From the NCBI GenBank assembly GCA_963575745.1, contig CAUYUJ010000001.1, positions 2,046,001 through 2,110,000 on the forward strand: a stretch of 64,000 nucleotides of DNA, in the 5' to 3' direction. The translations under genes were made by a program, and so were the position numbers. A model generated the notes under the pieces. That model was given only the letters and a program-made list of their open reading frames with translations, was not told where the DNA came from and did not search any database. Every line of letters starts with the position of its first letter. Within the stretch, counting starts at the first letter, position 1. This stretch comes from Prorocentrum cordatum (Eukaryota). This document shows, piece by piece, positions 1-64,000 of this stretch.

Positions 1-32
1 AACCACAGCCTAAACCAATCACCGAAGCCGAA

Positions 33-1958
33 ATGCACATGCACTGGATTAAGATAACTATCTTCGGCATTCTATGGGTAATAATGGGATGTGCTGTGGG
101 ATACATGCGGCAGGGGATGGACGACACGCGTACTACCGGCCCTTCGTGGGACCCTGCCGGTACTACGCCTTTTCGCGAATACGTTCGCGAAGTACATGCA
201 TGGATAAACGTAACGAGCGGCAATATGACGCCACCTCAACAAGCTGCAGCACTACAACGAGGCCTTCAAGGTCTTGCTCGTCGTATCGCCATGCAGGTCC
301 CCTCCCAGATCATCAACTATGGTGTAACTGTCAACGGACAGCCAACGGATGCAGTTACTTATATACTGTACCTATTGAGCACCAAATTTGAAAATCTGGA
401 AGATGAGCGCCAGCTCAACTCTGGCACTGCCCTTATCGACTTTCGCGTCGAAAGGGGCGAGCGAATCGACTCAGTGTTAGCTCGATTCGAGATGGCCCGT
501 GACGAGGCTAACTCTGTTGGCTTTGTCATCCCCAACTTTCAGATCCTAACGCTGATCCTTTTCAGAGCGTTAGGCGTTGGCGCGTCACGAGCCCAACACC
601 TGCTGGAGCCCTTTAATCATCAGATGCCCAGAACACAAGCAGACTATGACAGGCTGCTGACCAGGATGAGGAACTACGGACATGTTGCCGAGCGCTCTCC
701 TGGCAACATTGCGGGTATCTTCACAGGGCACCACTCACATGCAGGTGTCTACGCCACGACTGCGGGGTCACCCGCTGGTCCTGGCGAGCCAAGTCCCTGG
801 GCTGACCCAGCCGATATGCCCAACGAGGCCACTGCCTTCTTAGGGCAGACCGGCCAGGCATCGGCAGAGGCAGCTGAGGCGAACGCCTGGTCGAACTACT
901 CGCCAGGCGCCGCCTACACTGCAAGCCCGCCCTCGGGCACAACCCTCTGGGGCCAAGCGGAGTCATCCGCTCAAGGGTCTCAGCCACCCTCACCGTTTGA
1001 ATCTGGCACTGACACAGATACCTCATCTGACGATGAGCACAATGGCATAGTCTCTGCTGGTAATGACTATCCAGCGGATGACACTCACCTTTCTGAACAA
1101 CAAAGAGCGGAAGCCGCTTTTATGGCTTATCGCAAATCAAAACGCCGTTGGAGGCGCTTTATGAAGAAACCAGTCAGAAAAGTGAGACGTGCAGTACGCC
1201 GACATTTCAAACGATATGGAAAGGGTCGTGGCAAAGGGGGTCGCAGACGCCGCATGCACGGTAGGGGTATTACTGCTTTCCTCACGTCCTTAACTGATAT
1301 AGTTTTTGAAGAAGTTCTTATCGGAGGCAAAGGTCGGGGTCGCAGGCGGACCTCTGATAAGGGAAAAGGGCGCAGGGGCAACCCTAGGGACGCTTCTGGC
1401 AATACTATGAAGTGTCATACATGCGGTAGCACAGAGCATTTGCGCGATCAATGCCCAAAAGGGAAAGGAAAGGGATCCGCACATTTGGCTCAAAACTCTT
1501 TTATGGATGACATAGACTACATTGACTACGAGTTTTACGTCAATCCAGAAGCGGCTCCCGCCGCGGGCTCCTCCACGTATTACGTGATGGCCCGCTACGC
1601 TGAAGTGACCGTAGCCCTGGAAGAGTACGCGGTGACCCTCTTCGACGAGTTCCACGGCTGGGACGAAGTCGACGAGGTCGCGTTCAATGCCTGGTTCGGT
1701 CTTCCAGCGGGGCCACCCGCCGACGACGAGATCTCCGATGCTGAGACCGTCCCGGCGACCGAGGAGGAGCTCGCCGCCGCGCTGGCACCGCAGGTGTTTG
1801 GCATGCCGTTGCTGCCAGATCTTCCGCGAGCTGGCTCGGAAGCGGGAGACGCTGATGACGAAATGCGGGGCCATCCCGCTTATTCTGACTCTGAAGAGCC
1901 GAAGAGGACCATAAGGACATGCTCCAAGAGCAGGTCGCAGAAGCAATCCAGCTCCTGA
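33..1958 (+). CDS. gag: Gag-like protein with basic region and CCHC zinc knuckle; probably continuous with the next ORF
   Basis: Gag-type N-terminal motif PSWDP..PFREYVREVHAW, an R/K/G-rich tract, and the knuckle CHTCGSTEHLRDQC (CX2CX4HX4C) at 1413-1454. The frame is open back to the window start, so the true start may lie upstream. Confidence 0.85.
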   Translation: MHMHWIKITIFGILWVIMGCAVGYMRQGMDDTRTTGPSWDPAGTTPFREYVREVHAWINVTSGNMTPPQQAAALQRGLQGLARRIAMQVPSQIINYGVTVNGQPTDAVTYILYLLSTKFENLEDERQLNSGTALIDFRVERGERIDSVLARFEMARDEANSVGFVIPNFQILTLILFRALGVGASRAQHLLEPFNHQMPRTQADYDRLLTRMRNYGHVAERSPGNIAGIFTGHHSHAGVYATTAGSPAGPGEPSPWADPADMPNEATAFLGQTGQASAEAAEANAWSNYSPGAAYTASPPSGTTLWGQAESSAQGSQPPSPFESGTDTDTSSDDEHNGIVSAGNDYPADDTHLSEQQRAEAAFMAYRKSKRRWRRFMKKPVRKVRRAVRRHFKRYGKGRGKGGRRRRMHGRGITAFLTSLTDIVFEEVLIGGKGRGRRRTSDKGKGRRGNPRDASGNTMKCHTCGSTEHLRDQCPKGKGKGSAHLAQNSFMDDIDYIDYEFYVNPEAAPAAGSSTYYVMARYAEVTVALEEYAVTLFDEFHGWDEVDEVAFNAWFGLPAGPPADDEISDAETVPATEEELAAALAPQVFGMPLLPDLPRAGSEAGDADDEMRGHPAYSDSEEPKRTIRTCSKSRSQKQSSS

Positions 1959-4900
1959 GTGCGCCAGCACATCAGCAGATAACCATGAACGACCTGCTGT
2001 CGCACCCAGGGGCCGCAAGGCTGCGTCCATACCTGGATTCGGACATGTCGGCACCTCAGATGCTGACAGCACTCCAGGCTCTAGCGGGGTCACCCGCCGA
2101 AGTGACGCCAGCCGCAGCAGCGGGGCCACCCGCTTGGTCTATGGATGTATTCATGCAGGGCTGCGACCAGATGGACCTCAACGACCTCACGATGGAGCAG
2201 CTAAACGACATCGGGTACTTCCGAAGCCCGTATCAGCACGTATTCATGGTCCAGGACAGCTCAGAGGACTCGGAGGACATGCGCCATGCCAAGAGGGACA
2301 GACGACCATCGCCTCCCCGAGACTCAGAGCATGAAGATGAAAGGCCCATGGAACGTGGCAGTGCGTCAGCGGGGCCAGCCCGCAGGAGGAGCCGTTCAGC
2401 TCCACGACGCCCTACACATGATGCATCGGGCTATCCGTACAGTACGGAGCACTCCGTAGGTGCATCCGCTCAGTACGTGCCGGAGTGGTACATCAATTGG
2501 TACCCCGGCTACTCGATGGACGTGATCCGCCACTGGTATTCTAAGGAGTACTGCACCAAAAGGGACGAATCTGGCATGATAATACGCACCAAGGGTGGCA
2601 AGACTAAAACGCCAGAGGCTTGGGACAAAAGGGCTAAGAAACAGGAGATCATCAACGATCGCAAGACATACAGGAAACAAGTATGTCAATGCGAGCCCTT
2701 CAAAAGTCACATGCGCAGCAATCCAATGGACCGCCCCTCCAGGAGCCCTCATCACGGTGAGACCCCGTGGAATTGGTCTCATGGAGGTGACGCTGGCAAC
2801 GTCCATGATCCTAACAAGGAGGTCCCTGGAGGAGGAAAGCGCATAACTGAAGCCGATGGCGTCCCTATGACCGAGGAGGTTGCCAACGCTGTCAGGGAAA
2901 ATTGGGAACAGCTTCCTAATGACCATCGCCTCAAGGAATGGAACCGCCGATTCCATAAAGAGGCGGGGTCACCCGCAGAATCCAGCGGAGAAGCGGGGTC
3001 ACCCGCAGACGCGGCGCCAGTCGCTGGGTCCGCGGACGAAGATTGGATAGCTGTTGCATCTGCTGCCGGATCCGCCGCCGGTACTGACCAAACCGAACTG
3101 ACTGAAGAATGGGCGGCGGAAGACGGCTCAGAGAATCCATTCCCTGATGGGTGCGCCTGCTGGCACTACAGCTCCTCGGCACAGAAGTGGTTTTGCACAA
3201 GGGTTATTCACCGCCACGAAAATGGCAAGTACAAGCTGGCCATAAAAGGCACTGCCGACATCGACCAGATGAGGCAGATCGTTCATGATCATGGCCAGCC
3301 AGAAGGCCCTCCTAAGGACCCTCCTGGTCCACAACCAGGCAAGGGCAGCAGACCACCTCCAAGACCTGAAGCCGACTCCTCGTCTTCACCGACTCCTGCG
3401 AAGAGGCACCCGTCCAAGAGCCCCGAAGGCACACGGGGGCGTGCGAAGGCCAGAGGGATCGCCAAGAAGGACGACCCTGAGCAGGGAGAGCCGACCGGCC
3501 CGTCCGTGACGGAGAGGAGGAAGGCTTTTGCTGGACCATCAACCCCGGTGCCACCGGCTGCCCAAGGCGATGTCAAGGACGAAGTTCGCGACCAGCCTAA
3601 GGCAGCCTTCCGAGGTGACTGGACTCCAACGCTGCATCAGCCGCGCCTTGCACCACGACCAGGTTCAGCACGAATGAAAGCACAGCCGAAGCCTGAAGCT
3701 GGGACGAGGTCGGCGCGGGCAGAAGCAGCCGCCAAAGCTAAGGAGGACAAGGGCTCTGCGGGGCCACCCGCTAAAGCGGCGCCAGCTGCAGCAGCGGGGG
3801 CACCCGCAGAAGGCACTCTCTCAAGAGAAGAACGCTTCAGAGCCCTCAAAGAGTTTGGCGACCGACAGAAACTAGCCGACGATGCAGTGGCTGACCAAGG
3901 TCACCCGCACCCTGGCGCGGAGTCATCCGCTGGAGCTGCCTCGTCAGCCGCAGGTTCTGCAGGGCCACCCGTTAAAGCGGCGCCAGCTGCATTAGCGGGG
4001 CCACTCGTTAAAGCGGCGCCAGCTGCATTAGCGGGGCCACCCGCACGCTGGCAGCCAGCGATGTCTGTTCTCAGGAACATCCCTCTGGGAGCCATTGAAT
4101 ATTGGCAAGGCATTGAAGGCAAAGGCCCGAAGCGCACCATAAACCCACGAGTCACTCGAGACGATGCAGATCGATGCGAGGTCATTAATTGTCCTGATCG
4201 CCGTAACTTCGAGTGCCGCAACGATTGGGAACGTGAACAACAAGCCGTGGGAAATATGTTGCGAGACAGGCCGCCATTGCGCGTCGCGCAGCACAGGGCA
4301 GAGCTCATGAAGGTCCTGGAGAAGTTTAATACAGATCCTACTCTGCCGCGCGACTGGCAAATGACCAAGGTGTCAATATGGTTCTCTACAGCCCTACCCC
4401 ATAGTCCGTATTGGAAAGATGGATTCAGCCGACATTTCGAAAAGATCAACACTTTCGATCCATACGATGGCTGGGTTGTTATTGACGATTTGTTGACAAA
4501 CTGGACTGAAAACGATCAGTGGAAAGGCTACCGTGACATGCATGATGCGCTGATCAAGGGCAACCCTCACTGTTCATACGTGTACTGGGTGTTGCTAAAC
4601 TGCTGCGAGATGATCGACGGTCATGGTATGCAGAAGGGCAGGCTCCAGATGAAGTGCGTCGAGGACAGCATGAAGCTACCTCCCAGATTCCGACCAACGG
4701 TACGCAGGCCACAATACTTCATCAGAGCCACGAACGGCCATAGCAGCCCAGGCATCCACTGCCCCGAGTCGCTCTATAAGCCGATCACAACATGGATGAA
4801 GGAACCAGACGACCCAGTATACTTCATCCACGGGACACAGTGGGAACATGTCAAGGGCATCCTTGATAATGGCCTTTCGTGCCTCGCACAGGACAACCCT

Positions 4901-7900
4901 AAGGGGAAGGGGGGGCGCCAGTTCGTACACGGCTGCCCCTACCTCCCGGGTGACCCGAGGATTCAATCGGGCATCCGTCCTGACTCAGAGGTGCTTATCT
5001 TCTGCAGCATCAGCAAGATGTTGTCCAGCGGCTTTTCCTTATGGAGGTCAGCGAATGACATCGTCATGACACGGGGCCACGACGGCCGCATACCGCCCGA
5101 TCATATCCTCCAGATTGTGAGCATTGCAAAATATCGGGTCGGTGAAGCCTGGAGCAATCCGCTGGCGTATGACAAATCGCGGAAGCGGGGCCAACCCGCA
5201 GACAGGATTCGCACCGATGATTACCTGCCACTTAAACTATGTGACAGAACTCTGGGTGTAATGGAAGATCACGCCATGTACCTAAAGGGCTGGTCTAAGA
5301 CGGACGGTCGCCCATTCAACTTGATCATGACCGAGCAAGATGTTGCTCCACGACCGTACGACACACAGACAGTCCTCATGATAAATGCCCAGGAAGACGA
5401 GGTCATGCCTGAGGCGGGGCCACCCGCAGGTGCGGGGACACCCGCGGTAGACACCTCGGATGGTTCATGGCAACAAGTGGTCACACCAGTAGCAACGGTA
5501 GCATCTCCTTGGAGGCCGGATCAGCAGGCATGGGTCCAGGCCCTCAACAGCTACCTGACACCAGCCGACGTTTCTGGACTGACCGATCAGCTATATCGTG
5601 CTGACCCGTGGGCAGTGCATACAGGTATCCAAGACGCACAGCAGAGGAACCTGCGCACTCCTGCGGGGCCACCAGGCGTCCTAGGACCACAGCCACAACG
5701 CCCTCCGCAGCAGGCTGGAGGTGCGAGGTTTGTCCCTATGGGCGGCTCAGATGGTGGCTCGCCGTTCCGGACTCCGCCGTCTGAAACGAGCGAGAACAGC
5801 TTGTGGCAAAGACTCCAGGCGATTCGCGGGAATCCGGCACTCGCAGCAGCACTCCAAGCAACCACTCCCTTTGGCACTCCGAGGGGTAGTGAAGGAGGAG
5901 TGGCTGCGGGGTCACCCGCCGAGCGAACGCCTGCGGAGCCACCCGCTCAAGCGGGGCCACCCGCTGACGGACAGCAAGGTTCAGACTACGAACGTCGGGC
6001 AGCCAACTTAAGAGCACAGGCTACTTTTCTGCAGCAACAAGCTGATAGAGTGCCCAGCCTGTTGCGGAACCGCAACATAGATGTTACGAATCATGGCGAC
6101 TTTCGACCTCTTTGGAGTTGGACTTCTGAAGATGCTCCAAATGCTGATCCCACGAATCCATATCGACAGGTGTTTATTCCAGGAATAGCATCACACCCGA
6201 TATATGGATGGGACAATCACGGTCCAGCAGAGGCGCAGGCCATGGACGCGCCGATGTACCCGGAGTACTACGCGCAGATGAATAACACTCCTATGATTGC
6301 GGGGCCACCTGCGAACGAATACACTCGGAACCTAGCTAATGAGATGTTTCGTTTGCAGTTTACACGAGCGGTCGATGCGCAGTCTATGCCGCACTACGCC
6401 TACATGCCCACGCCGACGGACCCCGAGACCATAGTTCAGCCAGCTGGTCTCGCGGTGCCAGCCGCTATGGGCAGCATGCCAGACTACATTCGCGACGTGC
6501 ACAACACGCAGCAAGCGATACTGGCATCCAGGCAGCAGGCTCGGGACAACACCAGGCTGCGCCAACAACGCGCGATCCAGAGAAGGATTGAGCGCGAGGC
6601 CCAAGCGGGGACACCCGCAGAAGCGGGGCCACCCGCTGAACGGTCAGACAGACGGCCACCACCGACGCCATATCGGGAGGGCGAAACCACTTTCGAGCGC
6701 CAAGCTCGGACTCGCCCTGACGTGCCTGCTCCAGTCATTTCAGACTACAACTTCACTCAGTGCCCAATCTGCATGGACAACTACGAGATGGGCACTACAG
6801 TGTGGAGACTGGCGTGCGGGCACTTCTTTCACGACATATGCTGGGACCGTGTTGCACAACAGCACGTCCGCAATCAGCGGCCAGGTGCGCCGAATGAGGC
6901 CCCCTGTGCCGTATGTCGGGGACCGGGCATAGTGATAGCACACTTCCCATATGCTGGACAGCGCGACGCTGAGTCGGACCAAGCGCGCCAGCAGGAAAGA
7001 TATGTTGCAGATGCCCGAGAAATGCGTCGGTTACGAGAAGCAGTGGAGGCACTGGAGGCTCGAGTCGCTCTATCAGCGGAGCCATCCGCACGTGCCCCAG
7101 CTGCGCAGGCATACCCCTGGCCAGCGCCAGAACAAGGCATTCAGATGCCGATCCTGTCCACGCTCCGAGCGCAGGAGCCCCCAGCTGCGGGGCCACCCGC
7201 TGAAGCGGCTCCCGCCGCCCAAGCGGGGCCACCCGCAAACGGACCTCCAAACCCAGGTTTCCTGAGGACCATGGAGGCCAACATCAGGCGGAGTGGCAGG
7301 AGCGGAGGCGGGATCCGAAGGCCAACTGGATCAACCAGGACCTCTCGAGTGGCAAGCCCGGTCAGCGCCAGAAGCCGGGCAAGCGCTGAGAGCGCAGAGG
7401 CAGCCCAGTTTCATACCACGTTCATGATTGACACAGAGGGGCTGACCTACGCGCGTGACGATACAGACACGCTGCCACCAGGAGGCGAATGGATGTCCAC
7501 GCTCTCTGCAAACTATTGGGTCCTCCAGCAGGAACCAATTACTGTGGAGGAGCGCCGCCAGTACGATCAGATGTGGTGCACCGAGCTGACCATGAGCCAA
7601 TGGGTTCTTGAACAGCGCCTGTTGAGGGGTACACTCGGATCACAGATCACGTACCACACCAACGACCACACTGGCGTACAGGTCGCTCTTGCAGCGCGCA
7701 ATGGGACATTCTTTCCTGATGAAGATGGTGTGCCCTGTATCTCGTTCATGCTGGACATTGGTTCTAATGTGAACATCATTGGATCCAACACGGCGCGGAC
7801 CTTCCAGGAGATAATGGCCAGGTACAACTACCGACCTGCCATCTGCACCCTGAGCAAGACCCTCTACATTAATGGTGTTGGGGAGGGCGCTGCGATATGT

Positions 7901-8815
7901 CGGAAGATGGGCAACTTCAAGATCGGGGTACAGTATGCCAACGAGGCGAGCCCCCGTATCGAGGAGTATGCCTCCAACATCGCAGAAGGTTCGGGTGCCA
8001 ATATCCCGGCCATCTGGGGCCTAGGAGCCATGGAGGCACGTGACACGATCATCGTGCTGAAGCCTGGCTACCAGAAGGTCATCTTCCCCAGCGGTGACTA
8101 CACCCTGAAGCTGGGAAGAGGCACCAAGGTCCTGAAGGCGAAAAAGACTCCCTCGGGCCATCTCGCGATTCCCTGCGGGCTGTATGAAGGGGCCAAGAGC
8201 CACACGGTCACGAACACCTTCACGATCCGCAGCAGTCGAGATGGCTACACCGAGACGGAGAATGAAGAAGACCCCGTCAGTGCGGGGCCACCCGCTGAAA
8301 CAACAGCGGGGCCACCCGCGACGGGACAGTCTGCGACCTTCACGACCGATACGTACATCGTCGAGCCGTACATCGACAAGCAGCTCCTGGAGGACACGAC
8401 CCGTTTGATCGTGAACAGGACGCTGAACAACTGGTGGGAGTGCCGACAGGGCCCCGAAGGGACTGGGCCACACATGAAGGCTGCCCTGAAGTCCAAGATT
8501 TTCTGGGCAGTCCAGGAGGCGGTGAGCAAATGGGCGCCTGAGGATCCAGCGGGGCCACCCGTGTCGCCGCCACCACCACCAAGCCACATGGGCGGAGGTT
8601 CGTCGGACTCTGCGGGGCCAACCCGCGTGGAGATCGTGGGTCACGCTACGGATCGGACGGAATACTTTGACATATCTGAAAACAATCCGCCGATTCTGTC
8701 TGCGAGCGTGGCCACACCAGCTGCGGGGTCACCCGCCGAGCGAACGCCTGCGGAGTCATCCGCTAACAGCATGCCTCCGAGCCAAGCGGCAACTTGGTCT
8801 CACGACCGCCGCTGA
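1895..8815 (+). CDS. Polyprotein block 2: low-complexity linkers, Tpt1/KptA-like domain, RING-H2 finger, aspartic protease
   Basis: 2298-aa ORF from ATG 1919; the frame is open from 1895. It contains the three motif sets listed separately and ends at TGA 8813-8815. Confidence 0.88.
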   Translation, partial: RAEEDHKDMLQEQVAEAIQLLSAPAHQQITMNDLLSHPGAARLRPYLDSDMSAPQMLTALQALAGSPAEVTPAAAAGPPAWSMDVFMQGCDQMDLNDLTMEQLNDIGYFRSPYQHVFMVQDSSEDSEDMRHAKRDRRPSPPRDSEHEDERPMERGSASAGPARRRSRSAPRRPTHDASGYPYSTEHSVGASAQYVPEWYINWYPGYSMDVIRHWYSKEYCTKRDESGMIIRTKGGKTKTPEAWDKRAKKQEIINDRKTYRKQVCQCEPFKSHMRSNPMDRPSRSPHHGETPWNWSHGGDAGNVHDPNKEVPGGGKRITEADGVPMTEEVANAVRENWEQLPNDHRLKEWNRRFHKEAGSPAESSGEAGSPADAAPVAGSADEDWIAVASAAGSAAGTDQTELTEEWAAEDGSENPFPDGCACWHYSSSAQKWFCTRVIHRHENGKYKLAIKGTADIDQMRQIVHDHGQPEGPPKDPPGPQPGKGSRPPPRPEADSSSSPTPAKRHPSKSPEGTRGRAKARGIAKKDDPEQGEPTGPSVTERRKAFAGPSTPVPPAAQGDVKDEVRDQPKAAFRGDWTPTLHQPRLAPRPGSARMKAQPKPEAGTRSARAEAAAKAKEDKGSAGPPAKAAPAAAAGAPAEGTLSREERFRALKEFGDRQKLADDAVADQGHPHPGAESSAGAASSAAGSAGPPVKAAPAALAGPLVKAAPAALAGPPARWQPAMSVLRNIPLGAIEYWQGIEGKGPKRTINPRVTRDDADRCEVINCPDRRNFECRNDWEREQQAVGNMLRDRPPLRVAQHRAELMKVLEKFNTDPTLPRDWQMTKVSIWFSTALPHSPYWKDGFSRHFEKINTFDPYDGWVVIDDLLTNWTENDQWKGYRDMHDALIKGNPHCSYVYWVLLNCCEMIDGHGMQKGRLQMKCVEDSMKLPPRFRPTVRRPQYFIRATNGHSSPGIHCPESLYKPITTWMKEPDDPVYFIHGTQWEHVKGILDNGLSCLAQDNPKGKGGRQFVHGCPYLPGDPRIQSGIRPDSEVLIFCSISKMLSSGFSLWRSANDIVMTRGHDGRIPPDHILQIVSIAKYRVGEAWSNPLAYDKSRKRGQPADRIRTDDYLPLKLCDRTLGVMEDHAMYLKGWSKTDGRPFNLIMTEQDVAPRPYDTQTVLMINAQEDEVMPEAGPPAGAGTPAVDTSDGSWQQVVTPVATVASPWRPDQQAWVQALNSYLTPADVSGLTDQLYRADPWAVHTGIQDAQQRNLRTPAGPPGVLGPQPQRPPQQAGGARFVPMGGSDGGSPFRTPPSETSENSLWQRLQAIRGNPALAAALQATTPFGTPRGSEGGVAAGSPAERTPAEPPAQAGPPADGQQGSDYERRAANLRAQATFLQQQADRVPSLLRNRNIDVTNHGDFRPLWSWTSEDAPNADPTNPYRQVFIPGIASHPIYGWDNHGPAEAQAMDAPMYPEYYAQMNNTPMIAGPPANEYTRNLANEMFRLQFTRAVDAQSMPHYAYMPTPTDPETIVQPAGLAVPAAMGSMPDYIRDVHNTQQAILASRQQARDNTRLRQQRAIQRRIEREAQAGTPAEAGPPAERSDRRPPPTPYREGETTFERQARTRPDVPAPVISDYNFTQCPICMDNYEMGTTVWRLACGHFFHDICWDRVAQQHVRNQRPGAPNEAPCAVCRGPGIVIAHFPYAGQRDAESDQARQQERYVADAREMRRLREAVEALEARVALSAEPSARAPAAQAYPWPAPEQGIQMPILSTLRAQEPPAAGPPAEAAPAAQAGPPANGPPNPGFLRTMEANIRRSGRSGGGIRRPTGSTRTSRVASPVSARSRASAESAEAAQFHTTFMIDTEGLTYARDDTDTLPPGGEWMSTLSANYWVLQQEPITVEERRQYDQMWCTELTMSQWVLEQRLLRGTLGSQITYHTNDHTGVQVALAARNGTFFPDEDGVPCISFMLDIGSNVNIIGSNTARTFQEIMARYNYRPAICTLSKTLYINGVGEGAAICRKMGNFKIGVQYANEASPRIEEYASNIAEGSGANIPAIWGLGAMEARDTIIVLKPGYQKVIFPSGDYTLKLGRGTKVLKAKKTPSGHLAIPCGLYEGAKSHTVTNTFTIRSSRDGYTETENEEDPVSAGPPAETTAGPPATGQSATFTTDTYIVEPYIDKQLLEDTTRLIVNRTLNNWWECRQGPEGTGPHMKAALKSKIFWAVQEAVSKWAPEDPAGPPVSPPPPPSHMGGGSSDSAGPTRVEIVGHATDRTEYFDISENNPPILSASVATPAAGSPAERTPAESSANSMPPSQAATWSHDRR
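4361..5125 (+). other. Tpt1/KptA-like RNA 2'-phosphotransferase domain (RNA lobe + NAD+/ART lobe)
   Basis: Ordered motifs match the family pattern: SIWFSTALPH (cf. S..LS..LRH), DGWVVIDDLL, KGRLQM (cf. KxRF), IRATNGHS (cf. IRAxQGHS), FIHGT, I...GL, RQFVH (cf. RxHVH), SGIR, VLIF, SANDIVMT (cf. SxNGVxLT), GRIPPDHI. Confidence 0.88.
6761..6916 (+). other. RING-H2 zinc finger (putative E3 ubiquitin ligase domain)
   Basis: CPIC-x14-C-G-H-FF-H-DI-C-W-x20-CAVCR gives the complete C3H2C3 ligand set and the conserved Trp. Confidence 0.9.
7736..8180 (+). other. Retropepsin-type aspartic protease
   Basis: ISFMLDIGSNVNIIG (variant of the D-T/S-G motif, Asp codon 7754-7756), flap-like INGVGEG, IPAIWGLGAM, and SGHLAIP. 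Confidence 0.75.
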
Positions 8816-8851
8816 CGGGGGCAGGCGGGCGCGCCGGCGGCGCTCGCTTGC
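8813..8851 (+). promoter_or_regulatory. Putative stop-codon readthrough signal (UGA-CGG plus 3' stem-loop)
   Basis: TGA 8813-8815 is the only stop between two long ORFs in the same frame. It is followed by CGG GG and a hairpin GCAGGCGGGCGC (8821-8832) / GCGCTCGCTTGC (8840-8851), 12 bp with 2 G-U pairs. Confidence 0.7.
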
Positions 8852-11800
8852 GATGAGAAGCCGAATGCCGGCCTCCTCGCTACATACGTTGGCCGCGCTG
8901 AGGCCCGAGAGGAAAAATATCATTCAAAATGTCTTGTCATCGAGGATATTCGCACAGCTTGCGCTGAACTCCGAACCCGTGGCTATATATGTGATCGGAT
9001 TACCCATAATGAGGTAATGACTTCAACTGGAACACAGTATTTGGGAAATTTGTTGGCAGGAGACTACAATATGTTGTGGGTGGCCACACCCTCTGATTGG
9101 TACGTTCGTACTCCAGGAAAGAGGGCGGGACCACACTATCAACGTATACAAAATCTCCTGATCAAAGCGCGTGCTCTGAGAATGCAGATTGTTATCCTGG
9201 GGACACCCGGGTATTTCTGGAAACAGGGTCCGATCAAAGATGTTACCGAAGATTTGAAGCTAAGCATTATACGAATGAGACTCTGTCATTTCGGTATCAA
9301 GTTTGACCGCTCCAGTAAATATCCCAGTGATTCTTATATACAAGTTGCTACATCTTGTCCCCATATACCGATAAACTTATGGAGATGTACGTGTGGCTCA
9401 CACAAAGAGCACGATTTGGATTGGTATGGCCAAGACCAGCAACGTGCCGAGTTCCGGCATAAAACCTTGGCTATCATCACTGCACGCTTCCTTGATCAAC
9501 TCAATAAAGCCAACGTGATTAGGAATGAGCGGAGTGCGGTACACCTCAGTGTGTGTACGCGCGTTGACAAAAAGGTAAGACACTACGTTCAATGTCCACA
9601 AAAGGGCCCTCAATGGGACCATGTTGTTCGTAGAGTCACGACCGACCTGGACACGAATAAGATCGTTCAAGATATCAAAATCCAGGATCAGCCGACTGGG
9701 TACAATTATGTAGCTCCATTACCTGATGGGGTTACAAACATCAGTACTCGGTTATACTGGGAGCCTCCGGCTCCAGTTCTTCACGGCGATGGTGAGTCGC
9801 GAAGGCCACGCCCAAAGCGTGTGACGATCGTCGATGACGATCGGTCTCCTCCCCCTTCGATTGAGCGTTGCCAAACGCGACCCACCAACTTTCCTGAAAT
9901 TCCGCCATTTCCTGACTTAACAGCGGATCCTTCCGCAGCGGATCCCTCCGCAGCGGATCTCTCCGCGGAAACTGCGCTGCCCACTGATGCCAGGATAAAA
10001 CAGAAAGAAAAGCAGAAAGCTGACAAAGAAGCCGGCATCAAACCGAAGAAAATCCCGAAGAAAGTGGAAGACGGTAACGACGACTGTGGAGAGGACCTCA
10101 AAGGGCTTGACTGCTCCACATATTTCAACGACGTTCCTCTTGATGACTCGGACTCGGACAGCGAATCAGAGGACATCTTCATGATGTTACCGGCGGGGCA
10201 ACCCGCTGACTCACATGCTGATGTCTTCTCGATGGTCCAGTCACTATGCTACGGCAGAAACAATCAAGTGGACATGCTTGAATTATGTGGGGGCAAGGGT
10301 GGTATATCCATATTAGCCTTCAAGAGAGGACTCTCGTCGGGCGGGAGCCTTGATAAGGTATCTATGGTTGACCTTGGGAACGCGGAAGTACAAAGGGCAG
10401 TCCTTCACTACCTCAAGACTTGCTTTGTCAAGATCACGATTCTGCAGCCAAGCTGCAGAACTACTGGACTTCCTTCCTACTTCAATGCACAGGTCAATCA
10501 TGATACGTGGCTTAAACACCACAAAGAGGACCTGCCTCATATCACGTTCTGTGGAACAGTCGCTCTATTACAAGACGACCTAAGACGTTTCTTTCTCAGG
10601 GAACAACCAATGGGCACGTGGGTGGATGAGATCCAGCCATGGAAGGAACTGGCACAACGCAAGGTCACTTGCCAAACGATTATTGATCAGTGCACGACTG
10701 GTCTCAAAGATTCGTTTGGACAATACATCCGCAAGCCAACACAGATGATGGCAAACAAAGAAGAGTTGTTGGCACCCTTCAGAGGCAAGCGTTGTCCAGG
10801 TAATCATGTGCACGCCAATGCTTGCAACAAAGAACTAGCAAGGGCGGCACAGTATACCTACAGAATGCAGTCACTGATCGTTGATGCGGTGCAAATCGCC
10901 AAAGATCTGTTTGCTTACGGTCGCGATCCATTCGCGAATCGCGAACGCAGTTATGCGTTCGTAACAAACAGTGCTGGCTACGACTTGGACGACCCAACAA
11001 TCCGGAGACACCCAAACGGAGAAATCTGGCGACCACCACCTGGCGGTCTTGGGTGTCCTGGCTGTGTAGACAACAACTACAAACAATCACCAAGACACAG
11101 CAGGGATCCGAAGATGTGTCGATGGTATGATGTTGAACCATACCATTGGGACTGTCCAAGCTGTAAGAAGGAATACCAGAAGAGCAATCCTCACCATACC
11201 AAGATATCTGGCCAATGTAGATTCGCTGAAAAATGGAAACTGCCAGATAACTTTGGTCAGCCGCGCCCAGCGGGGCAAGCCGCTCCTGCGGCGCCAGCCG
11301 CGGAAGCGGCTCCAGCCGCAGAAGCGGCGCCAGCCGCAAAAGCGGCGCCGGCCGCGAAAGCGCGCATACGCGCGCCTAGGCCGCCACGGCCCGGTGAGGG
11401 CGATCCAACCGCAGGCGCCAGCAGCCATGACATCACCAGGGCCGAGGGGGCTCATGGTAACACCTCTGGCGCTGGTAGCTCTGACGATCACCGCAGACTG
11501 CCACAAGTTGCAGCAAGGCGCGGACGCATGGAGGGAGGAGATCCTCCACCACCGCCGCAGCCTCAAGCAGAGCCGAGGCCAAGGCCAAGGCTCCCTGATT
11601 GGACTCGCTTCGACGTTCAGCTCAGCCTTCAAAACCTGCGCAGCTTTGACCCAGCTGTAGTGCAGCGAGAACTCCGCAAACTCCACTTGAGATGGTTTCA
11701 TGCCAAGGAGCCAAAAATGCGGATGATTCTAACTAAGGTTGGTCTGGGTGAAACCCGTTTGAGTCTGATCAAAGGCATTTGCGACTCGTGTAGAGAATGT

Positions 11801-12233
11801 CGAGCCTGGGACAAACCAGGCAACACGGTGATGCCTTCTGTGTCACTGCCAGGACGTTTCAACGAGGAAGTCGAATGTGATCTTTTCTTTTACAAACAGG
11901 AACATATTGTTTTTCACATCATCGACCGTTGTATTCGCTGGGCAGCTGGCACAGAGATTCCTGATAAGACTATGCATACTGTTCTCGATGCCTATCACAC
12001 AACTTGGATGCAACATGGCCCTGCTAAAATCTTATACTCCGATGGGGAAGGAGCACTGAATAACGATACAGCAAAGGCCATCCTTAAGGCTAAGGGAACA
12101 GAGCTTCGTATCCGAGCGCGTGGCCAACACGCCACGACTATCGAAGCTAGGAACGGCATCCTGCGACACCTCATACACGTGATGGGAGAAGAATTGAATA
12201 GATTAAATATTCCTCTGAATTTCACTCGTCTTT
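8816..12233 (+). CDS. pol: Pol block 1: two methyltransferase-like domains, tandem Zn modules, integrase; continues after a -1 break
   Basis: The frame of the supplied 9017-12610 ORF is open from 8816 (RGQAGAPAALACDEKPN...KCLVIEDIRTACAELRTRGYICDRITHNEVM). Integrase-like sequence switches to the -1 frame at ~12231-12233. Confidence 0.85.
8927..9430 (+). other. Degenerate C5-methyltransferase-like domain (copy 1)
   Basis: Motif order parallels the downstream domain: CLVIE, LWVATP, VILGTPGYFW, MRLCHFGIK, RCTCGSH. The glycine-rich SAM loop, the catalytic Cys and the motif VI Glu are not evident. Confidence 0.4.
10265..10890 (+). other. C5 cytosine DNA methyltransferase-like domain (copy 2)
   Basis: VDMLELCGGKGG (motif I-like), VDL, ILQPSC (motif IV-like, Cys retained), FLREQP (motif VI-like), IDQCTTGL..RKPT (motif VIII-like), CPGNHVH, AAQYT. 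Confidence 0.68.
11054..11218 (+). other. Two tandem CxxC-x10-H-x6-C putative zinc-binding modules
   Basis: CPGCVDNNYKQSPRHSRDPKMC and CPSCKKEYQKSNPHHTKISGQC have identical ligand spacing, and each is followed by Arg plus an aromatic residue. Confidence 0.65.
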
Positions 12234-12330
12234 ACATGAAGCCTTGTTTGCCAGCAACGCATTTACCTTCTACAATGAAGTTTCTCCGTATAATGCGCTG
12301 TATGGCAGACAACCAGCTATGCTTCCCGAT
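11681..12330 (+). other. Retroviral-type integrase (HHCC + DDE core)
   Basis: LHLRWFHA...CREC. Catalytic triad in ECDLF (Asp 11879), YSDGEG (Asp 12041) and IEARN (Glu 12143). It continues as SNAFTFYNEVSPYNALYGRQP in the -1 frame. Confidence 0.88.
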
Positions 12331-15300
12331 TTCCCTGTCTTGGATCATGATCAGTCCGCTGAATCATCAGATCACTCAAGGGAGGAGACAATCAGGAGGG
12401 TTAGTCTGGAGGCAATTACGCAGGCCACTGCGGTTGCCAAGACGAACAGGGCTCTCCGTACGAAGACTACTGCTACGGGTGAATTTCACTACAAAGAGGG
12501 AGATCTCGTGGACTATCATCGCCCGACCACCACGAAAGACGACTGGGGTGGATGGAGTGGTCCATACCCGGTCATCCGCAACGAACCTGACCGAGGCCAG
12601 GTCATCGTGAAGGTCGGTAGTCGCGAAGTGCGAGTACAGTATCCTGACACACGACATACGCTGTACATCGAAGCACTGATGGTCCGCGAGATAGGATCGG
12701 ACAATACGGCCCTTCGGACAGTATTGGCCTTTATTGCCGGTCTGCCAGCGGGGAAACCCGCCATGACTTTCGGATATCTACCAGCGAAACAGGGCCGGCT
12801 GCAGATGACTGCTGCGAGCCGACTTTCGCCTAAGGTGCACTTGGCTCTTCAGTACCTCATACGCAACTATTTTCGTATTGAAAACGTTGTTGCTGTACGA
12901 CTTGCCAAGAGCCTGACGAAGTTGCCTGCTGCCCCCTATGCAGACAGCTGTACACTAGTGCACTATGATAACGATGTGACCCCTGGCTTTCACTATTATG
13001 AAGCTGATGGCACTGCCTTGAACATCTACGACATCACAGGATCCACACACTCACGCATCATCCAGTGTCTTAAATCCAAGAAGCCGCCTGCTGGATTCGA
13101 CCGAGACCTCACTAAGTTTGAGGAACTCGCTGATGGTCCACCACCAAGCGAGTCACCTCCAGCAGCTGCTCCTGAGCAGCCTCCTGCGGAGAATGATGGT
13201 CGGCTCCCGACCATCATAGAGGAAACAGAAGAAGATCTGGATGCCTTTGTCTTAAAGTCGTGGTATGCTGAACTGATGGATGACAGAACACTCCTTGAAG
13301 CTGACACAGAAGAAGTCATGCATACAGTTCCGACATACATGACAGACACACAGTGTGTGTTAGTCTCTACGACCTGTGAAGATGTGCAAGGCCACTTGCC
13401 GGAGCGGGGTCACCCGCCAGGATACGACATGGACACTGCTTACTACGTTCCTTTGTGCTCCACGGATCCGGACAGCAAATATGATCTGGATTCCGATGAG
13501 CACGGGAAGTACATCGAGCTTTGCTTCACAGCAGACATGTCCAAAGTCGTCCTGTCCGAGCAGCAACACCGATTGTTGGATGACAGCAGCGTCACAACTA
13601 TGCGAGTATACGTTAGTGCTGCCTCCAAACGTGCCGCGGTCGTCAAGGAAGACGATCTACTCACGAAGGCCGACATTCAAGCGAATCCGGTCAAAGTTTC
13701 CAAAGCCCTTTACACAGAATTGAAGACTTGGCTTGACAACAAATGCTTCCAGATGACTGACTTGAGCAAAGCGTCGAACATCATGACTTCACGCTACGTA
13801 TACAAATGGAAGTTTGTCAAGAACGAAAAGGGCGAAATGGAAAGGACGATTAGGTTACGCTTGGTACTCCGTGGCTTCATGGACCTTGAAGCCTTTGATG
13901 TCGAAACCTTCTCTGGTACGGCAAGGAGGTCAAGCCAGAGACTGCTCGCAAGTTCTGCTGCATGCAACAAAGCTTGGATCATCGCTTCCCTGGACATCAA
14001 CATGGCTTTCTTGAAGGGACTGACCTATAGCGAGCTCGCCGCGGCAACGGGCGAGAAAGAGCGTGTGGTGTGCTTCACACTACCTCCTGGGTCAGCAGCT
14101 GTCCTTCGCACACTGCCAGGCTTTGAGTCATATGACGAATCAAAGCATTGTCTTCGGTGTCTGAAGCCGGGGACGGGCACGAAGGATGCTCCCAGGGCAT
14201 TCTCGTTGAAGCTCAGATCCATCACTAGGAGCTTTGGACTACAGCCTACTTCATACGACGAAGAGTTCGAGATGAGCTCAAACCTCTTGACAGCCAAACA
14301 CGTCGATGACATCAATATGACTGGGAAGGAAGATGCTATTGACAAGTATGTCAAGTGTGTTGAAGATACGTTTGGAAAGTGCAAACTGAACAAGCACACA
14401 TACACAAACTGTGCCGTTCGGTACAACAAGACCGATGATGGGAGCGTCACTCTTGATCAGGACGAATACATCAAACAGCTTCGTCCTATCACACATCCAG
14501 AACTCACAGGAGCTGATCCTGAGAGCAAAGCGACAAAGACGATTTCTGATATGTTCGTCAGTCTTCGTGGCGCTCTAGCCTATGCGTTGATCACGCAGGT
14601 ATGGCTGATGGTCTATGTTGTCTCACTACAACGTATCCAGGAACCGACAAACATCCAGGTACGACGACTAAACGCGGTTACCAGGAAACTGCAGGCAGGT
14701 CCGAAGAAGATCGTGTATCAAGCTATGACTCCAACAGGAGAAGTCGACCTGCATAGCGATTCTGGCTATCGTCGTCTCAACGGAGATGAAGACGACGAAG
14801 TCAAAGGCTATGGTATCCGCGGGGCTAACCTGCTGAGGCGTGGCCACACGCAAGCGGGGAAACCCGTCGTGCACCTGGTGGACGCATACTGCAAGTCTCA
14901 TCGACTGCAGGTGCGTTCGAGCTACTCTGCGGAAACACTGGCAGCAGCCCACAACTTGGAAGACTGCTACCGGACCATTGTAACGCTCCACGAGCTACAC
15001 TCGGGACCATTGACCCCCACACAGTTAAAGAACATATTGGAAATGGGTGGTCTATGTATCAAAGTCACTCTGACTATTGATGCCGAGTCTGTCTTCAAGT
15101 CTTTGTCTAGCAAAGATCTGAAGAAGCCCACAGAATGTACTCTGCTTGGGCACATTAGCTGGATCCGCCAGATGATGGAGCGCGGAATCGTTGAAAGCGT
15201 TCAATGGTGTGACACGCGGGATATGACTGCTGATGGTCATACCAAAGGTAGTATTGACCGCGCGTTGCTCCTACAAGTAATGGCCGGCCAGCAATCCTTC

Positions 15301-15426
15301 AAGCACGAGCTGAAGAGACATACTCCGTATAGGGCGGGCAGGTCGTCTCAGGACGGCCCTGCCTCCCGAGCTAGCGGGAAAACCCGCATGCAGGTGCGCT
15401 CTAGTAGCGAGGAAACTCGCCGGTAG
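12234..15426 (+). CDS. pol: Pol block 2: integrase C-terminus, copia-type reverse transcriptase and RNase H
   Basis: RT motifs SRYVYKWK, RLRLVLRGF, SLDINMAFLKG, GTKDAPRAF, KHVDDI (14296-14313) and LDQDEYI. RNase H motifs LHSDSGY, SSYSAETLAA, TIDAESV and DMTADGHTK. Confidence 0.93.
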
Positions 15427-15535
15427 CGAGGCTACTCGCGCGCCCTTGCCTTGTAGGCAGCCGCTGTTGCCTAGCACTGTTTTTCCGTGCAATGTAGAAG
15501 TGTGGTGCCTGCTCGTCTCCTCCCCCTCCGACTTT

Positions 15536-15801
15536 AAACGGAGAAGGTTAAAGGCGAGGTATATATCGAGCATGCACCGCTGCCGTGCCTGGCTCAAGCC
15601 GGGCCCGGCCTAATATGTGACTGTGCCTCACCGAGGCGCACGACGTGTATCTGAGATCGGAAAATACCTTTTCCATTGAAGATGCCCCTTCTATCCTTTA
15701 CTCCAGATCCCATGCTTCGTCTCGCTCTCTTGCTCATGCGATATGAGCCAAAGCCTGGGATAGGGGAACGCCTAAGGCGTAACACATACCTAAGCTTACC
15801 A
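15536..15801 (+). repeat. Candidate polypurine tract (15536-15559) and 3' LTR
   Basis: Purine-rich AAACGGAGAAGGTTAAAGGCGAGG downstream of pol, then ~240 nt of unique sequence ending ...CTTACCA just before host repeats resume. There is no 5' LTR in the window to confirm it, and no TG start directly after the tract. Confidence 0.3.
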
Positions 15802-16139
15802 GTGCGTTTTCGACTGGGAGCCTCGGGGGCCATCTTAGGGCCATCTTGGAGGAGATCGATGAAAGGATGGGGGCGCCTGAATTAGGCTCCCCCCAGGAGG
15901 CCTAGTAAAATCAGTGCTATTGGCCTTCTTGCCGAGGCCATCTTGGACGTTGCGACGACCTGCGGCTTGGCTTGGCCCGTCCAGGTCCAGGGGGAGGGGG
16001 TCGGGGGAGGGGTCAGGACGCCCTCCCCGCCCGCAAGCCGTCTTGCCCACTCCCGCGCGCCCTCCCAACACATAGATAGCACCCGAGCCGCAGCATGTTC
16101 AGCGGTCGTTTTTTGATGGGCAGCTGATGGGAACCAAGA

Positions 16140-16355
16140 CAGACCCGGTGTGCGCAACGCTGGGGCGAGGCGCGCCACGCGTGCTACGCGCCCCAGGTGC
16201 GCCAGGCACCCCTTTGGCCCAAGCGTGCCAGGCACGCCTGGTGCGCCAGATGCGCCCCGTGATCCACGTGCGCCATGTGTGCCGCATGCTCCAGGCGTGC
16301 CATGTGCGCCACGCTCGGGGTACGCGCAGAGTGTGCCAGATGCGCCTGCGCACAT
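16140..16355. repeat. Degenerate GC-rich minisatellite (GTGCGCCA/GGCAC/GATGC units)
   Basis: Recurrent GCGCCAG, GTGCCA and GTGCGCC at a short period. Confidence 0.6.
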
Positions 16356-19300
16356 GGCAGTACACAGTGCGCAATCGCAGCGGGATGGCCATCATAGTGT
16401 CTGGTGGACCTGCACACAGCAGGCAATATACCAGCACCCCCGTCGTCCCAGTCAAAAGCCAATGCACAGTGTTCGCGGGGTGCCCGCGCATGATCCTGAT
16501 TTTGCTTCGAAGTGCATTTTGTATTGCTTTTTGGAAGCGGTGCTGGCCCTGCGCGCAGCAGGCAGTATGCGAGCACACCCGCCGTCGCTGTCAAACAACA
16601 ATATGACAGTGCTCGCGGCCCCCCGGATCATGACCCAAGATTTTGCCGCAAAGCGAGCTTCACATGTTTTTGTTGAGAGGGATGGGGGGGGTCCTCGTTG
16701 GTCCTGGTTGGCTGCCGGTCGCCTGGGGGAAGGTGTGTTCATTTATAGGGAGCAATGAGAGGTCACTCCCGAAGGGGAAGAAGGGGAAGAAGGGGGTTGG
16801 AAGTGGAAACTTCCTAAACCACTCACGCCCTGAAGGGCTGGTAGAATTGTAGGCCGCTGTTTCTTAAGCGACCAATTGCAACAGCTGGGCCCATTGCTAG
16901 TGTTGAGAGCTCCGGGACCTTCTCTTTCTTATACTCGCAGATTCGCTACCTCTTGAGTTTCTGGAGCATCCTCCCCTGCTGCGCACCGCGGTTGCGGGGA
17001 TGCGCCCTTTTGGAGCACGTTCTAACCAGCTCCTTGCTCACTTGGGCATCCCTCCCGCCGCGCACCGCGGTCACGTGGAGAGGATGGAAGCAAGAGTCTG
17101 GGCGAATGGCGGCTGGCGGGGGTGGAGGGGGACATGGAAGGGGGAGGAGAGCAGGGCCAGGAGTGCTGGAGTGAGAGGCCTCGGACGCTATCATAGTAGT
17201 TCTGTAGCGATGCCAGCTGACCCTGCCTTCCTTGTGCATGTGTACAGTCAACCCGCATAATCAGGATGGGCAACCTTTCCAAGGGTACCCTTGCATCCTT
17301 GCCTCCTCGGTCCATCCTTCGCCGCTTTCGCTGGCCGCGCCCCGCTCGAAAAGCTTCGAAATGGGCGTCCAAGGCCCTTGCATCCTTATCGCGCCTTCTT
17401 ACTATACTGCCTGACTGTATCATCCACCGTCCGCTCCGTCCACTGATGATTCCCCTGGTGACTGCAGCTGCCTGCTTCCAGGCAAGGGGCCAGTGGGTCT
17501 TCGAGGCCCGACGGCACGGGGCAGCAGAGGGCCGGGCTCGGGCGGAGGCCGTGCAGAGGCCGGCCCCGGCGCGGCGGCGGGGCCTCGCGCAGGAGCTGAA
17601 GCTCGCGGGCTCCAATATCCTCCTTGCGGAGATCGAGGACGACGTTTGAGCGGGGGCCCGAGATCGGCGCGGGCCCGAGGAGGAGGATGGAGAACGAGGA
17701 TTGCGGTCGGGTGGGTAAAGTGGATAGGGGATAGGGGGGGTAGGGAGAGGTTGGCAGCAGTGGGCGCGGAAAAGGGAGCTGGTCCGGCTCCCTCACCCGG
17801 CTCAGCCGGGGGAGGAGATCGACTACACGCAGGAGTGACCATTCGCCGGAGTGGCCTTGGGTGCGGGCCAATTGGGGCCCCCCGATCGCCGAGCGCGATG
17901 CGATAATAGCGTCTTGTGCGCTCCTGTTTGGCCCCCCCGCGGCTCCCAAAGAAGCCGCGCACCGCACCAGCGGTCACTCTTACCAAGGATCACTATTGCG
18001 TGTAGCCGAGGATATCGAGGAGGTGGGTTCAGTGGAAGGGCCGGACGGGCCGGGTCGGACGAAAGGGATGGATAGGTGAATTGCTGCGTGCAGCTGGTTT
18101 CGGACCCGCTGCCAGGCACTATCGGATTCCTCGCGCCTCTGGCGCTGGGAGGCGCCGGGAGAACCAGCTGCGTGAGCTGATTGCGCACCCCCCCTGTACC
18201 TTCCCCCTTGGTCGTCCTGCTGGAGACTGGAGGGGAGGTGGGAAGTACGGCAGGCTCGCGCAATGTCGGCGCGGCGGCGCGCGCGTTCAAGATTGAACGC
18301 CGCGGGTGGCCTGGGATCGGCCGATGTCGGACGATGAAAGCTGTCTCAGGGAGCTGTGCCTTAAGGGAAAGGGGCTTCTGAGGGGGGGCTGACTCGTCCT
18401 TGAGTCACTTCCTTGTTCTCCGGGCGCTAGCGTCATAGCAGTTCATCTGTAGAGCCAGCTTGCTTCTTTCTCCACTGTGGCATTCCTTTGCCACCCCTGG
18501 CCTACCTCCAGCGAGCCATCCTGACCAGAACCGCCGCATCGGAAAGCCAGAATCGTTCACGGATTGACGGTCCACGCGCTGTGAGAGACCAGCGCGCAAG
18601 GCGTCACGACAGGAATGAATGTGCGGTACAAGCGAGAACCCATGATGCGCCAATCGGCGGCACCCCAACATACTAATATTACATGTGCGTCGCCCCCCCA
18701 GTGGCGACGCGCGCACCGAGAAATCGTATGGACTATGCGTCGTGGCGGGCGCGTTCTGGCCACACCGCTCGGGAAACAATACACTACAAGATGGGTATGC
18801 TATGTGTTCGCGTCGGACGCGCACCTCCAATGAGGACATGTAGTGCTGGCATGTCCCTGTGCGGCCCAGCCAAGGACCTAGCAGCGCAGCTTTTCCTCCC
18901 GAAGCACCCCATCACGAGCCTGTGCGTTCCGTCCCACGGTGGGCAGCGCCTCCCTTACACCAAGACGTGCGCACCGTGCGTGCTGCACTCCAGCGAGGGA
19001 GCCCCGCTTGAGCAGCAGCCGCCTTTTCGCCGTCCTGGCCGCAAGAGATGCCGAACGGCACCACCGTGAATCACGGGGAAATTCGGAGAAGGAAACATGG
19101 CATAAACATGAACTTTCGGAGCCCCGTGCGGATTTCTTAGATCTGCGTTGGTGCCCCCTGGCGGCGCCTCCGGCGCCGCCCCTGGCGCGCGGAGTTTATG
19201 TTTGTCCAAAGAAATCCAGCACATGAGGGCGCGCGTGAGGGGGGTCCAGCGCGGATCCAAGGAATCCGCACGGACCGGCGACAGTTTATGTTTATGCGTT

Positions 19301-20261
19301 TTTTTATTATTAAAATTCTAGCCGCAAGAGTCACGGGCCACGAGGAAATGACCAGCGAGAGCACCGTTTTGAAGCAGAGCCGCGGTCCATCCGTGTAGCT
19401 CCTGCGCCACTTGCACCACCAGCACAGAATTCTGGAGGAAGTTGCAGTCGAGAGCCGCATTCATAAAACAACACAACAAAAACACACAAAAGGATCCGCA
19501 CTCCTTTCGCTGAAATGTTGCACGCATTGAAAATATTGGTTGTGTTCCTGATGAAGTTCCAAGCGCGAGCCAAAGTGTGCAAAGGAGCCGCCTCAACGCC
19601 GGGCATGGGTGGGGGGAACTTCCCAGGCAAACAGGCTAATGTGAGCGGAGACATGACGAGAGTCACATTATCACCCTCCCTTCATCCGTGTGGCTGCCGG
19701 AAGGTTTTCAGATGAGTGCGACCATCGCTAAGGGGAGACACACATGTTGGAAGTCATTCGCCCTCTTCTGCGTCTGGCTGTTCAAAGCCGTTCAGACGAA
19801 CGTGCGCGGAGAATTGCCCGCTCTTCATCCGCGTAGCTGCTGGTTTCGTTCAGACGAGTGTGCGCCGCGCCACGGCGAGATCCACATTTGAAGATTATTC
19901 GCGCCCCCTCAGCCGTGCAGCAGTTAGGGATGATAATTCTCGGGGGATCCCAGCTTCAGGACCATAAGTGGCGAGGGCGTGAAAAGCGAAACGGCCTTCC
20001 ACCGCGCCTGGTGGTGCGACGAGGAGGAACCACTTAGAAGGATGGGGATGGATGATCTTCCTGCGAGCAGTTCACAGAGAAAGCTGCCAGGATGGAGTTG
20101 CGTCAGGGAAGCCGGATGATCCACAAGCGCAGTTCGCATGCTCATTCGTCTACGCTGCTCCAGGATGCTGGCTGCTAGCCGTAAGGCGGCTCGGAAGATA
20201 TACATCGAAAGTGCCAGGAGGGCATTCGATGAGATTCGAGTGCAGATTGGAGGGGATGGAG

Positions 20262-20428
20262 AATGAGGAAGAGGAGGAGGAGAAGAATGAGGAGGAGGAG
20301 GAGGAGAAGGAGGAGGAGGAGGAGGAGGGGGAGGGGAAGGAGGAGGAGGATGATGAGGAGGAGGAGGAGCAGGAAGAGGAGGAGGAGGAGGAGGAGGAGG
20401 AGGAGGAGGAGGAGGAGGGGGAGGGGGT
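20262..20428 (+). repeat. (GGA)n microsatellite, representative of many tracts
   Basis: Similar tracts at ~23208-23293, 23930-24135, 28715-28912, 35780-36350, 38532-38802, 39524-40137, 44200-44250, 44625-44945, 57470-57757 and 62742-62830. Confidence 0.95.
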
Positions 20429-20954
20429 TGGCAGGACGGGGGCGGCGGGACGCGGGAGGCGCAGAGGGCGCAGGAGGAGGACGACGACCACGCGGAGGAA
20501 CGGACAAGCATCGACCGAGCGCAGGAGGAACACCATCGGGCATCGAGGGCGAGGAGTAGCGGGAGCGGGAGAGACTCGGGGCCCGGCGGCCACGGCGAGG
20601 GGGCAGTGGCCCGCGCGGCCCGCGGGCTCGGCGCCCCCCCCCCGCTCGCCTCGCTCTTGGCGCGCCCTGCGGCCCGGCTGCGCCCTGCGGCCCCGCTGCG
20701 AGCGGCGCGCGCCCGTCGCGGCGCAGCGGCCGCGGCCACGGCTTCTGCTCGCGGGGGTTGAGGAGAAGGTTCGGCTACGCGTAAGAGGGGGCCTTCGCCG
20801 GGAGGACCGCTGGTGCGGGCACACCGACAGGGGTCCCACCAGCACTGGCCGGCGCGCTTCGACTGCTCAGCTTTGGCCTCCCCTGCGGCCCCCCACAGCC
20901 ACGCAGCCAAGGTCACTCTTGCCTGGGGTCACCTCTCGCGTGCAGCCAACGAAG

Positions 20955-21322
20955 GGTACCCATACCGCTACCTTTCAGGGTCTATTTCGATCCGATCGCT
21001 TCGATTCGATGACGATTCCAGCCGGCCCGATCCGATCCGATTCTGCTAGTCCGGCGATCCGATGCAGCCCGACGCTTGCATGGCGCGTTTGTGCATTTTG
21101 GCGCAGCCGATCTGATCCGAATCCGATTCCTCGCCGGTGCAGCCCGATCCGATACACATTTCGATTCAATCCGGTTTACCGATTCGATGCGGACTGTTCC
21201 TGCCCCTGCGTCGTTTTCGCCTTTTTGGGCCTCGTGGCCGTAGTCGATACCGCTGGATTCGCCTTCAAATTCTGGTCAGAACGCACCCTGCGGGAGGTCT
21301 GGGGGGTAGCAGTATGGGTACC
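20955..21322. mobile_element. MITE-like element (family A) with GGTACCCATACC/TGCTACC terminal inverted repeats and internal CGATC/CGATT repeats
   Basis: Left GGTACCCATACCGCTACC and right GGTAGCAGTATGGGTACC are complementary at 17 of 18 positions. The right ~120 bp resembles 26580-26700. Confidence 0.65.
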
Positions 21323-21394
21323 TTTCTGTGTCGCTGAGATCCGCCCCTATCGCTTCTTCCACCAGCCGAGGGTCTTGCAGAGCGGGGCATTGAC

Positions 21395-21895
21395 ATTGCA
21401 CTTGTGTCGTACCGTTTTTTGCGCTGCGGTCGTAGTACGGCGCGCTGCTGCGCCCTGGTGGGTGTGGTATGCACCGTGCTTGCGTTGTTCCTACATTTGC
21501 CGCAGCTGTCTGTACGTGTTGTGTTTGTTGTGTTGCGCTGTCTTGCCTTTCTTTGCGCTGGTGTTACACTTGCTGCGTGCATTGTATTGCATTTGGATTC
21601 TCAAGACTTGCGCGTGTCGTTGCGTACCATTTCCTTATACTTGCGCGGCCGTTGCATTGCAATTCCTTCCCGGTGCTTTCGCATTGTATTACGATTGCGT
21701 CAACATCTTACCGCGTCATGCCGCATTTCGTGTATCGAAACAAGTTACATGATCATGGGTTGCATTACGTTTCGCTTGCATCACTCACCATTGCATTGCA
21801 TTGCGTTGCTTTGTCACTGCTGTCCAGTGTATTTTGCGCTGCGCTGCACTGCTTTTCATGGCATTGCTTGTGACTTGGTTTCGTTACGCCATAGT
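21395..21895. repeat. Degenerate TTGCA/TTGCG pentamer low-complexity tract
   Basis: Recurrent CATTG, CGTTG and TGTTG units. Confidence 0.6.
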
Positions 21896-24296
21896 TCGTT
21901 TGGGTGGGAGACAGTTCCCAGTTGTGGTCGCGGCGGACTAATTCCCCCGTGCTCGAGTGGCGCTCGCTTCGGGGGGCTGCTGCGTCTCGCGACCGTGATT
22001 GGCCTTTAACTTGAGTCTTCATTGCACAGTGGTGGCCCATGCCCAGAGACACCCTGCTTGCCTCCAGGGTGTTCTCGGTTTCTTGGGTTCCGATGGTTTT
22101 GCTATCAAGAGCGTGACGTGCCCACACCACAAATCAATTGACGTCCTGGGGTCTCAGGGTTGGGTTTCTTGTGAAAGGTTTCTTGTGGACTGGCCTCAAC
22201 TGTCAGCCGCAACAGGTGCGGGAGGATCGTTTCTGTATTGTTCCTGCTGCCAGACAGGATCTGGTATCACACTGCAGTGGATCGTCGTCGCGTGTGTCAT
22301 CACCTTCACGCTCTTAGATGTCACCCCGAAAGGACATGCATCGCTCTCCTATCCACGATGTTGGGGTGCGCCGTATTTGACACGCTCTTTGTGTATAGAG
22401 TAGTTTCTTGGACCCTCAGCCTGAGGTGCTTCACTTTCCGAGCCCGTGCAGAGAACGGGAGTTAAGGAGGACGAGGAGGTGGATGAGCAGTCAGAAGAGT
22501 GGCAAGCAAGAGAGCGTTGGGGGGGAGTCTCAGCAGCTGCTCAGAGCCAGAAGTATTTTTTTCAACGGGATCCCTGCGTCTGGACTCGCCGCCAGTGCGC
22601 GGCGCGCCCGCACCACCTGCACGCGAGGCTGCCGGGCGGCGGGGTGCCCGGAGATCATGGAACGAGGCTCAGATTCGGACGCTGCGCAGTGGGGGGGCAA
22701 CGAGTGGGGATGAAGAAAGGTGTTCCTTCTGTACACCTCAGTGGCCCTTGGGGGGCCAAGAGAGGCACGAGAGGTGCATGCTGCTTCGCCCCTCACGACT
22801 CGCCCCCCCCCTCCCCCCCCCCCACGGTAAGCCACGCCCAACAGATAAGACACGCAGAAGGAAAGCGTTCGACTGCGCGGACATTCGCGCGTAAGCTGCC
22901 CACGGGAGGCCCCGCATACGCTCCCTCGTTTCCCATGCAGCGTGCCGCGCCGGCGGCCCGCGGCAGCCGCGGCGTAAGGTCGCTGTGTCTTTGGCGCGTG
23001 AGGCCCCCTTCTTTTCGTCGCTCATGCTGCGCTTTGCCATCTTCGAGCGGGGAGGTGAGCGGGAAGACTTGCGGCACACGAACTCGCGCGGCGGGGGAGG
23101 TAGGAGGAGAAGGATGGTGAGGATGAGAAGAAGGAAGAAAGGGCCCAGCGGGAGTCGTTGGAAGGAGGAAAAAGGATGATGGTGATGATGATGATGATGA
23201 TGATGATGAGGAGGAGGAGGAGGAGGAGGAGGAGAAGGAAGAGGAGGAGGAGGAGGAGGAGGAGGAGGAGGAGGAGGAGGAGGAGGAGGAGGAGAGGCAC
23301 GCACAAGAAGTAAAGCGAAACGGTCCGAGAGAACGACGAGCGAAAGGTGACATCCGCGTGTGAACAATTCCATTTCTGTCAAGGCGACGAGAAGGACGAC
23401 GAGTGTAAACACAAGCGTGAGTGTGATAAGACAGAAGGACGAAGCGGAGGAGGACGATGATTATCCACATCGCGGAGGGACGTCAAGTGCAGTGGCTCCA
23501 GCTAGCCTGATGACGTGGAGATGGGGCGAAGTTGAGGAGGGATGGGCAGCAGGGGAGGATTAGCCCGGAGGATCGGGAAGCTGTGATCGCTCTGGGTCGA
23601 ACGGTTTGCGTGGTGTCAGAATCTATCGCAGACTCGCCAGGACTCGAATTTGCCGTACCCGTTCCTGACGAACCTGGAGCACGCAAGAGAACACAGGAAG
23701 GTTGTCGAGACCGACTCGCACGCCAGGATCCTTCTCCGAACAGTGCTTGCACCCAGGGGTTCTGGTGTCGGTTTCCTCAGAGACTTGGATGGGCACCCCT
23801 AGCTTTCGGCTTGTACCCGGCTGGCGGCTCGGGCGGCGACGCCTTGGCGCCCTGCCAGCGCCTGTGGCGCTTGGCGCGAGGGCCTCGGGGAGGGGGTGGG
23901 GCGAGGAGGGCGATGCAGGGTTCGGGGGGGAGGAGGAGGAGGAGGAGGAGGAGGAGGAGGGAGAGGAGGAGGAGGAGGGAGAGGAGGAGGAGGAGGAGGG
24001 GAGGAGGAGGAGGAGGAGGAGGAGGAGGAGGAGGAGGAGGAGGAGGAGGGAGGAGGAGGAGGAGGAGGTGGAGGAGGAGGAGGAGGAGGAGGTGGAGGAG
24101 GAGGAGGAGGACGAGGAGGAGGAGGAGGAGGAGGAGCTCCCGGTCGTGGGCGCCCGTTGGCGCCTCGTGGGCGCCCCGCGCTGGGCACCTCGAGGCTTCG
24201 GCCGGTGCCCAGCCGGTGTCCAGCCGTGGGCGCGTCGTGGGCGCCCCGCGCGGGGGGGGGGAGCTCGGCTGGTGCCCGGTGGGTGCCCGGCTGGTA

Positions 24297-24470
24297 CGGC
24301 AGGTTCGCGTGGTGTCGACTGGCGGCGGCGCCAGCACGCGTGTGTGTGAGGTCGAACGCCGCCCGTGGCCCAGCATCGGCCCGTCGTTGAACGATCCGGC
24401 GTGAATGGAAAGGTCGATTGCTCAAGTTTGAACGAGCCAACGCCGGGGTCGACACGACGCGAACCTGTCG
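24297..24470. mobile_element. MITE (family B) with ~23-bp TIRs, flanked by TA
   Basis: TA-CGGCAGGTTCGCGTGGTGTCGAC ... GTCGACACGACGCGAACCTGTCG-TA. TA flanks suggest a Tc1/mariner-type target duplication. Confidence 0.75.
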
Positions 24471-24917
24471 TACCTGGTTGCTGCCTGGTCGTCGGCGCCT
24501 CGTGGGTGCCACAAGGCCTGCACCACAGAGACATCTCCAGTTCAAGGAACAGATTTACCAACTTTCATCCCCCCCAGACTGAACGCCGCCCCTGGAGTAT
24601 GGCGTTTCCCATTGAATCTGCACGATCGTTCCTCCTGACTAGACAGAAATGCAATCCCAGTTCAACTGGTATCGGCACCCACCCTCATCCCTGTCAAATT
24701 GTTGTATGCGCACAGTCGCTTGTTTCAAAAAGTATACTGGCGCGCGCATGTCGATATCACACCAAAAAACACAGTAGTGATGCAAGCATTCCAGCATCAA
24801 AGCAGCAAAACGATGGCTCCCCATCGCAACTCTTGCAGGCTTGCTGCCCGCGCTCACCTGCTGAAATTATGCAGGACAGCCGAATGTGTTTAACAATCGT
24901 GTCCAGAGACCGCATTA

Positions 24918-25095
24918 CGGCAGGTTCGCGTCGTGTCGACCGGCGGCGACTCTAGCGCGAGCGTTTAAGGTCGAACGCCGCCAGTGGCCCAGAATTGGCC
25001 CATCCTTGAACGAACCAGTGTTAATGGAAGGTTCGATCGCTCAAGTTTGAAGTGTCAGGAAGCAACGCTGGAGTCGACACGACGCGAACTTGCCG
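24918..25095. mobile_element. MITE (family B), second copy
   Basis: CGGCAGGTTCGCGTCGTGTCGAC ... GTCGACACGACGCGAACTTGCCG. The interior is homologous to 24297-24470 (AGGTCGAACGCCGCC.GTGGCCCAG, GCTCAAGTTTGAA). Confidence 0.75.
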
Positions 25096-26561
25096 GCTCA
25101 TTTTACCACGTGCGGCGTGCGCGTTGACCTGGGATGCGCCCAATGTGCGAGCTCGTACTCGTACCACAGATTCCCATGCGGGCCACGCGCGCGCGCGCCG
25201 CCACGCGCGCGTGTCGACATCCTCTCAAAACACTTGGGGTTCCGAAGCGTTAGCGCACAGTGTTCTTCAGTAACATGTGGGGCGTTCCAAAAAGGGCCCT
25301 GCATGCGAGGATAGAAGGAGTTGACATCTCTTCCGCGGCGGAAGGGCGGCGGAAGGTCGGCGGAAGTAAAACGAGGCCGCCTCCGCGAGCGGAAGCCGGC
25401 GGAAGCTGTCGGAAGGGCGGCGGAAGATGGCGGAAGTGAAAAATGCGCCCCCAAGAGATGAAAACGTTTTTGGGTTCAGGGTTTCCGAAATCCGCCATAC
25501 GAAGCACCACGCGCCGTGCAACACAACCGTCTGCTAGAATTTGATTGGGTCTCTGCTCGCGCGCACTTGTTCGACATTGCCCTCATCGGCGGCATCGCAT
25601 CACCGCGGTGATCTTTGTTGCTGTCGCAGCCATGGTTGCCATCATCAGCCAAGTACAATCAACACCAGGTAATGGTCATCATCTTTGTCAACTTTGTCAC
25701 CAGCACCGGCGCCATCATTGGCCTTGCCGCCGGCATCGTCATCATCCATCGCTACTATCATGATTGCCGCAGTTTCAGTTATCATGATCTGGCGCCCGCC
25801 CGAGTCACGGACTCGCACTGAAGTTCCTGCGCGCCAGCGCAGCCTGTGAGACACGCAGCCAAGTTCCCATCGGTAAGCGCCATCGCGGCCGCGTCGGCTG
25901 TGCCCAACCAGCTGGGTGCTCTGCGCGCGAGCTTGAGCGCGCTAGCGAAGCCGCAGAGATGCGCCAGCCAGTGCCGAGTAGTCACTGCAATCGCGACCGC
26001 ATGGGTTGTGCAAAACAAGCTGCGGGTAGGAAGGTGCGATGTTTGCGTGAACAGTGAAGTTGACAACTCATGATTGTCTTGGTTAGTTATTTTTTTCGTC
26101 AGAAATGTATCGGAAGCTGGAGCATCTACTGCCAGTGGCGGGCTGTTTTTCAATCCCAGGACTTTTTGATGGTCGGGGACGACGTCGGGGTGGTGTGGTG
26201 TATACTTTTTTTTCCGTTTTCCTTGGGACAACGAACAATGTATACACCAGGGTCCCGTATACACCAGGATCCGCTCTCCTCGCTGCAGACTTCGGTACAG
26301 GGCCGGAAAACGCGTCGGCGTATAGAGTCCGTTTCCCTATCATGACCGTCTTGGTTCTTTGATTGTGAAAGAGAGATAAACTCCCCCCCCTCCCCGTCGG
26401 GGGTTCACGGACCCCCCACCCCCCCCGGGGGACCTGCAATTGAAAGGCTGCCGCCTCTGCCGCCGACCCCATTGGAATCGTACGGGCCTGTTTTTGTGCC
26501 CGCCTGCGCGACGAAATTGGAGGGCCCTAGTGGGGCCGCCAACAATTCAGAGGAGGAAAAT

Positions 26562-26700
26562 GTACCCATACCTCTACCCGTCGCCTGTTTTCCCCTTTGT
26601 GGGCCTCCTGGGATGCCCTTGTCGCCACCGCTGATTCGCCTTGAAATCCCGGTCAGAACGGACCCCAGGAGAGATCCGGGGGGGTAGCGGTATCGGTACC
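26562..26700. mobile_element. MITE-like element (family A), short copy
   Basis: GTACCCATACCTCTACCC ... GGGTAGCGGTATCGGTACC. The interior shares GATTCGCCTT.AAAT...GGTCAGAACG.ACCC with the copy at 20955. Confidence 0.6.
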
Positions 26701-27024
26701 GTGTGGCTTCCCCACGATCGCCTCGAAGTCGAGGGCTCGACGTCCCCCTTCTGGCCCCTCATGCCGTCTCTTGGAGTCGTCTTTGAAGCTGTTAGGGCCG
26801 TCTGCAAGGCCTCTTGGGCCATCAGAGGGGGCCCTTCCTGGGCCGTTTTGGATCCCTTGGAGGCCCCTTCGGCCACTTTGGGGCGATCTTGGGGGCCTCT
26901 GGTGCCGCTCTGCAGCGCTGGGAGATCGGCAAAGCCGGATCGGCAAAACCCAGACTGAAAACATGCAGGCAATTCGTCTGGCGAAGGACCCAACCATATG
27001 CAGTTGTGGGCCCCGCAGTTGTAG

Positions 27025-28005
27025 GTATCGCCTTCGGTGGAGGCTCCCTATGGGCCACGAAACGTTGTGCTGGGTGGGGAGAGGGGCGCACTGAGCCGTC
27101 GTTGGAGCTCCCTGTGGGCCACGAAAAGCTGTACTGGGTTGGGGCGCACTTTGCCACTGGGGCCTTCGGTGGAGCTCCCTATGGGGCAACGAAACGTTGT
27201 ACTGGTTGGGGGAGACGCGTGCGGACGGTTCTACTGGGGCCTTCGGTGGAGCTCCCTATGGGGCAACGGAATGTTGTACTGTGTGGGGGAAGCTACATGT
27301 GGACGTTACCACTGGGGCCTTCGGTGAAGCTCCCTATGGGTTCACGACGCGCTGCACTGGGTGGGGGAGACGCATGCGGACTGTTCCACTGGGGCCTTCG
27401 ATGGAGGTCCTTATGGGGCCACTAAGCGATGTACTGGGTTGGGAAGACGCATGCGGACAGTTGCACTGGGGCCTTCGGTGGAAGTCCTGGCAGGGCCACG
27501 AAACGATTTACTGGTGGGGGGAGACGCATGCGGAAAGTACCAGTGGGGCCTTCGGTGGAGCTCCCTATGGGGCCACGAAGCGTTGTAGTGGGTGGGGGGA
27601 CGCATGTGGACGTTACCACTGAGGCCTTCGGTGGAGCTCCTTATTGGGCCACGAAGCGTTGTACTGGGTGGGGGAAAACAATGCGGCCGATGCCACTGGC
27701 GCCGCCAGTGGAGGCCCCTATGGGCCACGAAGCGGCGTACTGGGTGGGGGGGATGCACGCGGGCAGTAGCACTGGGACCTTCGGTGGAGCTCCCCATGGG
27801 GCCACGAAGCGCTGTATTGTATGCGGGGACGCATGCGGGCGGTAGCACTGGTACCTTCGGTGGAGCTCCCTATGGGGACACGAAGCGCTGTACTGGGTCG
27901 GTGGGGGGAACGCATGCGGGCGATAGCACTCGGGCCGTCGGTGGAGCTCCCTATGGGGCCACGAGACGCTGGGTGGGTGGACGCGTGCGGACGGTGCCAC
28001 TGAGG
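27025..28005. repeat. ~77-bp tandem satellite, about 13 copies
   Basis: GGGGCCTTCGGTGGAGCTCCCTATGGGGCCACGAA.CG.TGTACTGGG recurs at ~27162, 27239, 27316, 27393, 27471, 27548, 27624 and onward. The whole unit is homologous between copies. Confidence 0.92.
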
Positions 28006-30604
28006 TCATCTTGGGCTCTCTGAGGCCCACTGGGAGCCATCTTAGGCCGTCATGGACGCTCCAACGCCTCGCGAACCCCCCCTCCAGGTCCACGGGAGGG
28101 GGGTATGGGGGAGGGGCTAACCCCTCTCAGAAGGGGAAGAATGGGGTTGGAGGAAAAAACGCCCTGGGTGGGTGCGATGTTTGCGCGAGCAGTGGAGTTG
28201 ACGATTTCAAGTTCTGCAAGGCGCACTGTACCACATAGCTGACACCACACAACTTCCACCACGTACCTTGCACCAAATACATGGGTTCCACCACATATCT
28301 CACACCACATGGTTTGCACACAGGTTGCACTACGCAAACTACACCACGTAGCTTGGAGCTTGCACCACATAGCACGCAACCCGTAGCTTACATCCACAGC
28401 GCAACACTTTACAGTTTGGAGCCCACGTTGGCAAACACATTCAAACCAGTTCTCAGCGACGGCAGTTGTCGTTCATAACATTAGCGATCACTGTGTCTGC
28501 GATGCCGATGCTGATAGTGGTAGCTGGTAATGAAGGGATCACGCCCGCTTCTGGTGCTCTTGTCCATTTGGGTCCAAGTCTTCGCCCACGGAGTGTATGA
28601 GGGGATAAGGGTTGCAGGAAAAATGAGGCAAGAGGAGGAAATTGAGCAAGACAGGGGTGAAGGAAGGGGCGACGGAGCAAGAGGAAAAGAAGGGGAAGGA
28701 GGAAACGGAGGAGAAGAGGAGGAGGAGGAGGGAAAGGGGGAGGAGAGGAAGTTGTGGAGGGAGAGGAGGAGGAGGAGGAGGAGGAGGAGGAGGAGGAGGA
28801 GGAGCAGGAGCAGAAGCAGGAGCAGGAGCAGGAGGAGCAGGAGGAGGAGCAGGCGAAGAAGATGGAGGAGGAGGAAGAGGAGGAGGAGGAGGAGCAGGAG
28901 GAGGAGGAGGAGATGCTCGCATCACCGCACGCGACACCTGACCAATATAAGTTCTATCCGCCGTCGCCGGCCCGTGGCCACGACGGCCTTGTGCAGCGTG
29001 CCTCCCAGGTTCCCCTGCGGCCAGAGCAAGGGGGGAAGGAGCACCAGCACCACCGTCGTCGGGCTGCGCCGTACCAGACCAGCGCACGGGGCCAGCGTCG
29101 TCGCTTCGCTTTGTGTTCCTGGCATTTCCAAGCCCGCGACCTCTGAGCGGCGCCAGCCGGCTCCCCATTGGGAGAGGCGCCTGTGTGCCAGCAAGTCCGA
29201 CCGCGCGGACAGCGGGTCGAAAACACAGTCTTGGAACTCAGGGGCATCTGGGGGTCGATTCCACAGACAGGCGTGCCGAGGGAAGGAGCACCAGCACCGC
29301 CGTCGTCGGGAAAGAGAGGCCGAGCGATGGAGGGCCGGCCGAGCCGACGGCGGCCCTCCCTGGCGCTTCTCGTCCGCCTGGGTCTCCTGGAGGCTCCTCG
29401 GCGCCACGGCTGCATCTTGGCATCGCTCGGACGTGTGCATGCTTTCTCGGCGAGGACCATCGAGGAGCATCCCGGGTCATCGACGCACGCAACCGAAGAG
29501 TGCACGGCGAACAGACGTCCGAACGATGGCGAGGTATCCGCCACGGAGACCGGTTCGGTATGGACCCTGGGATGGTTCCGGGGACTGGTTGCGAGCGGAC
29601 TTTGAAGGTCGGAGGCAGTGATAGAACCCCTACCCTGCCAAGTCGATTTGCGAATGGCCCATGTTAGGCTCTGGGGACATGAATCCGCTTCGCAAAACGG
29701 GTCGGCATGGACCCTGGGATGGGTCTGGGGGCCGCTTCTGAGCGGATTGTGAGTGTCGGAGGTGCAGACAAGACGCTGAAATACGGACCGCCTTGGGCTT
29801 AGGAGGGGCTTTGTTTGTCAGGCCGTTCCTCAGGTTTCCTGGGTTGGGCACCCTTCTCGTCGCCGAGGCTCGCCGTGGCAAGGAGAGCCCCTTCGTTCCT
29901 TGTGTGTTGTCCCCTGTGGTAGCACGACGGCTGTAGTGATAGCAACCCGGCCAAGTCGACTTGCGAATGGCCCACGTTGGGGTTCCCGAGAGAACATTGC
30001 GGCCGCGGCCTGCGGGGTTCTGCGCGCGCCGGGTAGGGTCCTGGGTTCGGGGGCCCCCCAAACGGGGTGGTGACCACACCGTCTGGTGAGTCGGTGGGGA
30101 TTCGGGGTCACCGCACGTGTTTGTGACTTGGGTCGTTCTCCGAGGACGTCTCGGGCGACTGGAGCCTCTGGGGTCCCAACACCGTGTGGTGACGGGCCGT
30201 GCGGTGAGGTCTTTGCGGACTTCGGGGTCACCGCCGGGTCTGTCACCACACGGTTCGGGGACTCCCAATGGATCGCGTCCGCAAAGCGGCGTTTTGCTCA
30301 AGGGGGTTCGGTCCACCCCCGAGGGTGCAGGCACGGGGAAGCGGAGGCGACGTCGCCGCGACGATAGGGGCGAACAGCCCGGGGGCGGGCATGGCACGTA
30401 CCCGCCCGGGGGCCTCGCCGAAGGCCTGGCCCTTCGGCGCCCCTGGAGACATGTGCTGCTCCCCCCTTGGCTGCTCGCCGGCATCGTCGCCCCCGAGCGG
30501 GGAGTGGGAGAGGGAGGGGGTGGGGAAGATGTGGCGGTCAGTGCGATGGCGTCGTTTCTCTTCGCCTCGCATCGCGGCAACTGCAGGATCAAGCTTGGAC
30601 GGGA

Positions 30605-30800
30605 GAGTACCAGGGAGCTGGATATAGCCAGCCTGCCTGGAACCAGGAAGTAGGAAGCAGGAAGTACCGAGAAGCCAGGAGCACCGGGAGAGTGCCAGGA
30701 ACCAGGAGTACCGGGAGAGTACCAGGAAGTACCAGTGCCACGAAGCCAGGAAGCAGAGAACCAGGAAGCTCGACACCGGGGAAGTCTCAGGAAGTTGGAT
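30605..30800. repeat. ACCAGGAAGT/ACCGGGAGAGT degenerate minisatellite
   Basis: Repeated CCAGGAA and CCGGGAG units at a 7-11 nt period. Confidence 0.7.
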
Positions 30801-33796
30801 ACACATGCTCGCGGCCAGCCTGGGCTAGAGCTGGACGCACGTGCGCCCAGATGTCCCTCCAGCGTTCGGCCCCTCACTGGCCGTGCAGGTCGGGCTCCTG
30901 CATGTGCAGCCAGAGCGTGGCCTCCGGATGTTCCACATGTGAGTCCAGCTACGTGTGCTCTCACTTCCGTGCTCTGCTTGGAATTCTTCCACGTCTGAGT
31001 GCCCTCCGCCTCCCCCCGTCCTTCGCGGCCGTCCTCCCTGTCTTGTCCCTCCCCTCCTGCACGCCGGCCGATTCGCGTATCGGTCACCCCGGTCGTCCAC
31101 CGCTGGAGCAGTTCTTCTGCCCCGCCGCCGACGACAACGGTTCCCACTCCTCTTTAGCAAGTCAAGCCCAGGCGTGAGGGTACTACGTCAGTGTCGCCGA
31201 CGTTCCCTCCGGTGTGGCCGGTGCCCCTCGTTCCCTTGCTCGGTCCCCCCGCCCCCATGCCCCTCCGAGTTCCACGCGGCAGCCCACGGGATCGGGCGTT
31301 GCCGGAGGTGGCCCACAGAGGGTCTCCAGCTCACCCGTCACGGGGCCCAGAGTCAGAGGAGGAGGAGGAGGAGGAGGAGGAGGAGGAGGCTCGGAGTCAC
31401 GAGGCCCAGAGTGATGGCGTGCATTCCGCGACGCTGGGAGGTTTCTTGTTGCTTCGCGCGGACTTCAGAAACGAGGGCCGCTGGATTCTCTGGACTTCCT
31501 GGGGCGCATCCTGAGCCGACCGCGTCGTGACATCGGGCCCGTTTGCAGAGAGCCCTAGGTGCTCAGGAATGGCACGAGAAGCTCGCTGCGCCCAGGGCCG
31601 GGGACACCTCTGGCAGCCACCCCGAGCGGACTCTTCGGTAGCAACACATGGGAGCCTTGTATGCCTTCGGTAATTATAGACGCTTGGCGTGACCCCACTA
31701 GCCCTTCCAGAAACGGTGCCCAGGCGAGTTGCCTTGAGCAGGGATGTGGAGGAGCATGCAGTATAATGAACGGCTTGGGCCTGGGAAGCCGTCATACCCC
31801 AAGCGGGGGAGAATGGACGAAGGAGGAGGAGGAGGAGTACAGCTATCAAGTCAGGACCCCACCGGCTATCTGACGACAAGGACCTGGGGCTCGCGGGAGT
31901 CAGACCCAGAATGACCCCACCACCCCACCAGGAGGTCCCCTCCAGGCCTCCGCCCAAAACATCACCACATGCGGACGAACCAAAGACACCGAGCAGCAGC
32001 AACATGCATCCGACGAGAGCACCCGACAAGCCCCCGCCCATCAAAGCTAAGGCACCGACCATGCCCCACATGGAGACGATCTATGAGCAGGCTTCCACGC
32101 CGATTGAACAACCACACGCGGGAATGAGATCAGGATCGTCAGACAGATAACGCCAACAGGATGCCATTGCGCGTTAGACCGATAACATCAGAAGCGGACA
32201 CACCCACCTCTCCAAGATCCACGTCCTCACGATGATATCAGAGGCCATCTCTGGCATCAACGACCTAAAGACTACCCACGATTTGGACTGGGATTTCAAC
32301 AACGCAATGAGGCGTCCTGATGACCTACGCCGAGGCATCCCCCAAGTACTACCTCCGACACGAGGCATTCGCAGCAGCTCAAATGTTCGCGATGATCCGC
32401 AGCCAGACAGTCCTCGCCCATTCCGTCAATCACCAGCTTGCCCCGATGGTCGCCTACCCGATCGCCGACGATTGCGACGACCTACCAACGCCAGCTGCAG
32501 CCGCCCAACAGCGTCGTGGCCTCCTTACGCACATCAAGCTGGGCATACGCTATAGCTCATCTTCCGAGCAAGTTCCATTCGCGATCACGCCCTTCCAGAG
32601 GAGCGTCGCCAACATGGCCATTATCAAGACCAACGAGCTGATCGAGGCACAGAGAAGCGCCCTACATGGTAGCGCCGTCGGGGCGAGAACGACAATCAGG
32701 GACCACCCAACCGGGGAGCTGCAACGGACAACCACCCGAATGACGATCAACCAAATCCAATAACACACAGCGACGCACCCACTGAGCCCACGCACCAAGG
32801 CTCACCACCCGCAGCGCCCTCTCCGCAAGAGCACGACGTATTGCAGATTGCCAACACCATCAGCAGGGTTGACCGCCTCGTCGCGGAACACTGCTTGTGC
32901 TCGCCGCAACACTCGATCACGGAAACGCGACCATGGCTGGCAACCGCTACGAAACACCCCGCAGCAGATGCCATTACCAACCCGCAGGATGATCGCCGAC
33001 ACCAGCAACACGACACTTGCCGACGACATCGACCACACGAGCCAGCGTTTGCTGCCAGCAGAAGGCGTGGACCACCGCGGTGGAGAGGAGAAGGACAACG
33101 CCAGGAACCAGGCTACAGACGAGGCATAGACCATGGACGCAGCCACCCCGCTCGGAGCAGAGCCAGCATAGTAATTGTGGCCACCATTCGCAACCGCATC
33201 CCAGCTCGGGACCGGCTGGACGGCGGCTCATCTGTGCGTCACCCAACTTCTGAAAGCTTGATTCGTTGTGCCTCACTAAACCGACAGCAGACGTCACCCG
33301 CGGCCAGCTGCTTCATACCACATCCACTTTCCGGTATTATTCTTTCACTAAACAGCCGCACGCACTGGACACCCAGCACAAGCAACAGTTGGCCCGCACT
33401 GCCTACCATTTTCTCCGACCTCCTACCCACACTCCCCAGGCGACGGCATCTCTTGCATGTATCTTCGTGGCCATCATGCAGCACAGCACTACGGCGAGCA
33501 CAGCTACGACACGCTATGCTATGCAGTGGGTCCCGCACCCACGCATGGTACATTATCCGACGTACCGCGAGAATGCAAGCTGCACAGACCTGGATAGAGC
33601 TCACTCATGCGCCCCCCTTGAAGGGGGCCTTCATCACCAGCTACGAGCTGGGGCCTCGGGGGTAGCAGCTCGAAGGGCCTCCTTTCCACGGACTTGCGGC
33701 CCTCACCCAACCTTCATTTACTTACTATCTCCTTCCAATTCGTGCGGCGGCGGGAGGGGTGGGGGTTGAACGTGGGCGGGAGGACAGGGATCCAAC

Positions 33797-34380
33797 CGTC
33801 GGCGGTCACGGCGAGCGCCGAAACTACCGCAGACAGCAGCTATACCGGAACAACGATGGCTACAGGTTGCCAGCCGCACCGTTTGCTTCAGCTGCCTGCT
33901 CCAATTTGCCAAAATGTCTGGACTTCTACAGCACGCTGTTTACCTTCAGCCACCTCCACCTCCTCCTCCTCCTCCTCCTCCTCCTCCTCGCTCCTCCTCC
34001 TCCTCCTCCTCCTCCTCCTCCTCCTCTTCCTACTCCTTCCGCTTTCTCCTCTTCCTCCTCCTCCTTACTCACTCACTCACTCACTCACTCACTCACTCAC
34101 ACGCAGTCGCCGACACAAGCCAACAAGCTGTGGGGAGGGGAACACACCAGGCACAGGTGGGATGACACGGGTGCGCAGTGCCCGTCGGCGGTCACGGCGA
34201 TGGCCGAGACCACCGCAGACAGCAGTTATACCGCAACCAATGCATACAGGCCACCAGACGCACATTTTGCATCGGTTGCCGCTACAGGTGCCAACCTGTC
34301 CTGGACTCTACAGCGAGATGTCTACCTTCAGCCACTTCTCTCACTCGCACACAGTCGCCGACAGAAGCCAACTAGCGGTG
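33797..34380. repeat. Two-copy direct repeat interrupted by (TCC)n and (TCAC)n
   Basis: CGGCGGTCACGGCGA..GCCGA.AC.ACCGCAGACAGCAG.TATACCG at ~33800 and ~34186, each followed by CTGGACT..TACAGC and CAGTCGCCGACA.AAGCCAAC. Confidence 0.75.
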
Positions 34381-36350
34381 GCGGGGGTCCGCAGGGGCGG
34401 AGGGACGATGTGCCACAAGCGAGGCCACCGCCTGGGTGGTTTGAACCTCCACACGCCCAGTGGAACCCCGCCAACGACCCACCAGTCCATCCTGTGGAAC
34501 CTCTCGGCCACCTCGGCGGTCGAGGGCCCCCCTTGGAGTGACTGGGGGTCGGGGCGGTGGGGCTCCCAAGGGCAGGGGAGGGGAGAGGCCGTTGAGCCAA
34601 CCACCCTTGGCTCCTCCCCCTCCTCCTCCTCCTCCTCCTCCTCCTCTCCTCCTCCTCCTCCTCCTCCTCCTCCTCCTCCTCCTCCTCCTCCTACAACCTC
34701 TGCGGCCACCGCTGGCGAATGTGGCCGCTGCCGCGCCGCAGCCGCGCGCCCGCCACCATCGCGGGCCCCCCCGGCGATTGCCAGAGAAGCCGCGGCCGCA
34801 GCGCCACCGGCCGCACTCTACCGCACCTCCTCCTCCTCCTCCTCCTCCTCCTCCTCCTCCTCCTCCTCCTCCTCTCCTCCTCCTCCTCTCTCCTCTCCTC
34901 CTCCTCTCCTCCTCCTCCTCCTCCTCCCCCTCCTCGCGCTCCTGCCCCCTCCCCCCTCCGCCGCCGCAGATCCTCCCCAGTGACAGAAGACGTTTTCTGT
35001 ATCATCGCTCCTCCCCCCCACCAGCCGCACTCTCAGCTCTGCCTCGAACACGCGCAATCCGGGGAGTCCCAGCCGCACTGCAGTCCATTCTCCTGTGCAT
35101 TGCCTGCCCAGGCCGCCCTTCTTCGCAGCTCGCACTGCGCCCGCCACCAACTGAAGGGAGGGCGGGTATTGGGTGGGGATGAGGCATCTGCGGAACCAGC
35201 AACGGTGACCACTCAGGCCGCCGATCGTGGCTGGGTGGCCGCAGCCGCGCAAGCTTTGCCACCCCAGCCGCTTGCAGGCTCTGCCACCTGCTTGGTTGCT
35301 TCACCTACTCAGTCCGAAAACCAGAAACGCCCTGCCGCGCCACACCTCCAACATGCACTCTGCAGCTCGGGAGCTTCAACTGGCAAGGGCCGCCGCAGGC
35401 TCGACTTCTCCGCAGCTAGTCCACACCTCCCGCACCTCCAAGACAACTGGCTCGCTCTTGCCCCTAACACTGCTGCAGCTGTCTGGTCCTTCTCCACTTA
35501 CCCGCACCGCTGGCCGCCGTATCGCCACCGCGTTCCCTTCTTCCTCCTTCCTCGAGGTCATGATCACTCACCTCCTCCACCTCCTTATCTTTTTTTTCCT
35601 GTCTGTCTGTCTGTCACACTACCGTTGTTTATGTATACCCCCCACCAGCCGGCGACCCCTGGAGCGGTGCTCCAGGAGCCGCCTGGCCCTAGTTTGATCA
35701 ACACCTCCAGGGCCGACCGTCCCTGGGGGAGGGGAGGGCGGCGTCCAAATGATTCTACCGCCATCAGTTCACAGTTTACAGGAGGAGGAGGAGGAAGAGG
35801 AGGAGGAAGGAGGAGGAGGAGGAGGAGGGGGAGGAGGAGGGTGAGGAGGAGGAGGAGGAGGAGGAAGAGGGGGAGGAGGCGGAGGAGGAGGAGGAGGGGG
35901 GGAGGAGGAGGGGGAGGGGGAGGAGGAGGGGAGGAAGACGAGGAAGAGGAGGAGGAGGAGGAGGGGAGGAGGAGGAGGAGGAGGAGGAGGAGGAGAGGGG
36001 GAGGGGGAGGTGGAGGGGGAGGAGGAGGGGGAGGGGGGGGGGAGCGTGAGGGAGAGGAGGGACCAGGGAGGAGGAGGAGGAATAAGCGGATGAGGAATCG
36101 GAGGAGGAGGAGGAGAAGATGGAGGAGGTGGGGAGGGAGGAGGAAGAGGAGGAGAAGGAGGAGGAGCAGGATGAGCAAGAGGAGGAGGAGGAGGAGGAGA
36201 AGAAGGAGGAAGAAGAAGAAGAGGAGGAGGAGAAGGAAGGGGAGGGGGAGGGGGGGGAGGGGGGGGGGGGGAAGGGAGGGAGAGGAGGAAGGAGGGAGGA
36301 GGCGGAATAGGCGGAGGAGGAAGAGGAGGAGGAGGAGGAGGAGGAGGAGG

Positions 36351-37200
36351 GCCAGCGTAAACCCAATACGCATCTACGATATTGCAAGATTGCGGTAAAC
36401 CCTCCCCCCAAGGTCCCTGTTCAGAGGTCCCTACACGTATTCATTTTCACTGAGGGGAAATTACCCGTTGGAAGACAACCGTTTGAACATCCGGAATTGA
36501 GCCAGAACGCCACCCTTGGCATATCAACGCCGCGAATCACCGTTACTGTTGCGTCTTGACGATCCTGAATCGCGCCAGGACGCCATGCTTGGGACTCCAA
36601 CGCGCGAACCAGCGTGACTGCTGCGCCCTGACATTCCGACATCGAGCCAGAAACACAATTTCTGGTACGCTAATCAGGAGAACACTTGAACATGCTGCCA
36701 ACTCTTAAGACGAATCTGCGCGGCGCTGAGGCGAGAGCCACATTTTGAAAAGGCGCCGCCCTCCATTCGTGAAGCTCGTGCAAACGTTTGAGACGAATGT
36801 GCGCAGCCCTAAGGCGAGAGCCACATTTTGAAACTTAACCTTTTTTCCATACACTTTGACGACGAATGGGCGCGGCGCGAGGGGGATAGCCTCATGTTGA
36901 AAAATAGCCGCCCTCCATCCGAGAAACCTTTGCAAATGTTTAGAACGAATGCGCTCTGCGCGAAGGCGAGAGCCACATTTCAGAAACGGTCCGCCTTCCA
37001 TCCGTGAAGCTCTTGCGAACTTGTAGTACAACGAATGCACGTGGCGTTAAGGCGAGAGCCACTTTTTGAAAGCGGGCCGCCTTCCATATTTCAAGCTTCA
37101 GGACCACGAATGGCGAGGAAGTCTCAGGCGAAACGCACAGCCCGACCTTTCGACCAGCCTCTGGGTGCGAGAAGGAGGACTTATCTTTACGGGAACGAAA
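36351..37200 (+). mobile_element. (GGA)n-embedded composite element, copy 1 (head + ~78-bp tandem units + tail)
   Basis: Head CCAG.GTAAACCCAA...CATC.ACGAT, internal units AAGACGAATGTGCGCGGCGCTAAGGCGAGAGCCACATTTTGAAAA, tail AATGG.GAGGA.GTCTC.GG.GAAAC...GGGTGCGA. GGA tracts flank both ends. Confidence 0.75.
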
Positions 37201-37254
37201 TGGAGGAGGAAGATGAGGAGGAGGAGGAGGAGGGCGAGCAGACAGGTCAGAGGC

Positions 37255-37752
37255 ATTTTGGATGGGTCTCGGAATCTCTTCGGATGCCTTTTGAGAGCTT
37301 CTTGGGGTCCTCTTGGGGCGTTTGGGATGCCTCGTGGGAGTCTCTTGGAGCGTTTTGGGTGCCTCGTGGGAGCTTCTTGGGGCCTCTTGGGGCCCTCCTG
37401 AGAGCCTCTTTGGGGCCTCTTGGAGGTCTCTTCGGCCTCCTGGGCACCCCTTGGGCCACTCTTGGGAGCCTTGGGGGCCATCATGGGCCATCTAGGAGGA
37501 GTTCGATCAAAGAAGGGGGTTGCTCAGTTAGCGCCCCCCCCTCCCAGGAGTCCAAAATTGACCCAAAGCCTTTGGAAAATCAGCGATGGTTGCCTTGTCG
37601 CTGAAGCCTTGAACGCTCCAGCGATCCGCGGCGACCCCCCTACTAGGTCCAGGGGAGGGGGGAGGGGGAGGGGTTAACCATTCCGAAGAGGAAGAAAGGG
37701 GTTTTGAAGAGGGAACTTCCTAAATCACTCACGCCCTAAAGGGCTGGTGTGA
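37255..37752 (+). repeat. Dispersed host repeat (GGGCCT/ATCTT-rich body, G-rich end, CCACTCACGCCCT.AAGGGCTGGT terminus)
   Basis: Related pieces at ~15815-16030, 16760-16848, 28005-28170, 60830-61400, 61850-62040 and 62277-62305. Confidence 0.65.
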
Positions 37753-38939
37753 TCTCGCATTTAGAGCGCACTTGCGTCGATGAGCATCTGGTAATCGATG
37801 GGATAGTTCAGATTCATCGTCGATTCGCGTCAACTGGCGCCGATCTAGCGTAGCTCAGCGTCGGTCAGCGACAGTCAGCGTCGTCTCGCAAGAACCAACA
37901 AAATGGTATGGGAGGCTCCCATGAGTTGCCGCAGGAGACTCGGAGGAGACATGGAGGCCACCGCCACCGAGAGCCTATCAGGGGGGGGGGGGGGGGGAGT
38001 GCGACCTCTAGGCGGCGGTACTCCCGAGCGTCAGCCAGCACCGCTCGGGCGTGCCACCGCCCAGGGGTCGCCCCCTCCCAACCCCCTGATGGGTTCTCGG
38101 GGGCAGAGGTCCCAGACATCCGCCGATGTGATTCTTCCAGCGAGCGGACCTGGAGGCCCCAGCCCCCCTCCCTGGGGCCAGCTTTGCTGCCGGATCCGTG
38201 CGCCCTCGTCCCATGGGCGCGGCACCAGGCCCCCCAGGGGCGCCGGCACCGAGGGAACACGGCCAGCGGACAGAACCACATCGTCGGGGCTCCAGGGCTT
38301 CTGCCTCTCCTCGACGACGGCCCGCGGGCGGGGCCCGCGTTTTTTCCACATTTTCCCAGCGCGCCCCGCGGGCGGGCGGGAGCGGGACGCCCGCGTGGCT
38401 GCACAGGCCCGCCGAGCGGGCGCCCCCCCCGGCGGGCGGGGCCCTCCTCGCGGGGGGCGGCTCTGCGTCTGCCCAGGAGCTCTGCCCGCCGCGCCGGTCT
38501 TCTCGATGGCCCCTCCCCCCTCCACTCCGCGGGAGGAGGAGGAGGAGGAGGAGGAGGAGGAGGAGGAGGAGGAGGAGAGGAGGAGGAGGAGGAGAGGAGG
38601 AGGAGGAGGGAGGAGGAGGGGGAGGAGGGGGAGGAGGGGGAGGAGGGGGAGGAGGAGGAGGAGGAGGAGGGGGAGGAGGGGGGAGGGAGGAGGAGGGAGA
38701 GGAGGAGGAGGAGGAGGAGGAGGAGGGAGGAGGGGGAGGAGGGGGAGGAGGGGGGAGGAGGAGGAGGAGGAAGAGGAGGGGGAGGAGGGGAGGAGGAGGA
38801 GGACAAGCTAGGTGCGCTCGCGTCAACATCTGACATCCTACCCCTCCCTCCCATCCCTTCCCATTGAGCTACTTCATTGTCCTCTCACCGAATCGGGCTT
38901 CGCATCTGACCCTGTTACCTAAGAGGGAAAGGAGGAGGA

Positions 38940-39066
38940 CGACGGCGCGATGAAAACGAAGACGACGACGACGAAGACGACGACGACGACGACAACCACG
39001 ACGACGACGACGACGACGGCGGCGACGACGACGACGACGACGATGAGGACGACCGGCGACGAAGAC
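38940..39066 (+). repeat. (GAC)n microsatellite
   Basis: Direct reading of the sequence. Confidence 0.9.
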
Positions 39067-39204
39067 GGGACGCCGCCCAAAAGGGGGGGGGGGCTTTCTG
39101 CGGCCCCAAAAATCAACGAATCGACACCGGATGTGTAATCACCTCCAATGTTTTTGCCGGGGATCATTTTCTAGATTTGGGGCTTCTTAAAAAGGATCGA
39201 AAAC

Positions 39205-39395
39205 GTCGGCGCTGCAGCGGGAGCACGTTTTGGAACAACGAGAGGCGCAGAAATTGGGCCAGCGCTGCAGCGGGAGCACGATTCGGAACGAGCGGGAGCG
39301 CGGAAATGAGGCCAGCGCTGCAGCGGGAACACGATTCGGAAGGAGCGGGAGCCCGAAAATTAGGCCAGCGCCTCAGCGAGAGCAGCATTTTAGAA
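39205..39395. repeat. ~52-bp degenerate tandem repeat (GGCCAGCGCTGCAGCGGGAGCACGATT)
   Basis: The core recurs at ~39209, 39258, 39311 and 39363. Confidence 0.7.
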
Positions 39396-40136
39396 AAAAA
39401 CACAAGCGAAAACCCAACTCCGGGGAATCCTGTGTGTAAAAAAACAGTACGCGGGGGGGTGCCGAACATCTTCCGGACGCCATCAGGGGAAGTGGGAGAG
39501 TAGTATTCATATTGTGTAATTGTGGAGGAGGGGAGGAGGAGGGAGGAGGGAGGAGGAGGAGGAGGAGGAGGGGGAGGAGGGAGGAGGAGGAGGAGGGGAG
39601 GAGGAGGAGGAGGGGGAGGAGGAGGAGGCGGAGGAGCCACGAGTCATCAACGATGTTGGAATACACCTCCTCCAAGCTCCCTCCAAGCTCCAGGAGGAGG
39701 AGGAGGAGGAGGAGGAGGAGGAGGAGAGGAGGAGGGGGAAGGAGGGGAGGAGGAGGAGGAGGAGGAGGAGGAGGAGGAGGAGGAGGAGGAGGAGGAGGAG
39801 GAAGGATCAGCACGAGGAGGAGGAGGAGGAGGAGCAAGAGGTGGAGGAGGAGGAGGAGGAGAGGAGCAGGAGGAGAAGGAGGAGGAGGCGGAAGAGGGGG
39901 AGGGGGAGTGGGAGGATCAGGAGGGGGAGTGGGGGGGGAAGTGTGAGGGAGAGGAATGAGAAGGGAGGAGGAGGAATAGGCGGATGAGGAATCGGAGGAG
40001 GAGGAGGAGGAGGAGGAGGAGGAGGAGGAGATGGAGGAGGTGGAGGAGGAGGAGGAGAAGGAGGAGGAGGAGGAGGATGGGGAGGAGGAGAGAGAGGAGG
40101 GGGAGGAGGGGGAGGAGAAGGAGGAGGAGGAGGAGG

Positions 40137-41115
40137 ACCAGTGTGTACCCAAGAATCATCAACGATGCTGACATAAACCCTCCCTCTAAGTACCTTCATA
40201 GGCCCCATACACTGGTTCATGCTTACTGAGGGAACTGCCTCGTTGGAAGATACTTGCTTGAAGACCCTGAAGCATGCCAAAGCATGTGTTCTCGTGCTCC
40301 CAACGCCACGGACCAACCTGACTTGAACACCGCGAACCAACAGAACTTGTGCTTCCTCATGAGCCTGAATCCTTCCGAAACATGAGTTTGGTACGCTGAT
40401 CATGGGAATCGGCGAGACCTTGCATTTGTTAAGACGAATGTGCGCGGCGCTAAGGCGAGAGCCACATGTTGAAAAGGAGCCGCCCTCAATACGTGAAACT
40501 GTTGCAAATGTTTAGAACGAATGTGCGCGGCGCTAAGGCGAGAGTCATTTTGAAAACGACTCGCCATCAATCCATGAAGCTTTTGCAACTTGCTAAGACG
40601 AATGTGCCCGGCGCTAAGGCGAGAGCCACATGTTGAAGACCTCCCGCCCTCAATCCGTGAAGCGTTTGCAACTTGTTAAGACGATTGTGCGCGGCGCTAC
40701 GGCGAGAGCAACATTTTGAAAACGACTCGCCCTCAACCCTTGAAACACTTGCAAATTGTTAAGACGATTGTGCGCGGCGCTATAGCGAGAGCCACATTTT
40801 GAAAACGACCCGCCCTCCATCCGTGAAGCTCTTGCAAATTGTTCAGACAAATGTGCGAGGCACTAAGGCAGGAATTACATGTTGAAAACCACTCGCCTTC
40901 AATCAGTGAAACTCTTGCACATCGTTAAGACGAATAAGCGCGGCGCTAAGGCGAGAGCCACATCTTGAAAACGACCCGCCCTCCATTTGCGAAACTGTTG
41001 CTATGGCCTTGAGTTTCAGAGCCAGAAATGGTGAGGAGGTCTCGGGCGGAACGCCCAGCCCGCCCTAAAAATTGGCCTCGGGGTGCGACAGGGGGAAGTT
41101 ATGTATAAGGAGAAG
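40137..41115 (+). mobile_element. (GGA)n-embedded composite element, copy 2
   Basis: Same head, tandem ~78-bp units and tail as 36351-37200. Confidence 0.75.
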
Positions 41116-41167
41116 GAGTGGAGGAGGAGGAGGAGGAGGGGGAGGACGATGAGCAGGAGGAGGAGAA

Positions 41168-42125
41168 CCAGTGTAAACCCAAGAGTCATCAACGATGCTG
41201 GAATTAACCCTCCCTCCAAGCTCCCTCTTCATAGGCCCCATACAGCGGTTCATTGTTACTGACGGAACTGCCTCGTTGGAAGTAATTGCTTGAAGACCCT
41301 GAAGCATGCCAAAACATTGTTCTCGGGATTCCAACACCACGGATCAACCTGACTGCTGCGCCTCGACGGTCTTGAATCGTGCCAGAACGCCATCCCTGGG
41401 ATTTGAGCACCGCGAACCAACATAACCTGTGCACCCTCATAAGGCGGAGTCCTTCCAAAACATGAGCTTGGTATGCTGATCATGGGGATCCGCGAGGCTC
41501 TTGCATTTGTTAAGACGAATGGTCGCGGCACTGCGGCGAGAGCCACATTTGGAAAAGGGACCGTGGTCAATCCGTGAAGCTCTTGCAAGTGTTTAAGACG
41601 AATGAGCGCGGCGCTGAGGCGAGAGCCACGTTTTGAAAACGACTCGCCCTCAACCCGTGGAACACTTGCAGCATTATAGGGCGAATGTGCGCGGCGCTAC
41701 GGCGAGAGCAACATGTTGAAAACGAGCCACCCTCAATCCGCGAAGCTGCTGCAATTCGTTAAGACGAATGCGCGTGGCGATAAGGCGGGGGGCAGATTTT
41801 GAATACCTCCCACCATCAACGTGTGAAACTCTTGCAACTGTTTAAGACGATTGTGCGCGGCGCTGAGGCGATGGCCACGTGTTGAAAGCCACTCGCCTTC
41901 AATCCGTAAAACCCTTCATATGTATAAAACGAATGTGCGCGGCGCTACGGCTGGAACCACAGTTTGAAAACGATCCGCCATGCCCTCCGTGTGTGAAACG
42001 GCTGCCAAGTTTTAAGCTTCAGACTCGGAAATGGTGAGGACGTCTCAGGTGAAACCCCTGGCCCGCCCTAGAAACTTACCTCGGGGTGCGACAGGGAGGT
42101 GCTATGTACACGGAGATGGAATAAC
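41168..42125 (+). mobile_element. (GGA)n-embedded composite element, copy 3
   Basis: Head CCAGTGTAAACCCAAGAGTCATCAACGATGCTG, tandem units, tail GGGGTGCGACAGGGAG. It is separated from copy 2 only by a GGA tract. Confidence 0.75.
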
Positions 42126-42261
42126 GGCGGAGGAGGAGGAGCAGGAGGACGAGGAGGAGAAGGAGGAGGGGGCGGGAGAGGGGGAGGAGGGGAACACCGA
42201 GGGAAAAACAACGATGAGGAGCAGGAGGAGGAGCAGGAGGAGGAAACGGAAAAAGAGGAGA

Positions 42262-42292
<31 letters not shown>

Positions 42293-43311
42293 AGACTCGG
42301 CCTTGCGCGTGGTCTGTGCCGATCCCTGACCGCGCGTGAACCCGTGCAATCAGAGCCCTACCTCGAACGATCATCGATCGAGAGCGATGAGGTCGTGAGT
42401 AGCGCGCGCCGTGCAGCCTGTCGTACGTTCTCGTACCCAGGCAGTCGCAAATCGTGAAACCCCTCGAGGGCTGGGGGGGACACCCCACTGGCCTCCCAGT
42501 GCCGGGCCCACGTCGCTGCGGGCGACGGGCAGGCCTCCGAGGCACCCGCCCCGCCCCGAGGAGGGACCCACACTCCAGCAAGCGACGGACGAAAGGGGAA
42601 CGACGCGGGAGAGAGGCGACGAGGCGAGAGGGCGAGGCCAAAGCAGGAGAAGAGCAGAGGAAGCAGCGGAGGGGAGTGTGGGCCCCCGAATTCAGGAAGA
42701 TGGCCACTCCGAGAAGACAGTGAGGACAGTGCCGACGGGGAGCAACGGTGCGAGGGTCACTAACGGCGCACCGCCGGGCAGTCCCCACTCGCGCCGCGCC
42801 CCCCGCTCGGCGAGGCCTAGAGGAACGGGGCCTCGGGCATCGAGGTCACGTGACAGTCAGGTACTCGGTGGTGGCCAGCGCGGGCGTGCACACAAAACCG
42901 CGAATACACCACATAACATCATCAAAGAACGAGAGAGGGCGCGCAGAAGCCGAAGACGGGCGGCGGCATCAGGAACGTGGGTGCGAGGAGGACGTATGGA
43001 CCAGCCCGTCTGAGTGTATAATGTCCAGTATCTGTAAAAAAGTAAGTGTCCATCTGAGCCAACTGTGAGCAGTCAAGTAAGACGAGGGGTTCCGTCACAA
43101 AGACTTGAAGCACGAGTCGGCGGGAGTCCACCAACCTCAAATCCATCGGTACACAACGCTCCTTCGGAAAGATAGTTTGTGAACTCAGAATATGGAGGTG
43201 CTGTCCACGTCCGTCATACAGTGTCATTCTGCGAGAGTTCCCGTGCTCTGATGCGGGCAAAGAGGGCAGCCCGACGAGCCTCCCACGGGGCGGGGCCCGA
43301 ATCTGGCTGAC

Positions 43312-44127
43312 TTACTTCGCGCCCTTGCCCTTGCTCTTTTGCTTCGTCTTGTCGAGGATGCGCTGCGCCATGGTCTCCAAGTGCCCCTGAGGGGCGGTCC
43401 CGAGCTTGAGCTTCGCGTCCTCCAGCTGGGCTAGCTTGATGATCGACTGCTCCATCTCCAGCTTGCTCAGATGACGCTCGGACGGACCCCCTTGAGCGTC
43501 CGCCAGCTGCACCGTGATGTCCCCGCCGATCGCGAACTGCAGTCGTGTGTACTCCTCGTTGTAGCACTTCTTCAAACGGAAGTGCCTGATCACTAAGCCT
43601 AGCTCCGCGGCCGAGCTGATCGACACGAACTTCTCGTAAAAAAGGACCAGGGTTTGGTACGCCTGGGTCCCCAGCTTCTGCAGCTTCTCTGAATCGACCA
43701 TCGACTTGAACACGCCGCGCGCTATGTACAAATGTGGTGGCCCCAGGTGGGGCTTCGCTGCCGCGATGGCTGCCGCCTCCGCGTACATCTTGCCTGCTCC
43801 TCGCCCTGCGACCACCAGGAAGCTCAGCGACGGGACGACCAGGCACACCCACTCCGACGCCGCCAGGTCCCTCAGCAGCTGCGCGTGCATGCACGCCATC
43901 TTGAGCAAAATCGATATGGCCTGCTGCATGTCTCGAGCCCGAAGGGCCCCCTCGACCTGCTGAAGACCGTCTTCTGCATCGTTTGCTGCGTCCCCGAGGT
44001 TGGCCTTTTTTTTCCCCGAGGGTGCTCCTCCGAGGTCCTCGCCGTCGCCTCCCAACACCAGCCAGCGAGCCCACACTGTACATTCCCCTCCCCGCAGCAG
44101 GCAGCCTGAACCAACAGGGCCAGTCAC
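43312..44127 (-). CDS. Intronless ORF of unknown function (up to 271 aa; start codon uncertain)
   Basis: High-complexity, protein-like translation with GC-rich third positions (LLKMACMHAQLLRDL..AGKMY..HLGPPHLY..IRHFRLKKCY..GTAPQGHLETMAQRIL), unlike the neighbouring repeat-derived ORFs. Confidence 0.6.
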   Translation of the reverse strand: MTGPVGSGCLLRGGECTVWARWLVLGGDGEDLGGAPSGKKKANLGDAANDAEDGLQQVEGALRARDMQQAISILLKMACMHAQLLRDLAASEWVCLVVPSLSFLVVAGRGAGKMYAEAAAIAAAKPHLGPPHLYIARGVFKSMVDSEKLQKLGTQAYQTLVLFYEKFVSISSAAELGLVIRHFRLKKCYNEEYTRLQFAIGGDITVQLADAQGGPSERHLSKLEMEQSIIKLAQLEDAKLKLGTAPQGHLETMAQRILDKTKQKSKGKGAK

Positions 44128-45286
44128 GACTGGGAACCCTTTGTTTCTAGCGGCCCAAGGTCAAGCGGTACGCTTCTCGTGGGATGCTTCTTTGGGGGAG
44201 CAGGAGGAGGAGGAGGAGGAGGAGGAGGAGGAGGAGGAGGAGGAGGAGGAGGGGGTGGAACTCGCCTTCCCCGTCCACGAGTACGTCGAGACTGCGGGGT
44301 GGGTTGGCCCCCCCTCCCCTTCCCCCTCCTTCCTTCCGTCCCTCCCTCCCCTCGCCCCCCCCTTCCGTATGTATGCGAATGCGTTTGGATGTCGTGGTTG
44401 TTGCAACCTTTGGGTTCCGATGTCTGTGCCCAACAGGGCATGGGGGGAGGACGTGTTGACCGCTGAGGCCACCTCAAAAGACTATGGCAGCCCCGAGGAT
44501 TCATCGTGTTGCCCTGGTCATTGTGCCAGGGGCCCTGCTGGACGTGCACCCAGGAAAGTTGCTGGCGCCTTTCCCCGCGAACATGGCAGTGTAGGCCGCA
44601 GGGGAAGAGGGGGAGGGGGGACGGGAGGAGGAGGAGGAGAGGGAGGAGGAGGAGGAGGAGGAGGAGGAGGAGGAGGAGGAGGAGGAGGAGGAGAGAAAGG
44701 ATGACGAGAGGGGGAGGAGAAGGAGGGAGGAGGGAGGAGGAGGAGGAGGAGAGGGAGAAGAGGAGGAGGGAGGAGGAAACGGAGGGGAGGAGGAGGAGGA
44801 GGAGGAGGAAGAGGAGGAGGGGGAGGGGAGGAGGAGGAGAGGAGGAGGAGGAGGAGGAGGAGGAGGAGGAGGAGGGGGAGGGGTATGAGGAGGAGGAGGA
44901 GGAGGAGGAGGAGGAGGAGGAGGAGGAGGAGGAGGAGGAGGGGGAGGGCAAGGATGAGGAGCACGGGGTTAGCGGCGCAGACAGGCTCCCGCTCCAGGTT
45001 GCTGGTTCATCAGGGCATCAGAGGGAGAGGGGGAGCTGTGATTCGATCGGGATCCCTTTTCCAGACGCGAGGCTGAGTCTCCACGCGCGCCCCTGGCACC
45101 ACCTCAGGGAGGAGGACGAGGACGAGGATGACGGCTTGGAGTGTGTGGGGCATGTTGCCTTCTGGATGGGCGGCTTATCCCGTCCTGGCCTTCTCCTCTC
45201 CTGCGCCCCTGGACGTCAGTGACCGCGTGCAGCTCCTTCGGAGGCAACGGCGTTGGCCTTGTTTTGACTTGTTTGAGCTTCACAAG

Positions 45287-45428
45287 GCAGACGCCATGGA
45301 CAAAGATCGCCTCGTCGCTGGGCGACGAGAAAATACGCGCTGCAGAGGAGAGCCGCACGAGGGCCCAGCGGGCACTGGGTCCCCTGGCCACTTCAACATA
45401 CTTCTACCTGTACGACACCCTTCGGGCG
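45287..45428 (+). CDS. Probable internal exon of a host gene
   Basis: Acceptor CACAAG after a T-rich stretch, donor GTAAG at 45429, and open translation QTPWTKIASSLGDEKIRAAEESRTRAQRALGPLATSTYFYLYDTLRA. Confidence 0.4.
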
Positions 45429-45469
45429 GTAAGGAGGTTGTGGGAGGGGGGAGAGGGGGGGAACCAACA

Positions 45470-46335
45470 TCTGACCCAATCGATCTCACGATCTCATTCA
45501 ACGGGACACCACGGGACACCGCGGGACACCTCTCGATCTCACGATCGGTCTCACTATCGATCTCACTATCGATCTCACCCAACGTGGCACCACGGGACAC
45601 CACGGGACACCTCGGGACACCACATCGATCTCATTATCGATCCCATTATCGATCTCACTCAACGGGACATCACGGGACACCTGTCGATCTCATTATCGAT
45701 CGGAGGTTGATAGACCTCCTACCCTGACACGTCGATTAGCGAATTGGCCGTTTGCGGTACGCGAGAGGGCGTCGCGGCCGTCATTTTTGCGGGTCCGGGT
45801 CCGTCGGTTTCAGTCCTAGGCCGTTTTCACGAAAGGGCGGTTTACGTACGAAAGGGAGGTTTGTCCACCGCTGAATCGATCTCATGTTTTGGAGCACCAC
45901 GGAACACTTCGGGGCACCACGTCGATCTCAGCATCGATATCACTATCGATCTCATTTTTTGACACCACGGGACAGCTCGGGGCACCACATCGATCTCAGT
46001 ATCGATCTCACTATCGATTTCACGATCGATCTCACTCAACGGGGCACCACGGGACACCACGGGACACCGCGGGACACTGCGAGCCACCGCCGGACGGACG
46101 GACGGACGGGCGGGGGAGAATCATTTGTTTTGGCTTCGCCCTAGCAACGGCGAACACCACGGGACACCACGGGACACCGCGAGCCGCCGCCAGACGGTCG
46201 GGCGGGGGAGAATCATTTGTCTTGACTTCGGCTTAGCAACGGCGGACACCACGGGACACCGCGGGACACCGCTCAAGCCACCGCCGGACGGACGGACGGA
46301 GGAGAAACAGTTGGCTTGACTTCGCCCCAGCAACG
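45470..46335. repeat. Composite repeat of ATCGATCTCACT and CACGGGACAC units
   Basis: Alternating blocks of the two short units. A related ATCGAT-type array lies in the opposite orientation at ~61495-61645. Confidence 0.8.
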
Positions 46336-46769
46336 GCGGGTTCATTCATCTCGCGCGCCCACGCAGCTTCGCCTCGACCGCACGCACGACACGAAAGGAA
46401 ACGATTTCCTGGTTGGGGGTCTCCGTTCACTTGTGATCTCAGCCCCCAACCTCCGATCGATTAGGTTTCTTGCATGATGGTGGTAAGACTATTGAGGGCG
46501 GTCCCCGTTGATGGGAGTGAAGATGGATCCGTCAATGAATGGGACCGGCGCCACCCAATCATACTAATACTATGTGTTCTTCGCCCCCGAAGGGGCGTCG
46601 CGCGCGACCTTATAGTATATGCTCCGTGGCGGGCGCTTTCTGGCCGTACCGCTCGGGAACCGACGCACTGCAAGATGGATGTCAGAGTGAGGGGGCCGAA
46701 CGGTCATTCATTGTCCCTGGGTGCGTGGCTCTAGTGGGGATCCGTGGTGAGGATGCTGCTGGTTACTAT

Positions 46770-46947
46770 GTTGTTGCTGTTGAATGTTACTTACTAAACA
46801 ATTATTTTTGTTGGACCCCCCAGGCGCTTTGGCGCTCTCGCCTCGGCGCCGGCTACACTTTCATTGAAAATGAGGCTCACGCTCGAGCTGTTCTGGGGGC
46901 GCCAAAGACGCCCCCCCCAAAACAACAACAACAACAGCAACAACAAC

Positions 46948-46979
<32 letters not shown>

Positions 46980-47755
46980 TTACTAGCACGTGGGGACACT
47001 CCGTTCTCACCAGTGCCAGGGTTTTCATAGGAGGCGGGCAATACCCCCACTTTGTGGGGGGGCCGGTTCAAGCTCTACCAAATTTCCAAACGACTCTTCG
47101 CCACCACCCACACCCAGCTTCCCGCCCTATGACGTTCGGACACTTCACTTCGTGGCATGCGGACGACCGTGGCTACTATTCAGGGCCCCGCGGCCGACGA
47201 CGACGGCGTGCGCGCGCGAAGAAAAAACGAATGTGTCCCGCATGGTATTATTTGACAGGGATGATGGCCCTGGCAGGTGCGCAACCGTTGTCGCAGAAGT
47301 TCGAAAAAGTTGCTCGCAAAAGCCCGTTTGACAGAAATGTTTAAAAAGTGTTGGGTTTCCTACGAATCCGCAAGAGCGCGCGGGATGAAATGTTGACATT
47401 GTTTTTTTTTTGAAAAACAATTATTTTTTTTATGTTTTTATGTTAAAATCGCTACGAACACTAAGGTTTTGGAAGGATTTCGTTTTGCGCGCGCGAGTGT
47501 CCACTTTACCTTATTTTTGCAAGGGATTCTTGAAGTTTGGATTATGTTAGAACAAGAAATGTCCACTTTAGCTTATTTTTTGCAAGGGAAAACCGATCGT
47601 AACAACACAACCGGATCTGGATCACATCGTTTTGCCTGAGACTTCCTCACGAAAATGATGAAAATGTGGCTGCGGCCTAGGCGCGGCGGGGGGGCCGTGC
47701 ACCAGGGGCCCCAACAATAATTATTCTTTAGAAGTAATAATCTTCAACAACAACA
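46770..47755. mobile_element. Non-autonomous element with imperfect AT-rich inverted termini abutting (GTT)n/(AAC)n
   Basis: The left end GTTGAATGTTACTTACTAAACAATTATTTTTGTTGG resembles the reverse complement of the right end CCAACAATAATTATTCTTTAGAAGTAATAATCTTCAAC. The left ~150 bp is repeated at ~49079-49230. Confidence 0.5.
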
Positions 47756-47884
47756 ACAACAACAACAACACCAACAACAACAACAACAACCATAACAACC
47801 ATAACAACAACAACAACAACAACAACATGAACAACAACAACAACAACAACACCAACAACAACATGAACAACAACAACAATAACA

Positions 47885-50420
47885 ACAAGAACAACGCTCC
47901 CGCTCGAGACGTCCTCCTTTTTTACTCAAGGCAGGTGCTCCTGCTCGCCGCTGAAAGCCGCCGTCCAAACATAACTAGCGCTACAACTTGAGACTTCCAC
48001 CAGTTTTACCTTGGACTGGCGCGCTACTCTTTCTCTCATCGGCGCCGCCCCCAGCAACAACGACGCTCCCGCTCGAGGTTTCCTTCCTTTTTTACTCAAG
48101 GCGATGCTCTTCCTCGCCGCCGAAAACCGCCGCCCCGACAAAATCAGCGCTCCCGCCCGAGACGTCCTTCCGTTTTACGCTGGACTGGCGCCCAACTCTC
48201 TTCTGAATTGGCCCCGCTCCCAGCAAAAACAACGCTCCCGTTCGAGGCCGCCTCCCTTTTCCCTCAGGACGGTGCTGTTCCTCGCTGCCGATCGCCCCCG
48301 TCCCGACAAAACCATGGCTCCCGCTCGAGAACTCCTCCCTTCTTACTCAAGGCGGTGTTCCTCCTCGCCGCCGACAGCCGCCGTCCCAACAAAACCAGCG
48401 TTCCCGCTCGAGGTTTCGTTTTGTTTTACGCTTGACTAGCGCCCTACCCTCCTTAGAATTGGCGCCGCTCCCAGCGACAACAGCGGATCTGCTCGAGACT
48501 TCCTCCCTTTCTATTCAGGGCCAGGTCTTTGCCTCGCCGCCGACAGCCCCCATCCCCACCAAGGCAATCCTGTCGCTCGATACTTCCTTGTTCTTTACCC
48601 TTGGCTGGGGCTCCACTGGCGGTCTCGCATCGGCGCAGCAAGGCGTGGGCATGCGTTTTCGAGGCTGGATCCGTTGAAATTCCTCGGAGGAGGTGTTTGC
48701 AAGACCTCATTGGGCGGGAGGTCTGGGAATGGGAATAATGGACCCCGCTATAGAACAATAGTCCCCCATGATGGGGATGGTTATCATGATGGTCGCATGC
48801 TTCGTGTGGAAGCATCGCGCATGAGGGTAAGTCGATTGTTTTTGTTGTTGCTAATGGTGTTGTTGGTGGTGTTGTTGGTGTTGTTGTTGGTGTTGTTGTG
48901 GTTGTGGTTGTGGTTGTTGTTGTTGTTGTTGTTGGTGTTGGTGTTGGTGTTGGTGTTGGTGTTGTTGTTGTTGTTGTGGTTGTTGTTGTTTTTGTTGTTG
49001 TTGTTGTTGCTGCTGCTGTTGTTGTTGGTGGTGGTGTAGGTAGGTGTTGTCGTTGTTGTTGCTGGTGGTGGTGTTGTTGTTGAATGTTAATTACTAAACA
49101 GTTGTTAGTGTTGGACACCTTAAAGGCGCGTTGGCGCTCTCGCCGAGGCGCCGGCTACAATTTCATTGAAAATGAGGCTCACGCTCGAGCGGTTTGGGGG
49201 ACCACTCAAACCGGCCCCCCAACAACAACAACGCTCCCGCTCGAGGCTTCCTCTTTGTTTACTCAGGGCTGGTGTTCTTGCACGCCGCCGAAAGCCGCCG
49301 TCCTAACAAAACCAGCGCTCCCGCTCGAGACTTCCTCCCGCTTTACCTTGGAGTGGCGCGCTAGTCGTTCTCTCATCGGCGCCGATCCCAGCAAGAACAA
49401 CGCTCCCGCTCGAGGCTTCCTCCCTTTTTTACTCAATGCGGTGCTCCTCCTCGCCGCCGAAAACCGCCGCCCCGACAAAATCAGCGCTCCCGCCCGAGAC
49501 GTCCTTCCGTTTTACGCTGGGCTGGCGCCCAACGTTCTTTTGAATTGGCGCCGCCCCCAGCAAGAACAACGCTCCCGCTCGAGATTTCCTTTCGTTTTCT
49601 TCGGGACGGTGCTGGTCCTCGCCGCCGACAACCCCCGCCCCGACAAAACCACGGCTCCCGCTCGATGCTTCCTCCCTTCTTACTAAAGGCGGTGTTCCTC
49701 CTCGCCGCCGAAAACCGCCGCCCCGACAAAATCAGCGCTCCCGCCCGAGACGTCCTTCCGTTTTACGCTGGGCTGGCGCCCAACTCTTTTTTGATTTGGC
49801 GCCGCTCCCAGCAAGAACAACGCTCCCGCTCGAGATTTCCTTTCTTTTCCCTCGGGACGGTGCTGCCCCTCGCCGCCGACAACCCCCGTCCCGACAAAAC
49901 CGCGGCTCCCGCTCGATGCGTCCTCCTTTCTTACTCAAGGCGGTGTTCCTCCTCGCCCCCGAAAGCCACCGTCCCAACAAAACCAGCGTTCCCGCTCGAG
50001 ACTTCGTTTTGTTTTACGCTTGACTAGCGCCCTACTCTCTTCAGCATTGGCGCCGCTCCCAACAACAACATCAGCAGCCCTGCTCGAGACTTCCTCTCTT
50101 TCTATTCAGGGCCAGGTCCTTGCCTCACCGCCGACAGCCCCCATCCCCACCAAGGCAATCCTGTCGTTCGATACTTCCTTGTGCTTTACCCTTGGCTGGT
50201 GCTCCACTGGCGGTCTCGCATCGGCGCAGCAAGGCGCGGGCATGTGTTTTCGAGACGGGATCTGTTGAAATTCCTCGGAGGAGGTGTTTGCAAGACCTCA
50301 TTGGGCAGGATATCTGGGAATGGGAAGAACGGACCCCGCTATAGAACAATAGTCCCCCATGATGGGGATGGTTATCATGAGGGTCGCATGCTTCGTGTGG
50401 AAACATCGCGCCCGAGGGTA
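47885..50420. repeat. Duplicated ~0.95-1.2 kb block (47885-48830; 49225-50420) built from ~84-bp GCTCCCGCTCGAG units, bounded by (AAC)n/(GTT)n
   Basis: Unit starts at ~48063, 48147, 48231, 48315 and 48398. Both blocks end in near-identical GGACCCCGCTATAGAACAATAGTCCCCCATGATGGGGATGGTTATCATGA. Confidence 0.88.
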
Positions 50421-50439
50421 ACATGATTGGTGCTGCTGT

Positions 50440-53010
50440 TGTTGTAGTAGTAGTTGTTCTTGAACTTTCACTTCTGCAGAATATAAGTATTGTTGATCCC
50501 CCCCGTCCGGTGCACATTGTTTTTTCGATTGAAGTGCCCTTCCCGGGGCTCGCACCCTGTTTTTTATCAGGGAAAGTCTTGAGCGTCAAACTGTGTCGAT
50601 GGCCCCCGGTTTACAACAACAGCGGCTCCCGCCTGAGACTTCCTCACAATTTAGCCAGGCCCCCGCTCCCGCCCGAGACTTCCTCGCGTTTGATTCAGGA
50701 ATCGCGCTCTCGCTTGGGACTTCCTGAGAAATGTATTATCCCGACGCTCTGGGGCCGCGCTCTCGCTGGAGACTTACTTGCAATCTACTGAAGAATAGCG
50801 CCCTTGCGTTCGAATTTCGTGGAATTTTCTCAAGCGCCGCGCTCCCAACACCCAGGCACCCAGGAGTCGCGCTCACGCTTAGGACTCCCTCACAGATTAC
50901 ATAGGAATCGGGATCTCGCTGCCCTTCGCGGCCCCGTTGCAGCCCTTCGTGGCCCCCTCGCTTTGTCTCGTGGGCCCCGTTGCAGCCCTTCGTGGCCCCC
51001 TCGCTGCCCTTTGTGGCCCCGTTGCAGCCCCTCGTGGCCTCCTCGCTACCCTTCGTGGCCCCGTTGCAGCCCTTCGTGGCCCCCTCGCTTTGTCTCGTGG
51101 GCCCCGTTGCAGCCCTTCGTGGCCCCCTCGCTGCTCTTTGTGGCCCCGTTGCAGCCCCCCGTGGCCTCCTCGCTACCCTTCGTGGCCCCGTTGCACCCCT
51201 TCGTGGCCCCCTCGCTTTGTCTCGTGGGCCCCGTTGCAGCCCTTCGTGGCCCCCTCGCTGCCCTTTGTGGCCCCGTTGCAGCCCCTCGTGGCCTCCTCGC
51301 TGCCCTTCGTTGCCCCGTTGCGGTCCTTCGTGGCCCCCTCGCTTTGTTTCGTGGCCCCGTTGCAGCCCTTCGTGGCCCCCTCGCTGCCTTTCGTGGCCCC
51401 TTCGTGGCTCCGTTGCAGCCCTTCGTGGCCCCCTCGCTGCCCTTCGTGGCCCCGTTGCATCCCTTCGTGGCCCCCTCGCTGCCCTGCGTGGCCCCATCTA
51501 TGTGTGCCCTTCGTGGCGCCCGTGGTGGCCCCATATGCATCTGTCCTACGTGGCCCAGTTGCTACCTTCAGTGGCCCCATCGTTGCCTTCTGTGGCCCCG
51601 CATTATCTGCCCTTCTTGGCCCCCGCTCCTTCGCGCTCTTCGTGGCCCCATACGCATTCCCTTTCGTGTCCCCGCTGTTGCCCTTCGTGGCCTACTTCGT
51701 GTCCTTATGGCCCTGCTGTTGTTCTCTTCCGCTCTCGCTTTCGCTCGTTGTCGCCGTCGCCGTCTTCGTCGTCGTCGCCGTCGTCGTCGACGTCGTCGTC
51801 GTCGCGGTGGGTCCCCTGTTTGTCCCTCTTGGGGTCGGGTCGACGGTCCGCGGCCGCCCCGCCGATCAGCGCTGCCGCTGGCCAGGCCGACGGTCCGCGG
51901 CCGCCCCGCCGCTTGCCGTGGCCCGGCCTGCAGGGAAGAAAGGTATACCCCCCCGAAAGGGGTTCGATCGAAGACGAAGAGGGTGGGTATCGAGGGTTTG
52001 GGAAATACGCGTTATTGGACACTCGATCATATAAGGGCGAGCAGTTTTTAAATTATTGAATTCTCACTCCTGAAGAATAATTATTATTGATCCCCCCCAA
52101 CGGTGCATATTGTTTTCAATCAAGTGTGCCCCTCGACGCTCGCACCTTGTTTTTTGACAGGGAATATCTTGATGCTCAAACTGGGCCCTTGGCCCCCGGG
52201 TTACAACAACAACGGCTCCCGCTTGAGACTTCTTACAATTTAGCCAGGACCCCCGCTCCCGCCCGAGACTTCCTCGCATGTTATTCAGGAATCGCGCTCT
52301 CGCTTGGGATTTCCTTACAATTTATTCAGGAATCGCTCTCCCGGCGCTCTGGAGTCGCGCTCCCGTTGGAGACTTGATTGCAACTTCCTGAAGAATGGCC
52401 TTGCGTTGGAATTTCTTACAATTTGCCCAAGCGCCGCGCTCCCGACACCCAGGCACCCAGCAGTCGCGCCCGTTGTGGCCCCATGTGCATGCCCTTCGTG
52501 CTCACTGTCCTACGTGGCCCAGTTGCTACCCCAGTGGCCCCATAGTTGCCTTCTGTGGCCCCGCATTATCTGCACTTCGTGGCCCCCGCTCGTTCGCGCT
52601 CTTCGTGGCCCCATTCCCTTCGTGTCCGCGCTGTTGCCCTTCGTGGCCTACTTCGTGCCCTTCGTGGCCCTGCTGTCGTTCTCTCTCGCTCATCGCTCTC
52701 GCTTTCGCTCGTCGTCGCCGTCGTCGTCGCCGTCGTCTTCGACGTCGTCGTCGTCGTCGTCGTCGTCGTGGTCGGTCCCCTGTCCGTCCCTTTTGGGGTC
52801 GGGTCGACGGTCCGCGGCCGCCCCGCCGATCAGCGCTGCCGCTGGCCAGGCCGACGGTCCGCGGCCGCCCCGCCGCTTGCCGTGGCCCGGCCTGCAGGGA
52901 AGAAAGGTCTACCCCACAAAAGGGGTTCGATCGAAGACGACGAGGGTGGGTATCGAAGGTTTGGAAAATACGCGTTATTGGACACTCGAGCATATAAGGG
53001 CGAACAGTCT
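50440..53010. repeat. Tandemly duplicated element (50440-52050; 52050-53010) with a 42-43-bp CTTCGTGGCCCC minisatellite expanded in copy 1
   Basis: CCCCGTTGCAGCCC recurs every 42-43 nt over 50930-51480. Both copies end in GAAGGGGTTCGATCGAAGACGA..AATACGCGTTATTGGACACTCGA.CATATAAGGGCGA-like sequence. Confidence 0.88.
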
Positions 53011-53018
53011 TAAACTTA

Positions 53019-53061
53019 TTGTTGTTGTTGTTGGTGGTGGTGGTGTTGTTGTTGTTGATGC

Positions 53062-53092
<31 letters not shown>

Positions 53093-53157
53093 GTTGTTGG
53101 TGTTGTTGTTGTTGGTGGTGGTGTTGTTGTTGGTGTTGGTGTTGGTGTTGGTGTTGG

Positions 53158-53231
<74 letters not shown>

Positions 53232-53580
53232 GTCGTCGTCCCCCCTGCGACCCACCCCGCGACCAATCCGCGACCTTCCCCGCGGCCCACACCGCGACCC
53301 GCCCCGCGACCCACCCCGCGACCCACCCCGCGACCCACCAGCGACCCACCCCGCGACCCACCCCGTGACCCGCCCCGCGACCCACCCGCGACCCACCCCG
53401 CGACCCGCCCCGCGACCCATCCCGCGACCCACCCCGCGACCCGCGACCACCCCGTGACCCGCCCCGCGACCACCGCGAACCACCCCGCGACCCACCCCGC
53501 GACCCACCCCGCGACCCACCCCGCGCCCCACCCGCGACCCACCCGCGACCCACCCGCGACACACCCTGCGATCCACCCAC
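53019..53580. repeat. (GTT/GGT)n microsatellite followed by a 12-bp GCGACCCACCCC minisatellite
   Basis: Direct reading of the sequence. Confidence 0.92.
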
Positions 53581-55719
53581 ATTGCTTTAACGAAAAAATC
53601 GGCGCCTGCGGCGGGCTGAAGGCATAACTTGTACAAGTTAGGCGCCTGGGCTTCTTCAGAGCCTCGCGCACTGACGACGTCTTCGCCGCCCCCTCACTCT
53701 TATCCGCAACTGCGGGGTGCTACGTATATGTCTTCGGGCCGGGCACGCCTCATAGGAGGACGCACAGAAAGAGGATGTCCTTCTGCGTCCCATGTGAAGG
53801 AATCGGATGCACCACGGCGTGCGAGGGACAACGGGCACGGCGCAGCTCCAGCAGGGAGGGGGCCTAAGCGTGAGGAGACGGGCCGGTTTGGCAGGGATGT
53901 CGCGTCGGCTTCGCCGCCGCCGCCGACGCCACCGACGACGACGACGCTGACGTCGACGCCCACGCCGACTCCGTTTGCAAGCGCTTTTCTGTTGGCGTCT
54001 TCCCCAATACATTCGCGGCAAGGCATTTGCAGCGCAAGGATGCAGCATCTTCGTTGGGCACCCCATTCATACACGCCGCCCATCTCTTCTCTTTCCTCTC
54101 TCCTTCTCCCTTCTCCGCCTCCCTCACCTCCACCAGCCCCTCATATCCCCTCTTCCACTCATCCCCCCGAGCGAACATTTGCGTCCTTGCCTTGCCCCGA
54201 TGCCTGCGCAGCCTGTACTCCCTCTTCACCCTTGCCCGGACCCTTCGACCCCCCGAGCTTACCTGCGAGTTTCGGACAACCCTTCCTAGTGGTACCTCCT
54301 CCGCCCACCCAGAGGTCGTCCCAGGGCCCTGGAAGTATACCTCGGCCCGTGTCCCTATGCCGTCGGCCCGGATTAGTAGGTCGACCCTGCCAGCTCAAGG
54401 GTCCCCTTGTGTCCTGTGCCTCGCGACACGTGCCTTCTTACACTCCTATGGCGATGTGGCCCTCGGAAGGGTCTTGTGTCCTCTCGCGTGGCCTGTCCAA
54501 TCGAGTCCGACTGCATGCCGTCGCCTCCGTTCGACCACGGCTTGCCGCGCAGGCCATGCGTTCGCGATGCCAGGGCCTCGCCGCGCCGTTTTCTCGCGCA
54601 GGGCACGGCACGGGCGGACGCTGCGACCCTGCGGAGGAGGAGGAGGAGGAGAAGGAGGAGGAGGAGGAGGAGGAGGAGGAGGAGGAGGTAGGGGGCGAGA
54701 GCGCGCGCCGAAGGGCAGGGCGGAGGCGTGGGGGCCCCTCTGCAGCCGCAGGGCCTCCGCGCCTCCGGCGCGAAGGGGCGGCCGCCGCACGGAGGGGCTC
54801 TCGGAGGGAGGGGCCTGCGCTCGACAAGGGCTCCCCCGAGGGCGCGAAGTTATTCGCGCTTCGCGCTTCGCGGTCCTCGTTCCTTCTCCCCCTCCTCCTC
54901 GTCCTCCTCTTCTCCCTTTGGGAGGGCGGCGCGAGAGCGCGAAGTGATTCGCGCTTCGCGCTTCGCGCAGCGCGAAGCGCGAAGTTGGGAGCCCTAGGCT
55001 CGAGGGGGGGCGGCCGGCGTGCTGCGCCCTGGGCTCGCAGCTCCTGCCCGCCGCCGGCTCAGACCCCACGGCCACATAGAGCCGCCCGCCGCACTGCAGG
55101 AGGCGGCACACGCCCGCGGCGTCGGGCCCCTCCCGGAGTGCGGCGGCCGAGGGAGGAGGGAGGAGGGAGGAGGGAGGAGGGGGGGTCGGTGGAGCCCGAT
55201 CCCCCCTTCTCTGCCTCGCCTGGCCCCCCTGCCTGCCCCGTTCGGCCCGTCGCCTGCTCGCCCTCCCTCCCCTCGCTCCGCCCGGGCCCGTCTTCCTTCC
55301 CCTGCCCAGCTTCCCAGCGCTCTCCCTCCCTCCCGACGCCCTCCTCCAAAAGGAGGCGGAGGACGAGAGAGGGGAGGAGGGGGTTGAGGGCCCAGTGGGA
55401 GGCGGAGGAGGGGAGAGGGGAGGGAGGGGGTGGCGAGTCTGTCGAAGCCTCGTAAAAATCCGCGCGACCCTGTATGAGAGGGCGGAAGCACCATAGATAC
55501 CTCTGGTAGTCCAAATAGAGCACCTCGACCGGCCAAGGCCGTCCAGCGCTGGTGGCCGCCGCCGGGCAAGTCGGGCCAGCTGCAGGGGCCCCCGGGCCCG
55601 GTGCCGCCGTGTGCGAGGGAGTCGCCGTCCGCTCTCCGCGCCGCGCCAGGTCGCCTGGCCGCGGCGCGCGGCAGCCAGCCGCCGGCCGCCGCCCGAGCCG
55701 CCGCTCGCCCCTCCAGCGT

Positions 55720-55980
55720 CTCCAGGCACTCCTGGCCTACAGGCACTCCCTCGCTCCCTGCCTACAGGCACGCCTAGAGGCATCTGAATGCCCACACTGC
55801 CTCTAAGCACTCCCTCCCTCCTCGCCTGCAGGCTCGCCTGAAGGCACTCCCAGCCTAGAGGCGCTCCCTCAATCCTTGCCTACAGGCACGCCTGAAGGCC
55901 CACCCTGCCCAGGGGCATTCCTTCCCTCCTCGCCTACAGGAGCGCCTGAAAGCACTCCCTGCCTACAGGCGCTCCATCCC
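55720..55980. repeat. GCCTACAGGCACTCCC-type minisatellite; second array at ~57088-57320
   Basis: Recurrent GCCTACAGG, GCCTGAAGG and GCCTAGAGG units. Confidence 0.75.
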
Positions 55981-56439
55981 TCCAGCCTCGCTTCACGGGG
56001 CTCTGCTCAGGAGAAGCTGTAACCTCGCCGTCTCGCCAAGTTGTCGCCCCGCCGCGAGGTCCGACGTGGCCGCCTGGACCTGGGCCGCTGTGGGTCTCGG
56101 GAGCCCTGCGGATGGATCAGGCCCGCCGCCCTTGCCTCGGCCGAAAGCCGACCCCTTGGTCTGGGTCTGGACGGGACGCAACCGCGACGGCTCGCAGGCC
56201 GGGCCGCGGGGGCGTGCTCCAGCGAACTAGGGTGCTGGCGGCGACGAGGCAGCGCAGCCGCCCCTGGCTACGCCCTTCAGCCCAGGGACATGCCAGAGGC
56301 TCGCCAACATGGCTCGGCTAGAACACCAGCGCGGGCGCCGCGACCATGACCATGGCCCTCGGAGGCGGCGACAGCAGAGCAGCAGGGCGGACCGCTCGCT
56401 GGCCCACCGTTAGGGCCGCCCTCACCGCGGAAGAGCCAG

Positions 56440-57882
56440 GTGAAAGCGGCCCCCTCGGGGCCGATGCCGCTGGCAGCAGGGCAACACGCCCCCGAGCAGC
56501 CGCTCGCCTACCACCAAGCGGCACTGCCGCTCCACCAGCCAGCCTGGAACACCTTCTCGGCGAAGGAGGTCTATGGTCGCGACAGCCTCTTGCCCATCGC
56601 GGAGGTCCTCCTGTTGCACTGCGACCAGCCCCCCGCCCTCAGGTCGGCGTCTGGGGGGCGAACCATGTGGCGGTTCCATCGTGCATGATGCGTCGCGCGC
56701 GTGTCGCTCCAGATTCCGGTTGGGGGGTGGGGCTTGCCTACGGATTGATTGCCCCAGGCGTGCCCGCTGTGCGCCAGCTTGGCGGGCTGCTTCCAGAACC
56801 TGATGTGGTACTGTGTCGCCATGGAGGCTGACCCAGAAGCGGTGCAGGCCACGTGGGGCCCGCCGAGGGGCGAGTTCTTGTTGTGGGCGCTGCGGGACGC
56901 GCCGGATGTGGACGAGCTAGCTGCCAAGGTGTGGCTGATTGGCGTGGCTGCGTCGACCTGCGTGCACGCGTGCCAGCGCCGCGCGTTAAGAAAGGGGGGC
57001 GGCGGGCTTGCGCGCGCGCTCCCTCCTCCCTCGCTTCTTCCCTCCCTCCCTCCCTCCCTCCCTCCCTCCCTCCCTCCCTCCCCCCTCCTTGCCTACAGGT
57101 ATGTCTACTGGGCCTTCCTGTCTATATGCACTCCCACCTCCCTCCCCCATACCCTACAGGCGCGCCTACAGGCGCACCCTGCCTACTGGCACTCCCGTTC
57201 ACAGGCGCGCCTACAAGCCCTCCCCGCCTATAGGAGCCCTCCTCGCCTGCCTACAGACACGACTACAGGCCCTCCCTGCCTACAAGCATCCGCGCTCCCC
57301 AACGGCAGTGTCTATAGGCGCCCGCTGCGAGGGCCCGTGGGGACTACAGGTCGGAGGTTGGCTCTTGTCGGCCAAGAGGGGCCAGCAGCCAGACGCGCTG
57401 CTGGGGGCTCAAGTCCAGAGGCTGTCGGTGGAGGTCCTGTGGGCCTACGAAACGTGTGATGGGTGTGCGCAGGAGGGGAGGGAGGGCGGGAGGGAGAGAG
57501 GGAGAGGGAGGGAGGGAGGGAAGAAGGGAGGGAGAGGGGGGGAGAGAAGAAGGGAGGGAGGAGGAGAGGAGGAGGAGGAGGAGGAGGAGGAGGAGGAGAG
57601 AGAGAGAGAAGGAGGAGGAGGGAGGAGGAGGAGGAGGAGGAGGAGGAGGATGAGGAGAGAGGGAGGGAGAGGAGAGGGAGGGAGGAGGGGGGGAGGGAGG
57701 AGGAGGAGGAGGAGGAGGAGGAGGAGGAGGAGGAGGAGGAGGAGGAGGAGGAGGAGGGCTAGCTGTCAGCGCTCGATTCTGATTGATTCGGTCCGCCGCG
57801 TGCTGGCCACGTTCCGGGCGCGCCCTGCAGCGGAGCGTCGTCAAGTGTGGCATGTTGCCGGCGCTGGCTCTCTCGGCTGCAC
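56440..57882 (+). CDS. Four phase-compatible exons of a probable host gene (56440-56604, 56758-56928, 57350-57462, 57763-57882), product unknown
   Basis: Each exon is bounded by AG and GT (last donor GTAAG). They join in frame as ..KEVYGRDSLLPIAE|ACPLCASLAGCFQNLMWY..DELAAK|VGGWLLS..YETCDG|CQRSILIDSVRRVLATF. The intervening repeat arrays fall inside the inferred introns. Confidence 0.5.
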
Positions 57883-59849
57883 GTAAGAGTGACCCTTTGC
57901 CCGAGTGGCCCTTTGGTTTAATTCCGTAGTTGCCTGCTGGCGCGAAGATATTTTCCACGCGCGTCCAGCCGATCGTCGATGCGGCGCGACAGCAGCGGCT
58001 TGCGCGGTTGCGTTGAGCCTCACGGGCGCCCCTAAAGCCGCTCACCACAGGGCACCATTGGGGTCATTCTTACGTGCAGCCGGCCCTCGTACCGTGTGAG
58101 GAAGTTCCGCATTGCCATCCCTGTGTGGGCTGAAGGCTTCGACCTCAGCATCGTCGGTGGGGAGCTTGCAGGGAAATCGTAGCGGGGGGCCCCCATGCCA
58201 CGTGTTGCTTCGTAATTTCTGATCGATGTCCTTCAGCTAGCCAGCGTTGGGACCGAACGATGGTAGACGCTTGGCCAAACGGCAGGGAGTTGCTGTTGCA
58301 GGCAGGACCACGCCCTCGACTCCTGGCCAGGACGTCTCGCTTGTAGGAGGAGCTTGACAGTCGCCTTGCCTCTCCGCGCCCCGAGTTGTGGGACAAATCA
58401 GACAGAAGCTTGCGCGTGGATTCGGGCAGTTTGACCGGAGGCAGCCATGTCTGCGATGCAGGACCTCGCTGAGGAAGGTTTCCGATACGAGGTCACAGGA
58501 CCGAGTTTGGAAGCGACCCGAGCCTCGGAGATTCTGTGCCACGAGGGCGCAGGACCGAGACTGGAACAGTCAGGAACAGGGGCACAGCACCGATCCCAGA
58601 ACAGGTGGGAACGGGGACGGTATCGCGAACAACAATGCAATCGCTGAGCCGTGCGTAGTCGGCTGCGTGAGGTGGCGATGGAATTTGCAGGCCAGCAGGA
58701 TCACACCAAGCCAGGAATATACGGAGCCAAGGCCTGCGATGGATGTTCCCAGTACAGAATTCAGTCAAAGTCGTGAAAAGCGCCCGCGAATAAGTTTATC
58801 AGCAACGATGCTGCTGGGTACAGCGGGAAGGGTGAGGAGGAGGAAGAGGAGATGGGCGTGGCCGGGTGGCTCAATATGCCCGATCGGTGTTGGCAGCGTT
58901 GTTGTGCCAATCTGCTTTGAATTGGCCCGCTGGAGTCACAGCCGCCCTCTTTTGCATGGCTGATGTTGTGTGTAACGTCGCTATCCCTGCTCCTTCAATC
59001 AGCACACATTTGATCATGGTGTCCCCAGTGACTTGGCTTGCCCAGGAGGCAACGCACGCGCGAGGGCATGCAAACCATACCATGAAGAATTCGCTTGCAC
59101 ACCACATGCAGTTCAGATGATAACAATGTGTTTCAGTCGTCAGATTGATGTTTATGTTTTCGCCGGCTATCGTTACGTGGGTTGCTGATTTCTACTGCGT
59201 GTGTGGTCTTTGCGCACCATGTTGCTTGGATCTAGAACGAATCCTAGACGCATGTTTACCTATGGAGTGTGCGCCGCGATCTTAGACCCATGACGTCTCG
59301 TGCGAGTCCGATTGGGCATATTTGTGTGGAGCATGCTCCCCATATGTAAGTACGGTCGCATTTTCAAACGGTAGCAACACAAATGGTTCCCATGCGCTTG
59401 TCGGTTGACTTTCATTTGGCTTAATCAAGTGATGTTGTTGGACTGCAGCCCAATCGATTGGAAATGGTTAAGGTCCCTGATGGTAGGCCGTCTACACGCG
59501 TTAGTGCAAAAGTTCCTGCGCTCGGAGGAGATGTTGCCGTTTCCCGTATCTCCACAAGCCCATTCAGAATCAATGCCCAGGCGAGTTGTCTTGATCGGGG
59601 CAGTGTAGGGGGAACGGGTGGGCAGCCGTCAAACTGAAGCTCAGGATCAGACTGAGCAAACCCAAGCGTCAGCCAGGAAGGTGTTCGGATCTGTCGATAT
59701 AGGGGTCCTCTTGGCATTTTGCTTGGGTTATCTGCGGGCCCCCTTGGGGGAAATGTGCATGCCTCTGGGACTCCGTTGGGACCTCCCTGGACGGCATCGA
59801 TCAAAGAGGGGGGGGTCGTCTTAATTAGGGGCAGTGGCCGACCACAACG

Positions 59850-60775
59850 ATGTTTAGTCAGCTTTTCGCATTCGTTTTGTTGTTCGGTTTGTTTTTCGGT
59901 GTGATTCCGTTGTGTTGTTCGCTGTCGTTGCACAGGCGTTTGAAGTTTAAACGTTTTTGATTGCGGGCGTTTCGTTGTCTGTTTCGTTTCGCCGCGATTC
60001 CAAGGTTGCGTTTCGGTGTTATGTTGCTTATTTCGGTTAAGTCGTGGTTCGGCAGTTGGTCGTTTCGTTTCGCGCCGCCGTCGTCGTTCGATGTTCCCTT
60101 TGCGTGTAATAATGGGATGCCGTTTGTGATTTGATATTCGTTTCGTTGTTCGTTTGTTTTCGCAGAGGCCTCAAACGGGGCCTCGTCCCTCGCCCTGGCC
60201 CTGGCTTGTAGCCTTCGCCGCAGCCCTGGTTAGTTGCCCGTTTCGTTGTCCGTTTGGTATCGCATGCGCCTCAAACGGAACACCGCCTTTCGCCTTAGCT
60301 TGGGTTGTGTAGCCTTCGCCGCAGCCATGGTTAGTTTCTCGTTTCGCTGTTTGTGTTGTTCCGTTTGTTGTCGCGCGAGCCTCAAACGGAATTCCGCTTT
60401 TCGCTTTAGCCTTGGCTTTGCAGCCTTCGCCGCAGCCTTGATTCGTGTTGTCCGTTTCATGTTGAGTTTGTTTCATGCTGTCGTTTTGTTTGTGTCGGGC
60501 CCCAGTCAGAACCTTGTTTTTCGCGCTCGCTTTGGCAACAGACTCCATACAATGTTGCCCCGTCCCCAGCCATCGTTCGATGCATCGTTTCATGTTCCGT
60601 TTTGTTAGCCAACGAGGTTTGCGGAGTTCGTTTCGTTGTTCGTTTTGTTGTCTCGTTGAATGGCGACATCATGTCGTGTCCGTTGCCGCTTGCACCCGTA
60701 TCGTTTTAAACGTGTCGTTGCCAACGTTCGGATTCGTTTTCGTGTTCGATCTAATCGCCAGTTCGTTTTAAACAT
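59850..60775. repeat. GTTTC-rich low-complexity region with three ~105-bp units (GCCTCAAACGG...AGCCTTCGCCGCAGCC)
   Basis: Units at ~60168, 60268 and 60379. Confidence 0.7.
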
Positions 60776-62851
60776 CGGTGTGGTGGGTCCTTGATTACGG
60801 CCCGTGCGGGGCCAGACAAGTCGTTTCTGGGGGCCATCGTGGAGGCCATCGATCAAAGAAGGGGGTTCTTAACTACGCCCCCCGTTGGAGGCAGAACCAT
60901 CACCTCTTGTAGCCCTTTGGAGCTCTCTTGGGCCATATTGGAGCTATCTTGAGGTCTCAAAAGCCCGCCAAAAGATACAAGGCGAGAAGGCACACGCCAC
61001 AGGTTTCCTTTATGCCTTATGTGTTGAAAGGGTGGGTGCCTCTCGGGGGCGTCCTTCGGAGGCTCCATGGCCACTTGGACCCATCTTGGGGCGATATTAG
61101 GGCCTCTGGGAGGCATGTTGGAGGTTAGATTGCTTCATATTATATCATCCATATTGGAGCCACCTTGGCCCAAAGGCTCCCAAGGATGCCCCCAAGATGT
61201 CAACATCTGTCAACACACTCAAAATTCTCAAATCGCGGAGCGAAGGGAGGGGTTCTCAAGATCAGCCCCGCGGTCGGAATCAGAACGGTCGTCTCTTGGT
61301 GCTCTCCTGAGGCGCCCTCTGGCGCGCTTGGGGCGGTCTTGGAACCATCCTGGGCCCCTCTTGGGGCTCTTTTGGGCGATCTTGGAGCAATCTGGAGGTC
61401 CCCGAAAGCAAGTCAGAAGCGAAACAACCAGACTGTAAGTATTACTACGCCAGAGAAAAGCCCCAATTAGTGGATGTTTTGAAAGGTTTGATACAGAGAT
61501 TGACCAGGAACCCGGGAATCTATACAGAGATCGATAATGATATCGATACAGAGATCGATAAGGACATCGATACAGATCGATACAGAGATACACAGGACAA
61601 AAATCCCATGGGATCGATACAGAGATCGATAAAGAGATCGACGGGGAACTCGGGAGCCCGGAAACCCAGAACCCACCGAAATCAGCCCGGAACCAATGAC
61701 CAGGAAACCGGGAATCCGGAACCGGGAAACCGGGAACCCAGCCGGCCACCAAAATCGGCGGGAAATTTTCGCCAGATCGTTCAATATCCGCTAGTACCCC
61801 TTCTGTGCAAGCTTTGATTGGGGAATGTGGTTGCTCTGGGTGTTGGAAGGGGGCATCTCGGGCATCTCGGGTACGTCATCGGGGGGCTCCTTGGCCACTT
61901 GGAGCCGTCTGAGGGACCAACTTCTGCGATCGTGGATACCATCTTGGGCCATGCTGGACGTTCTGACCGCTCGGGGGGGAGGGGTCCAGACCCAGGGCAG
62001 GGGTGAGGTGGGAACCACCTCCCGAAGGGGAAGGGGAGGGGTATAAGAACAAGGTCGCCAAGCCCCGTAAACTGGCTGACAGCGATGTAGGTAACGGCGA
62101 TGTCGGTCGGTAGTGTGGGGGAACGCGTGGCTCGCGTTTTCCCACAATTCGTTGTGTCGTGTTCGCTCGATTCATTCGCATACTGGAAACGTAGGAAAGT
62201 GTGGTTCGTGATTTCCTACAACTTGGTCCCCAGCATCACCGCCAAGCAGCATCGCCATCAGCTCGGCCTTGGAAGCCACCTGCGCCCCCAAGGGCTGGTG
62301 GGATTATGATCGGTGCACAGCGAAGGGGCCTACCAGAACTCGCAACTCGCCGTATTCAAGCGGTGTTGACCCAGACATGCGACGTCCTGATTTTTTCAGG
62401 ACGGGGTCCCTCTAAGTCCCGACCGGCTCCCCGGGACTGGTTTTTCAGTCTGCGTTGTTTTTTTGACGGTCCCGAGGCCCGGCGAGGGCCTCCTGAGGCC
62501 GAAATTGGCAAAAAACTTGCCGTCCTGATTTTTTCACGACGCGATCATGTCTGGGGCCATATCCTCGGAGATCTGGGGAGCTATGGCCCCCCAGCCGGGT
62601 GCGCACGCGAGCTCCGCCAGCAGCCGGCCGGGGAGGCTCTGGCCGCCGCGCCCCAGCAGGCGATGGGCTGCAACGGGAGCAGCCACGCCGAGGCTTCGCG
62701 GCGCCTCCGCCCCGCAGCGTGACCGTCCCAGCGGCCCCGTCGGAGGAGGAGGAGGAGGAGGAGGAGGGGGAGGAGGAGGGAGGAGAGGGAGGAGGAGGAG
62801 GAGGAGGAGGAGGAGGAGGAGAAGAAGGCGGAGGAGGAGGAGGGGGAGGAT

Positions 62852-64000
62852 GAGTGCAAGACCCCAAGACCCATCAACGATGTTGCAATACACCCTCCCC
62901 CAAGTTCTTCATAGGTCCCTCCAAGGATGATCTATTTTCACCGCGGGAAGTGCACCGTTGGAAGACAACCGCCTGAAAACGTCCCGGCACGCCAAAGCAC
63001 CACTTCTGAGACGTCAACGCCGCGAATCAACGTGATTGTTACGTGCTGGCGATCCTGAAACGCGTCAGACCACCAGTCCTGGGGCTTCAACGCCGCGGAT
63101 CAACTTGACTGTCGCGCCCCGACAATCGCAATTCGTGCCCAAACACCGTTTCTGGGACATCAGCCATAATAATATTTGAACGTGCTGTAAGCTGTTAAGA
63201 AGAATGTGTGTAGTGCTGAGGCGAGAGCCACATTTTGGAAACGAGCCGCCCTCCATCCGTGAAGCTCGTGCGACATTTGTTTGACGAATGTGAGCGGTGT
63301 CAAGGGGAGAGACAAATTTTGAAAACGACCCGCCCTCCATGCGTGAAGCTCTTGTGAGCTTTTGAATCGAATGTGCGCGACGCTAAGGCGAGAACCACAC
63401 TTTGAAAACCACCCGCCCTCCATCTGCGAGGAGGAGGAGTGGGATGTGGAGGAGGAGCGGGGCAGGAAGAGTAGGAGGAGGAGGAGGGCCAGTGCAAACC
63501 CAAGACCCACTTGGAATGCACCATCAATCCAAGCTCCATCTTCATAGGCCACTACAACGGCTCGTTTCCACTAAGGGATTTGTCCCGTAGGGGGACAATC
63601 GTGCGAAAATCCTGGAGCGTGCCAAAACACCGTTCAACGCCACGAGTGAACCTGATTGGCACGTCTTGGCGATCATGAGTCGTGCCAGAACACCATTCTT
63701 AGGACATCAACACTGCAGATCAGCGAAACGATTGCGCCCTGACAATCCAGAATCGTTCCAGAACGTTGTTTCTGGTACGTTATCCATGAGAATATGTCAA
63801 ACTCCTGCGACTTGTTAAAACGAATGTGCGCAGCGCGAAGGCGAGAGCCACGTTTCGAAGACGAGCCGCTCTCAATCCGTGGAATTCTTGCAAATGTTTA
63901 AAACGAATGTGCGCGGCTCTAAGGCGAGAGCCACATTTTGGAAGCGACCCGCCCTCCATCTGTGAAGCTGCTGCAACTTCTGAGCTGCAGGATCACGACT
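62852..64000 (+). mobile_element. (GGA)n-embedded composite element, copies 4 (62852-63428) and 5 (63488 to the window end)
   Basis: Heads AGTGCAA.ACCCCAAGACCCA.., followed by the ACGAATGTG.G..G.GCT.AGGCGAGAGCCACATTTTG units, separated by a GGA tract. Confidence 0.72.

Follow-up and report, generated by a model that had tools for sequence, protein, structure and literature searches.

Results

A hairpin array confined to one element

One retrotransposon in the window (the whole 64-kb stretch of DNA analysed here) carries an array of short hairpins that are constrained at the nucleotide level, and its relatives carry the hairpin in other spellings. Together these suggest an RNA signal not yet described, whose likeliest role is to let each element recognise its own RNA. 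No earlier description of such an array was found in the literature searched. The commonest form, GCGGGNNNNCCCGC (GCGGG-N4-CCCGC), occurs 24 times, always within 762-15387, and a motif scan of all 64 kb found none in the remaining 48.5 kb; dinucleotide-preserving shuffles yield a mean of 0.30 and at most 2. The initial annotation had counted about 23 perfect copies with GNNA loops and had seen no such array elsewhere, and both observations hold: 23 of the 24 loops are GNNA (GCCA 11, GTCA 7, GACA 2, and GGCA, GCAA and GAAA one each), the last being AAAA. GNCA loops predominate in this element (21/24), with canonical GNRA a minority. Eighteen of the copies lie within ORF2, and 22 are read in phase 0, as A-G-x-P-A; of the other two, that at 13404 falls in phase 2 (RGHP), as had been noticed, and that at 15374 in phase 1.

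Sub-families with other stems occur in the same element. The variants GCGGA/TCCGC (seven), GCGGC/GCCGC (six) and GCGAG/CTCGC (at 15407 and 15426) were all found where they had been reported, and GCAAG and GCGTG stems are present as well (Table 1). Weaker membership applies to the ADPSA copies (9923-9953) and to most of the AAPAA copies, which lie in tandem peptide repeats and have loops other than GNNA. The hairpin at 15426 was rightly described as lying essentially beyond the stop, since it begins on the final base of the stop codon. However, too much had been read into the 3′-terminal copies that are out of frame: the tail has undergone a frame shift in the window copy, and these hairpins probably keep to its ancestral frame.

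Table 1. Open reading frames and hairpin sites of the element, in window coordinates
Position	Strand	Feature
33..1958	+	ORF1, Gag-like; arginine-rich stretch, then one CCHC knuckle ~1410-1460
1919..8815	+	ORF2, 2298 aa; Tpt1/KptA domain ~4658-5077, RING finger ~6758-6919
9017..12610	+	ORF3; N-terminal domain, DNMT-like domain with Cys/His module ~10175-11233, integrase start
12244..15426	+	ORF4; remaining integrase, RVT_2 reverse transcriptase ~13738-14520, RNase H region
762..775	+	GCGGG-GTCA-CCCGC (AGSPA)
957..970	+	GCGGA-GTCA-TCCGC (AESSA), pair 5-10 compensated
1551..1564	+	GCGGC-TCCC-GCCGC (AAPAA), weak member, loop not GNNA
1707..1720	+	GCGGG-GCCA-CCCGC (AGPPA)
2084..2133	+	Three-unit module, 18-nt period; perfect 2084 and 2120, degenerate unit between; family D1
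2963..3024	+	Perfect 2963, 2993; 3011 is GCGGC-GCCA-GTCGC, one G.T pair
3758..3807	+	Module; perfect 3758 and 3794, G.T unit 3776
3917..3930	+	GCGGA-GTCA-TCCGC (AESSA)
3959..4044	+	18-nt-period array; decayed 3959, 3995; G.T 3977, 4013; perfect 4031
5414..5445	+	Neighbouring pair, 5414 (loop GCCA) and 5432 (loop GACA); 5432 aligned to an AGQPA site of L015
5906..5964	+	Perfect 5906 and 5951; GCGGA-GCCA-CCCGC at 5933, A.C mismatch
6299..6312	+	GCGGG-GCCA-CCTGC (AGPPA), G.T at pair 3-12
6605..6636	+	Neighbouring pair, 6605 (loop GACA) and 6623 (loop GCCA)
7076..7089	+	GCGGA-GCCA-TCCGC (AEPSA); aligned at most 2 residues from an L015 AGQPA site
7187..7236	+	Three-unit module; 7187, 7205, 7223
8282..8319	+	GCCA-loop pair, 8282 and 8306
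8549..8562	+	GCGGG-GCCA-CCCGT, G.T at pair 1-14
8723..8763	+	Perfect 8723; GCGGA-GTCA-TCCGC at 8750
9923..9966	+	Three tandem units, 15-nt period, GCGGA-TCNT/TCNC-TCCGC (ADPSA/ADLSA); weak, loops not GNNA
10193..10206	+	GCGGG-GCAA-CCCGC (AGQPA), closely upstream of DNMT-like domain
11270..11355	+	18-nt-period array GCGGC-NNNN-GCCGC (AAPAA); first unit GCGGG-GCAA-GCCGC, G.G mismatch
12748..12761	+	GCGGG-GAAA-CCCGC (AGKPA); peptide site common to relatives (AGKTP/AGKPP)
13386..13417	+	Double hairpin, integrase-RT linker; GCAAG-GCCA-CTTGC, then GCGGG-GTCA-CCCGC (phase 2)
14838..14867	+	GCGTG-GCCA-CACGC, then GCGGG-GAAA-CCCGT; variable RNase H-region loop (LRRG...VHL)
15374..15439	+	Cluster at and past ORF4 stop; GCGGG-AAAA-CCCGC, GCGAG-GAAA-CTCGC, GCGAG-GCTA-CTCGC

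The element is a giant copia-type retrotransposon with a genomic RNA of roughly 15 kb. Its ORF1 is 53% identical to an ORF of the related locus L015, and the zf-CCHC match (E 0.0016, 18.9 bits) lies under the Pfam cut-off of 20.8. ORF2 matches PF01885 (E 9.4e-15) and, at E values as low as 2.9e-7, RING families. The domain searches made found no protease in ORF2; ORF3 continues in the same frame after one stop codon. ORF4 matches PF07727 (E 2.4e-11) and is 52-85% identical to its relatives. The label "DNMT" that the initial annotation had given to a domain of ORF3 went too far: the domain carries the invariant motifs E-x-C-G-G and P-x-C and has neither a Pfam match nor a PDB sequence match, and its structure model (pLDDT 62.6) most resembles C5 DNA methyltransferases, weakly (Foldseek E 1.9e-3 and worse, TM 0.13-0.23).

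Constraint at the nucleotide level

Shuffling codons 1000 times with protein and codon usage preserved did not reproduce the pairing frequency. GCGGG hairpins averaged 1.27 (maximum 6) versus 24 observed, GCGG-start hairpins 2.58 (maximum 8) versus 37, and all perfect 5-4-5 hairpins 27.9 (maximum 43) versus 79. Pairing per se is nevertheless less surprising than it appears, because the peptides A-G-x-P-A, A-A-x-A-A and A-E/D-x-S-A already dictate four of the five pairs through codon positions 1 and 2. The strong signal lies in the synonymous positions rather than in the pairing itself: at the 24 AGxPA sites, those inside the motif are nearly fixed (position 3, G 23/24; 6, G 23/24; 9, A 23/24; 12, C 22/24), whereas position 15, immediately outside, is unconstrained (T8 A7 C5 G4).

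The earlier claim of covariation stands in part. Of 51 element sites picked solely for an outer GCG...CGC, 45 have complementary letters at positions 5 and 10 (G-C 28, A-T 8, C-G 7, T-A 2), beyond anything seen on permutation (mean 21.2, maximum 32, 0/10000 reaching 45), but covariation is partly forced by the peptide, and some of the compensatory changes (G3>A, C12>T) belong to the CpG transitions that mutation pressure by itself would favour. Both inner pairs are Watson-Crick at 43/51 of these sites versus 7/46 sites in the other 48.5 kb. Together with relatives that vary stem, frame and peptide yet keep the hairpin, the fixed synonymous sites, the low counts in codon shuffles and the 5-10 pairing bear out the proposal that the constraint operates at the nucleotide level. 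The strong phase-0 bias indicates that some peptide-level constraint acts too.

Strand specificity and predicted folding

The loops are strand-specific and favour the sense strand. When sites were picked solely by their core, G-GNNA-C in the window element and G-GNRA-C in 51 non-redundant relatives, full pairing was found at 30/118 sense versus 0/46 antisense sites in the former (Fisher p 2e-5) and at 37/439 versus 2/288 in the latter (Fisher p 8e-7). Perfect hairpins are distributed likewise, with 40 sense versus 5 antisense for GNNA loops in the window element and 52 versus 16 for GNRA loops in the relatives. Wobble counts disagree among the loci as to which strand would fold: with sense GNNA loops, G.T exceeds A.C in close relatives (36 versus 11) and in the window element (11 versus 6), and A.C exceeds G.T in the remaining loci (50 versus 23; 31 versus 13 with GNRA loops only, many being a recurrent A3.C12). 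Isolated 14-mers are predicted to fold with -6.2 to -9.3 kcal/mol; in a context of ±60 nt, the predicted mean pair probability exceeds 0.5 for only 18/41 stems, owing to competition among identical neighbouring copies. GNRA loops are described as stable hairpin caps, and UMAC loops as forming the GNRA-like motifs of phage boxB RNAs (PMC12550061).

Relatives keep the hairpin and change its spelling

What decides the matter is a set of 55 related metagenome loci, in which several lineages have recurrent 5-bp hairpins of their own; the stems differ from lineage to lineage, and the loops are GNRA on the sense strand. Locus L012 carries TCACG-GRRA-CGTGA ten times (peptide SHGNVN), L023 has four copies of GCACG-GRRA-CGTGC in three reading phases, and L022 has two of GCGCG-GKAA-CGCGC downstream of pol. 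L015 has GCGAG-GNAA/ACAC-CTCGC four times, in phases 1 and 2, plus 14 AGxPA sites of the form GC[G/A]GG...CCTGC, four of them perfect copies (GCAGG...CCTGC) without CpG and the other ten with one. Sense GNRA hairpins outnumber those in codon shuffles in L015 (7 versus 0.6), L012 (6 versus 0.4) and one ORF of L023 (3 versus 0.13), the observed count being reached in 0/300 shuffles each. In several relatives the hairpins fall in varied reading frames, encode varied peptides (SHGNVN, HGNV, RGNT, STETC, ARERA) and extend into untranslated regions: five stand at 1163-1400 of L015, from the pol stop (694) to the start of Gag homology (~1396), and hairpins past the pol match or stop are also present in the window element, L012, L022 and L023. 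The feature is not family-wide, as L005 shows neither hairpin enrichment nor a repeated 10-mer, and perfect sense GNRA hairpins are missing from L008, whose motif-like sites each contain at least one non-Watson-Crick pair.

Orthologous sites show the same persistence. The double hairpin in the integrase-RT linker has counterparts in L002 and L001, and across these the stem columns are invariant or compensated in 20/20 cases (18 do not vary, and the remaining pair goes from G-C to A-T), versus 15/45 invariant columns in the linker outside them (p 3e-5). At the RNase H-loop site, GCGTG...CACGC is common to four loci, L014 has a version in which C-G replaces T-A at pair 4-11, and L011 and L012 have TCACG...CGTGA (two copies). 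Sites aligned between the window element and L015 show each element's own spelling, that is, concerted evolution. The lineages that keep a 5-bp stem with a sense GNRA loop are only 48-57% identical in pol.

Multiplication of copies

Tandem arrays have periods of 15 or 18 nt, and larger, composite modules (45-63 nt) reappear far apart; for instance, 5903-5947 is repeated as 8720-8764 with 96% identity (family D4), where unit 8750 corresponds to unit 5933 but has the mismatch compensated. A module of ~34 nt stands three times in L017 and one of ~30 nt five times in L031, and their identical flanks argue for copy-and-paste rather than site-by-site selection. Additional copies are insertions relative to L015 and other relatives. 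Unit number also varies: in each of the runs X2 and X3, one contig has an extra 36-nt unit in the module at 7187..7236, with a joint (7222 to 7187, going back 36, 14 letters matching on both sides) that falls exactly between two 14-mers.

Discussion

Multi-copy, lineage-specific hairpins in tolerant linkers and untranslated regions of a genomic RNA could well be signals by which the element's own Gag recognises or packages that RNA, and we adopt this reading tentatively. The 14-mers would act as sense-strand RNA stem-loops, in which a 5-bp stem carries a G...A tetraloop, GNCA in the window element and, in relatives, either canonical GNRA or UMAC. They would have multiplied along the ~15-kb genomic RNA wherever tolerated, namely in disordered polyprotein linkers, in variable surface loops of integrase, RT and RNase H, and in untranslated ends, and the phase-0 bias would arise because frame 0 gives the harmless peptide A-G-x-P-A. 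With one dominant stem spelling per copia-type lineage, the stem may serve as a lineage barcode. Gag, with its arginine-rich segment and one CCHC-like knuckle, would recognise, condense and package the very long RNA through these hairpins, and copy-choice recombination between them during reverse transcription may partly spread the copies and keep them alike. Here we infer that RNA folds, that Gag does the reading and that the hairpins serve packaging; plus-strand single-stranded DNA may instead be what forms the hairpins. Proteins that bind a plain A-form helix are rarely specific for stem sequence, which counts against a reading by Gag. So do the scarcity of canonical GNRA loops in the window element, the low pair probabilities predicted in context, the patchy presence of the feature in the family, the inconsistent wobble counts, the CpG transitions among the compensatory steps, the modules with identical flanks and the phase-0 bias. 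The proposed mechanism would resemble that of single-stranded RNA viruses, whose packaging signals are likewise dispersed. Such multi-copy packaging stem-loops are described for these viruses and for HBV (PMC6281560, PMC4751978, PMC7612645). Of the three mechanisms suggested by the initial annotation, the one that best suits the strand-specific loops is a set of RNA signals dispersed for Gag packaging, whereas CpG binding or methylation sites are disfavoured.

It is unlikely, although a serious consideration, that the modules are self-propagating or neutral, without function for the element. Stable mini-hairpins would stall reverse transcriptase, template switching would duplicate and paste modules, and these would survive only where the polyprotein tolerates them. 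The 36-nt gain exactly between two 14-mers, the tandem and distant repeats, the modules with identical flanks and the extra copies as insertions all suit this account, which also explains homogeneity within an element without any factor that reads the sequence. However, orthologous stems are kept or compensated while their linker diverges, the stem with its sense GNRA loop persists across distant lineages, and spelling changes in concert at aligned sites; moreover, the clustering in leader and 3′ untranslated positions is typical for cis signals.

We consider it distinctly improbable that the arms of different copies pair within or between genomic RNAs, so that RNAs of the same barcode dimerise or condense. 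Arm exchange needs stem identity within an element and concerted change between lineages, both of which are found, and the predicted competition of neighbouring copies makes alternative pairings energetically possible. Yet this would leave the conserved G...A tetraloop and the strand specificity unexplained, and differing stem sub-families (GCGGA, GCGGC, GCGAG, GCAAG, GCGTG) coexist in one element.

There is very little to commend CpG palindromes of the integrated copy as targets of the element's own DNMT-like enzyme or its zinc/RING domains. Most stems do hold at least two CpGs, and the ORF3 domain, with its two motifs, is modelled as weakly C5 DNA methyltransferase-like, but that domain lacks a Pfam or PDB sequence match, loop asymmetry is meaningless in a strandless duplex palindrome, and in the sister element, L015, the perfect form GCAGG-GCAA-CCTGC (four copies) is CpG-free, the ten other AGxPA sites having a single CpG.

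It is just as hard to credit that A-G-x-P-A serves as a flexible linker, or as a motif for cleavage by a protease, with the hairpin as a codon by-product: the AGxPA frame of 22/24 copies, the four of five pairs set by the peptide, the location of every copy between folded domains and the age of AGKPP/AGKTP at site 12748 speak for it, but as a sole explanation the peptide is largely refuted by the codon shuffles, the fixed synonymous positions, the copies in other frames and beyond the stop codon, and the different peptides encoded by similar hairpins in the relatives.

A hairpin module under nucleotide-level constraint

The hairpins form a strand-specific, nucleotide-level and covarying module that has been multiplied within each element. 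Every hairpin and variant listed in the initial annotation is present, and the array is confined to the element, with 24 copies of the main form, GCGGG-N4-CCCGC, inside it versus 0 in the 48.5 kb of flanking window DNA; shuffled sequence gave a mean of 0.30 copies and at most 2. The peptide A-G-x-P-A is read from 22 of the 24. Of the copies reported earlier as out of frame or past the stop, the one at 13404 is indeed in phase 2 and the one at 15426 starts at the last base of the stop codon; a GCGGG copy at 15374 is read in phase 1. The flanks are unrelated among copies, and thus the repeated unit is the 14-mer itself.

The proposal that the constraint acts on nucleotides withstood 1000 shuffles of the element's ORFs in which protein and codon usage were kept: the GCGGG hairpins numbered 24 versus a shuffled mean of 1.27 (maximum 6), and all perfect hairpins with a 5-bp stem and 4-nt loop numbered 79 versus 27.9 (maximum 43). 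Pairing alone is nevertheless weak evidence, because the peptide A-G-x-P-A (GCN GGN NNN CCN GCN) already dictates four pairs out of five by the first two positions of its codons; A-A-x-A-A and A-E/D-x-S-A likewise fix four of five. Tandem repeats encoding AAPAA and ADPSA have loops other than GNNA and count as weak members of the set. Thus the pairing first offered as evidence is partly forced by the peptide, but the synonymous sites, a test on unselected pairs and the copies in other frames and past the stop codon survive this caveat.

At the 24 AGxPA sites of the element, the synonymous positions are nearly fixed at position 3 (G 23, C 1), position 6 (G 23, T 1), position 9 (A 23, G 1) and position 12 (C 22, T 1, A 1), and vary at position 15, the nearest one beyond the 14-mer (T 8, A 7, C 5, G 4). 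Across the element the codons concerned have low shares (GCG 0.28, GGG 0.23, CCC 0.19). When sites were picked by the outer GCG...CGC only, both inner pairs were Watson-Crick at 43/51 sites in the element and at 7/46 in the rest of the window. Pair 5-10, for which four pair types occur in the element, formed at 45 of the 51 sites, a number reached by 0/10000 permutations (mean 21.2, maximum 32). The variant GCGGA...TCCGC, in which a G-to-E change is coupled with P-to-S, is found in four copies whose loops, GTCA or GCCA, are those of the family, a coupling without peptide rationale. A duplicated 45-nt module shows the compensation pathway, having GCGGA...CCCGC with an A.C mismatch at 5933 and GCGGA...TCCGC with the pair restored at 8750.

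Loop asymmetry and strand

A perfect stem folds on both strands, but the loop is asymmetric. Of the window element's perfect hairpins, 40 have a GNNA loop on the sense strand and five have its antisense equivalent TNNC; by class, these are GNYA 36, reverse-complement GNYA 1, GNRA 4 and reverse-complement GNRA 4. Among sites picked by the core G-GNNA-C only, the four outer pairs are formed at 30/118 sense versus 0/46 antisense sites in the element, and at 1/208 and 1/238 elsewhere in the window (Fisher p values of 2e-5 and 9e-14). The window's own loops are mostly of another kind than GNRA, which accounts for 2/24 GCGGG copies (GCAA and GAAA), GNCA accounting for 21/24. The relatives do have GNRA loops on the sense strand: in 371 perfect hairpins from 55 related metagenome loci there are 52 sense versus 16 antisense GNRA loops, the background 4-mer shares being 3.5% and 2.9%. 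When selected by the loop only, 37/439 sense versus 2/288 antisense sites were fully paired in 51 non-redundant loci (p 8e-7). Part of one study describes GNRA loops as stable caps in RNA and DNA, and UMAC loops (UAAC, UCAC), present in phage boxB RNAs, as adopting GNRA-like motifs (PMC12550061). The asymmetry on the sense strand argues for a single-stranded sense molecule as the acting form, against a duplex palindrome.

The carrier element

The hairpins lie in a very large copia-type retroelement with four long ORFs, most of which occupies the + strand from window position 1 to ~15.6 kb (Table). Its reverse transcriptase is of the RVT_2 type of Ty1/copia elements (PF07727, E 2.4e-11, 44.2 bits against a cut-off of 31.6). 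A search of the window for rve gave no match at E <= 0.01; the region of the ORF3/ORF4 junction aligns to the N-terminal parts of relatives, and PF00665 occurs only in the distant metagenome protein matches P0016 and P0017. The window starts ~30 nt ahead of the gag ATG, leaving the element's 5' end outside it, nor did the 3' region show a long direct repeat inside the window. This copy is probably not intact, because ORF2 and ORF3 share one frame with a single stop codon between them, the reading frame shifts within the putative integrase, which is uninterrupted in relatives, and the frame of the C-terminal tail differs from that of the close relatives P0002 and L015.

The Tpt1/KptA domain inside the retrotransposon polyprotein is an accessory enzyme out of the ordinary for a retroelement. 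The RING finger is kept in L015. The domain of ORF3, in which a Cys/His module comes after the invariant motifs E-x-C-G-G and P-x-C, is conserved in the relatives L005, L008, L017, L023, L031 and L039. Pfam and PDB sequence searches with it gave no match, and Foldseek with a model of moderate confidence (pLDDT 62.6) returned nothing at E <= 0.001; the weak top rows (E 1.9e-3 and worse, TM 0.13-0.23) are nearly all C5 DNA methyltransferases. The DNMT ascribed to the element in the initial annotation thus stays plausible from these rows, if weakly supported. According to one paper on DNMT-bearing retrotransposons, the Copia elements of Symbiodinium have no DNMT domains (PMC5890265), and the carrier described here may therefore be new as well. 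The viral contig collection yielded no relatives of either Gag or pol. The other 48.5 kb of the window are low-complexity and satellite DNA.

Table. Features of the window and recurrent hairpins of related metagenome loci
Locus	Feature	Coordinates	Strand	Remarks
Window	GCGGG-N4-CCCGC copies	762-15387		all copies
Window	ORF1	33-1958	+	Gag-like; arginine-rich stretch, one weak CCHC knuckle
Window	ORF2	1919-8815	+	2298 aa; Tpt1/KptA RNA 2'-phosphotransferase domain, RING finger
Window	Tpt1/KptA domain	4658-5077		ORF2 aa 914-1053; PF01885, E 9.4e-15
Window	RING finger	6758-6919		ORF2 aa 1614-1667; several Pfam RING families, best E 2.9e-7
Window	Stop between ORF2 and ORF3	8813-8815
Window	ORF3	9017-12610	+	putative DNMT-like domain without Pfam or PDB sequence match
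Window	Putative DNMT-like domain	10175-11233
Window	ORF4	12244-15426	+	RVT_2 reverse transcriptase
Window	Frame change in putative integrase	~12244-12610
Window	Possible five-base-loop hairpin	14820-14834		over peptide IRGANLL
Window	C-terminal tail	~15360-15426		frame differs from close relatives
Window	Hairpins at or past pol end	15374-15439
Window	83-nt satellite arrays	36650-37100, 40375-42000, 63140-64000
Window	Tandem arrays	50890-51540, 53230-53580		21-nt unit and 12-nt CCCACCCCGCGA-like unit
Window	GAG/GAC/CAA tracts	20-48 kb		long trinucleotide tracts
Window	Integrase-RT linker			GCAAG-GCCA-CTTGC, then GCGGG-GTCA-CCCGC
L002	Integrase-RT linker			GCAAG-GGCA-CTTGC, then GCGGG-GTAG-CCCGC
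L001	Integrase-RT linker			GCAAG-TCAC-CTTGC, then GCGAG-GAAA-CTCGC
L012 (L011 near-identical)	TCACG-G[AG][AG]A-CGTGA x10			peptide SHGNVN; four copies downstream of pol match
L015	pol stop; Gag homology start	694; ~1396
L015	Five hairpins	1163-1400		between pol stop and Gag homology
L015	GCGAG-GNAA/ACAC-CTCGC x4			phases 1 and 2
L015	Single GCAAG, GCACG, GCATG, GCATC, GCGTG hairpins			loops GCAA, GAAA, TAAC, CAAC or TCAC
L017	~34-nt module x3	3697-3737, 5965-6005, 7999-8039		identical flanks, around GCA[CT]G-GAAA-CGTGC
L022	GCGCG-G[GT]AA-CGCGC x2			after pol
L023	GCACG-GRRA-CGTGC x4			perfect, plus imperfect copies; phases 0, 1, 2
L031	Different ~30-nt module x5	160, 1846, 4086, 10056, 10893		around GGAGACCTCGACCGAGG; 35% pol identity
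L008, L010	GCANG-GAAA-CNNGC sites			mostly one non-Watson-Crick pair
L008	A3.C12 hairpins	1612, 3769, 5492, 7708, 7746
L009	A3.C12 hairpins	1510, 2719
L027	A3.C12 hairpin	361
L016	A3.C12 hairpin	473

Lineage-specific hairpins in related elements

Metagenome proteins related to ORF4 are 52-57% identical to it, with one at 85%, and a scan of metagenome contigs gave the 55 related loci. The window's 14-mer is a repeated family in none of these 55, and several lineages have a recurrent hairpin of their own (Table). The hairpins are spelled differently by lineage and sit in tolerant coding linkers and untranslated ends. L015, in which a gag-ORF2 homologue follows the 3' end of a pol with 84% identity to that of the window, has 14 AGxPA sites, all GC[G/A] GGN NAN CCT GC, with G3.T12 in ten and A3-T12 in four, as well as 4 AAxAA sites with G.T. 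The L017 module copies are in frame, ~2 kb apart, and encode GQ(A/E)SHGNVHPSQ; those of L031 lie in different reading frames, one just past the pol match. In L008, L009, L027 and L016 a non-Watson-Crick pair A3.C12 recurs beside a covarying pair 4-11 (C-G, T-A or A-T). Either an A.C wobble under conservation or CpG decay caught midway could explain this.

Codon shuffles, run on ORFs of L001, L005, L008, L012, L015, L017 and L023, were exceeded in L015 (7 versus 0.6), L012 (6 versus 0.4) and one L023 ORF (3 versus 0.13), where 0/300 shuffles reached the observed hairpin count, and were not exceeded in L005, L008, the other L023 ORF, L001 and three L017 ORFs. Such hairpins thus occur widely, though not universally, in the family.

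Hairpins also occur at orthologous sites. In the integrase-RT linker of the window, L002 and L001, all 30/30 cells are paired and one pair is compensated from G-C to A-T; 164/500 shuffles match the real pairing in this alignment, which is without statistical power at three rows. Invariant columns make up 18/20 of the stems versus 15/45 of the others (p 3e-5), and the encoded peptide is not conserved. A variable loop in the RNase H region holds GCGTG-G[AC][AC]A-CACGC in the window, L001, L006 and L015; pair 4-11 is C-G instead of T-A in L014, L011 and L012 have an insert with two TCACG hairpins, and many relatives have no hairpin in this loop. Several ORF2 sites align between the window and L015, for example one ahead of 'SDGSW', and at these each element keeps its own spelling, NCA with CCC in the window and CAA with CCT in L015, a case of concerted evolution.

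Position and turnover of the hairpins

The hairpins are placed between recognisable domains and in variable loops. Five in L015 fall between the pol stop and the start of Gag homology, an interval that should hold the LTR and leader; others lie at or past the end of pol in the window, L012, L022 and L023. Units are arranged in arrays with periods of 15 and 18 nt, and composite 45-63-nt modules recur at distant sites of the element. Contigs of four public sequencing runs contain many diverged pieces of the element, X1 alone 10715 pieces at a likeness of at least 85%. In X2 and X3, one contig each has an additional 36-nt unit, with the joint running exactly through the 14-mer, and hence hairpin copies recombine. 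Taken with the L017 and L031 modules, whose flanks are identical, this recombination demonstrates a copy-and-paste component in the spread of the hairpins. Presence and absence differ at homologous sites, as in the extra units relative to L015, the RNase H-loop inserts of L011 and L012, and the 36-nt gain in X2 and X3. Among 40 listed variant places of ~900 in the run contigs, 0 lie inside hairpins where ~1.7 would be expected, too few to gauge conservation.

Discussion

We tentatively favour, at slightly less than an even chance, the reading that the hairpins are cis signals read by Gag for packaging or condensation. The folding strand would be the genomic or messenger RNA, the element's own Gag would read the hairpins, and this reading could lead to selective packaging or to condensation of a very long RNA. 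Copy-choice recombination would both spread and homogenise them. A more specific proposal, which we consider doubtful, is an 'RNA barcode', in which a lineage's own tetraloop hairpin, present dozens of times in polyprotein linkers and UTRs, serves as a self/non-self packaging code. Gag or hairpin-hairpin pairing would then package own-lineage RNA only, among competing relatives in the cell. Copy-choice recombination while the RNA is reverse transcribed, along with compensated CpG transitions, would keep the code uniform and occasionally re-spell it.

Some results count against the packaging reading or do not help it: the GNCA loops of the window, the several 'compensatory' steps that are CpG transitions, and ambiguous folding in context. 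Isolated 14-mers fold at -6.2 to -9.3 kcal/mol; with +-60 nt of context, 18/41 stems have a pair probability >0.5, an ambiguous outcome that arises because neighbouring copies compete. Counts of G.T and A.C wobbles were given up as a strand test, as outcomes differ between lineages. For sense GNNA loops these are 36 and 11 in close relatives, 11 and 6 in the window element, and 23 and 50 in the remaining loci, where GNRA loops only give 13 and 31.

Among the alternatives, functionless self-spreading modules are unlikely, yet fare best; the identical-flank modules of L017 and L031 and the gain of the 36-nt unit are what such modules would leave behind. That the copies pair with each other as RNA is more improbable again. 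We give very little credence to DNA-level methylation or binding sites, including the palindromic CpG sites of the initial annotation: a CpG palindrome should be strand-indifferent, the loops are strand-specific, and the perfect L015 form GCAGG-GCAA-CCTGC is without CpG. A purely peptide-level motif is equally hard to believe, since codon shuffles fail to yield the counts, synonymous sites are fixed and copies occur in other frames. The remaining probability belongs to readings that we have not thought of.

The preferred reading, as cis signals for Gag, has parallels in known systems. Part of the literature on ssRNA viruses and HBV describes scattered stem-loops with a common loop motif, proposed to bind capsid protein (PMC6281560, PMC4751978, PMC7612645, PMC5431903); the examples compared here are MS2, STNV, parechovirus and HBV pgRNA. 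As in these, many short stem-loops with a common loop motif are found across a long RNA sequence, coding regions included. Unlike the viral signals, which are degenerate in sequence, the copies here are near-identical 14-mers with a lineage-specific stem, and the proposed signals are carried by a probable LTR retrotransposon. In retroviruses and LTR elements, psi hairpins such as HIV-1 SL3 and the MoMuLV GACG hairpins are bound by the zinc knuckle of NC and form a single leader-proximal region. The hairpins described here resemble them as small sense stem-loops with G-containing tetraloops, with the L015 cluster between a presumed LTR region and gag and a CCHC-like knuckle in Gag; they differ in occurring in dozens of copies, in frame, through the coding sequence to the 3' end. 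Phage boxB is a ~15-nt hairpin whose 5-bp stem is capped by a loop of GNRA fold; it is read by the arginine-rich N peptide, and occurs once or twice per operon, in non-coding sequence, for antitermination. The 5-bp stem, the length of ~15 nt and the arginine-rich stretch beside the element's Gag knuckle recall boxB as a structural likeness only. Rickettsia palindromic elements and yeast mitochondrial GC clusters are GC-rich palindromes of 30-150 bp that multiply genome-wide as DNA-level elements, some of them in frame within genes. Like them, the hairpins are short, GC-rich and in frame, with copy number varying between homologues; unlike them, the unit is 14-34 nt, the loop is strand-specific and one retroelement family is involved. 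Spread beyond the element was not seen, with 0 copies in the 48.5 kb of window flank, a small sample.

In none of these nearest systems does a retrotransposon carry near-identical copies in frame, with stems specific to the lineage, and we found no prior description of such arrays in the open-access literature on retrotransposon tetraloops and Gag, copia, haptophyte and dinoflagellate LTR elements and DNMT retrotransposons. Rfam has no matching family either: a cmscan of positions 1-16500 with E <= 1 yielded a single SgrS row, at chance level (18.3 bits versus a gathering score of 37). If the hairpins are real cis signals, this would be the first retrotransposon known to us to spread a recognition signal through its coding sequence as dozens of near-identical, in-frame hairpins spelled by lineage. 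It would bear on how very long retroelement RNAs are selected and compacted and how related elements avoid cross-packaging, and a 14-nt motif with natural stem-swap variants would be a direct handle on both RNA selection and cross-packaging. The array would also be a clean natural case of dual coding, with RNA structure in synonymous and linker codons, and the motifs are a possible classification marker for poorly described protist elements in metagenomes. If the modules are instead selfish by-products of template switching, they would represent a novel route of repeat expansion within a retroelement.

A possible hairpin with a five-base loop, GCGGG-GCTAA-CCTGC with one G.T pair, lies over the conserved peptide IRGANLL in the window, and L001, L006 and L015 spell this site GCGGG-GCAAA-CCTGC. 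It may simply follow from the conserved peptide.

Follow-up and report, generated by a model that had tools for sequence, protein, structure and literature searches.

Positions 4361-5125 on the forward strand of the window, the whole 64,000-nucleotide stretch of DNA that was analysed, encode a genuine two-lobed Tpt1/KptA RNA 2'-phosphotransferase-like domain within a retroelement polyprotein. The first 15.4 kb of the window appear to make up the greater part of a giant Ty1/copia-like LTR retrotransposon, and the family that carries the domain consists of very large copia-type retrotransposons of dinoflagellate-like marine protists. Sequence comparison indicates that the Tpt1 domain is kept under purifying selection in this family; the domain of the window copy is probably catalytically dead, owing to an arginine-to-proline change at the first position of its catalytic tetrad (Arg1).

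Identity and fold of the Tpt1/KptA domain

The region 4361-5125 contains no stop codon and its translation is 255 residues in length. It matches the Pfam family PF01885 (PTS_2-RNA, Tpt1/KptA) with an E-value of 4.7e-17 (63 bits, cut-off 26), residues 100-239 being aligned with positions 56-177 of the 177-position profile. In the PDB sequence search, the human and mouse TRPT1 chains were matched with E-values of 6.6e-14 and 1.2e-12, respectively, and a PHROG family of RNA 2'-phosphotransferases was matched with an E-value of 3.9e-5. The N-terminal RNA lobe was not detected by Pfam; it was recovered by an 88-sequence alignment (A2) and by the fold.

The AlphaFold2 model of the domain has a mean pLDDT of 87.0 and a pTM of 0.82. 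It is of two-lobe architecture, with a winged-helix RNA lobe (~4361-4660) and an ART-like NAD+ lobe (~4660-5125). Mouse and human TRPT1 are its best structural matches in Foldseek, with 7yw2 at the top (E 1.3e-14, 256 alignment columns, target TM 0.76). Among the matches listed, ranks 1-22 (E ≤ 3.9e-4) are all Tpt1/KptA/TRPT1 structures, and about 250 columns of whole TRPT1, Tpt1 and KptA structures could be aligned with the model (target TM 0.71-0.76). As Tpt1 homologues were part of the AlphaFold2 input alignment, the agreement in fold does not count as evidence separate from the sequence match. The first-pass annotation had claimed both Tpt1 lobes and proposed the AlphaFold and Foldseek comparison; the Pfam match, alignment A2, the model and its Tpt1-type fold match all agree with that claim.

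Like cellular Tpt1, TRPT1 and KptA proteins (PF01885), the domain has the two-lobe fold, the K-x-R and SG-x-R motifs and the H-H-h NAD site, and its family has the catalytic tetrad (PMC6333775, PMC10415124). However, it is only 25-37% identical to cellular-type sequences, and in the window copy Arg1 is replaced by Pro. Compared to cellular Tpt1, the RNA lobe of the retro-type clade is ~30 residues longer, in both the alignment and the model, and the NAD lobe also contains an insert in the alignment; a quick tree places the retro-type sequences in a single clade with moderate support (SH-aLRT 84). Cellular Tpt1 is free-standing or fused to RNA-repair domains (P0115, P0136), whereas that of the element lies inside a 2298-residue polyprotein. 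Fragments of the Tpt1 domain are also built into chimeric Prorocentrum gene models with unrelated names.

Architecture of the carrier element

The element is larger than 15 kb, as is its coding region alone, and its closest named proteins are those of the dinoflagellate Prorocentrum cordatum. The 5' end and the primer-binding site fall outside the window. All on the forward strand, the order in the window is Gag-like ORF, Tpt1, RING, putative protease, UGA, integrase-like region and RVT_2. ORF1 (3-1958), which is Gag-like and open at the 5' end of the window, shares 53% identity over 637 residues with the N-terminal part of the polyprotein of a metagenome contig, L001, and contains a CCHC zinc knuckle (CX2CX4HX4C) at 1413-1454, which with 18.9 bits (E 0.0016) falls short of the zf-CCHC cut-off of 20.8. 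ORF2 (1919-8815) overlaps ORF1 at 1919-1958 in the -1 frame; it encodes the 2298-residue polyprotein, with a low-complexity N-terminal part and a conserved block that contains Tpt1, RING and the putative protease. ORF2 is collinear with its relative P0010 (33% identity, 1580 aligned columns), which carries both the PF01885 and RING families. Adjoining the 5' side of Tpt1 is a conserved extension (4079-4360, ORF2 residues 721-814), which has no family match in Pfam and is kept in P0010, P0011, P0021, P0109, L002 and L003. The RING finger (6758-6922, ORF2 residues 1614-1668) scores 30.6 bits with zf-C3HC4_2 and 30.1 bits with zf-RING_2, above the respective cut-offs of 27 and 27.3, and is kept in P0010. 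The putative aspartic protease core (7751-8035), with D-I-G-S at 7754-7765 and I-W-G-L-G at ~8012-8026, was assigned by motif and position and is kept in P0010 and L001; Pfam and the PDB sequence search gave no match to this region, and its AlphaFold2 model (pLDDT 29) is unusable.

ORF2 ends with a UGA stop at 8813-8815 (context UGA CGG), beyond which the same frame is open for 1264 codons more, to 12610. This continuation frame, ORF3 (8816-12610), contains conserved parts without an assigned family and then integrase-like HHCC (11684-11800) and D,D35E (11870-12154) motifs. These motifs are located upstream of the reverse transcriptase (RT) and were recognised by eye; the region has no sequence match in Pfam, NCBIfam or PDB. 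ORF4 (12244-15426) encodes a copia-type RT (RVT_2 at 13738-14520, E 2.4e-11, 44.2 bits, cut-off 31.6) and the pol C-terminus, whose last 210 residues share 78% identity with the 5' ORF of L001. Like Ty1/copia elements, including the heat-activated Ty1-copia of Symbiodinium (PMC5776459), the element has an RVT_2-type RT, with an integrase-like region upstream of it and a Gag-like ORF with a CCHC knuckle. Different from them, its coding region exceeds 15 kb, it contains extra conserved Tpt1, RING and unassigned blocks, and its putative integrase and protease have diverged too far to be matched by Pfam. Nineteen dispersed, strand-specific 14-nt hairpin motifs were observed, all inside the element only.

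The domain had been annotated as fused in frame between Gag and protease. It does lie between the Gag-like ORF and the putative protease, but the Gag ORF is in a different frame here and the protease is defined by the D-I-G-S motif and its position. The annotated location upstream of an in-frame UGA was correct. The suggested production at Gag-like abundance is uncertain for the family, as the frames of ORF1 and ORF2 differ here; the distant relative L001 joins Gag and Tpt1 in one ORF. In L001, Gag(CCHC), Tpt1, RING and the protease-like part form a single 2639-residue open frame. Upstream of it lies a pol C-terminus with 78% identity to ORF4, and the pol end is at most ~700 nt away from where Gag homology begins. 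For the window, the contigs of four runs have an extra base at 1897 that would join the ORF1 and ORF2 frames, but in only 12-27% of their depth. A further frame break is located in the integrase-like region (12225-12245), between the ORF3 and ORF4 frames. Contigs from three of the four runs contain one extra base at 12230/12231; the depth share of the 12231 base is 24% (X1), 78% (X3) and 46% (X4), and X2 has no cover there. With this integrase frame break and the loss of Arg1, the window copy looks like a slightly decayed member of its family.

Catalytic residues and conservation in the family

Residues were mapped through a sequence alignment between the window domain and human TRPT1, with the numbering of PMC10415124. 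Human R40, H41, R86 and R150 correspond to P13, H14, R94 and R186 of the window copy (codons at 4397, 4400, 4640 and 4916), in which the Arg-His-Arg-Arg tetrad is incomplete, with three of four residues kept. The first two positions (CCC CAT, 4397-4402) are Pro-His here and Arg-His in all relatives. R94 (4640-4642) belongs to the K-x-R motif, a nearly invariant column in A2, and is Arg in 13 of the 14 other rows of alignment A3; R186 (4916-4918) is Arg in 12 of 14. The H-H-h NAD+ motif (4829-5062) is present, with H157 (4829-4831), H190 (4928-4930) and I234 (5060-5062) aligned with human H130, H154 and V198, and an SG-x-R motif (4967-4978) lies within the same region. The first-pass annotation had read the Pro codon (CCC, 4397-4399), the adjacent His (CAT) and the retained K-x-R and fourth-position arginines correctly.

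Different from the window copy, all 15 other family sequences that cover the first column have Arg, and His2 is kept in six of six other A3 rows. In the H-H-h columns of A3, the other rows have the first His in 8/12 (Arg or Tyr in the remaining four), the second in 13/15 and the hydrophobic residue in 11/11. The complete tetrad together with the H-H-h site is the normal state of the element family, and the Arg-to-Pro change is private to the window copy. The suggested comparison of LPH with LRH across copies gave Arg as the consensus. Since Pro is confined to the window copy, 'altered active site' and 'pseudoenzyme', both proposed earlier, fit one decaying copy and not the family or the design of the element. 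Relatives that have lost other key residues are mostly short fragments carrying many further odd substitutions; with many copies decaying in this way, part of the family signal comes from dead copies. Human and mouse TRPT1 with Ala at Arg1 neither complemented yeast nor ADP-ribosylated nucleic acids (PMC10415124), on which our view of the window domain as probably dead is based.

For one sequence pair, L001 and L002, dN/dS is 0.116 over 241 codons (dS 0.92). Between P0002 and P0010, conservation over 60-residue segments of the polyprotein peaks in the Tpt1 NAD lobe (0.65), compared to 0.47-0.48 for RING, 0.48 for the protease-like part, 0.33-0.35 for the RNA lobe and 0.2-0.3 for linkers. The order and position of Gag, Tpt1 and RING are common to lineages that are only 46% identical (L001).

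Possible functions of the domain

We tentatively favour, short of calling it probable, an element-encoded NAD+-dependent enzyme that works as Tpt1 and clears 2'-phosphates for reverse transcription of the element. The family carries the complete domain, which would serve it as an accessory enzyme made within the Gag-side polyprotein, before the UGA that divides off integrase and RT; that the domain is active, packaged and set free from the polyprotein is inferred, as is its substrate. As in Tpt1, the RNA phosphate would attack NAD+, and internal 2'-phosphates would be stripped from the genomic RNA of the element and/or the primer tRNA. Such phosphates, left by tRNA-ligase-type joining, may hinder reverse transcriptase, and 2'-phosphate on RNA is reported to lower cDNA synthesis (PMC5824351). 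2'-Phosphotransferase activity requires Arg3, whereas in 5'-phosphate ADP-ribosylation this residue contributes to binding only redundantly (PMC10415124); the conservation of Arg3 in the family therefore favours the two-step 2'-phosphate reaction. On the other side, with ~30 additional residues in its RNA lobe, the domain may act on another substrate than cellular Tpt1 does. Nor was a source of 2'-phosphate in the element RNA found: an Rfam scan of 1-22000 gave no ribozyme or any above-threshold family, and the primer-binding site falls outside the window. It is quite doubtful that the elements need their own enzyme because replication includes a tRNA-ligase-type RNA cut-and-rejoin step, whose 2'-phosphate would be removed before reverse transcription. 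Such a step could involve the 14-nt hairpin motifs, or spliced or circular genomic RNA.

The domain could instead ADP-ribosylate 5'-phosphate RNA or DNA ends, capping element RNA or cDNA against exonucleases, ligation and end-sensing until integration. Mammalian and bacterial Tpt1/TRPT1 modify 5'-phosphorylated nucleic acids in this way (PMC10415124, PMC12678800), the best sequence and fold matches of the window are mammalian TRPT1s, which are strong in this reaction, and the residues essential for it (Arg1, His2 and Arg4) are conserved in the family. We regard capping as possible yet rather unlikely: Arg3, dispensable for it, is kept in nearly all other rows, and Pfam, NCBIfam and PHROGs detected no cap-removing partner (macro or NADAR-type) in the element. 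Counter-defence, in which the enzyme targets host RNAs and, for example, completes the repair of tRNAs cut by host nucleases, a role suggested for KptA of phages and giant viruses, seems unlikely. The window model does match viral KptA (Hyperionvirus, E 3e-14; Botrylloides leachii nidovirus replicase, E 5.5e-10). RING fingers are a typical host-manipulation module, and a conserved one is present in the same polyprotein. The KptA proteins of phages, giant viruses and a few RNA-virus polyproteins have also been read as RNA-repair or conflict machinery (PMC9503650). However, the same three databases revealed no RNA ligase, 2H or Nudix partner in the element, and as a general point the host is expected to have a cellular Tpt1 already (PMC9503650).

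It is improbable that the domain serves the family merely to bind RNA, without catalysis. Pro at Arg1 in the window copy, the missing first NAD-site His in some rows and the lineage-specific insertion in the RNA lobe would fit; against this, Arg1 is invariant elsewhere, conservation is highest in the NAD lobe instead of the RNA lobe, and the odd residues occur in heavily substituted short fragments, which dead copies explain better than a new function. Least probable of all is a captured host gene fragment without a role in the element, or a chance fusion in the window copy. Retroelements do capture host sequences, and this family is known from sequence alone; however, the shared position and order in divergent lineages, the dN/dS of 0.12 and a conservation above that of the RING and protease-like parts all argue against a passenger.

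An element-encoded Tpt1 has parallels in viruses. KptA is found inside the polyproteins of the Botrylloides leachii nidovirus and Beihai picorna-like virus, and as a free protein in giant viruses, a nucleopolyhedrovirus and jumbo phages (Iyer et al. 2022, PMC9503650). Like these, the domain is a Tpt1/KptA module on a selfish replicon, sometimes within a polyprotein, with a matching fold; their carriers are RNA or DNA viruses, whereas here it is a reverse-transcribing copia-type element. That viral and phage survey contains neither 'retrotransposon' nor 'retroelement'. Accessory domains of retrotransposon polyproteins include cytosine methyltransferases, in dinoflagellates and charophytes (PMC5890265), and chromodomain, DnaQ-like exonuclease and SF1 helicase (PMC6338049). 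In those elements, too, a cellular or viral enzyme domain was fixed in the polyprotein and selected, and dinoflagellates are a known hot spot, but Tpt1 belongs to another class of enzymes. Neither paper mentions Tpt1, KptA or phosphotransferase, and the literature searched reports no retrotransposon that carries Tpt1.

An RNA-repair or ADP-ribosylation enzyme can be added to the accessory domains known from retroelements. Abundant Symbiodinium Copia elements were reported without the DNMT domain (PMC5890265) of other dinoflagellate retrotransposons; dinoflagellate copia elements can nonetheless be very large and multi-domain. For organisms and viruses that lack yeast-type tRNA splicing, the role of Tpt1/KptA is a recognised puzzle (PMC6333775). 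A retrotransposon family apparently under purifying selection for Tpt1 is a new setting, in which the range of substrates should be small enough to be identified, namely RNA of the element, the primer tRNA or the ends of cDNA. If RNA cut-and-rejoin does occur, it would add a new step to retroelement replication and give Tpt1 a selectable natural role outside tRNA splicing.

Position and fold of the Tpt1 domain

Each of the four sequencing runs shows the element as highly repeated, and its 5′ end falls outside the window. ORF1 (3–1958) is Gag-like in nature; it contains one CX2CX4HX4C knuckle, which could be located, with a zf-CCHC score of 18.9 bits that is below the 20.8 cut-off. ORF2 (1919–8815, 2298 aa) contains the Tpt1 domain, one RING finger (for which two RING models exceed their cut-offs) and a protease-like block carrying a D-I-G-S motif. 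ORF2 ends at a UGA (8813–8815) in the context UGA CGG, which allows leaky termination in certain plant viruses and alphaviruses; P0010, an ENA protein that is 41–47% identical, likewise ends soon after the homologous F-D-I position. The same-frame continuation ORF3 (8816–12610) is 1264 codons in length and ends with HHCC and D,D35E integrase motifs, recognized by eye. It is followed by ORF4 (12244–15426), a copia-type reverse transcriptase (RVT_2, 44.2 bits; cut-off 31.6).

The Tpt1 domain (4361–5125, + strand) is a stop-free stretch of 255 codons. It matches the Pfam family PF01885 (RNA 2′-phosphotransferase, Tpt1/KptA) with an E-value of 4.7e-17 and 63 bits (gathering score 26); the match spans positions 56–177 of the 177-position profile, and the N-terminal RNA lobe was missed by Pfam. 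Among the PDB sequences, the best matches are human and mouse TRPT1 (7yw3, E 6.6e-14; 7yw2, E 1.2e-12), and yeast Tpt1 was also matched (E 9.1e-4). Exhaustive search of representative proteins gave 671 matches at E ≤ 1e-3, 77 at ≤ 1e-10 and 6 at ≤ 1e-30. In an 88-row Tpt1 alignment (A2), the N-terminal S-T-A-L-P-H of the domain aligns with L-R-H of the cellular enzymes and its Q-K-G-R-L-Q with their K-x-R-F. The AlphaFold2 model built from A2 has a mean pLDDT of 87.0 and a pTM of 0.82. Its top Foldseek match in the PDB is mouse TRPT1 (E 1.3e-14, 256 aligned columns, target-normalized TM 0.76); other matches are human TRPT1, the Tpt1 of Clostridium thermocellum, Thermococcus KptA and Tpt1 structures from Pyrococcus and Aeropyrum. 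Among the matches listed, ranks 1–22 (to E 3.9e-4) are all Tpt1/KptA structures, and the next is DarT1 at E 0.083. Because the model was built on an alignment containing Tpt1 homologues, the fold and sequence matches are not independent of each other. Together they bear out the Tpt1/KptA identity proposed in the first-pass annotation.

That annotation also described the domain as fused in frame between Gag and protease. The fusion to Gag is correct for L001, a metagenome contig from a distant relative in which Gag and Tpt1 share one frame, but not for the window, in which ORF2 lies in the −1 frame relative to ORF1 (overlap about 1895–1958). By eye, the overlap contains no canonical slippery heptamer, and an extra base at 1897, which would join the two frames, accounts for only 12–27% of contig depth in the four runs.

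Active site and conservation in the family

In passages of two studies, the catalytic tetrad is given as Arg23/His24/Arg71/Arg138 in yeast Tpt1 and Arg40/His41/Arg86/Arg150 in human TRPT1, and the NAD motif of the latter as His130-His154-Val198 (PMC10415124; PMC6333775). By A2, tetrad positions 1 and 2 of the domain are P13 and H14 (CCC CAT, 4397–4402) and the third Arg is R94 (4640–4642). Counted along the HMMER alignment with TRPT1, R150 corresponds to R186 (4916–4918), H130 to H157 (4829–4831), H154 to H190 (4928–4930) and V198 to I234 (5060–5062). The two alignments agree with the earlier calls of Pro13, His14, Arg94 and Arg186.

The first-pass annotation gave the domain an altered active site; in the aligned sequences, Pro13 is confined to the window copy, and the consensus is Arg. 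The first-tetrad column is Arg in 15 of 15 other family sequences covering it: eight Prorocentrum cordatum proteins of 86–91% identity (P0003, P0006, P0012–P0016 and P0162), which may be near-duplicates, six more distant proteins (P0010, P0011, P0021, P0034, P0058 and P0109) and the metagenome locus L002, with L001 left out as near-identical to P0010. Judged from these sequences, Pro13 is an accident of the window copy, not a design of the family. Since TRPT1 with alanine at the first Arg loses both yeast complementation and nucleic-acid ADP-ribosylation (passages of PMC10415124), and the same change slows step 1 of Runella Tpt1 380-fold and step 2 710-fold (passages of PMC6333775), the Tpt1 domain of the window copy is probably inactive. 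The window copy is also broken in the integrase-like region, with a frame change near 12230 (about 12225–12245). Contigs of three of the four runs carry an extra base at this break; at 12231 it represents 24% (X1), 78% (X3) and 46% (X4) of depth, X2 having no cover at this position.

A metagenome scan with a six-row alignment (A4) yielded three loci; the IMG/VR scan with A4 gave 21 pattern matches, none of which was confirmed. L001 is 8780 nt in length and starts with a pol C-terminus 78% identical to the end of ORF4. After a gap, it contains a single open frame of 2639 codons in the order Gag with CCHC knuckle, conserved pre-Tpt1 block, Tpt1, RING and protease-like block; its Gag is 53% identical to ORF1 and its Tpt1 46% identical to that of the window. 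This order recurs in P0010, for which PF01885 and RING families are precomputed. A chance ORF or a host-gene fusion was also considered, and was ruled out by the architecture conserved in L001 and P0010.

Within L001 1–1400, the pol C-terminus (2–694) is followed by at most about 700 nt, after which Gag homology begins, a layout that would follow from merging of the two LTRs during assembly or from elements in tandem. In either case, the LTR of the family would be short for so large an element.

Between the L001 and L002 Tpt1 domains, dN is 0.106 and dS 0.92 (dN/dS 0.116, 241 codons); synonymous sites are saturated in comparisons against the window domain. When P0002 and P0010 are compared in 60-aa windows, conservation within the polyprotein peaks in the Tpt1 NAD lobe (0.65, then 0.52), the RING reaches 0.47–0.48, the protease-like block 0.48 and the linkers 0.2–0.3. 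In the other rows of a 21-row family alignment (A3), the third Arg is kept in 13 of 14, the fourth Arg in 12 of 14, the second NAD-site His in 13 of 15 and the hydrophobic position in 11 of 11. In 4 of 12 A3 rows, Arg or Tyr replaces the first NAD-site His, which counts against a uniformly intact family, and several short family fragments carry many odd residues, as expected if many of the sampled copies are dead. Taken together, the conserved order, purifying selection, relative conservation and kept catalytic columns indicated that the Tpt1 domain is part of the design of the element.

A quick maximum-likelihood tree was built from 71 of the 88 A2 rows, after removal of 17 rows in which fewer than 150 columns were filled. 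The ten retro-type rows all sit on the same side of one branch with moderate support (SH-aLRT 84; long branches flagged), and the tree gave no resolved cellular sister group to them. Matches of the cellular type belong to canonical Tpt1, with Pfam E-values of about 1e-50. A small number of them carry fused tRNA-ligase CPD/kinase or 2H domains; none carries a reverse transcriptase. Of two such relatives, P0115 and P0136, one is a 1700-aa protein with SPRY, kinase-like, fungal-type tRNA-ligase CPD and C-terminal Tpt1 domains, and the other joins a 2H/AKAP7-like phosphoesterase to Tpt1; in both, successive steps of the heal-and-seal pathway are naturally combined in one protein.

Several Prorocentrum cordatum gene models (P0003, P0006, P0012–P0015 and P0162) splice an RNA-lobe fragment of the element Tpt1 either to unrelated sequence or directly to the protease-like block, and some are named protein-tyrosine-phosphatase or 1,3-beta-glucan synthase. 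They are probably chimeric annotations of element fragments.

Other domains and repeats

The RING finger (6758–6922) shares the polyprotein with Tpt1 and is conserved in P0010 and L001; it is possibly an E3 ligase, a second accessory domain of the element. For the protease-like block, an AlphaFold2 model of 7631–8263 from a six-row alignment gave a pLDDT of 29.3, too low for use. Outside Tpt1 and RING, ORF2 has no credible match in Pfam (searched to E 10), in NCBIfam or PHROGs (both to E 1) or among PDB sequences, and neither has ORF3. In the ORF3 frame, 10277–10609 reads L-E-L-C-G-G-K-G-G, then L-Q-P-S-C-R and then F-F-L-R-E-Q-P, a trio with putative similarity to C5 cytosine methyltransferase motifs I, IV and VI; the region has no Pfam, NCBIfam, PHROGs or PDB-sequence match. 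If these motifs are real, they would represent a DNMT-like domain in a copia-type element; the Copia elements of Symbiodinium are without a DNMT domain (PMC5890265).

The 14-nt motif GCGGGGYCACCYGC occurs at 19 sites (762–13417) versus 0.02 expected from shuffles, all on the + strand and all within the element, with none in the remaining 48 kb. Two sites (4031–4044 and 5414–5427) flank the Tpt1 block. The 18 sites in ORF1 and ORF2 are all translated as A-G-(P/S)-P-A, each within a linker separating conserved blocks; the copy at 13404 falls in another frame. A 5-bp stem and a 4-nt loop make up the motif. L001 carries 10 copies of GCRGGGCAACCTGC, which reads AGQPA, has a GCAA loop and has an A-U or G-U stem pair where the window motif has G-C. 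Motif copies mark the start or end of some joints in the run contigs (8295 to 761; 7222 back to 7187). Candidate roles for the motif are those of a dispersed RNA hairpin, a protease-site linker or a recombination spot.

Elsewhere in the window, 20200–57800 is dense in 9/12-nt periodic direct-repeat families (e.g. D1, 225 copies) and in 83-nt and 76-nt tandem arrays.

Proposed function and comparison with known systems

A Tpt1 module that is predicted to be catalytically complete sits, under purifying selection, in the Gag-side polyprotein. Our preferred, though tentative, reading is that it would remove the 2′-phosphate from RNA that the element copies or primes with. This is favored because the third tetrad Arg, conserved here, is described in passages of PMC10415124 as essential for 2′-phosphotransferase; because 2′-phosphate on RNA lowers cDNA synthesis by reverse transcriptase (passages of PMC5824351); and because Tpt1 occupies a section of the polyprotein that would be produced together with Gag or near it. 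This reading is weakened by the lack of any 2′-phosphate source among the searches of the element: Rfam scanning of 1–22000 at E up to 1 gave no ribozyme and a single chance-level SgrS match, and Pfam, NCBIfam and PHROGs gave no ligase, 2H, macro or Nudix partner.

For 5′-phosphate ADP-ribosylation, the same Arg is a redundant binding residue in those passages of PMC10415124, and it seems rather unlikely that the domain caps 5′-phosphate ends with ADP-ribose. KptA is present in jumbo phages, giant viruses and a nucleopolyhedrovirus, and rarely inside RNA-virus polyproteins (passages of PMC9503650), and such viral and phage proteins match the predicted model of the element domain by fold; action on host RNAs as counter-defence is less likely again. 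Set beside the kept catalytic columns, a non-catalytic RNA binder is improbable, and a functionless passenger, set beside the low dN/dS, slightly more so. Removal of 2′-phosphate remains the reading we prefer.

Accessory domains of retrotransposons include DNMTs in dinoflagellates and charophytes (PMC5890265), and chromodomain, DnaQ-like exonuclease and SF1 helicase (PMC6338049). Tpt1/KptA terms are absent from these two papers, the retrotransposon passages of PMC11453091 do not mention Tpt1/KptA, and 'retrotransposon' and 'retroelement' are absent from the viral KptA survey PMC9503650. The literature searched, which held few subscription journals and did not extend to Repbase-type catalogues, gave no account of Tpt1/KptA in a retroelement among the matches listed. 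The Tpt1 finding is real: giant copia-like retrotransposons carry a conserved accessory domain that is, by its sequence, a predicted Tpt1 enzyme, and its conservation at the level of the family is of more interest than the single-copy active-site lesion that the first-pass annotation stressed.

Follow-up and report, generated by a model that had tools for sequence, protein, structure and literature searches.

Two long open reading frames in a Prorocentrum cordatum retroelement lie in one frame and are parted by a single stop codon, which raises the question of whether that codon ends translation or is read through by ribosomes. They occupy 1919-8815 (2298 aa) and 9017-12610 (1197 aa) of the window, the 64,000-nucleotide stretch of DNA analyzed here, and all features described below are on its forward strand. 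Measured between stops, the second open frame reaches back to 8816, and the 3563 codons of frame 2 from 1919 to 12607 contain a single in-frame stop, the TGA at 8813-8815. Readthrough is proposed for this TGA, after which the sequence continues CGG GGG. The spacer CGGGG (8816-8820, 5 nt), with CGG abutting the stop, has the same length in eight aligned sequences. A sequence-only reading of the locus had described two open reading frames in one frame, no stop within 8816-9016, and a lone stop in the context UGA-CGG-GG, and the frame analysis reproduced these observations. Retroviruses provide well-known cases of programmed readthrough, as do a few retrotransposons. The same reading had named UGA-CGG with a 3' stem as a viral readthrough signal, which agrees with the literature: in the available part of Firth 2011 (PMC3159437), UGA-CGG is the type II readthrough context and UAG-G the type III context.

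The predicted domains place the element in the Ty1/copia type, which is defined here by an RVT_2 reverse transcriptase with the integrase upstream. Homology searches found integrase homology upstream of the reverse transcriptase, in copia-type order, and an open reading frame at 12244-15426 carries the C-terminal part of the integrase and the copia-type reverse transcriptase (PF07727 RVT_2, E 2.4e-11). ORF1 (1919-8812, 2298 codons) has Tpt1/KptA-like, RING, and protease-like domains, as judged from Pfam (PF01885, E 9.4e-15; RING families, E about 1e-7) and alignment. Three motifs of the protease-like block (D-x-G-S, G-V-G, and A-I-x-G) occupy columns that do not vary among 25 aligned sequences, and searches of Pfam and of PDB profiles gave no relevant match to this block. 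The Gag-Tpt1-RING-protease unit proposed earlier holds for its last three parts but not for Gag, which lies in a separate upstream open reading frame (3-1958, open at its 5' end) with a CCHC zinc knuckle (Pfam zf-CCHC, E 0.0016). The upstream reading frame is not in phase with ORF1, whose open frame it overlaps at 1895-1958. Residues 136-520 of a representative protein, P0108, match 141-1469 of the window (tblastn, E 5.9e-46) and form the Gag end of that protein. The element extends past the 5' end of the window, and no LTR pair was found among 20 of the 31 direct-repeat families in the window. The integrase core has a frame change at 12236-12241, where the tblastn match to L004, an intact relative, passes from frame +2 to frame +1 at 12238-12241; L004 is continuous across this point. 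By this comparison the frame change is a lesion of this copy or of its close kin and not a recoding site.

The distribution of the stop among distant relatives was determined with the window and eight metagenome loci that encode the downstream domain. Two of the loci, L004 and L006, are near-identical, leaving seven distinct elements among the loci. All eight have an in-frame stop between the protease open reading frame and the downstream domain, with both in one frame. For example, L004 has 514 codons, TAG, and 1539 codons, the TAG being the sole in-frame stop in 6168 nt (2054 codons), while L005 has 543 codons, TGA, and then 875 codons. The contexts in the nine sequences are TGA-CGG (three, including the window), TGA-CAA (one), and TAG-G (five), and none has TAA. 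Among 150 representative proteins searched with BLAST, the protease block is found in 27 and the first domain downstream of the stop (domain A) in 52, and none has both. P0108, a distant relative (3301 aa; best BLAST segment 29% identical), is one protein model that runs through protease, DNMT-like, integrase, and reverse transcriptase regions. It may represent a subfamily without the stop, or the stop may have been left out of its gene model. Counting the database sequences that start with M was uninformative about stops, as 35 of 35 do so, even those that begin inside the domain.

A hairpin begins 5 nt past the stop. Its 5' arm is at 8821-8832, its 7-nt loop (GCCGGCG) at 8833-8839, and its 3' arm at 8840-8851, the arms being assigned from folding and covariation. 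The stem of 12 bp, including two G-U pairs, folds as first described, with an energy of -24.8 kcal/mol. For a 41-nt piece this is marginally above chance in GC-rich DNA (z -2.0; 9 of 200 shuffles fold equally well), and for 88 nt it is at the level of chance (z +0.41; 124 of 200). The fold energy is near that expected by chance, and therefore the significance of the hairpin rests on comparison with relatives. It is kept through compensatory changes in seven of the eight loci. Across eight sequences, standard pairs make up 81.3% of the cells, compared with 43.8-52.1% when the partners are slid; both sides have changed in five of the 12 pairs, and one G-U pair is kept in all eight. The covariation score is 0.399, compared with 0.06-0.18 for slid partners, and it was reached by none of 500 shuffles; only nine sequences in about five lineages support the covariation. 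Covariation of the stem among element copies, proposed earlier as a check on the site, was thus found. Within the window's class the 45-nt module is 0.69-0.82 identical, while the preceding 45 nt are 0.29-0.31 identical. L005 keeps the stop and lacks this hairpin; up to an E of 1, the covariance model matched nothing in it.

The loop may also take part in an H-type pseudoknot, although this assignment is tentative. Its CGGC could pair with GCCG at 8860-8863, which is part of an AAGCCGA block common to L001 and L007; this pairing has 4 bp only and shows no covariation in the window's class. In seven sequences, with L006 left out, the best helices between the loop and the downstream region have 4-9 bp and begin 7-14 nt past the stem. 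Their scores were reached by 75, 726, 307, 130, 69, 18, and 186 of 2000 downstream shuffles, giving a Fisher P of 4e-4 for the seven. The window's best loop pairing, of 7 bp, includes position 8867, which is read as A by nearly all aligned contigs.

Several searches looked for the module or its host element elsewhere. The covariance model (R1) was significant only in its eight training sequences and detected no further copy in the window, and three weak matches with E of 0.3-0.52 were taken as chance. Motif scans for the stop and the 5' part of the stem returned at least 120 bacterial and three viral loci. In tblastn comparisons neither the protease nor domain A was encoded by any of these, and they too were considered chance occurrences. 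The domain A alignment found no relative in viral contigs or genome contigs, and Rfam gave no family for 8500-9300 at E up to 1.

The predicted protein downstream of the stop begins with a linker (8816-8926) that would be translated only if the stop is bypassed. It is predicted to be disordered (pLDDT below 50 for residues 1-33) and has no in-frame stop or ATG. Domain A (8927-9586) follows and is predicted by AlphaFold and Foldseek to have a degenerate DNMT-like fold similar to DNMT3L and DNMT2. The model of 8816-9586 has a mean pLDDT of 82.2, and the top Foldseek matches of domain A in the PDB are DNMT2, DNMT3L, and DNMT3A/B, with E of 7.9e-5 to 1e-3. Domain B (10229-11008) has a predicted C5-DNA-methyltransferase-like fold (model pLDDT 84.0), with Foldseek matches to DNMT1, DNMT3, and Dnmt2 and a best E of 1.4e-3. 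Pfam searches with both domains found nothing at E up to 5, and PDB profile searches gave no DNMT among the matches. The DNMT likeness of both is at the level of the modeled fold only, and by sequence they do not group with the C5 methyltransferases; the earlier label "DNMT" stands for a predicted fold and not for a sequence family. The ATG at 9017-9019 is inside domain A and, judging from the alignment and the AlphaFold model, is not a natural start. A strand (38-42) and a helix (47-54) precede residue 68, which corresponds to this ATG, and the model bears out the earlier claim that the 67 codons before it carry the first strand and helix of the fold. The Met lies in a column that is mostly Met in the aligned relatives, inside a conserved THNELM block.

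The linkers argue against the most serious alternative to readthrough. The conserved stop could be a true terminator, with the downstream frame expressed from an internal promoter or subgenomic RNA, by internal or non-AUG initiation, or by termination and reinitiation, and with the hairpin serving that route or another RNA function. From the stop to the domain core the linkers have about 31-84 codons and differ in sequence among the nine sequences, yet their 495 codons contain no stops (P about 1e-8), compared with 8 and 21 in the two remaining frames. A linker that is open from the stop onward would not be needed for independent initiation, and the downstream frame is also the same as the upstream frame in nine of nine sequences. 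A linker ATG is present in four of the eight distinct elements (L001, L003, L005, and L008), as would suit separate initiation, but at no conserved position, and there is none in the window, L007, L004/L006, or L002. The window has no in-frame ATG, GTG, or TTG within 8816-9016. The stop contexts match known leaky ones. A precedent for a terminator comes from a Ty1/copia element of Candida albicans, Tca2, whose arrangement gag-UGA-pol includes a putative pseudoknot 3' of the stop (Forbes et al. 2007, PMC2194720). According to the available part of that report, the Tca2 junction alone gave no readthrough in Saccharomyces cerevisiae and contains a cryptic promoter, so an in-frame UGA with a 3' pseudoknot need not drive readthrough and such a junction can hide a promoter. 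Overall, termination at this stop with separate expression of the downstream frame is unlikely.

Near-identical copies were compared in contigs of four public runs from four studies, at a likeness of at least 80%. Among the alternative letters listed for these contigs, none falls within 8801 to 8853. The varying sites in the flanks are 8782, 8785, 8786, 8794, and 8800 upstream and 8854, 8867, and 8881 downstream. One subfamily has an upstream in-frame deletion (joint from 8775 to 8812, depth 577 in run X3) and still meets the TGA at 8813; this variant matches the C-terminus of the representative protein P0003 (83% identical). A single contig from run X1 has an 8-letter loose end near 8781, for which no placement was found. 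Loose ends at 8763 with an out-of-frame TGACGG were considered as junction variants and judged to be cross-mapping from a proline/alanine-rich repeat ("GPPADGQ") in ORF1. No joint that skips the stop was found in the DNA contigs of the four runs. This observation counts to some degree against the idea that splicing or editing removes the stop from the mRNA and leaves a mature message with one open reading frame, though DNA says nothing on RNA, and none of the 24 listed runs that contain the stretch is recorded as RNA. In the TAG class the stop is followed by GT, so that a splice donor there would keep the stop, and in the TGA class no GT adjoins it. Leaky contexts and a hairpin at a fixed distance of 5 nt are not expected of an intron, and removal of the stop from the message is very unlikely.

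Ribosomes might also hop over the stop and hairpin without decoding the stop. Known bypass signals include a stop closely followed by a stable hairpin, which is the arrangement seen here, but the codon before the stop varies (CGC, GAC, AAT, AAA, GAA, GAG, and TCG), no matched pair of take-off and landing sites is evident, and the shared frame and open linker start at the stop itself. The chance that bypass is the mechanism is slim. It is slimmer still for decoding of TGA or TAG by the host as a sense codon or selenocysteine. A reassigned codon would be frequent, but there is one stop in 3563 codons of the window and one TAG in 2054 codons of L004, and ARAGORN found no tRNA gene in the whole window. 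TAG and TGA interchange at the site, five of the nine sequences having TAG, and therefore selenocysteine is excluded. The chance is negligible that TGA 8813 is a private nonsense mutation in a decaying copy and the hairpin an accident: the copy is damaged at 12236-12241, its Gag is in another frame, and its stem energy is unremarkable in 88 nt, but this explanation, which predicts a sense codon in sister copies, fails because TGA is kept in copies from all four runs and a stop in all eight relatives, the stem likewise persists in sister copies and in seven of the eight, and the real private stops (a TGA at 2131 of L001 that replaces a Cys of the window, and scattered extra stops in L002 and L007) are shared by no other sequence.

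The TGA at 8813-8815 is probably an ancestral leaky stop of a family of giant copia-like LTR retrotransposons, maintained by selection and positioned so that readthrough would occur downstream of the protease. The stop, the shared frame, the open linker, and the covarying hairpin are conserved, and a conserved start codon is lacking. With the leaky context, this combination is what a readthrough site would be expected to have. The sequence-only reading of the junction as a readthrough site is supported by the conserved stop, the covariation of the hairpin, and the leaky contexts, from which we infer that some ribosomes read through. Most ribosomes would halt at the TGA and produce a Tpt1-RING-protease polyprotein. 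On a minority, a near-cognate tRNA would decode the stop and translation would continue in the same frame, adding the disordered linker, the DNMT3L-like domain, the DNMT-like domain, the integrase, and the reverse transcriptase. The nucleotides after the stop (CGG here, or G after TAG in relatives) and the stable hairpin, possibly as a pseudoknot, would promote readthrough.

Readthrough at this position shares features with several known systems. Type II viral signals consist of UGA-CGG or UGA-CUA with a 3' stem and, in the available part of the source, occur at alphavirus nsP3/nsP4, in the replicases of tobra-, peclu-, furo-, and pomoviruses, and in coltivirus VP9 (PMC3159437). The junction resembles those described there in its UGA-CGG, a closely following stem of about 11-12 bp, compensatory changes, and a downstream product that contains a polymerase. 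It differs in that the hairpin is compact, with a loop of 7 to 16 nt, whereas the extended viral stem encloses 100-150 nt, and in that the spacer is 5 nt and not 7-12 nt. The host is also an LTR retrotransposon, and relatives put UAG-G on the same hairpin. As in readthrough of the MuLV type, a retroelement has an in-frame stop that leads to an enzyme fusion, UAG-G is used in five of nine sequences, the 3' structure is compact, and the loop may pair downstream. However, the stop is after the protease and not between gag and protease, the pseudoknot is tentative, and no Rfam family matches.

In alpharetroviruses the protease ends the gag frame, and recoding takes place after the protease by a -1 frameshift. 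The layout found here is similar, so the protease would be in the abundant product, but recoding would be by readthrough, and alpharetroviruses have no Tpt1, RING, or DNMT-like domains. To our knowledge, few cases of readthrough have a stimulator RNA backed by covariation, and Tca2 is the one studied copia-type case and is unsettled. Like Tca2 as partly described in its report, the present element is of copia type, has a UGA in frame, and is predicted to form a structure 3' of it; unlike here, the stop of Tca2 parts gag from pol, and its protease is downstream of the stop. The Ty3/gypsy elements Tj1, Tcry1, and Tosmo1-3 of fission yeast have a conserved GAA-TGA-CT, which was interpreted as readthrough that sets the ratio of Gag to Gag-Pol (PMC10085805). 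They too have an in-frame TGA followed by C that is conserved across related elements. In contrast, they are gypsy-type, their stop is between Gag and PR-RT-IN, and the motif is short and linear, with no 3' structure mentioned in the available part of that report. The copia elements of Symbiodinium, as far as the available part of De Mendoza 2018 describes them, have no DNMT domains. Literature searches turned up neither an account of this readthrough site nor a copia-type element described as carrying Tpt1 or DNMT-like domains. The site looks like a further form of known programmed readthrough, located after the protease in a copia-like element.

Readthrough here may have implications beyond this copy. 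There is a somewhat better than even chance that the junction is a portable module, located after the protease and not after Gag, of a lineage of giant copia-like elements in aquatic metagenomes. Such a module would combine a stop that switches between UGA-CGG and UAG-G, a constant spacer of 5 nt, and a hairpin (or pseudoknot) in which one G-U pair never varies, and it would dose an element-encoded mimic of a methyltransferase heterodimer together with integrase and reverse transcriptase. The family, in which a single conserved hairpin follows either of two leaky contexts at a very short distance, would be a natural experiment on the roles of context and structure. In the annotation of such large elements, the two open reading frames would be treated as one recoded gene and not as a pseudogene. 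If the readthrough is real, the element would make abundant Gag, Tpt1, RING, and protease and a trickle of the DNMT3L-like and DNMT-like pair fused to integrase and reverse transcriptase, a pattern that points to low-level production of the DNMT-like cargo along with these two enzymes.

Programmed stop-codon readthrough at the TGA at 8813-8815 is the simplest account of the junction, and the sequence comparisons support it. The stop is followed by CGG GGG, and a common frame holds the ORFs on its two sides, 1919-8815 (2298 aa) and 9017-12610 (1197 aa). Read from stop to stop, the downstream frame is open from 8816, and no in-frame ATG, GTG or TTG is present between 8816 and 9017. On the forward strand, folding gives a hairpin with its 5' arm at 8821-8832, a 7-nt loop at 8833-8839 and its 3' arm at 8840-8851. 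It has 12 bp, including two G-U pairs, and -24.8 kcal/mol. The sequence-only reading had described the TGA-CGG-GG stop, the shared frame, the open stretch 8816-9016 and exactly this stem, and all are present in the window. The hairpin energy by itself is weak evidence, the DNA being GC-rich. The 41-nt hairpin piece has z = -2.0, with an equal or better fold in 9 of 200 shuffles, and its 88-nt context has z = +0.41 (124 of 200 shuffles).

The stop is kept in near-identical copies of the element. Contigs from four runs and four studies were aligned to 8400-9400 at a likeness of at least 80%. Across the four runs many flanking positions vary, both upstream (8782, 8785, 8786, 8794 and 8800) and downstream (8854, 8867 and 8881). 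Among the contig rows listed there is no alternative letter at 8801-8853, contigs being a form of data that drops rare variants. Summed over 8808-8841, the runs have depths of 7850, 97.5, 1102 and 36. A single contig of one run, X1, has an 8-letter loose end near 8781 that could not be placed. A variant in another run, X3, lacks 8776-8811 and has three other letters at the joint (depth 577); it leads in frame into the same TGA and reproduces the C-terminus of the representative database protein P0003 (83% identity).

Distant relatives also have a stop at this junction. One metagenome scan with an alignment of domain A, the DNMT-like fold at 8927-9586, gave eight loci, or seven distinct elements, since L004 and L006 are near-identical. 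In all eight an in-frame stop lies between the protease-bearing ORF and domain A, which share a frame. The stop context is TGA-CGG-GGG in L001 and L007, TAG-GTT-GCA in L003, L004, L006 and L008, TAG-GAA in L002 and TGA-CAA in L005. Over 6168 nt, L004 has no in-frame stop other than the junction TAG, which separates 514 codons from 1539 codons, and in L005 the TGA separates 543 codons from 875 codons. Other in-frame stops are private and fall at non-conserved places in L001 (2131-2133), L002 (4412, 4448 and 7322) and L007 (401-403). The extra TGA of L001 stands where the window has Cys, and those of L002 and L007 are scattered, with none common to another sequence. Such true private stops are unlike the conserved junction stop and form a useful contrast to it. 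Among the best 150 representative proteins found by BLAST, the protease block occurs in 27, domain A in 52, and both in none. P0108 is exceptional: this distant protein model of 3301 aa is continuous through protease, a DNMT-like domain, integrase and RT. Its protease and DNMT-like part are separated by an additional ~600-residue block (residues ~1150-1450) that is absent from the window.

The linker 3' of the stop appears to be translated in frame with the upstream ORF, without a conserved start. In eight distinct elements the linkers between the stop and the domain core span ~31-84 codons and are unrelated in sequence. Pooled, they contain no stops in 495 codons (P ~1e-8 from composition), versus 8 and 21 in the two alternative frames, and the linkers of the window, L007, L004/L006 and L002 have no ATG. 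ATG 9017 was ruled out as a start codon, as the sequence-only reading had argued. When 1.84 billion representative proteins were searched, homology to the downstream domain started ~30 residues before its Met, and most relatives also have Met at this alignment position, inside a conserved THNELM block. The 67 codons before it had been thought to hold the first strand and helix of the fold. The AlphaFold model places a strand at residues 38-42 and a helix at 47-54, ahead of residue 68 (ATG 9017), while residues 1-33 are a disordered linker. The linkers of several relatives (L003, 296-460; P0010, P0018, P0021 and P0048) have repeated short motifs, V-[RH]-G-N-[AM]-H-[SP], which could be protease cleavage sites.

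Covariation, proposed earlier as a check on the stem across element copies, is found in the hairpin across the window and its relatives. The alignment of eight sequences is nearly gapless between the stop and the 3' arm, and the 5-nt spacer is constant. Standard pairs fill 81.3% of the cells of the 12-pair helix versus 43.8-52.1% with partners slid by 1-3 columns. Five pairs vary on both sides, with C-G, U-A or A-U occurring at pair 20-41, for instance, and one G-U pair is retained in all eight. The covariation score of 0.399, versus 0.06-0.18 for slid partners, was reached by none of 500 shuffles. L008 is off by 2 nt in this alignment, an error that counts against the structure; in its own register 8 of 9 pairs form. 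Over the 45-nt module, members of the window's class share an identity of 0.69-0.82 and those of the TAG class 0.51-0.78; over the 45 nt upstream of the stop identity is 0.22-0.36, except for one pair at 0.62. A covariance model did not find the hairpin in L005, where the junction stop is present, and no Rfam family matches the junction. The loop can pair with sequence starting 7-14 nt 3' of the stem in every sequence, tentatively suggesting a pseudoknot. The score of this pairing was reached by 75, 726, 307, 130, 69, 18 and 186 of 2000 shuffles (Fisher P 4e-4, L006 omitted). The best 7-bp option in the window includes 8867, read as A by nearly all contigs, and an alternative common to the window, L001 and L007 has only 4 bp.

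Related signals are known from viruses and retrotransposons. The available text of Firth et al. 2011 (PMC3159437) gives UGA-CGG (type II) and UAG-G (type III) as leaky contexts, with conserved 3' stems of ~10-12 bp, 7-12 nt downstream, that show compensatory changes; the junction here has a 5-nt spacer and a compact hairpin. Conserved in-frame stops in fission yeast retrotransposons are likewise interpreted as readthrough in the text available from PMC10085805. The main rival is another route that bypasses or circumvents the conserved stop. It is unlikely, and it is retained because the junction of Tca2, a copia-type element with UGA and a pseudoknot, did not by itself drive readthrough in S. 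cerevisiae and contained a promoter, according to the portion consulted of PMC2194720. Splicing or editing, ribosomal hopping, codon reassignment or selenocysteine, and a private mutation are each highly improbable. With a private mutation, sister copies would carry a sense codon here; TGA is kept among the rows listed from the four runs, so that programmed readthrough, the earlier interpretation, is supported by its own sister-copy comparison.

The 2298-aa ORF contains a Tpt1/KptA domain (Pfam PF01885, E 9.4e-15) and a RING finger (Pfam). An RNA 2'-phosphotransferase (Tpt1/KptA) lies inside a retrotransposon polyprotein, at 4650-5100 (~residues 914-1053), and literature searches found no paper describing this. 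The Gag-like part is the upstream, 5'-open ORF 3-1958, which has a CCHC knuckle (Pfam) and whose positions 141-1469 match residues 136-520 of P0108 (E 5.9e-46). Its frame differs from that of the 2298-aa ORF, so the earlier label Gag-Tpt1-RING-protease merges two ORFs of the window copy. Pfam and PDB sequence searches gave no match for the protease block; the label is suggested by conserved motif order, with D-x-G-S, G-V-G and A-I-x-G invariant across 25 aligned sequences. ORF 12244-15426 encodes a copia-type reverse transcriptase (Pfam RVT_2, E 2.4e-11).

Two DNMT-like folds in tandem, domain A at 8927-9586 and domain B at 10229-11008, open the putative readthrough product. Neither has a sequence match in Pfam or PDB. 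The AlphaFold models are confident (mean pLDDT 82.2 and 84.0), domain A matching chains of DNMT2, DNMT3L and DNMT3A/B (best E 7.9e-5) and domain B matching DNMT1, DNMT3 and Dnmt2 (best E 1.4e-3). The earlier label DNMT therefore holds at the level of the fold only. Domain A most resembles DNMT2 and DNMT3L, the latter a catalytically inactive partner, and domain B resembles the catalytic domains of DNMT1/DNMT3. Literature searches revealed no copia-type element carrying a pair of this kind. DNMTs are reported in LINE and DIRS elements, and Symbiodinium copia elements are without them in the available part of De Mendoza et al. 2018.

The window copy is damaged and probably not autonomous. Its integrase reading frame shifts at 12236-12241, within the catalytic core, a point across which the frame of L004, an intact relative, runs unbroken. 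At 1895-1958 ORF 3-1958 overlaps the Tpt1-RING-protease ORF in another frame. The homologous stretch is continuous in L002, P0108 is a single protein, and no slippery site is evident by eye. The overlap is possibly another lesion of the window copy and not a programmed frameshift. Elsewhere in the window are long GAG/GGA-type and CTC-type trinucleotide arrays (20200-24200, 28500-29000, 33900-36300, 39700-40100 and 44600-45000), often within long open frames on both strands. Tandem repeats occur at 40400-42000 (period ~83 nt), 50900-51500 (~21 nt) and 53230-53580 (~12 nt), with copies related to the 83-nt unit near 36650-37020 and 63140-63980.

The junction would be a new form of an already known type of recoding signal. 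Literature searches found no description of the giant copia-like family or of its putative junction readthrough site. The stop lies 3' of the protease block, a place for recoding that is not known outside the alpharetroviruses, which use a frameshift. In contrast, the stop follows gag and precedes pol in Tca2 (PMC2194720), and it falls between Gag and a protease-containing Pol in the fission yeast elements (PMC10085805), as far as the available text of these sources describes. With readthrough at this place, the abundant product would be Tpt1-RING-protease, Gag coming from the upstream ORF, and the rare product would also contain both DNMT-like domains, the integrase and the RT.
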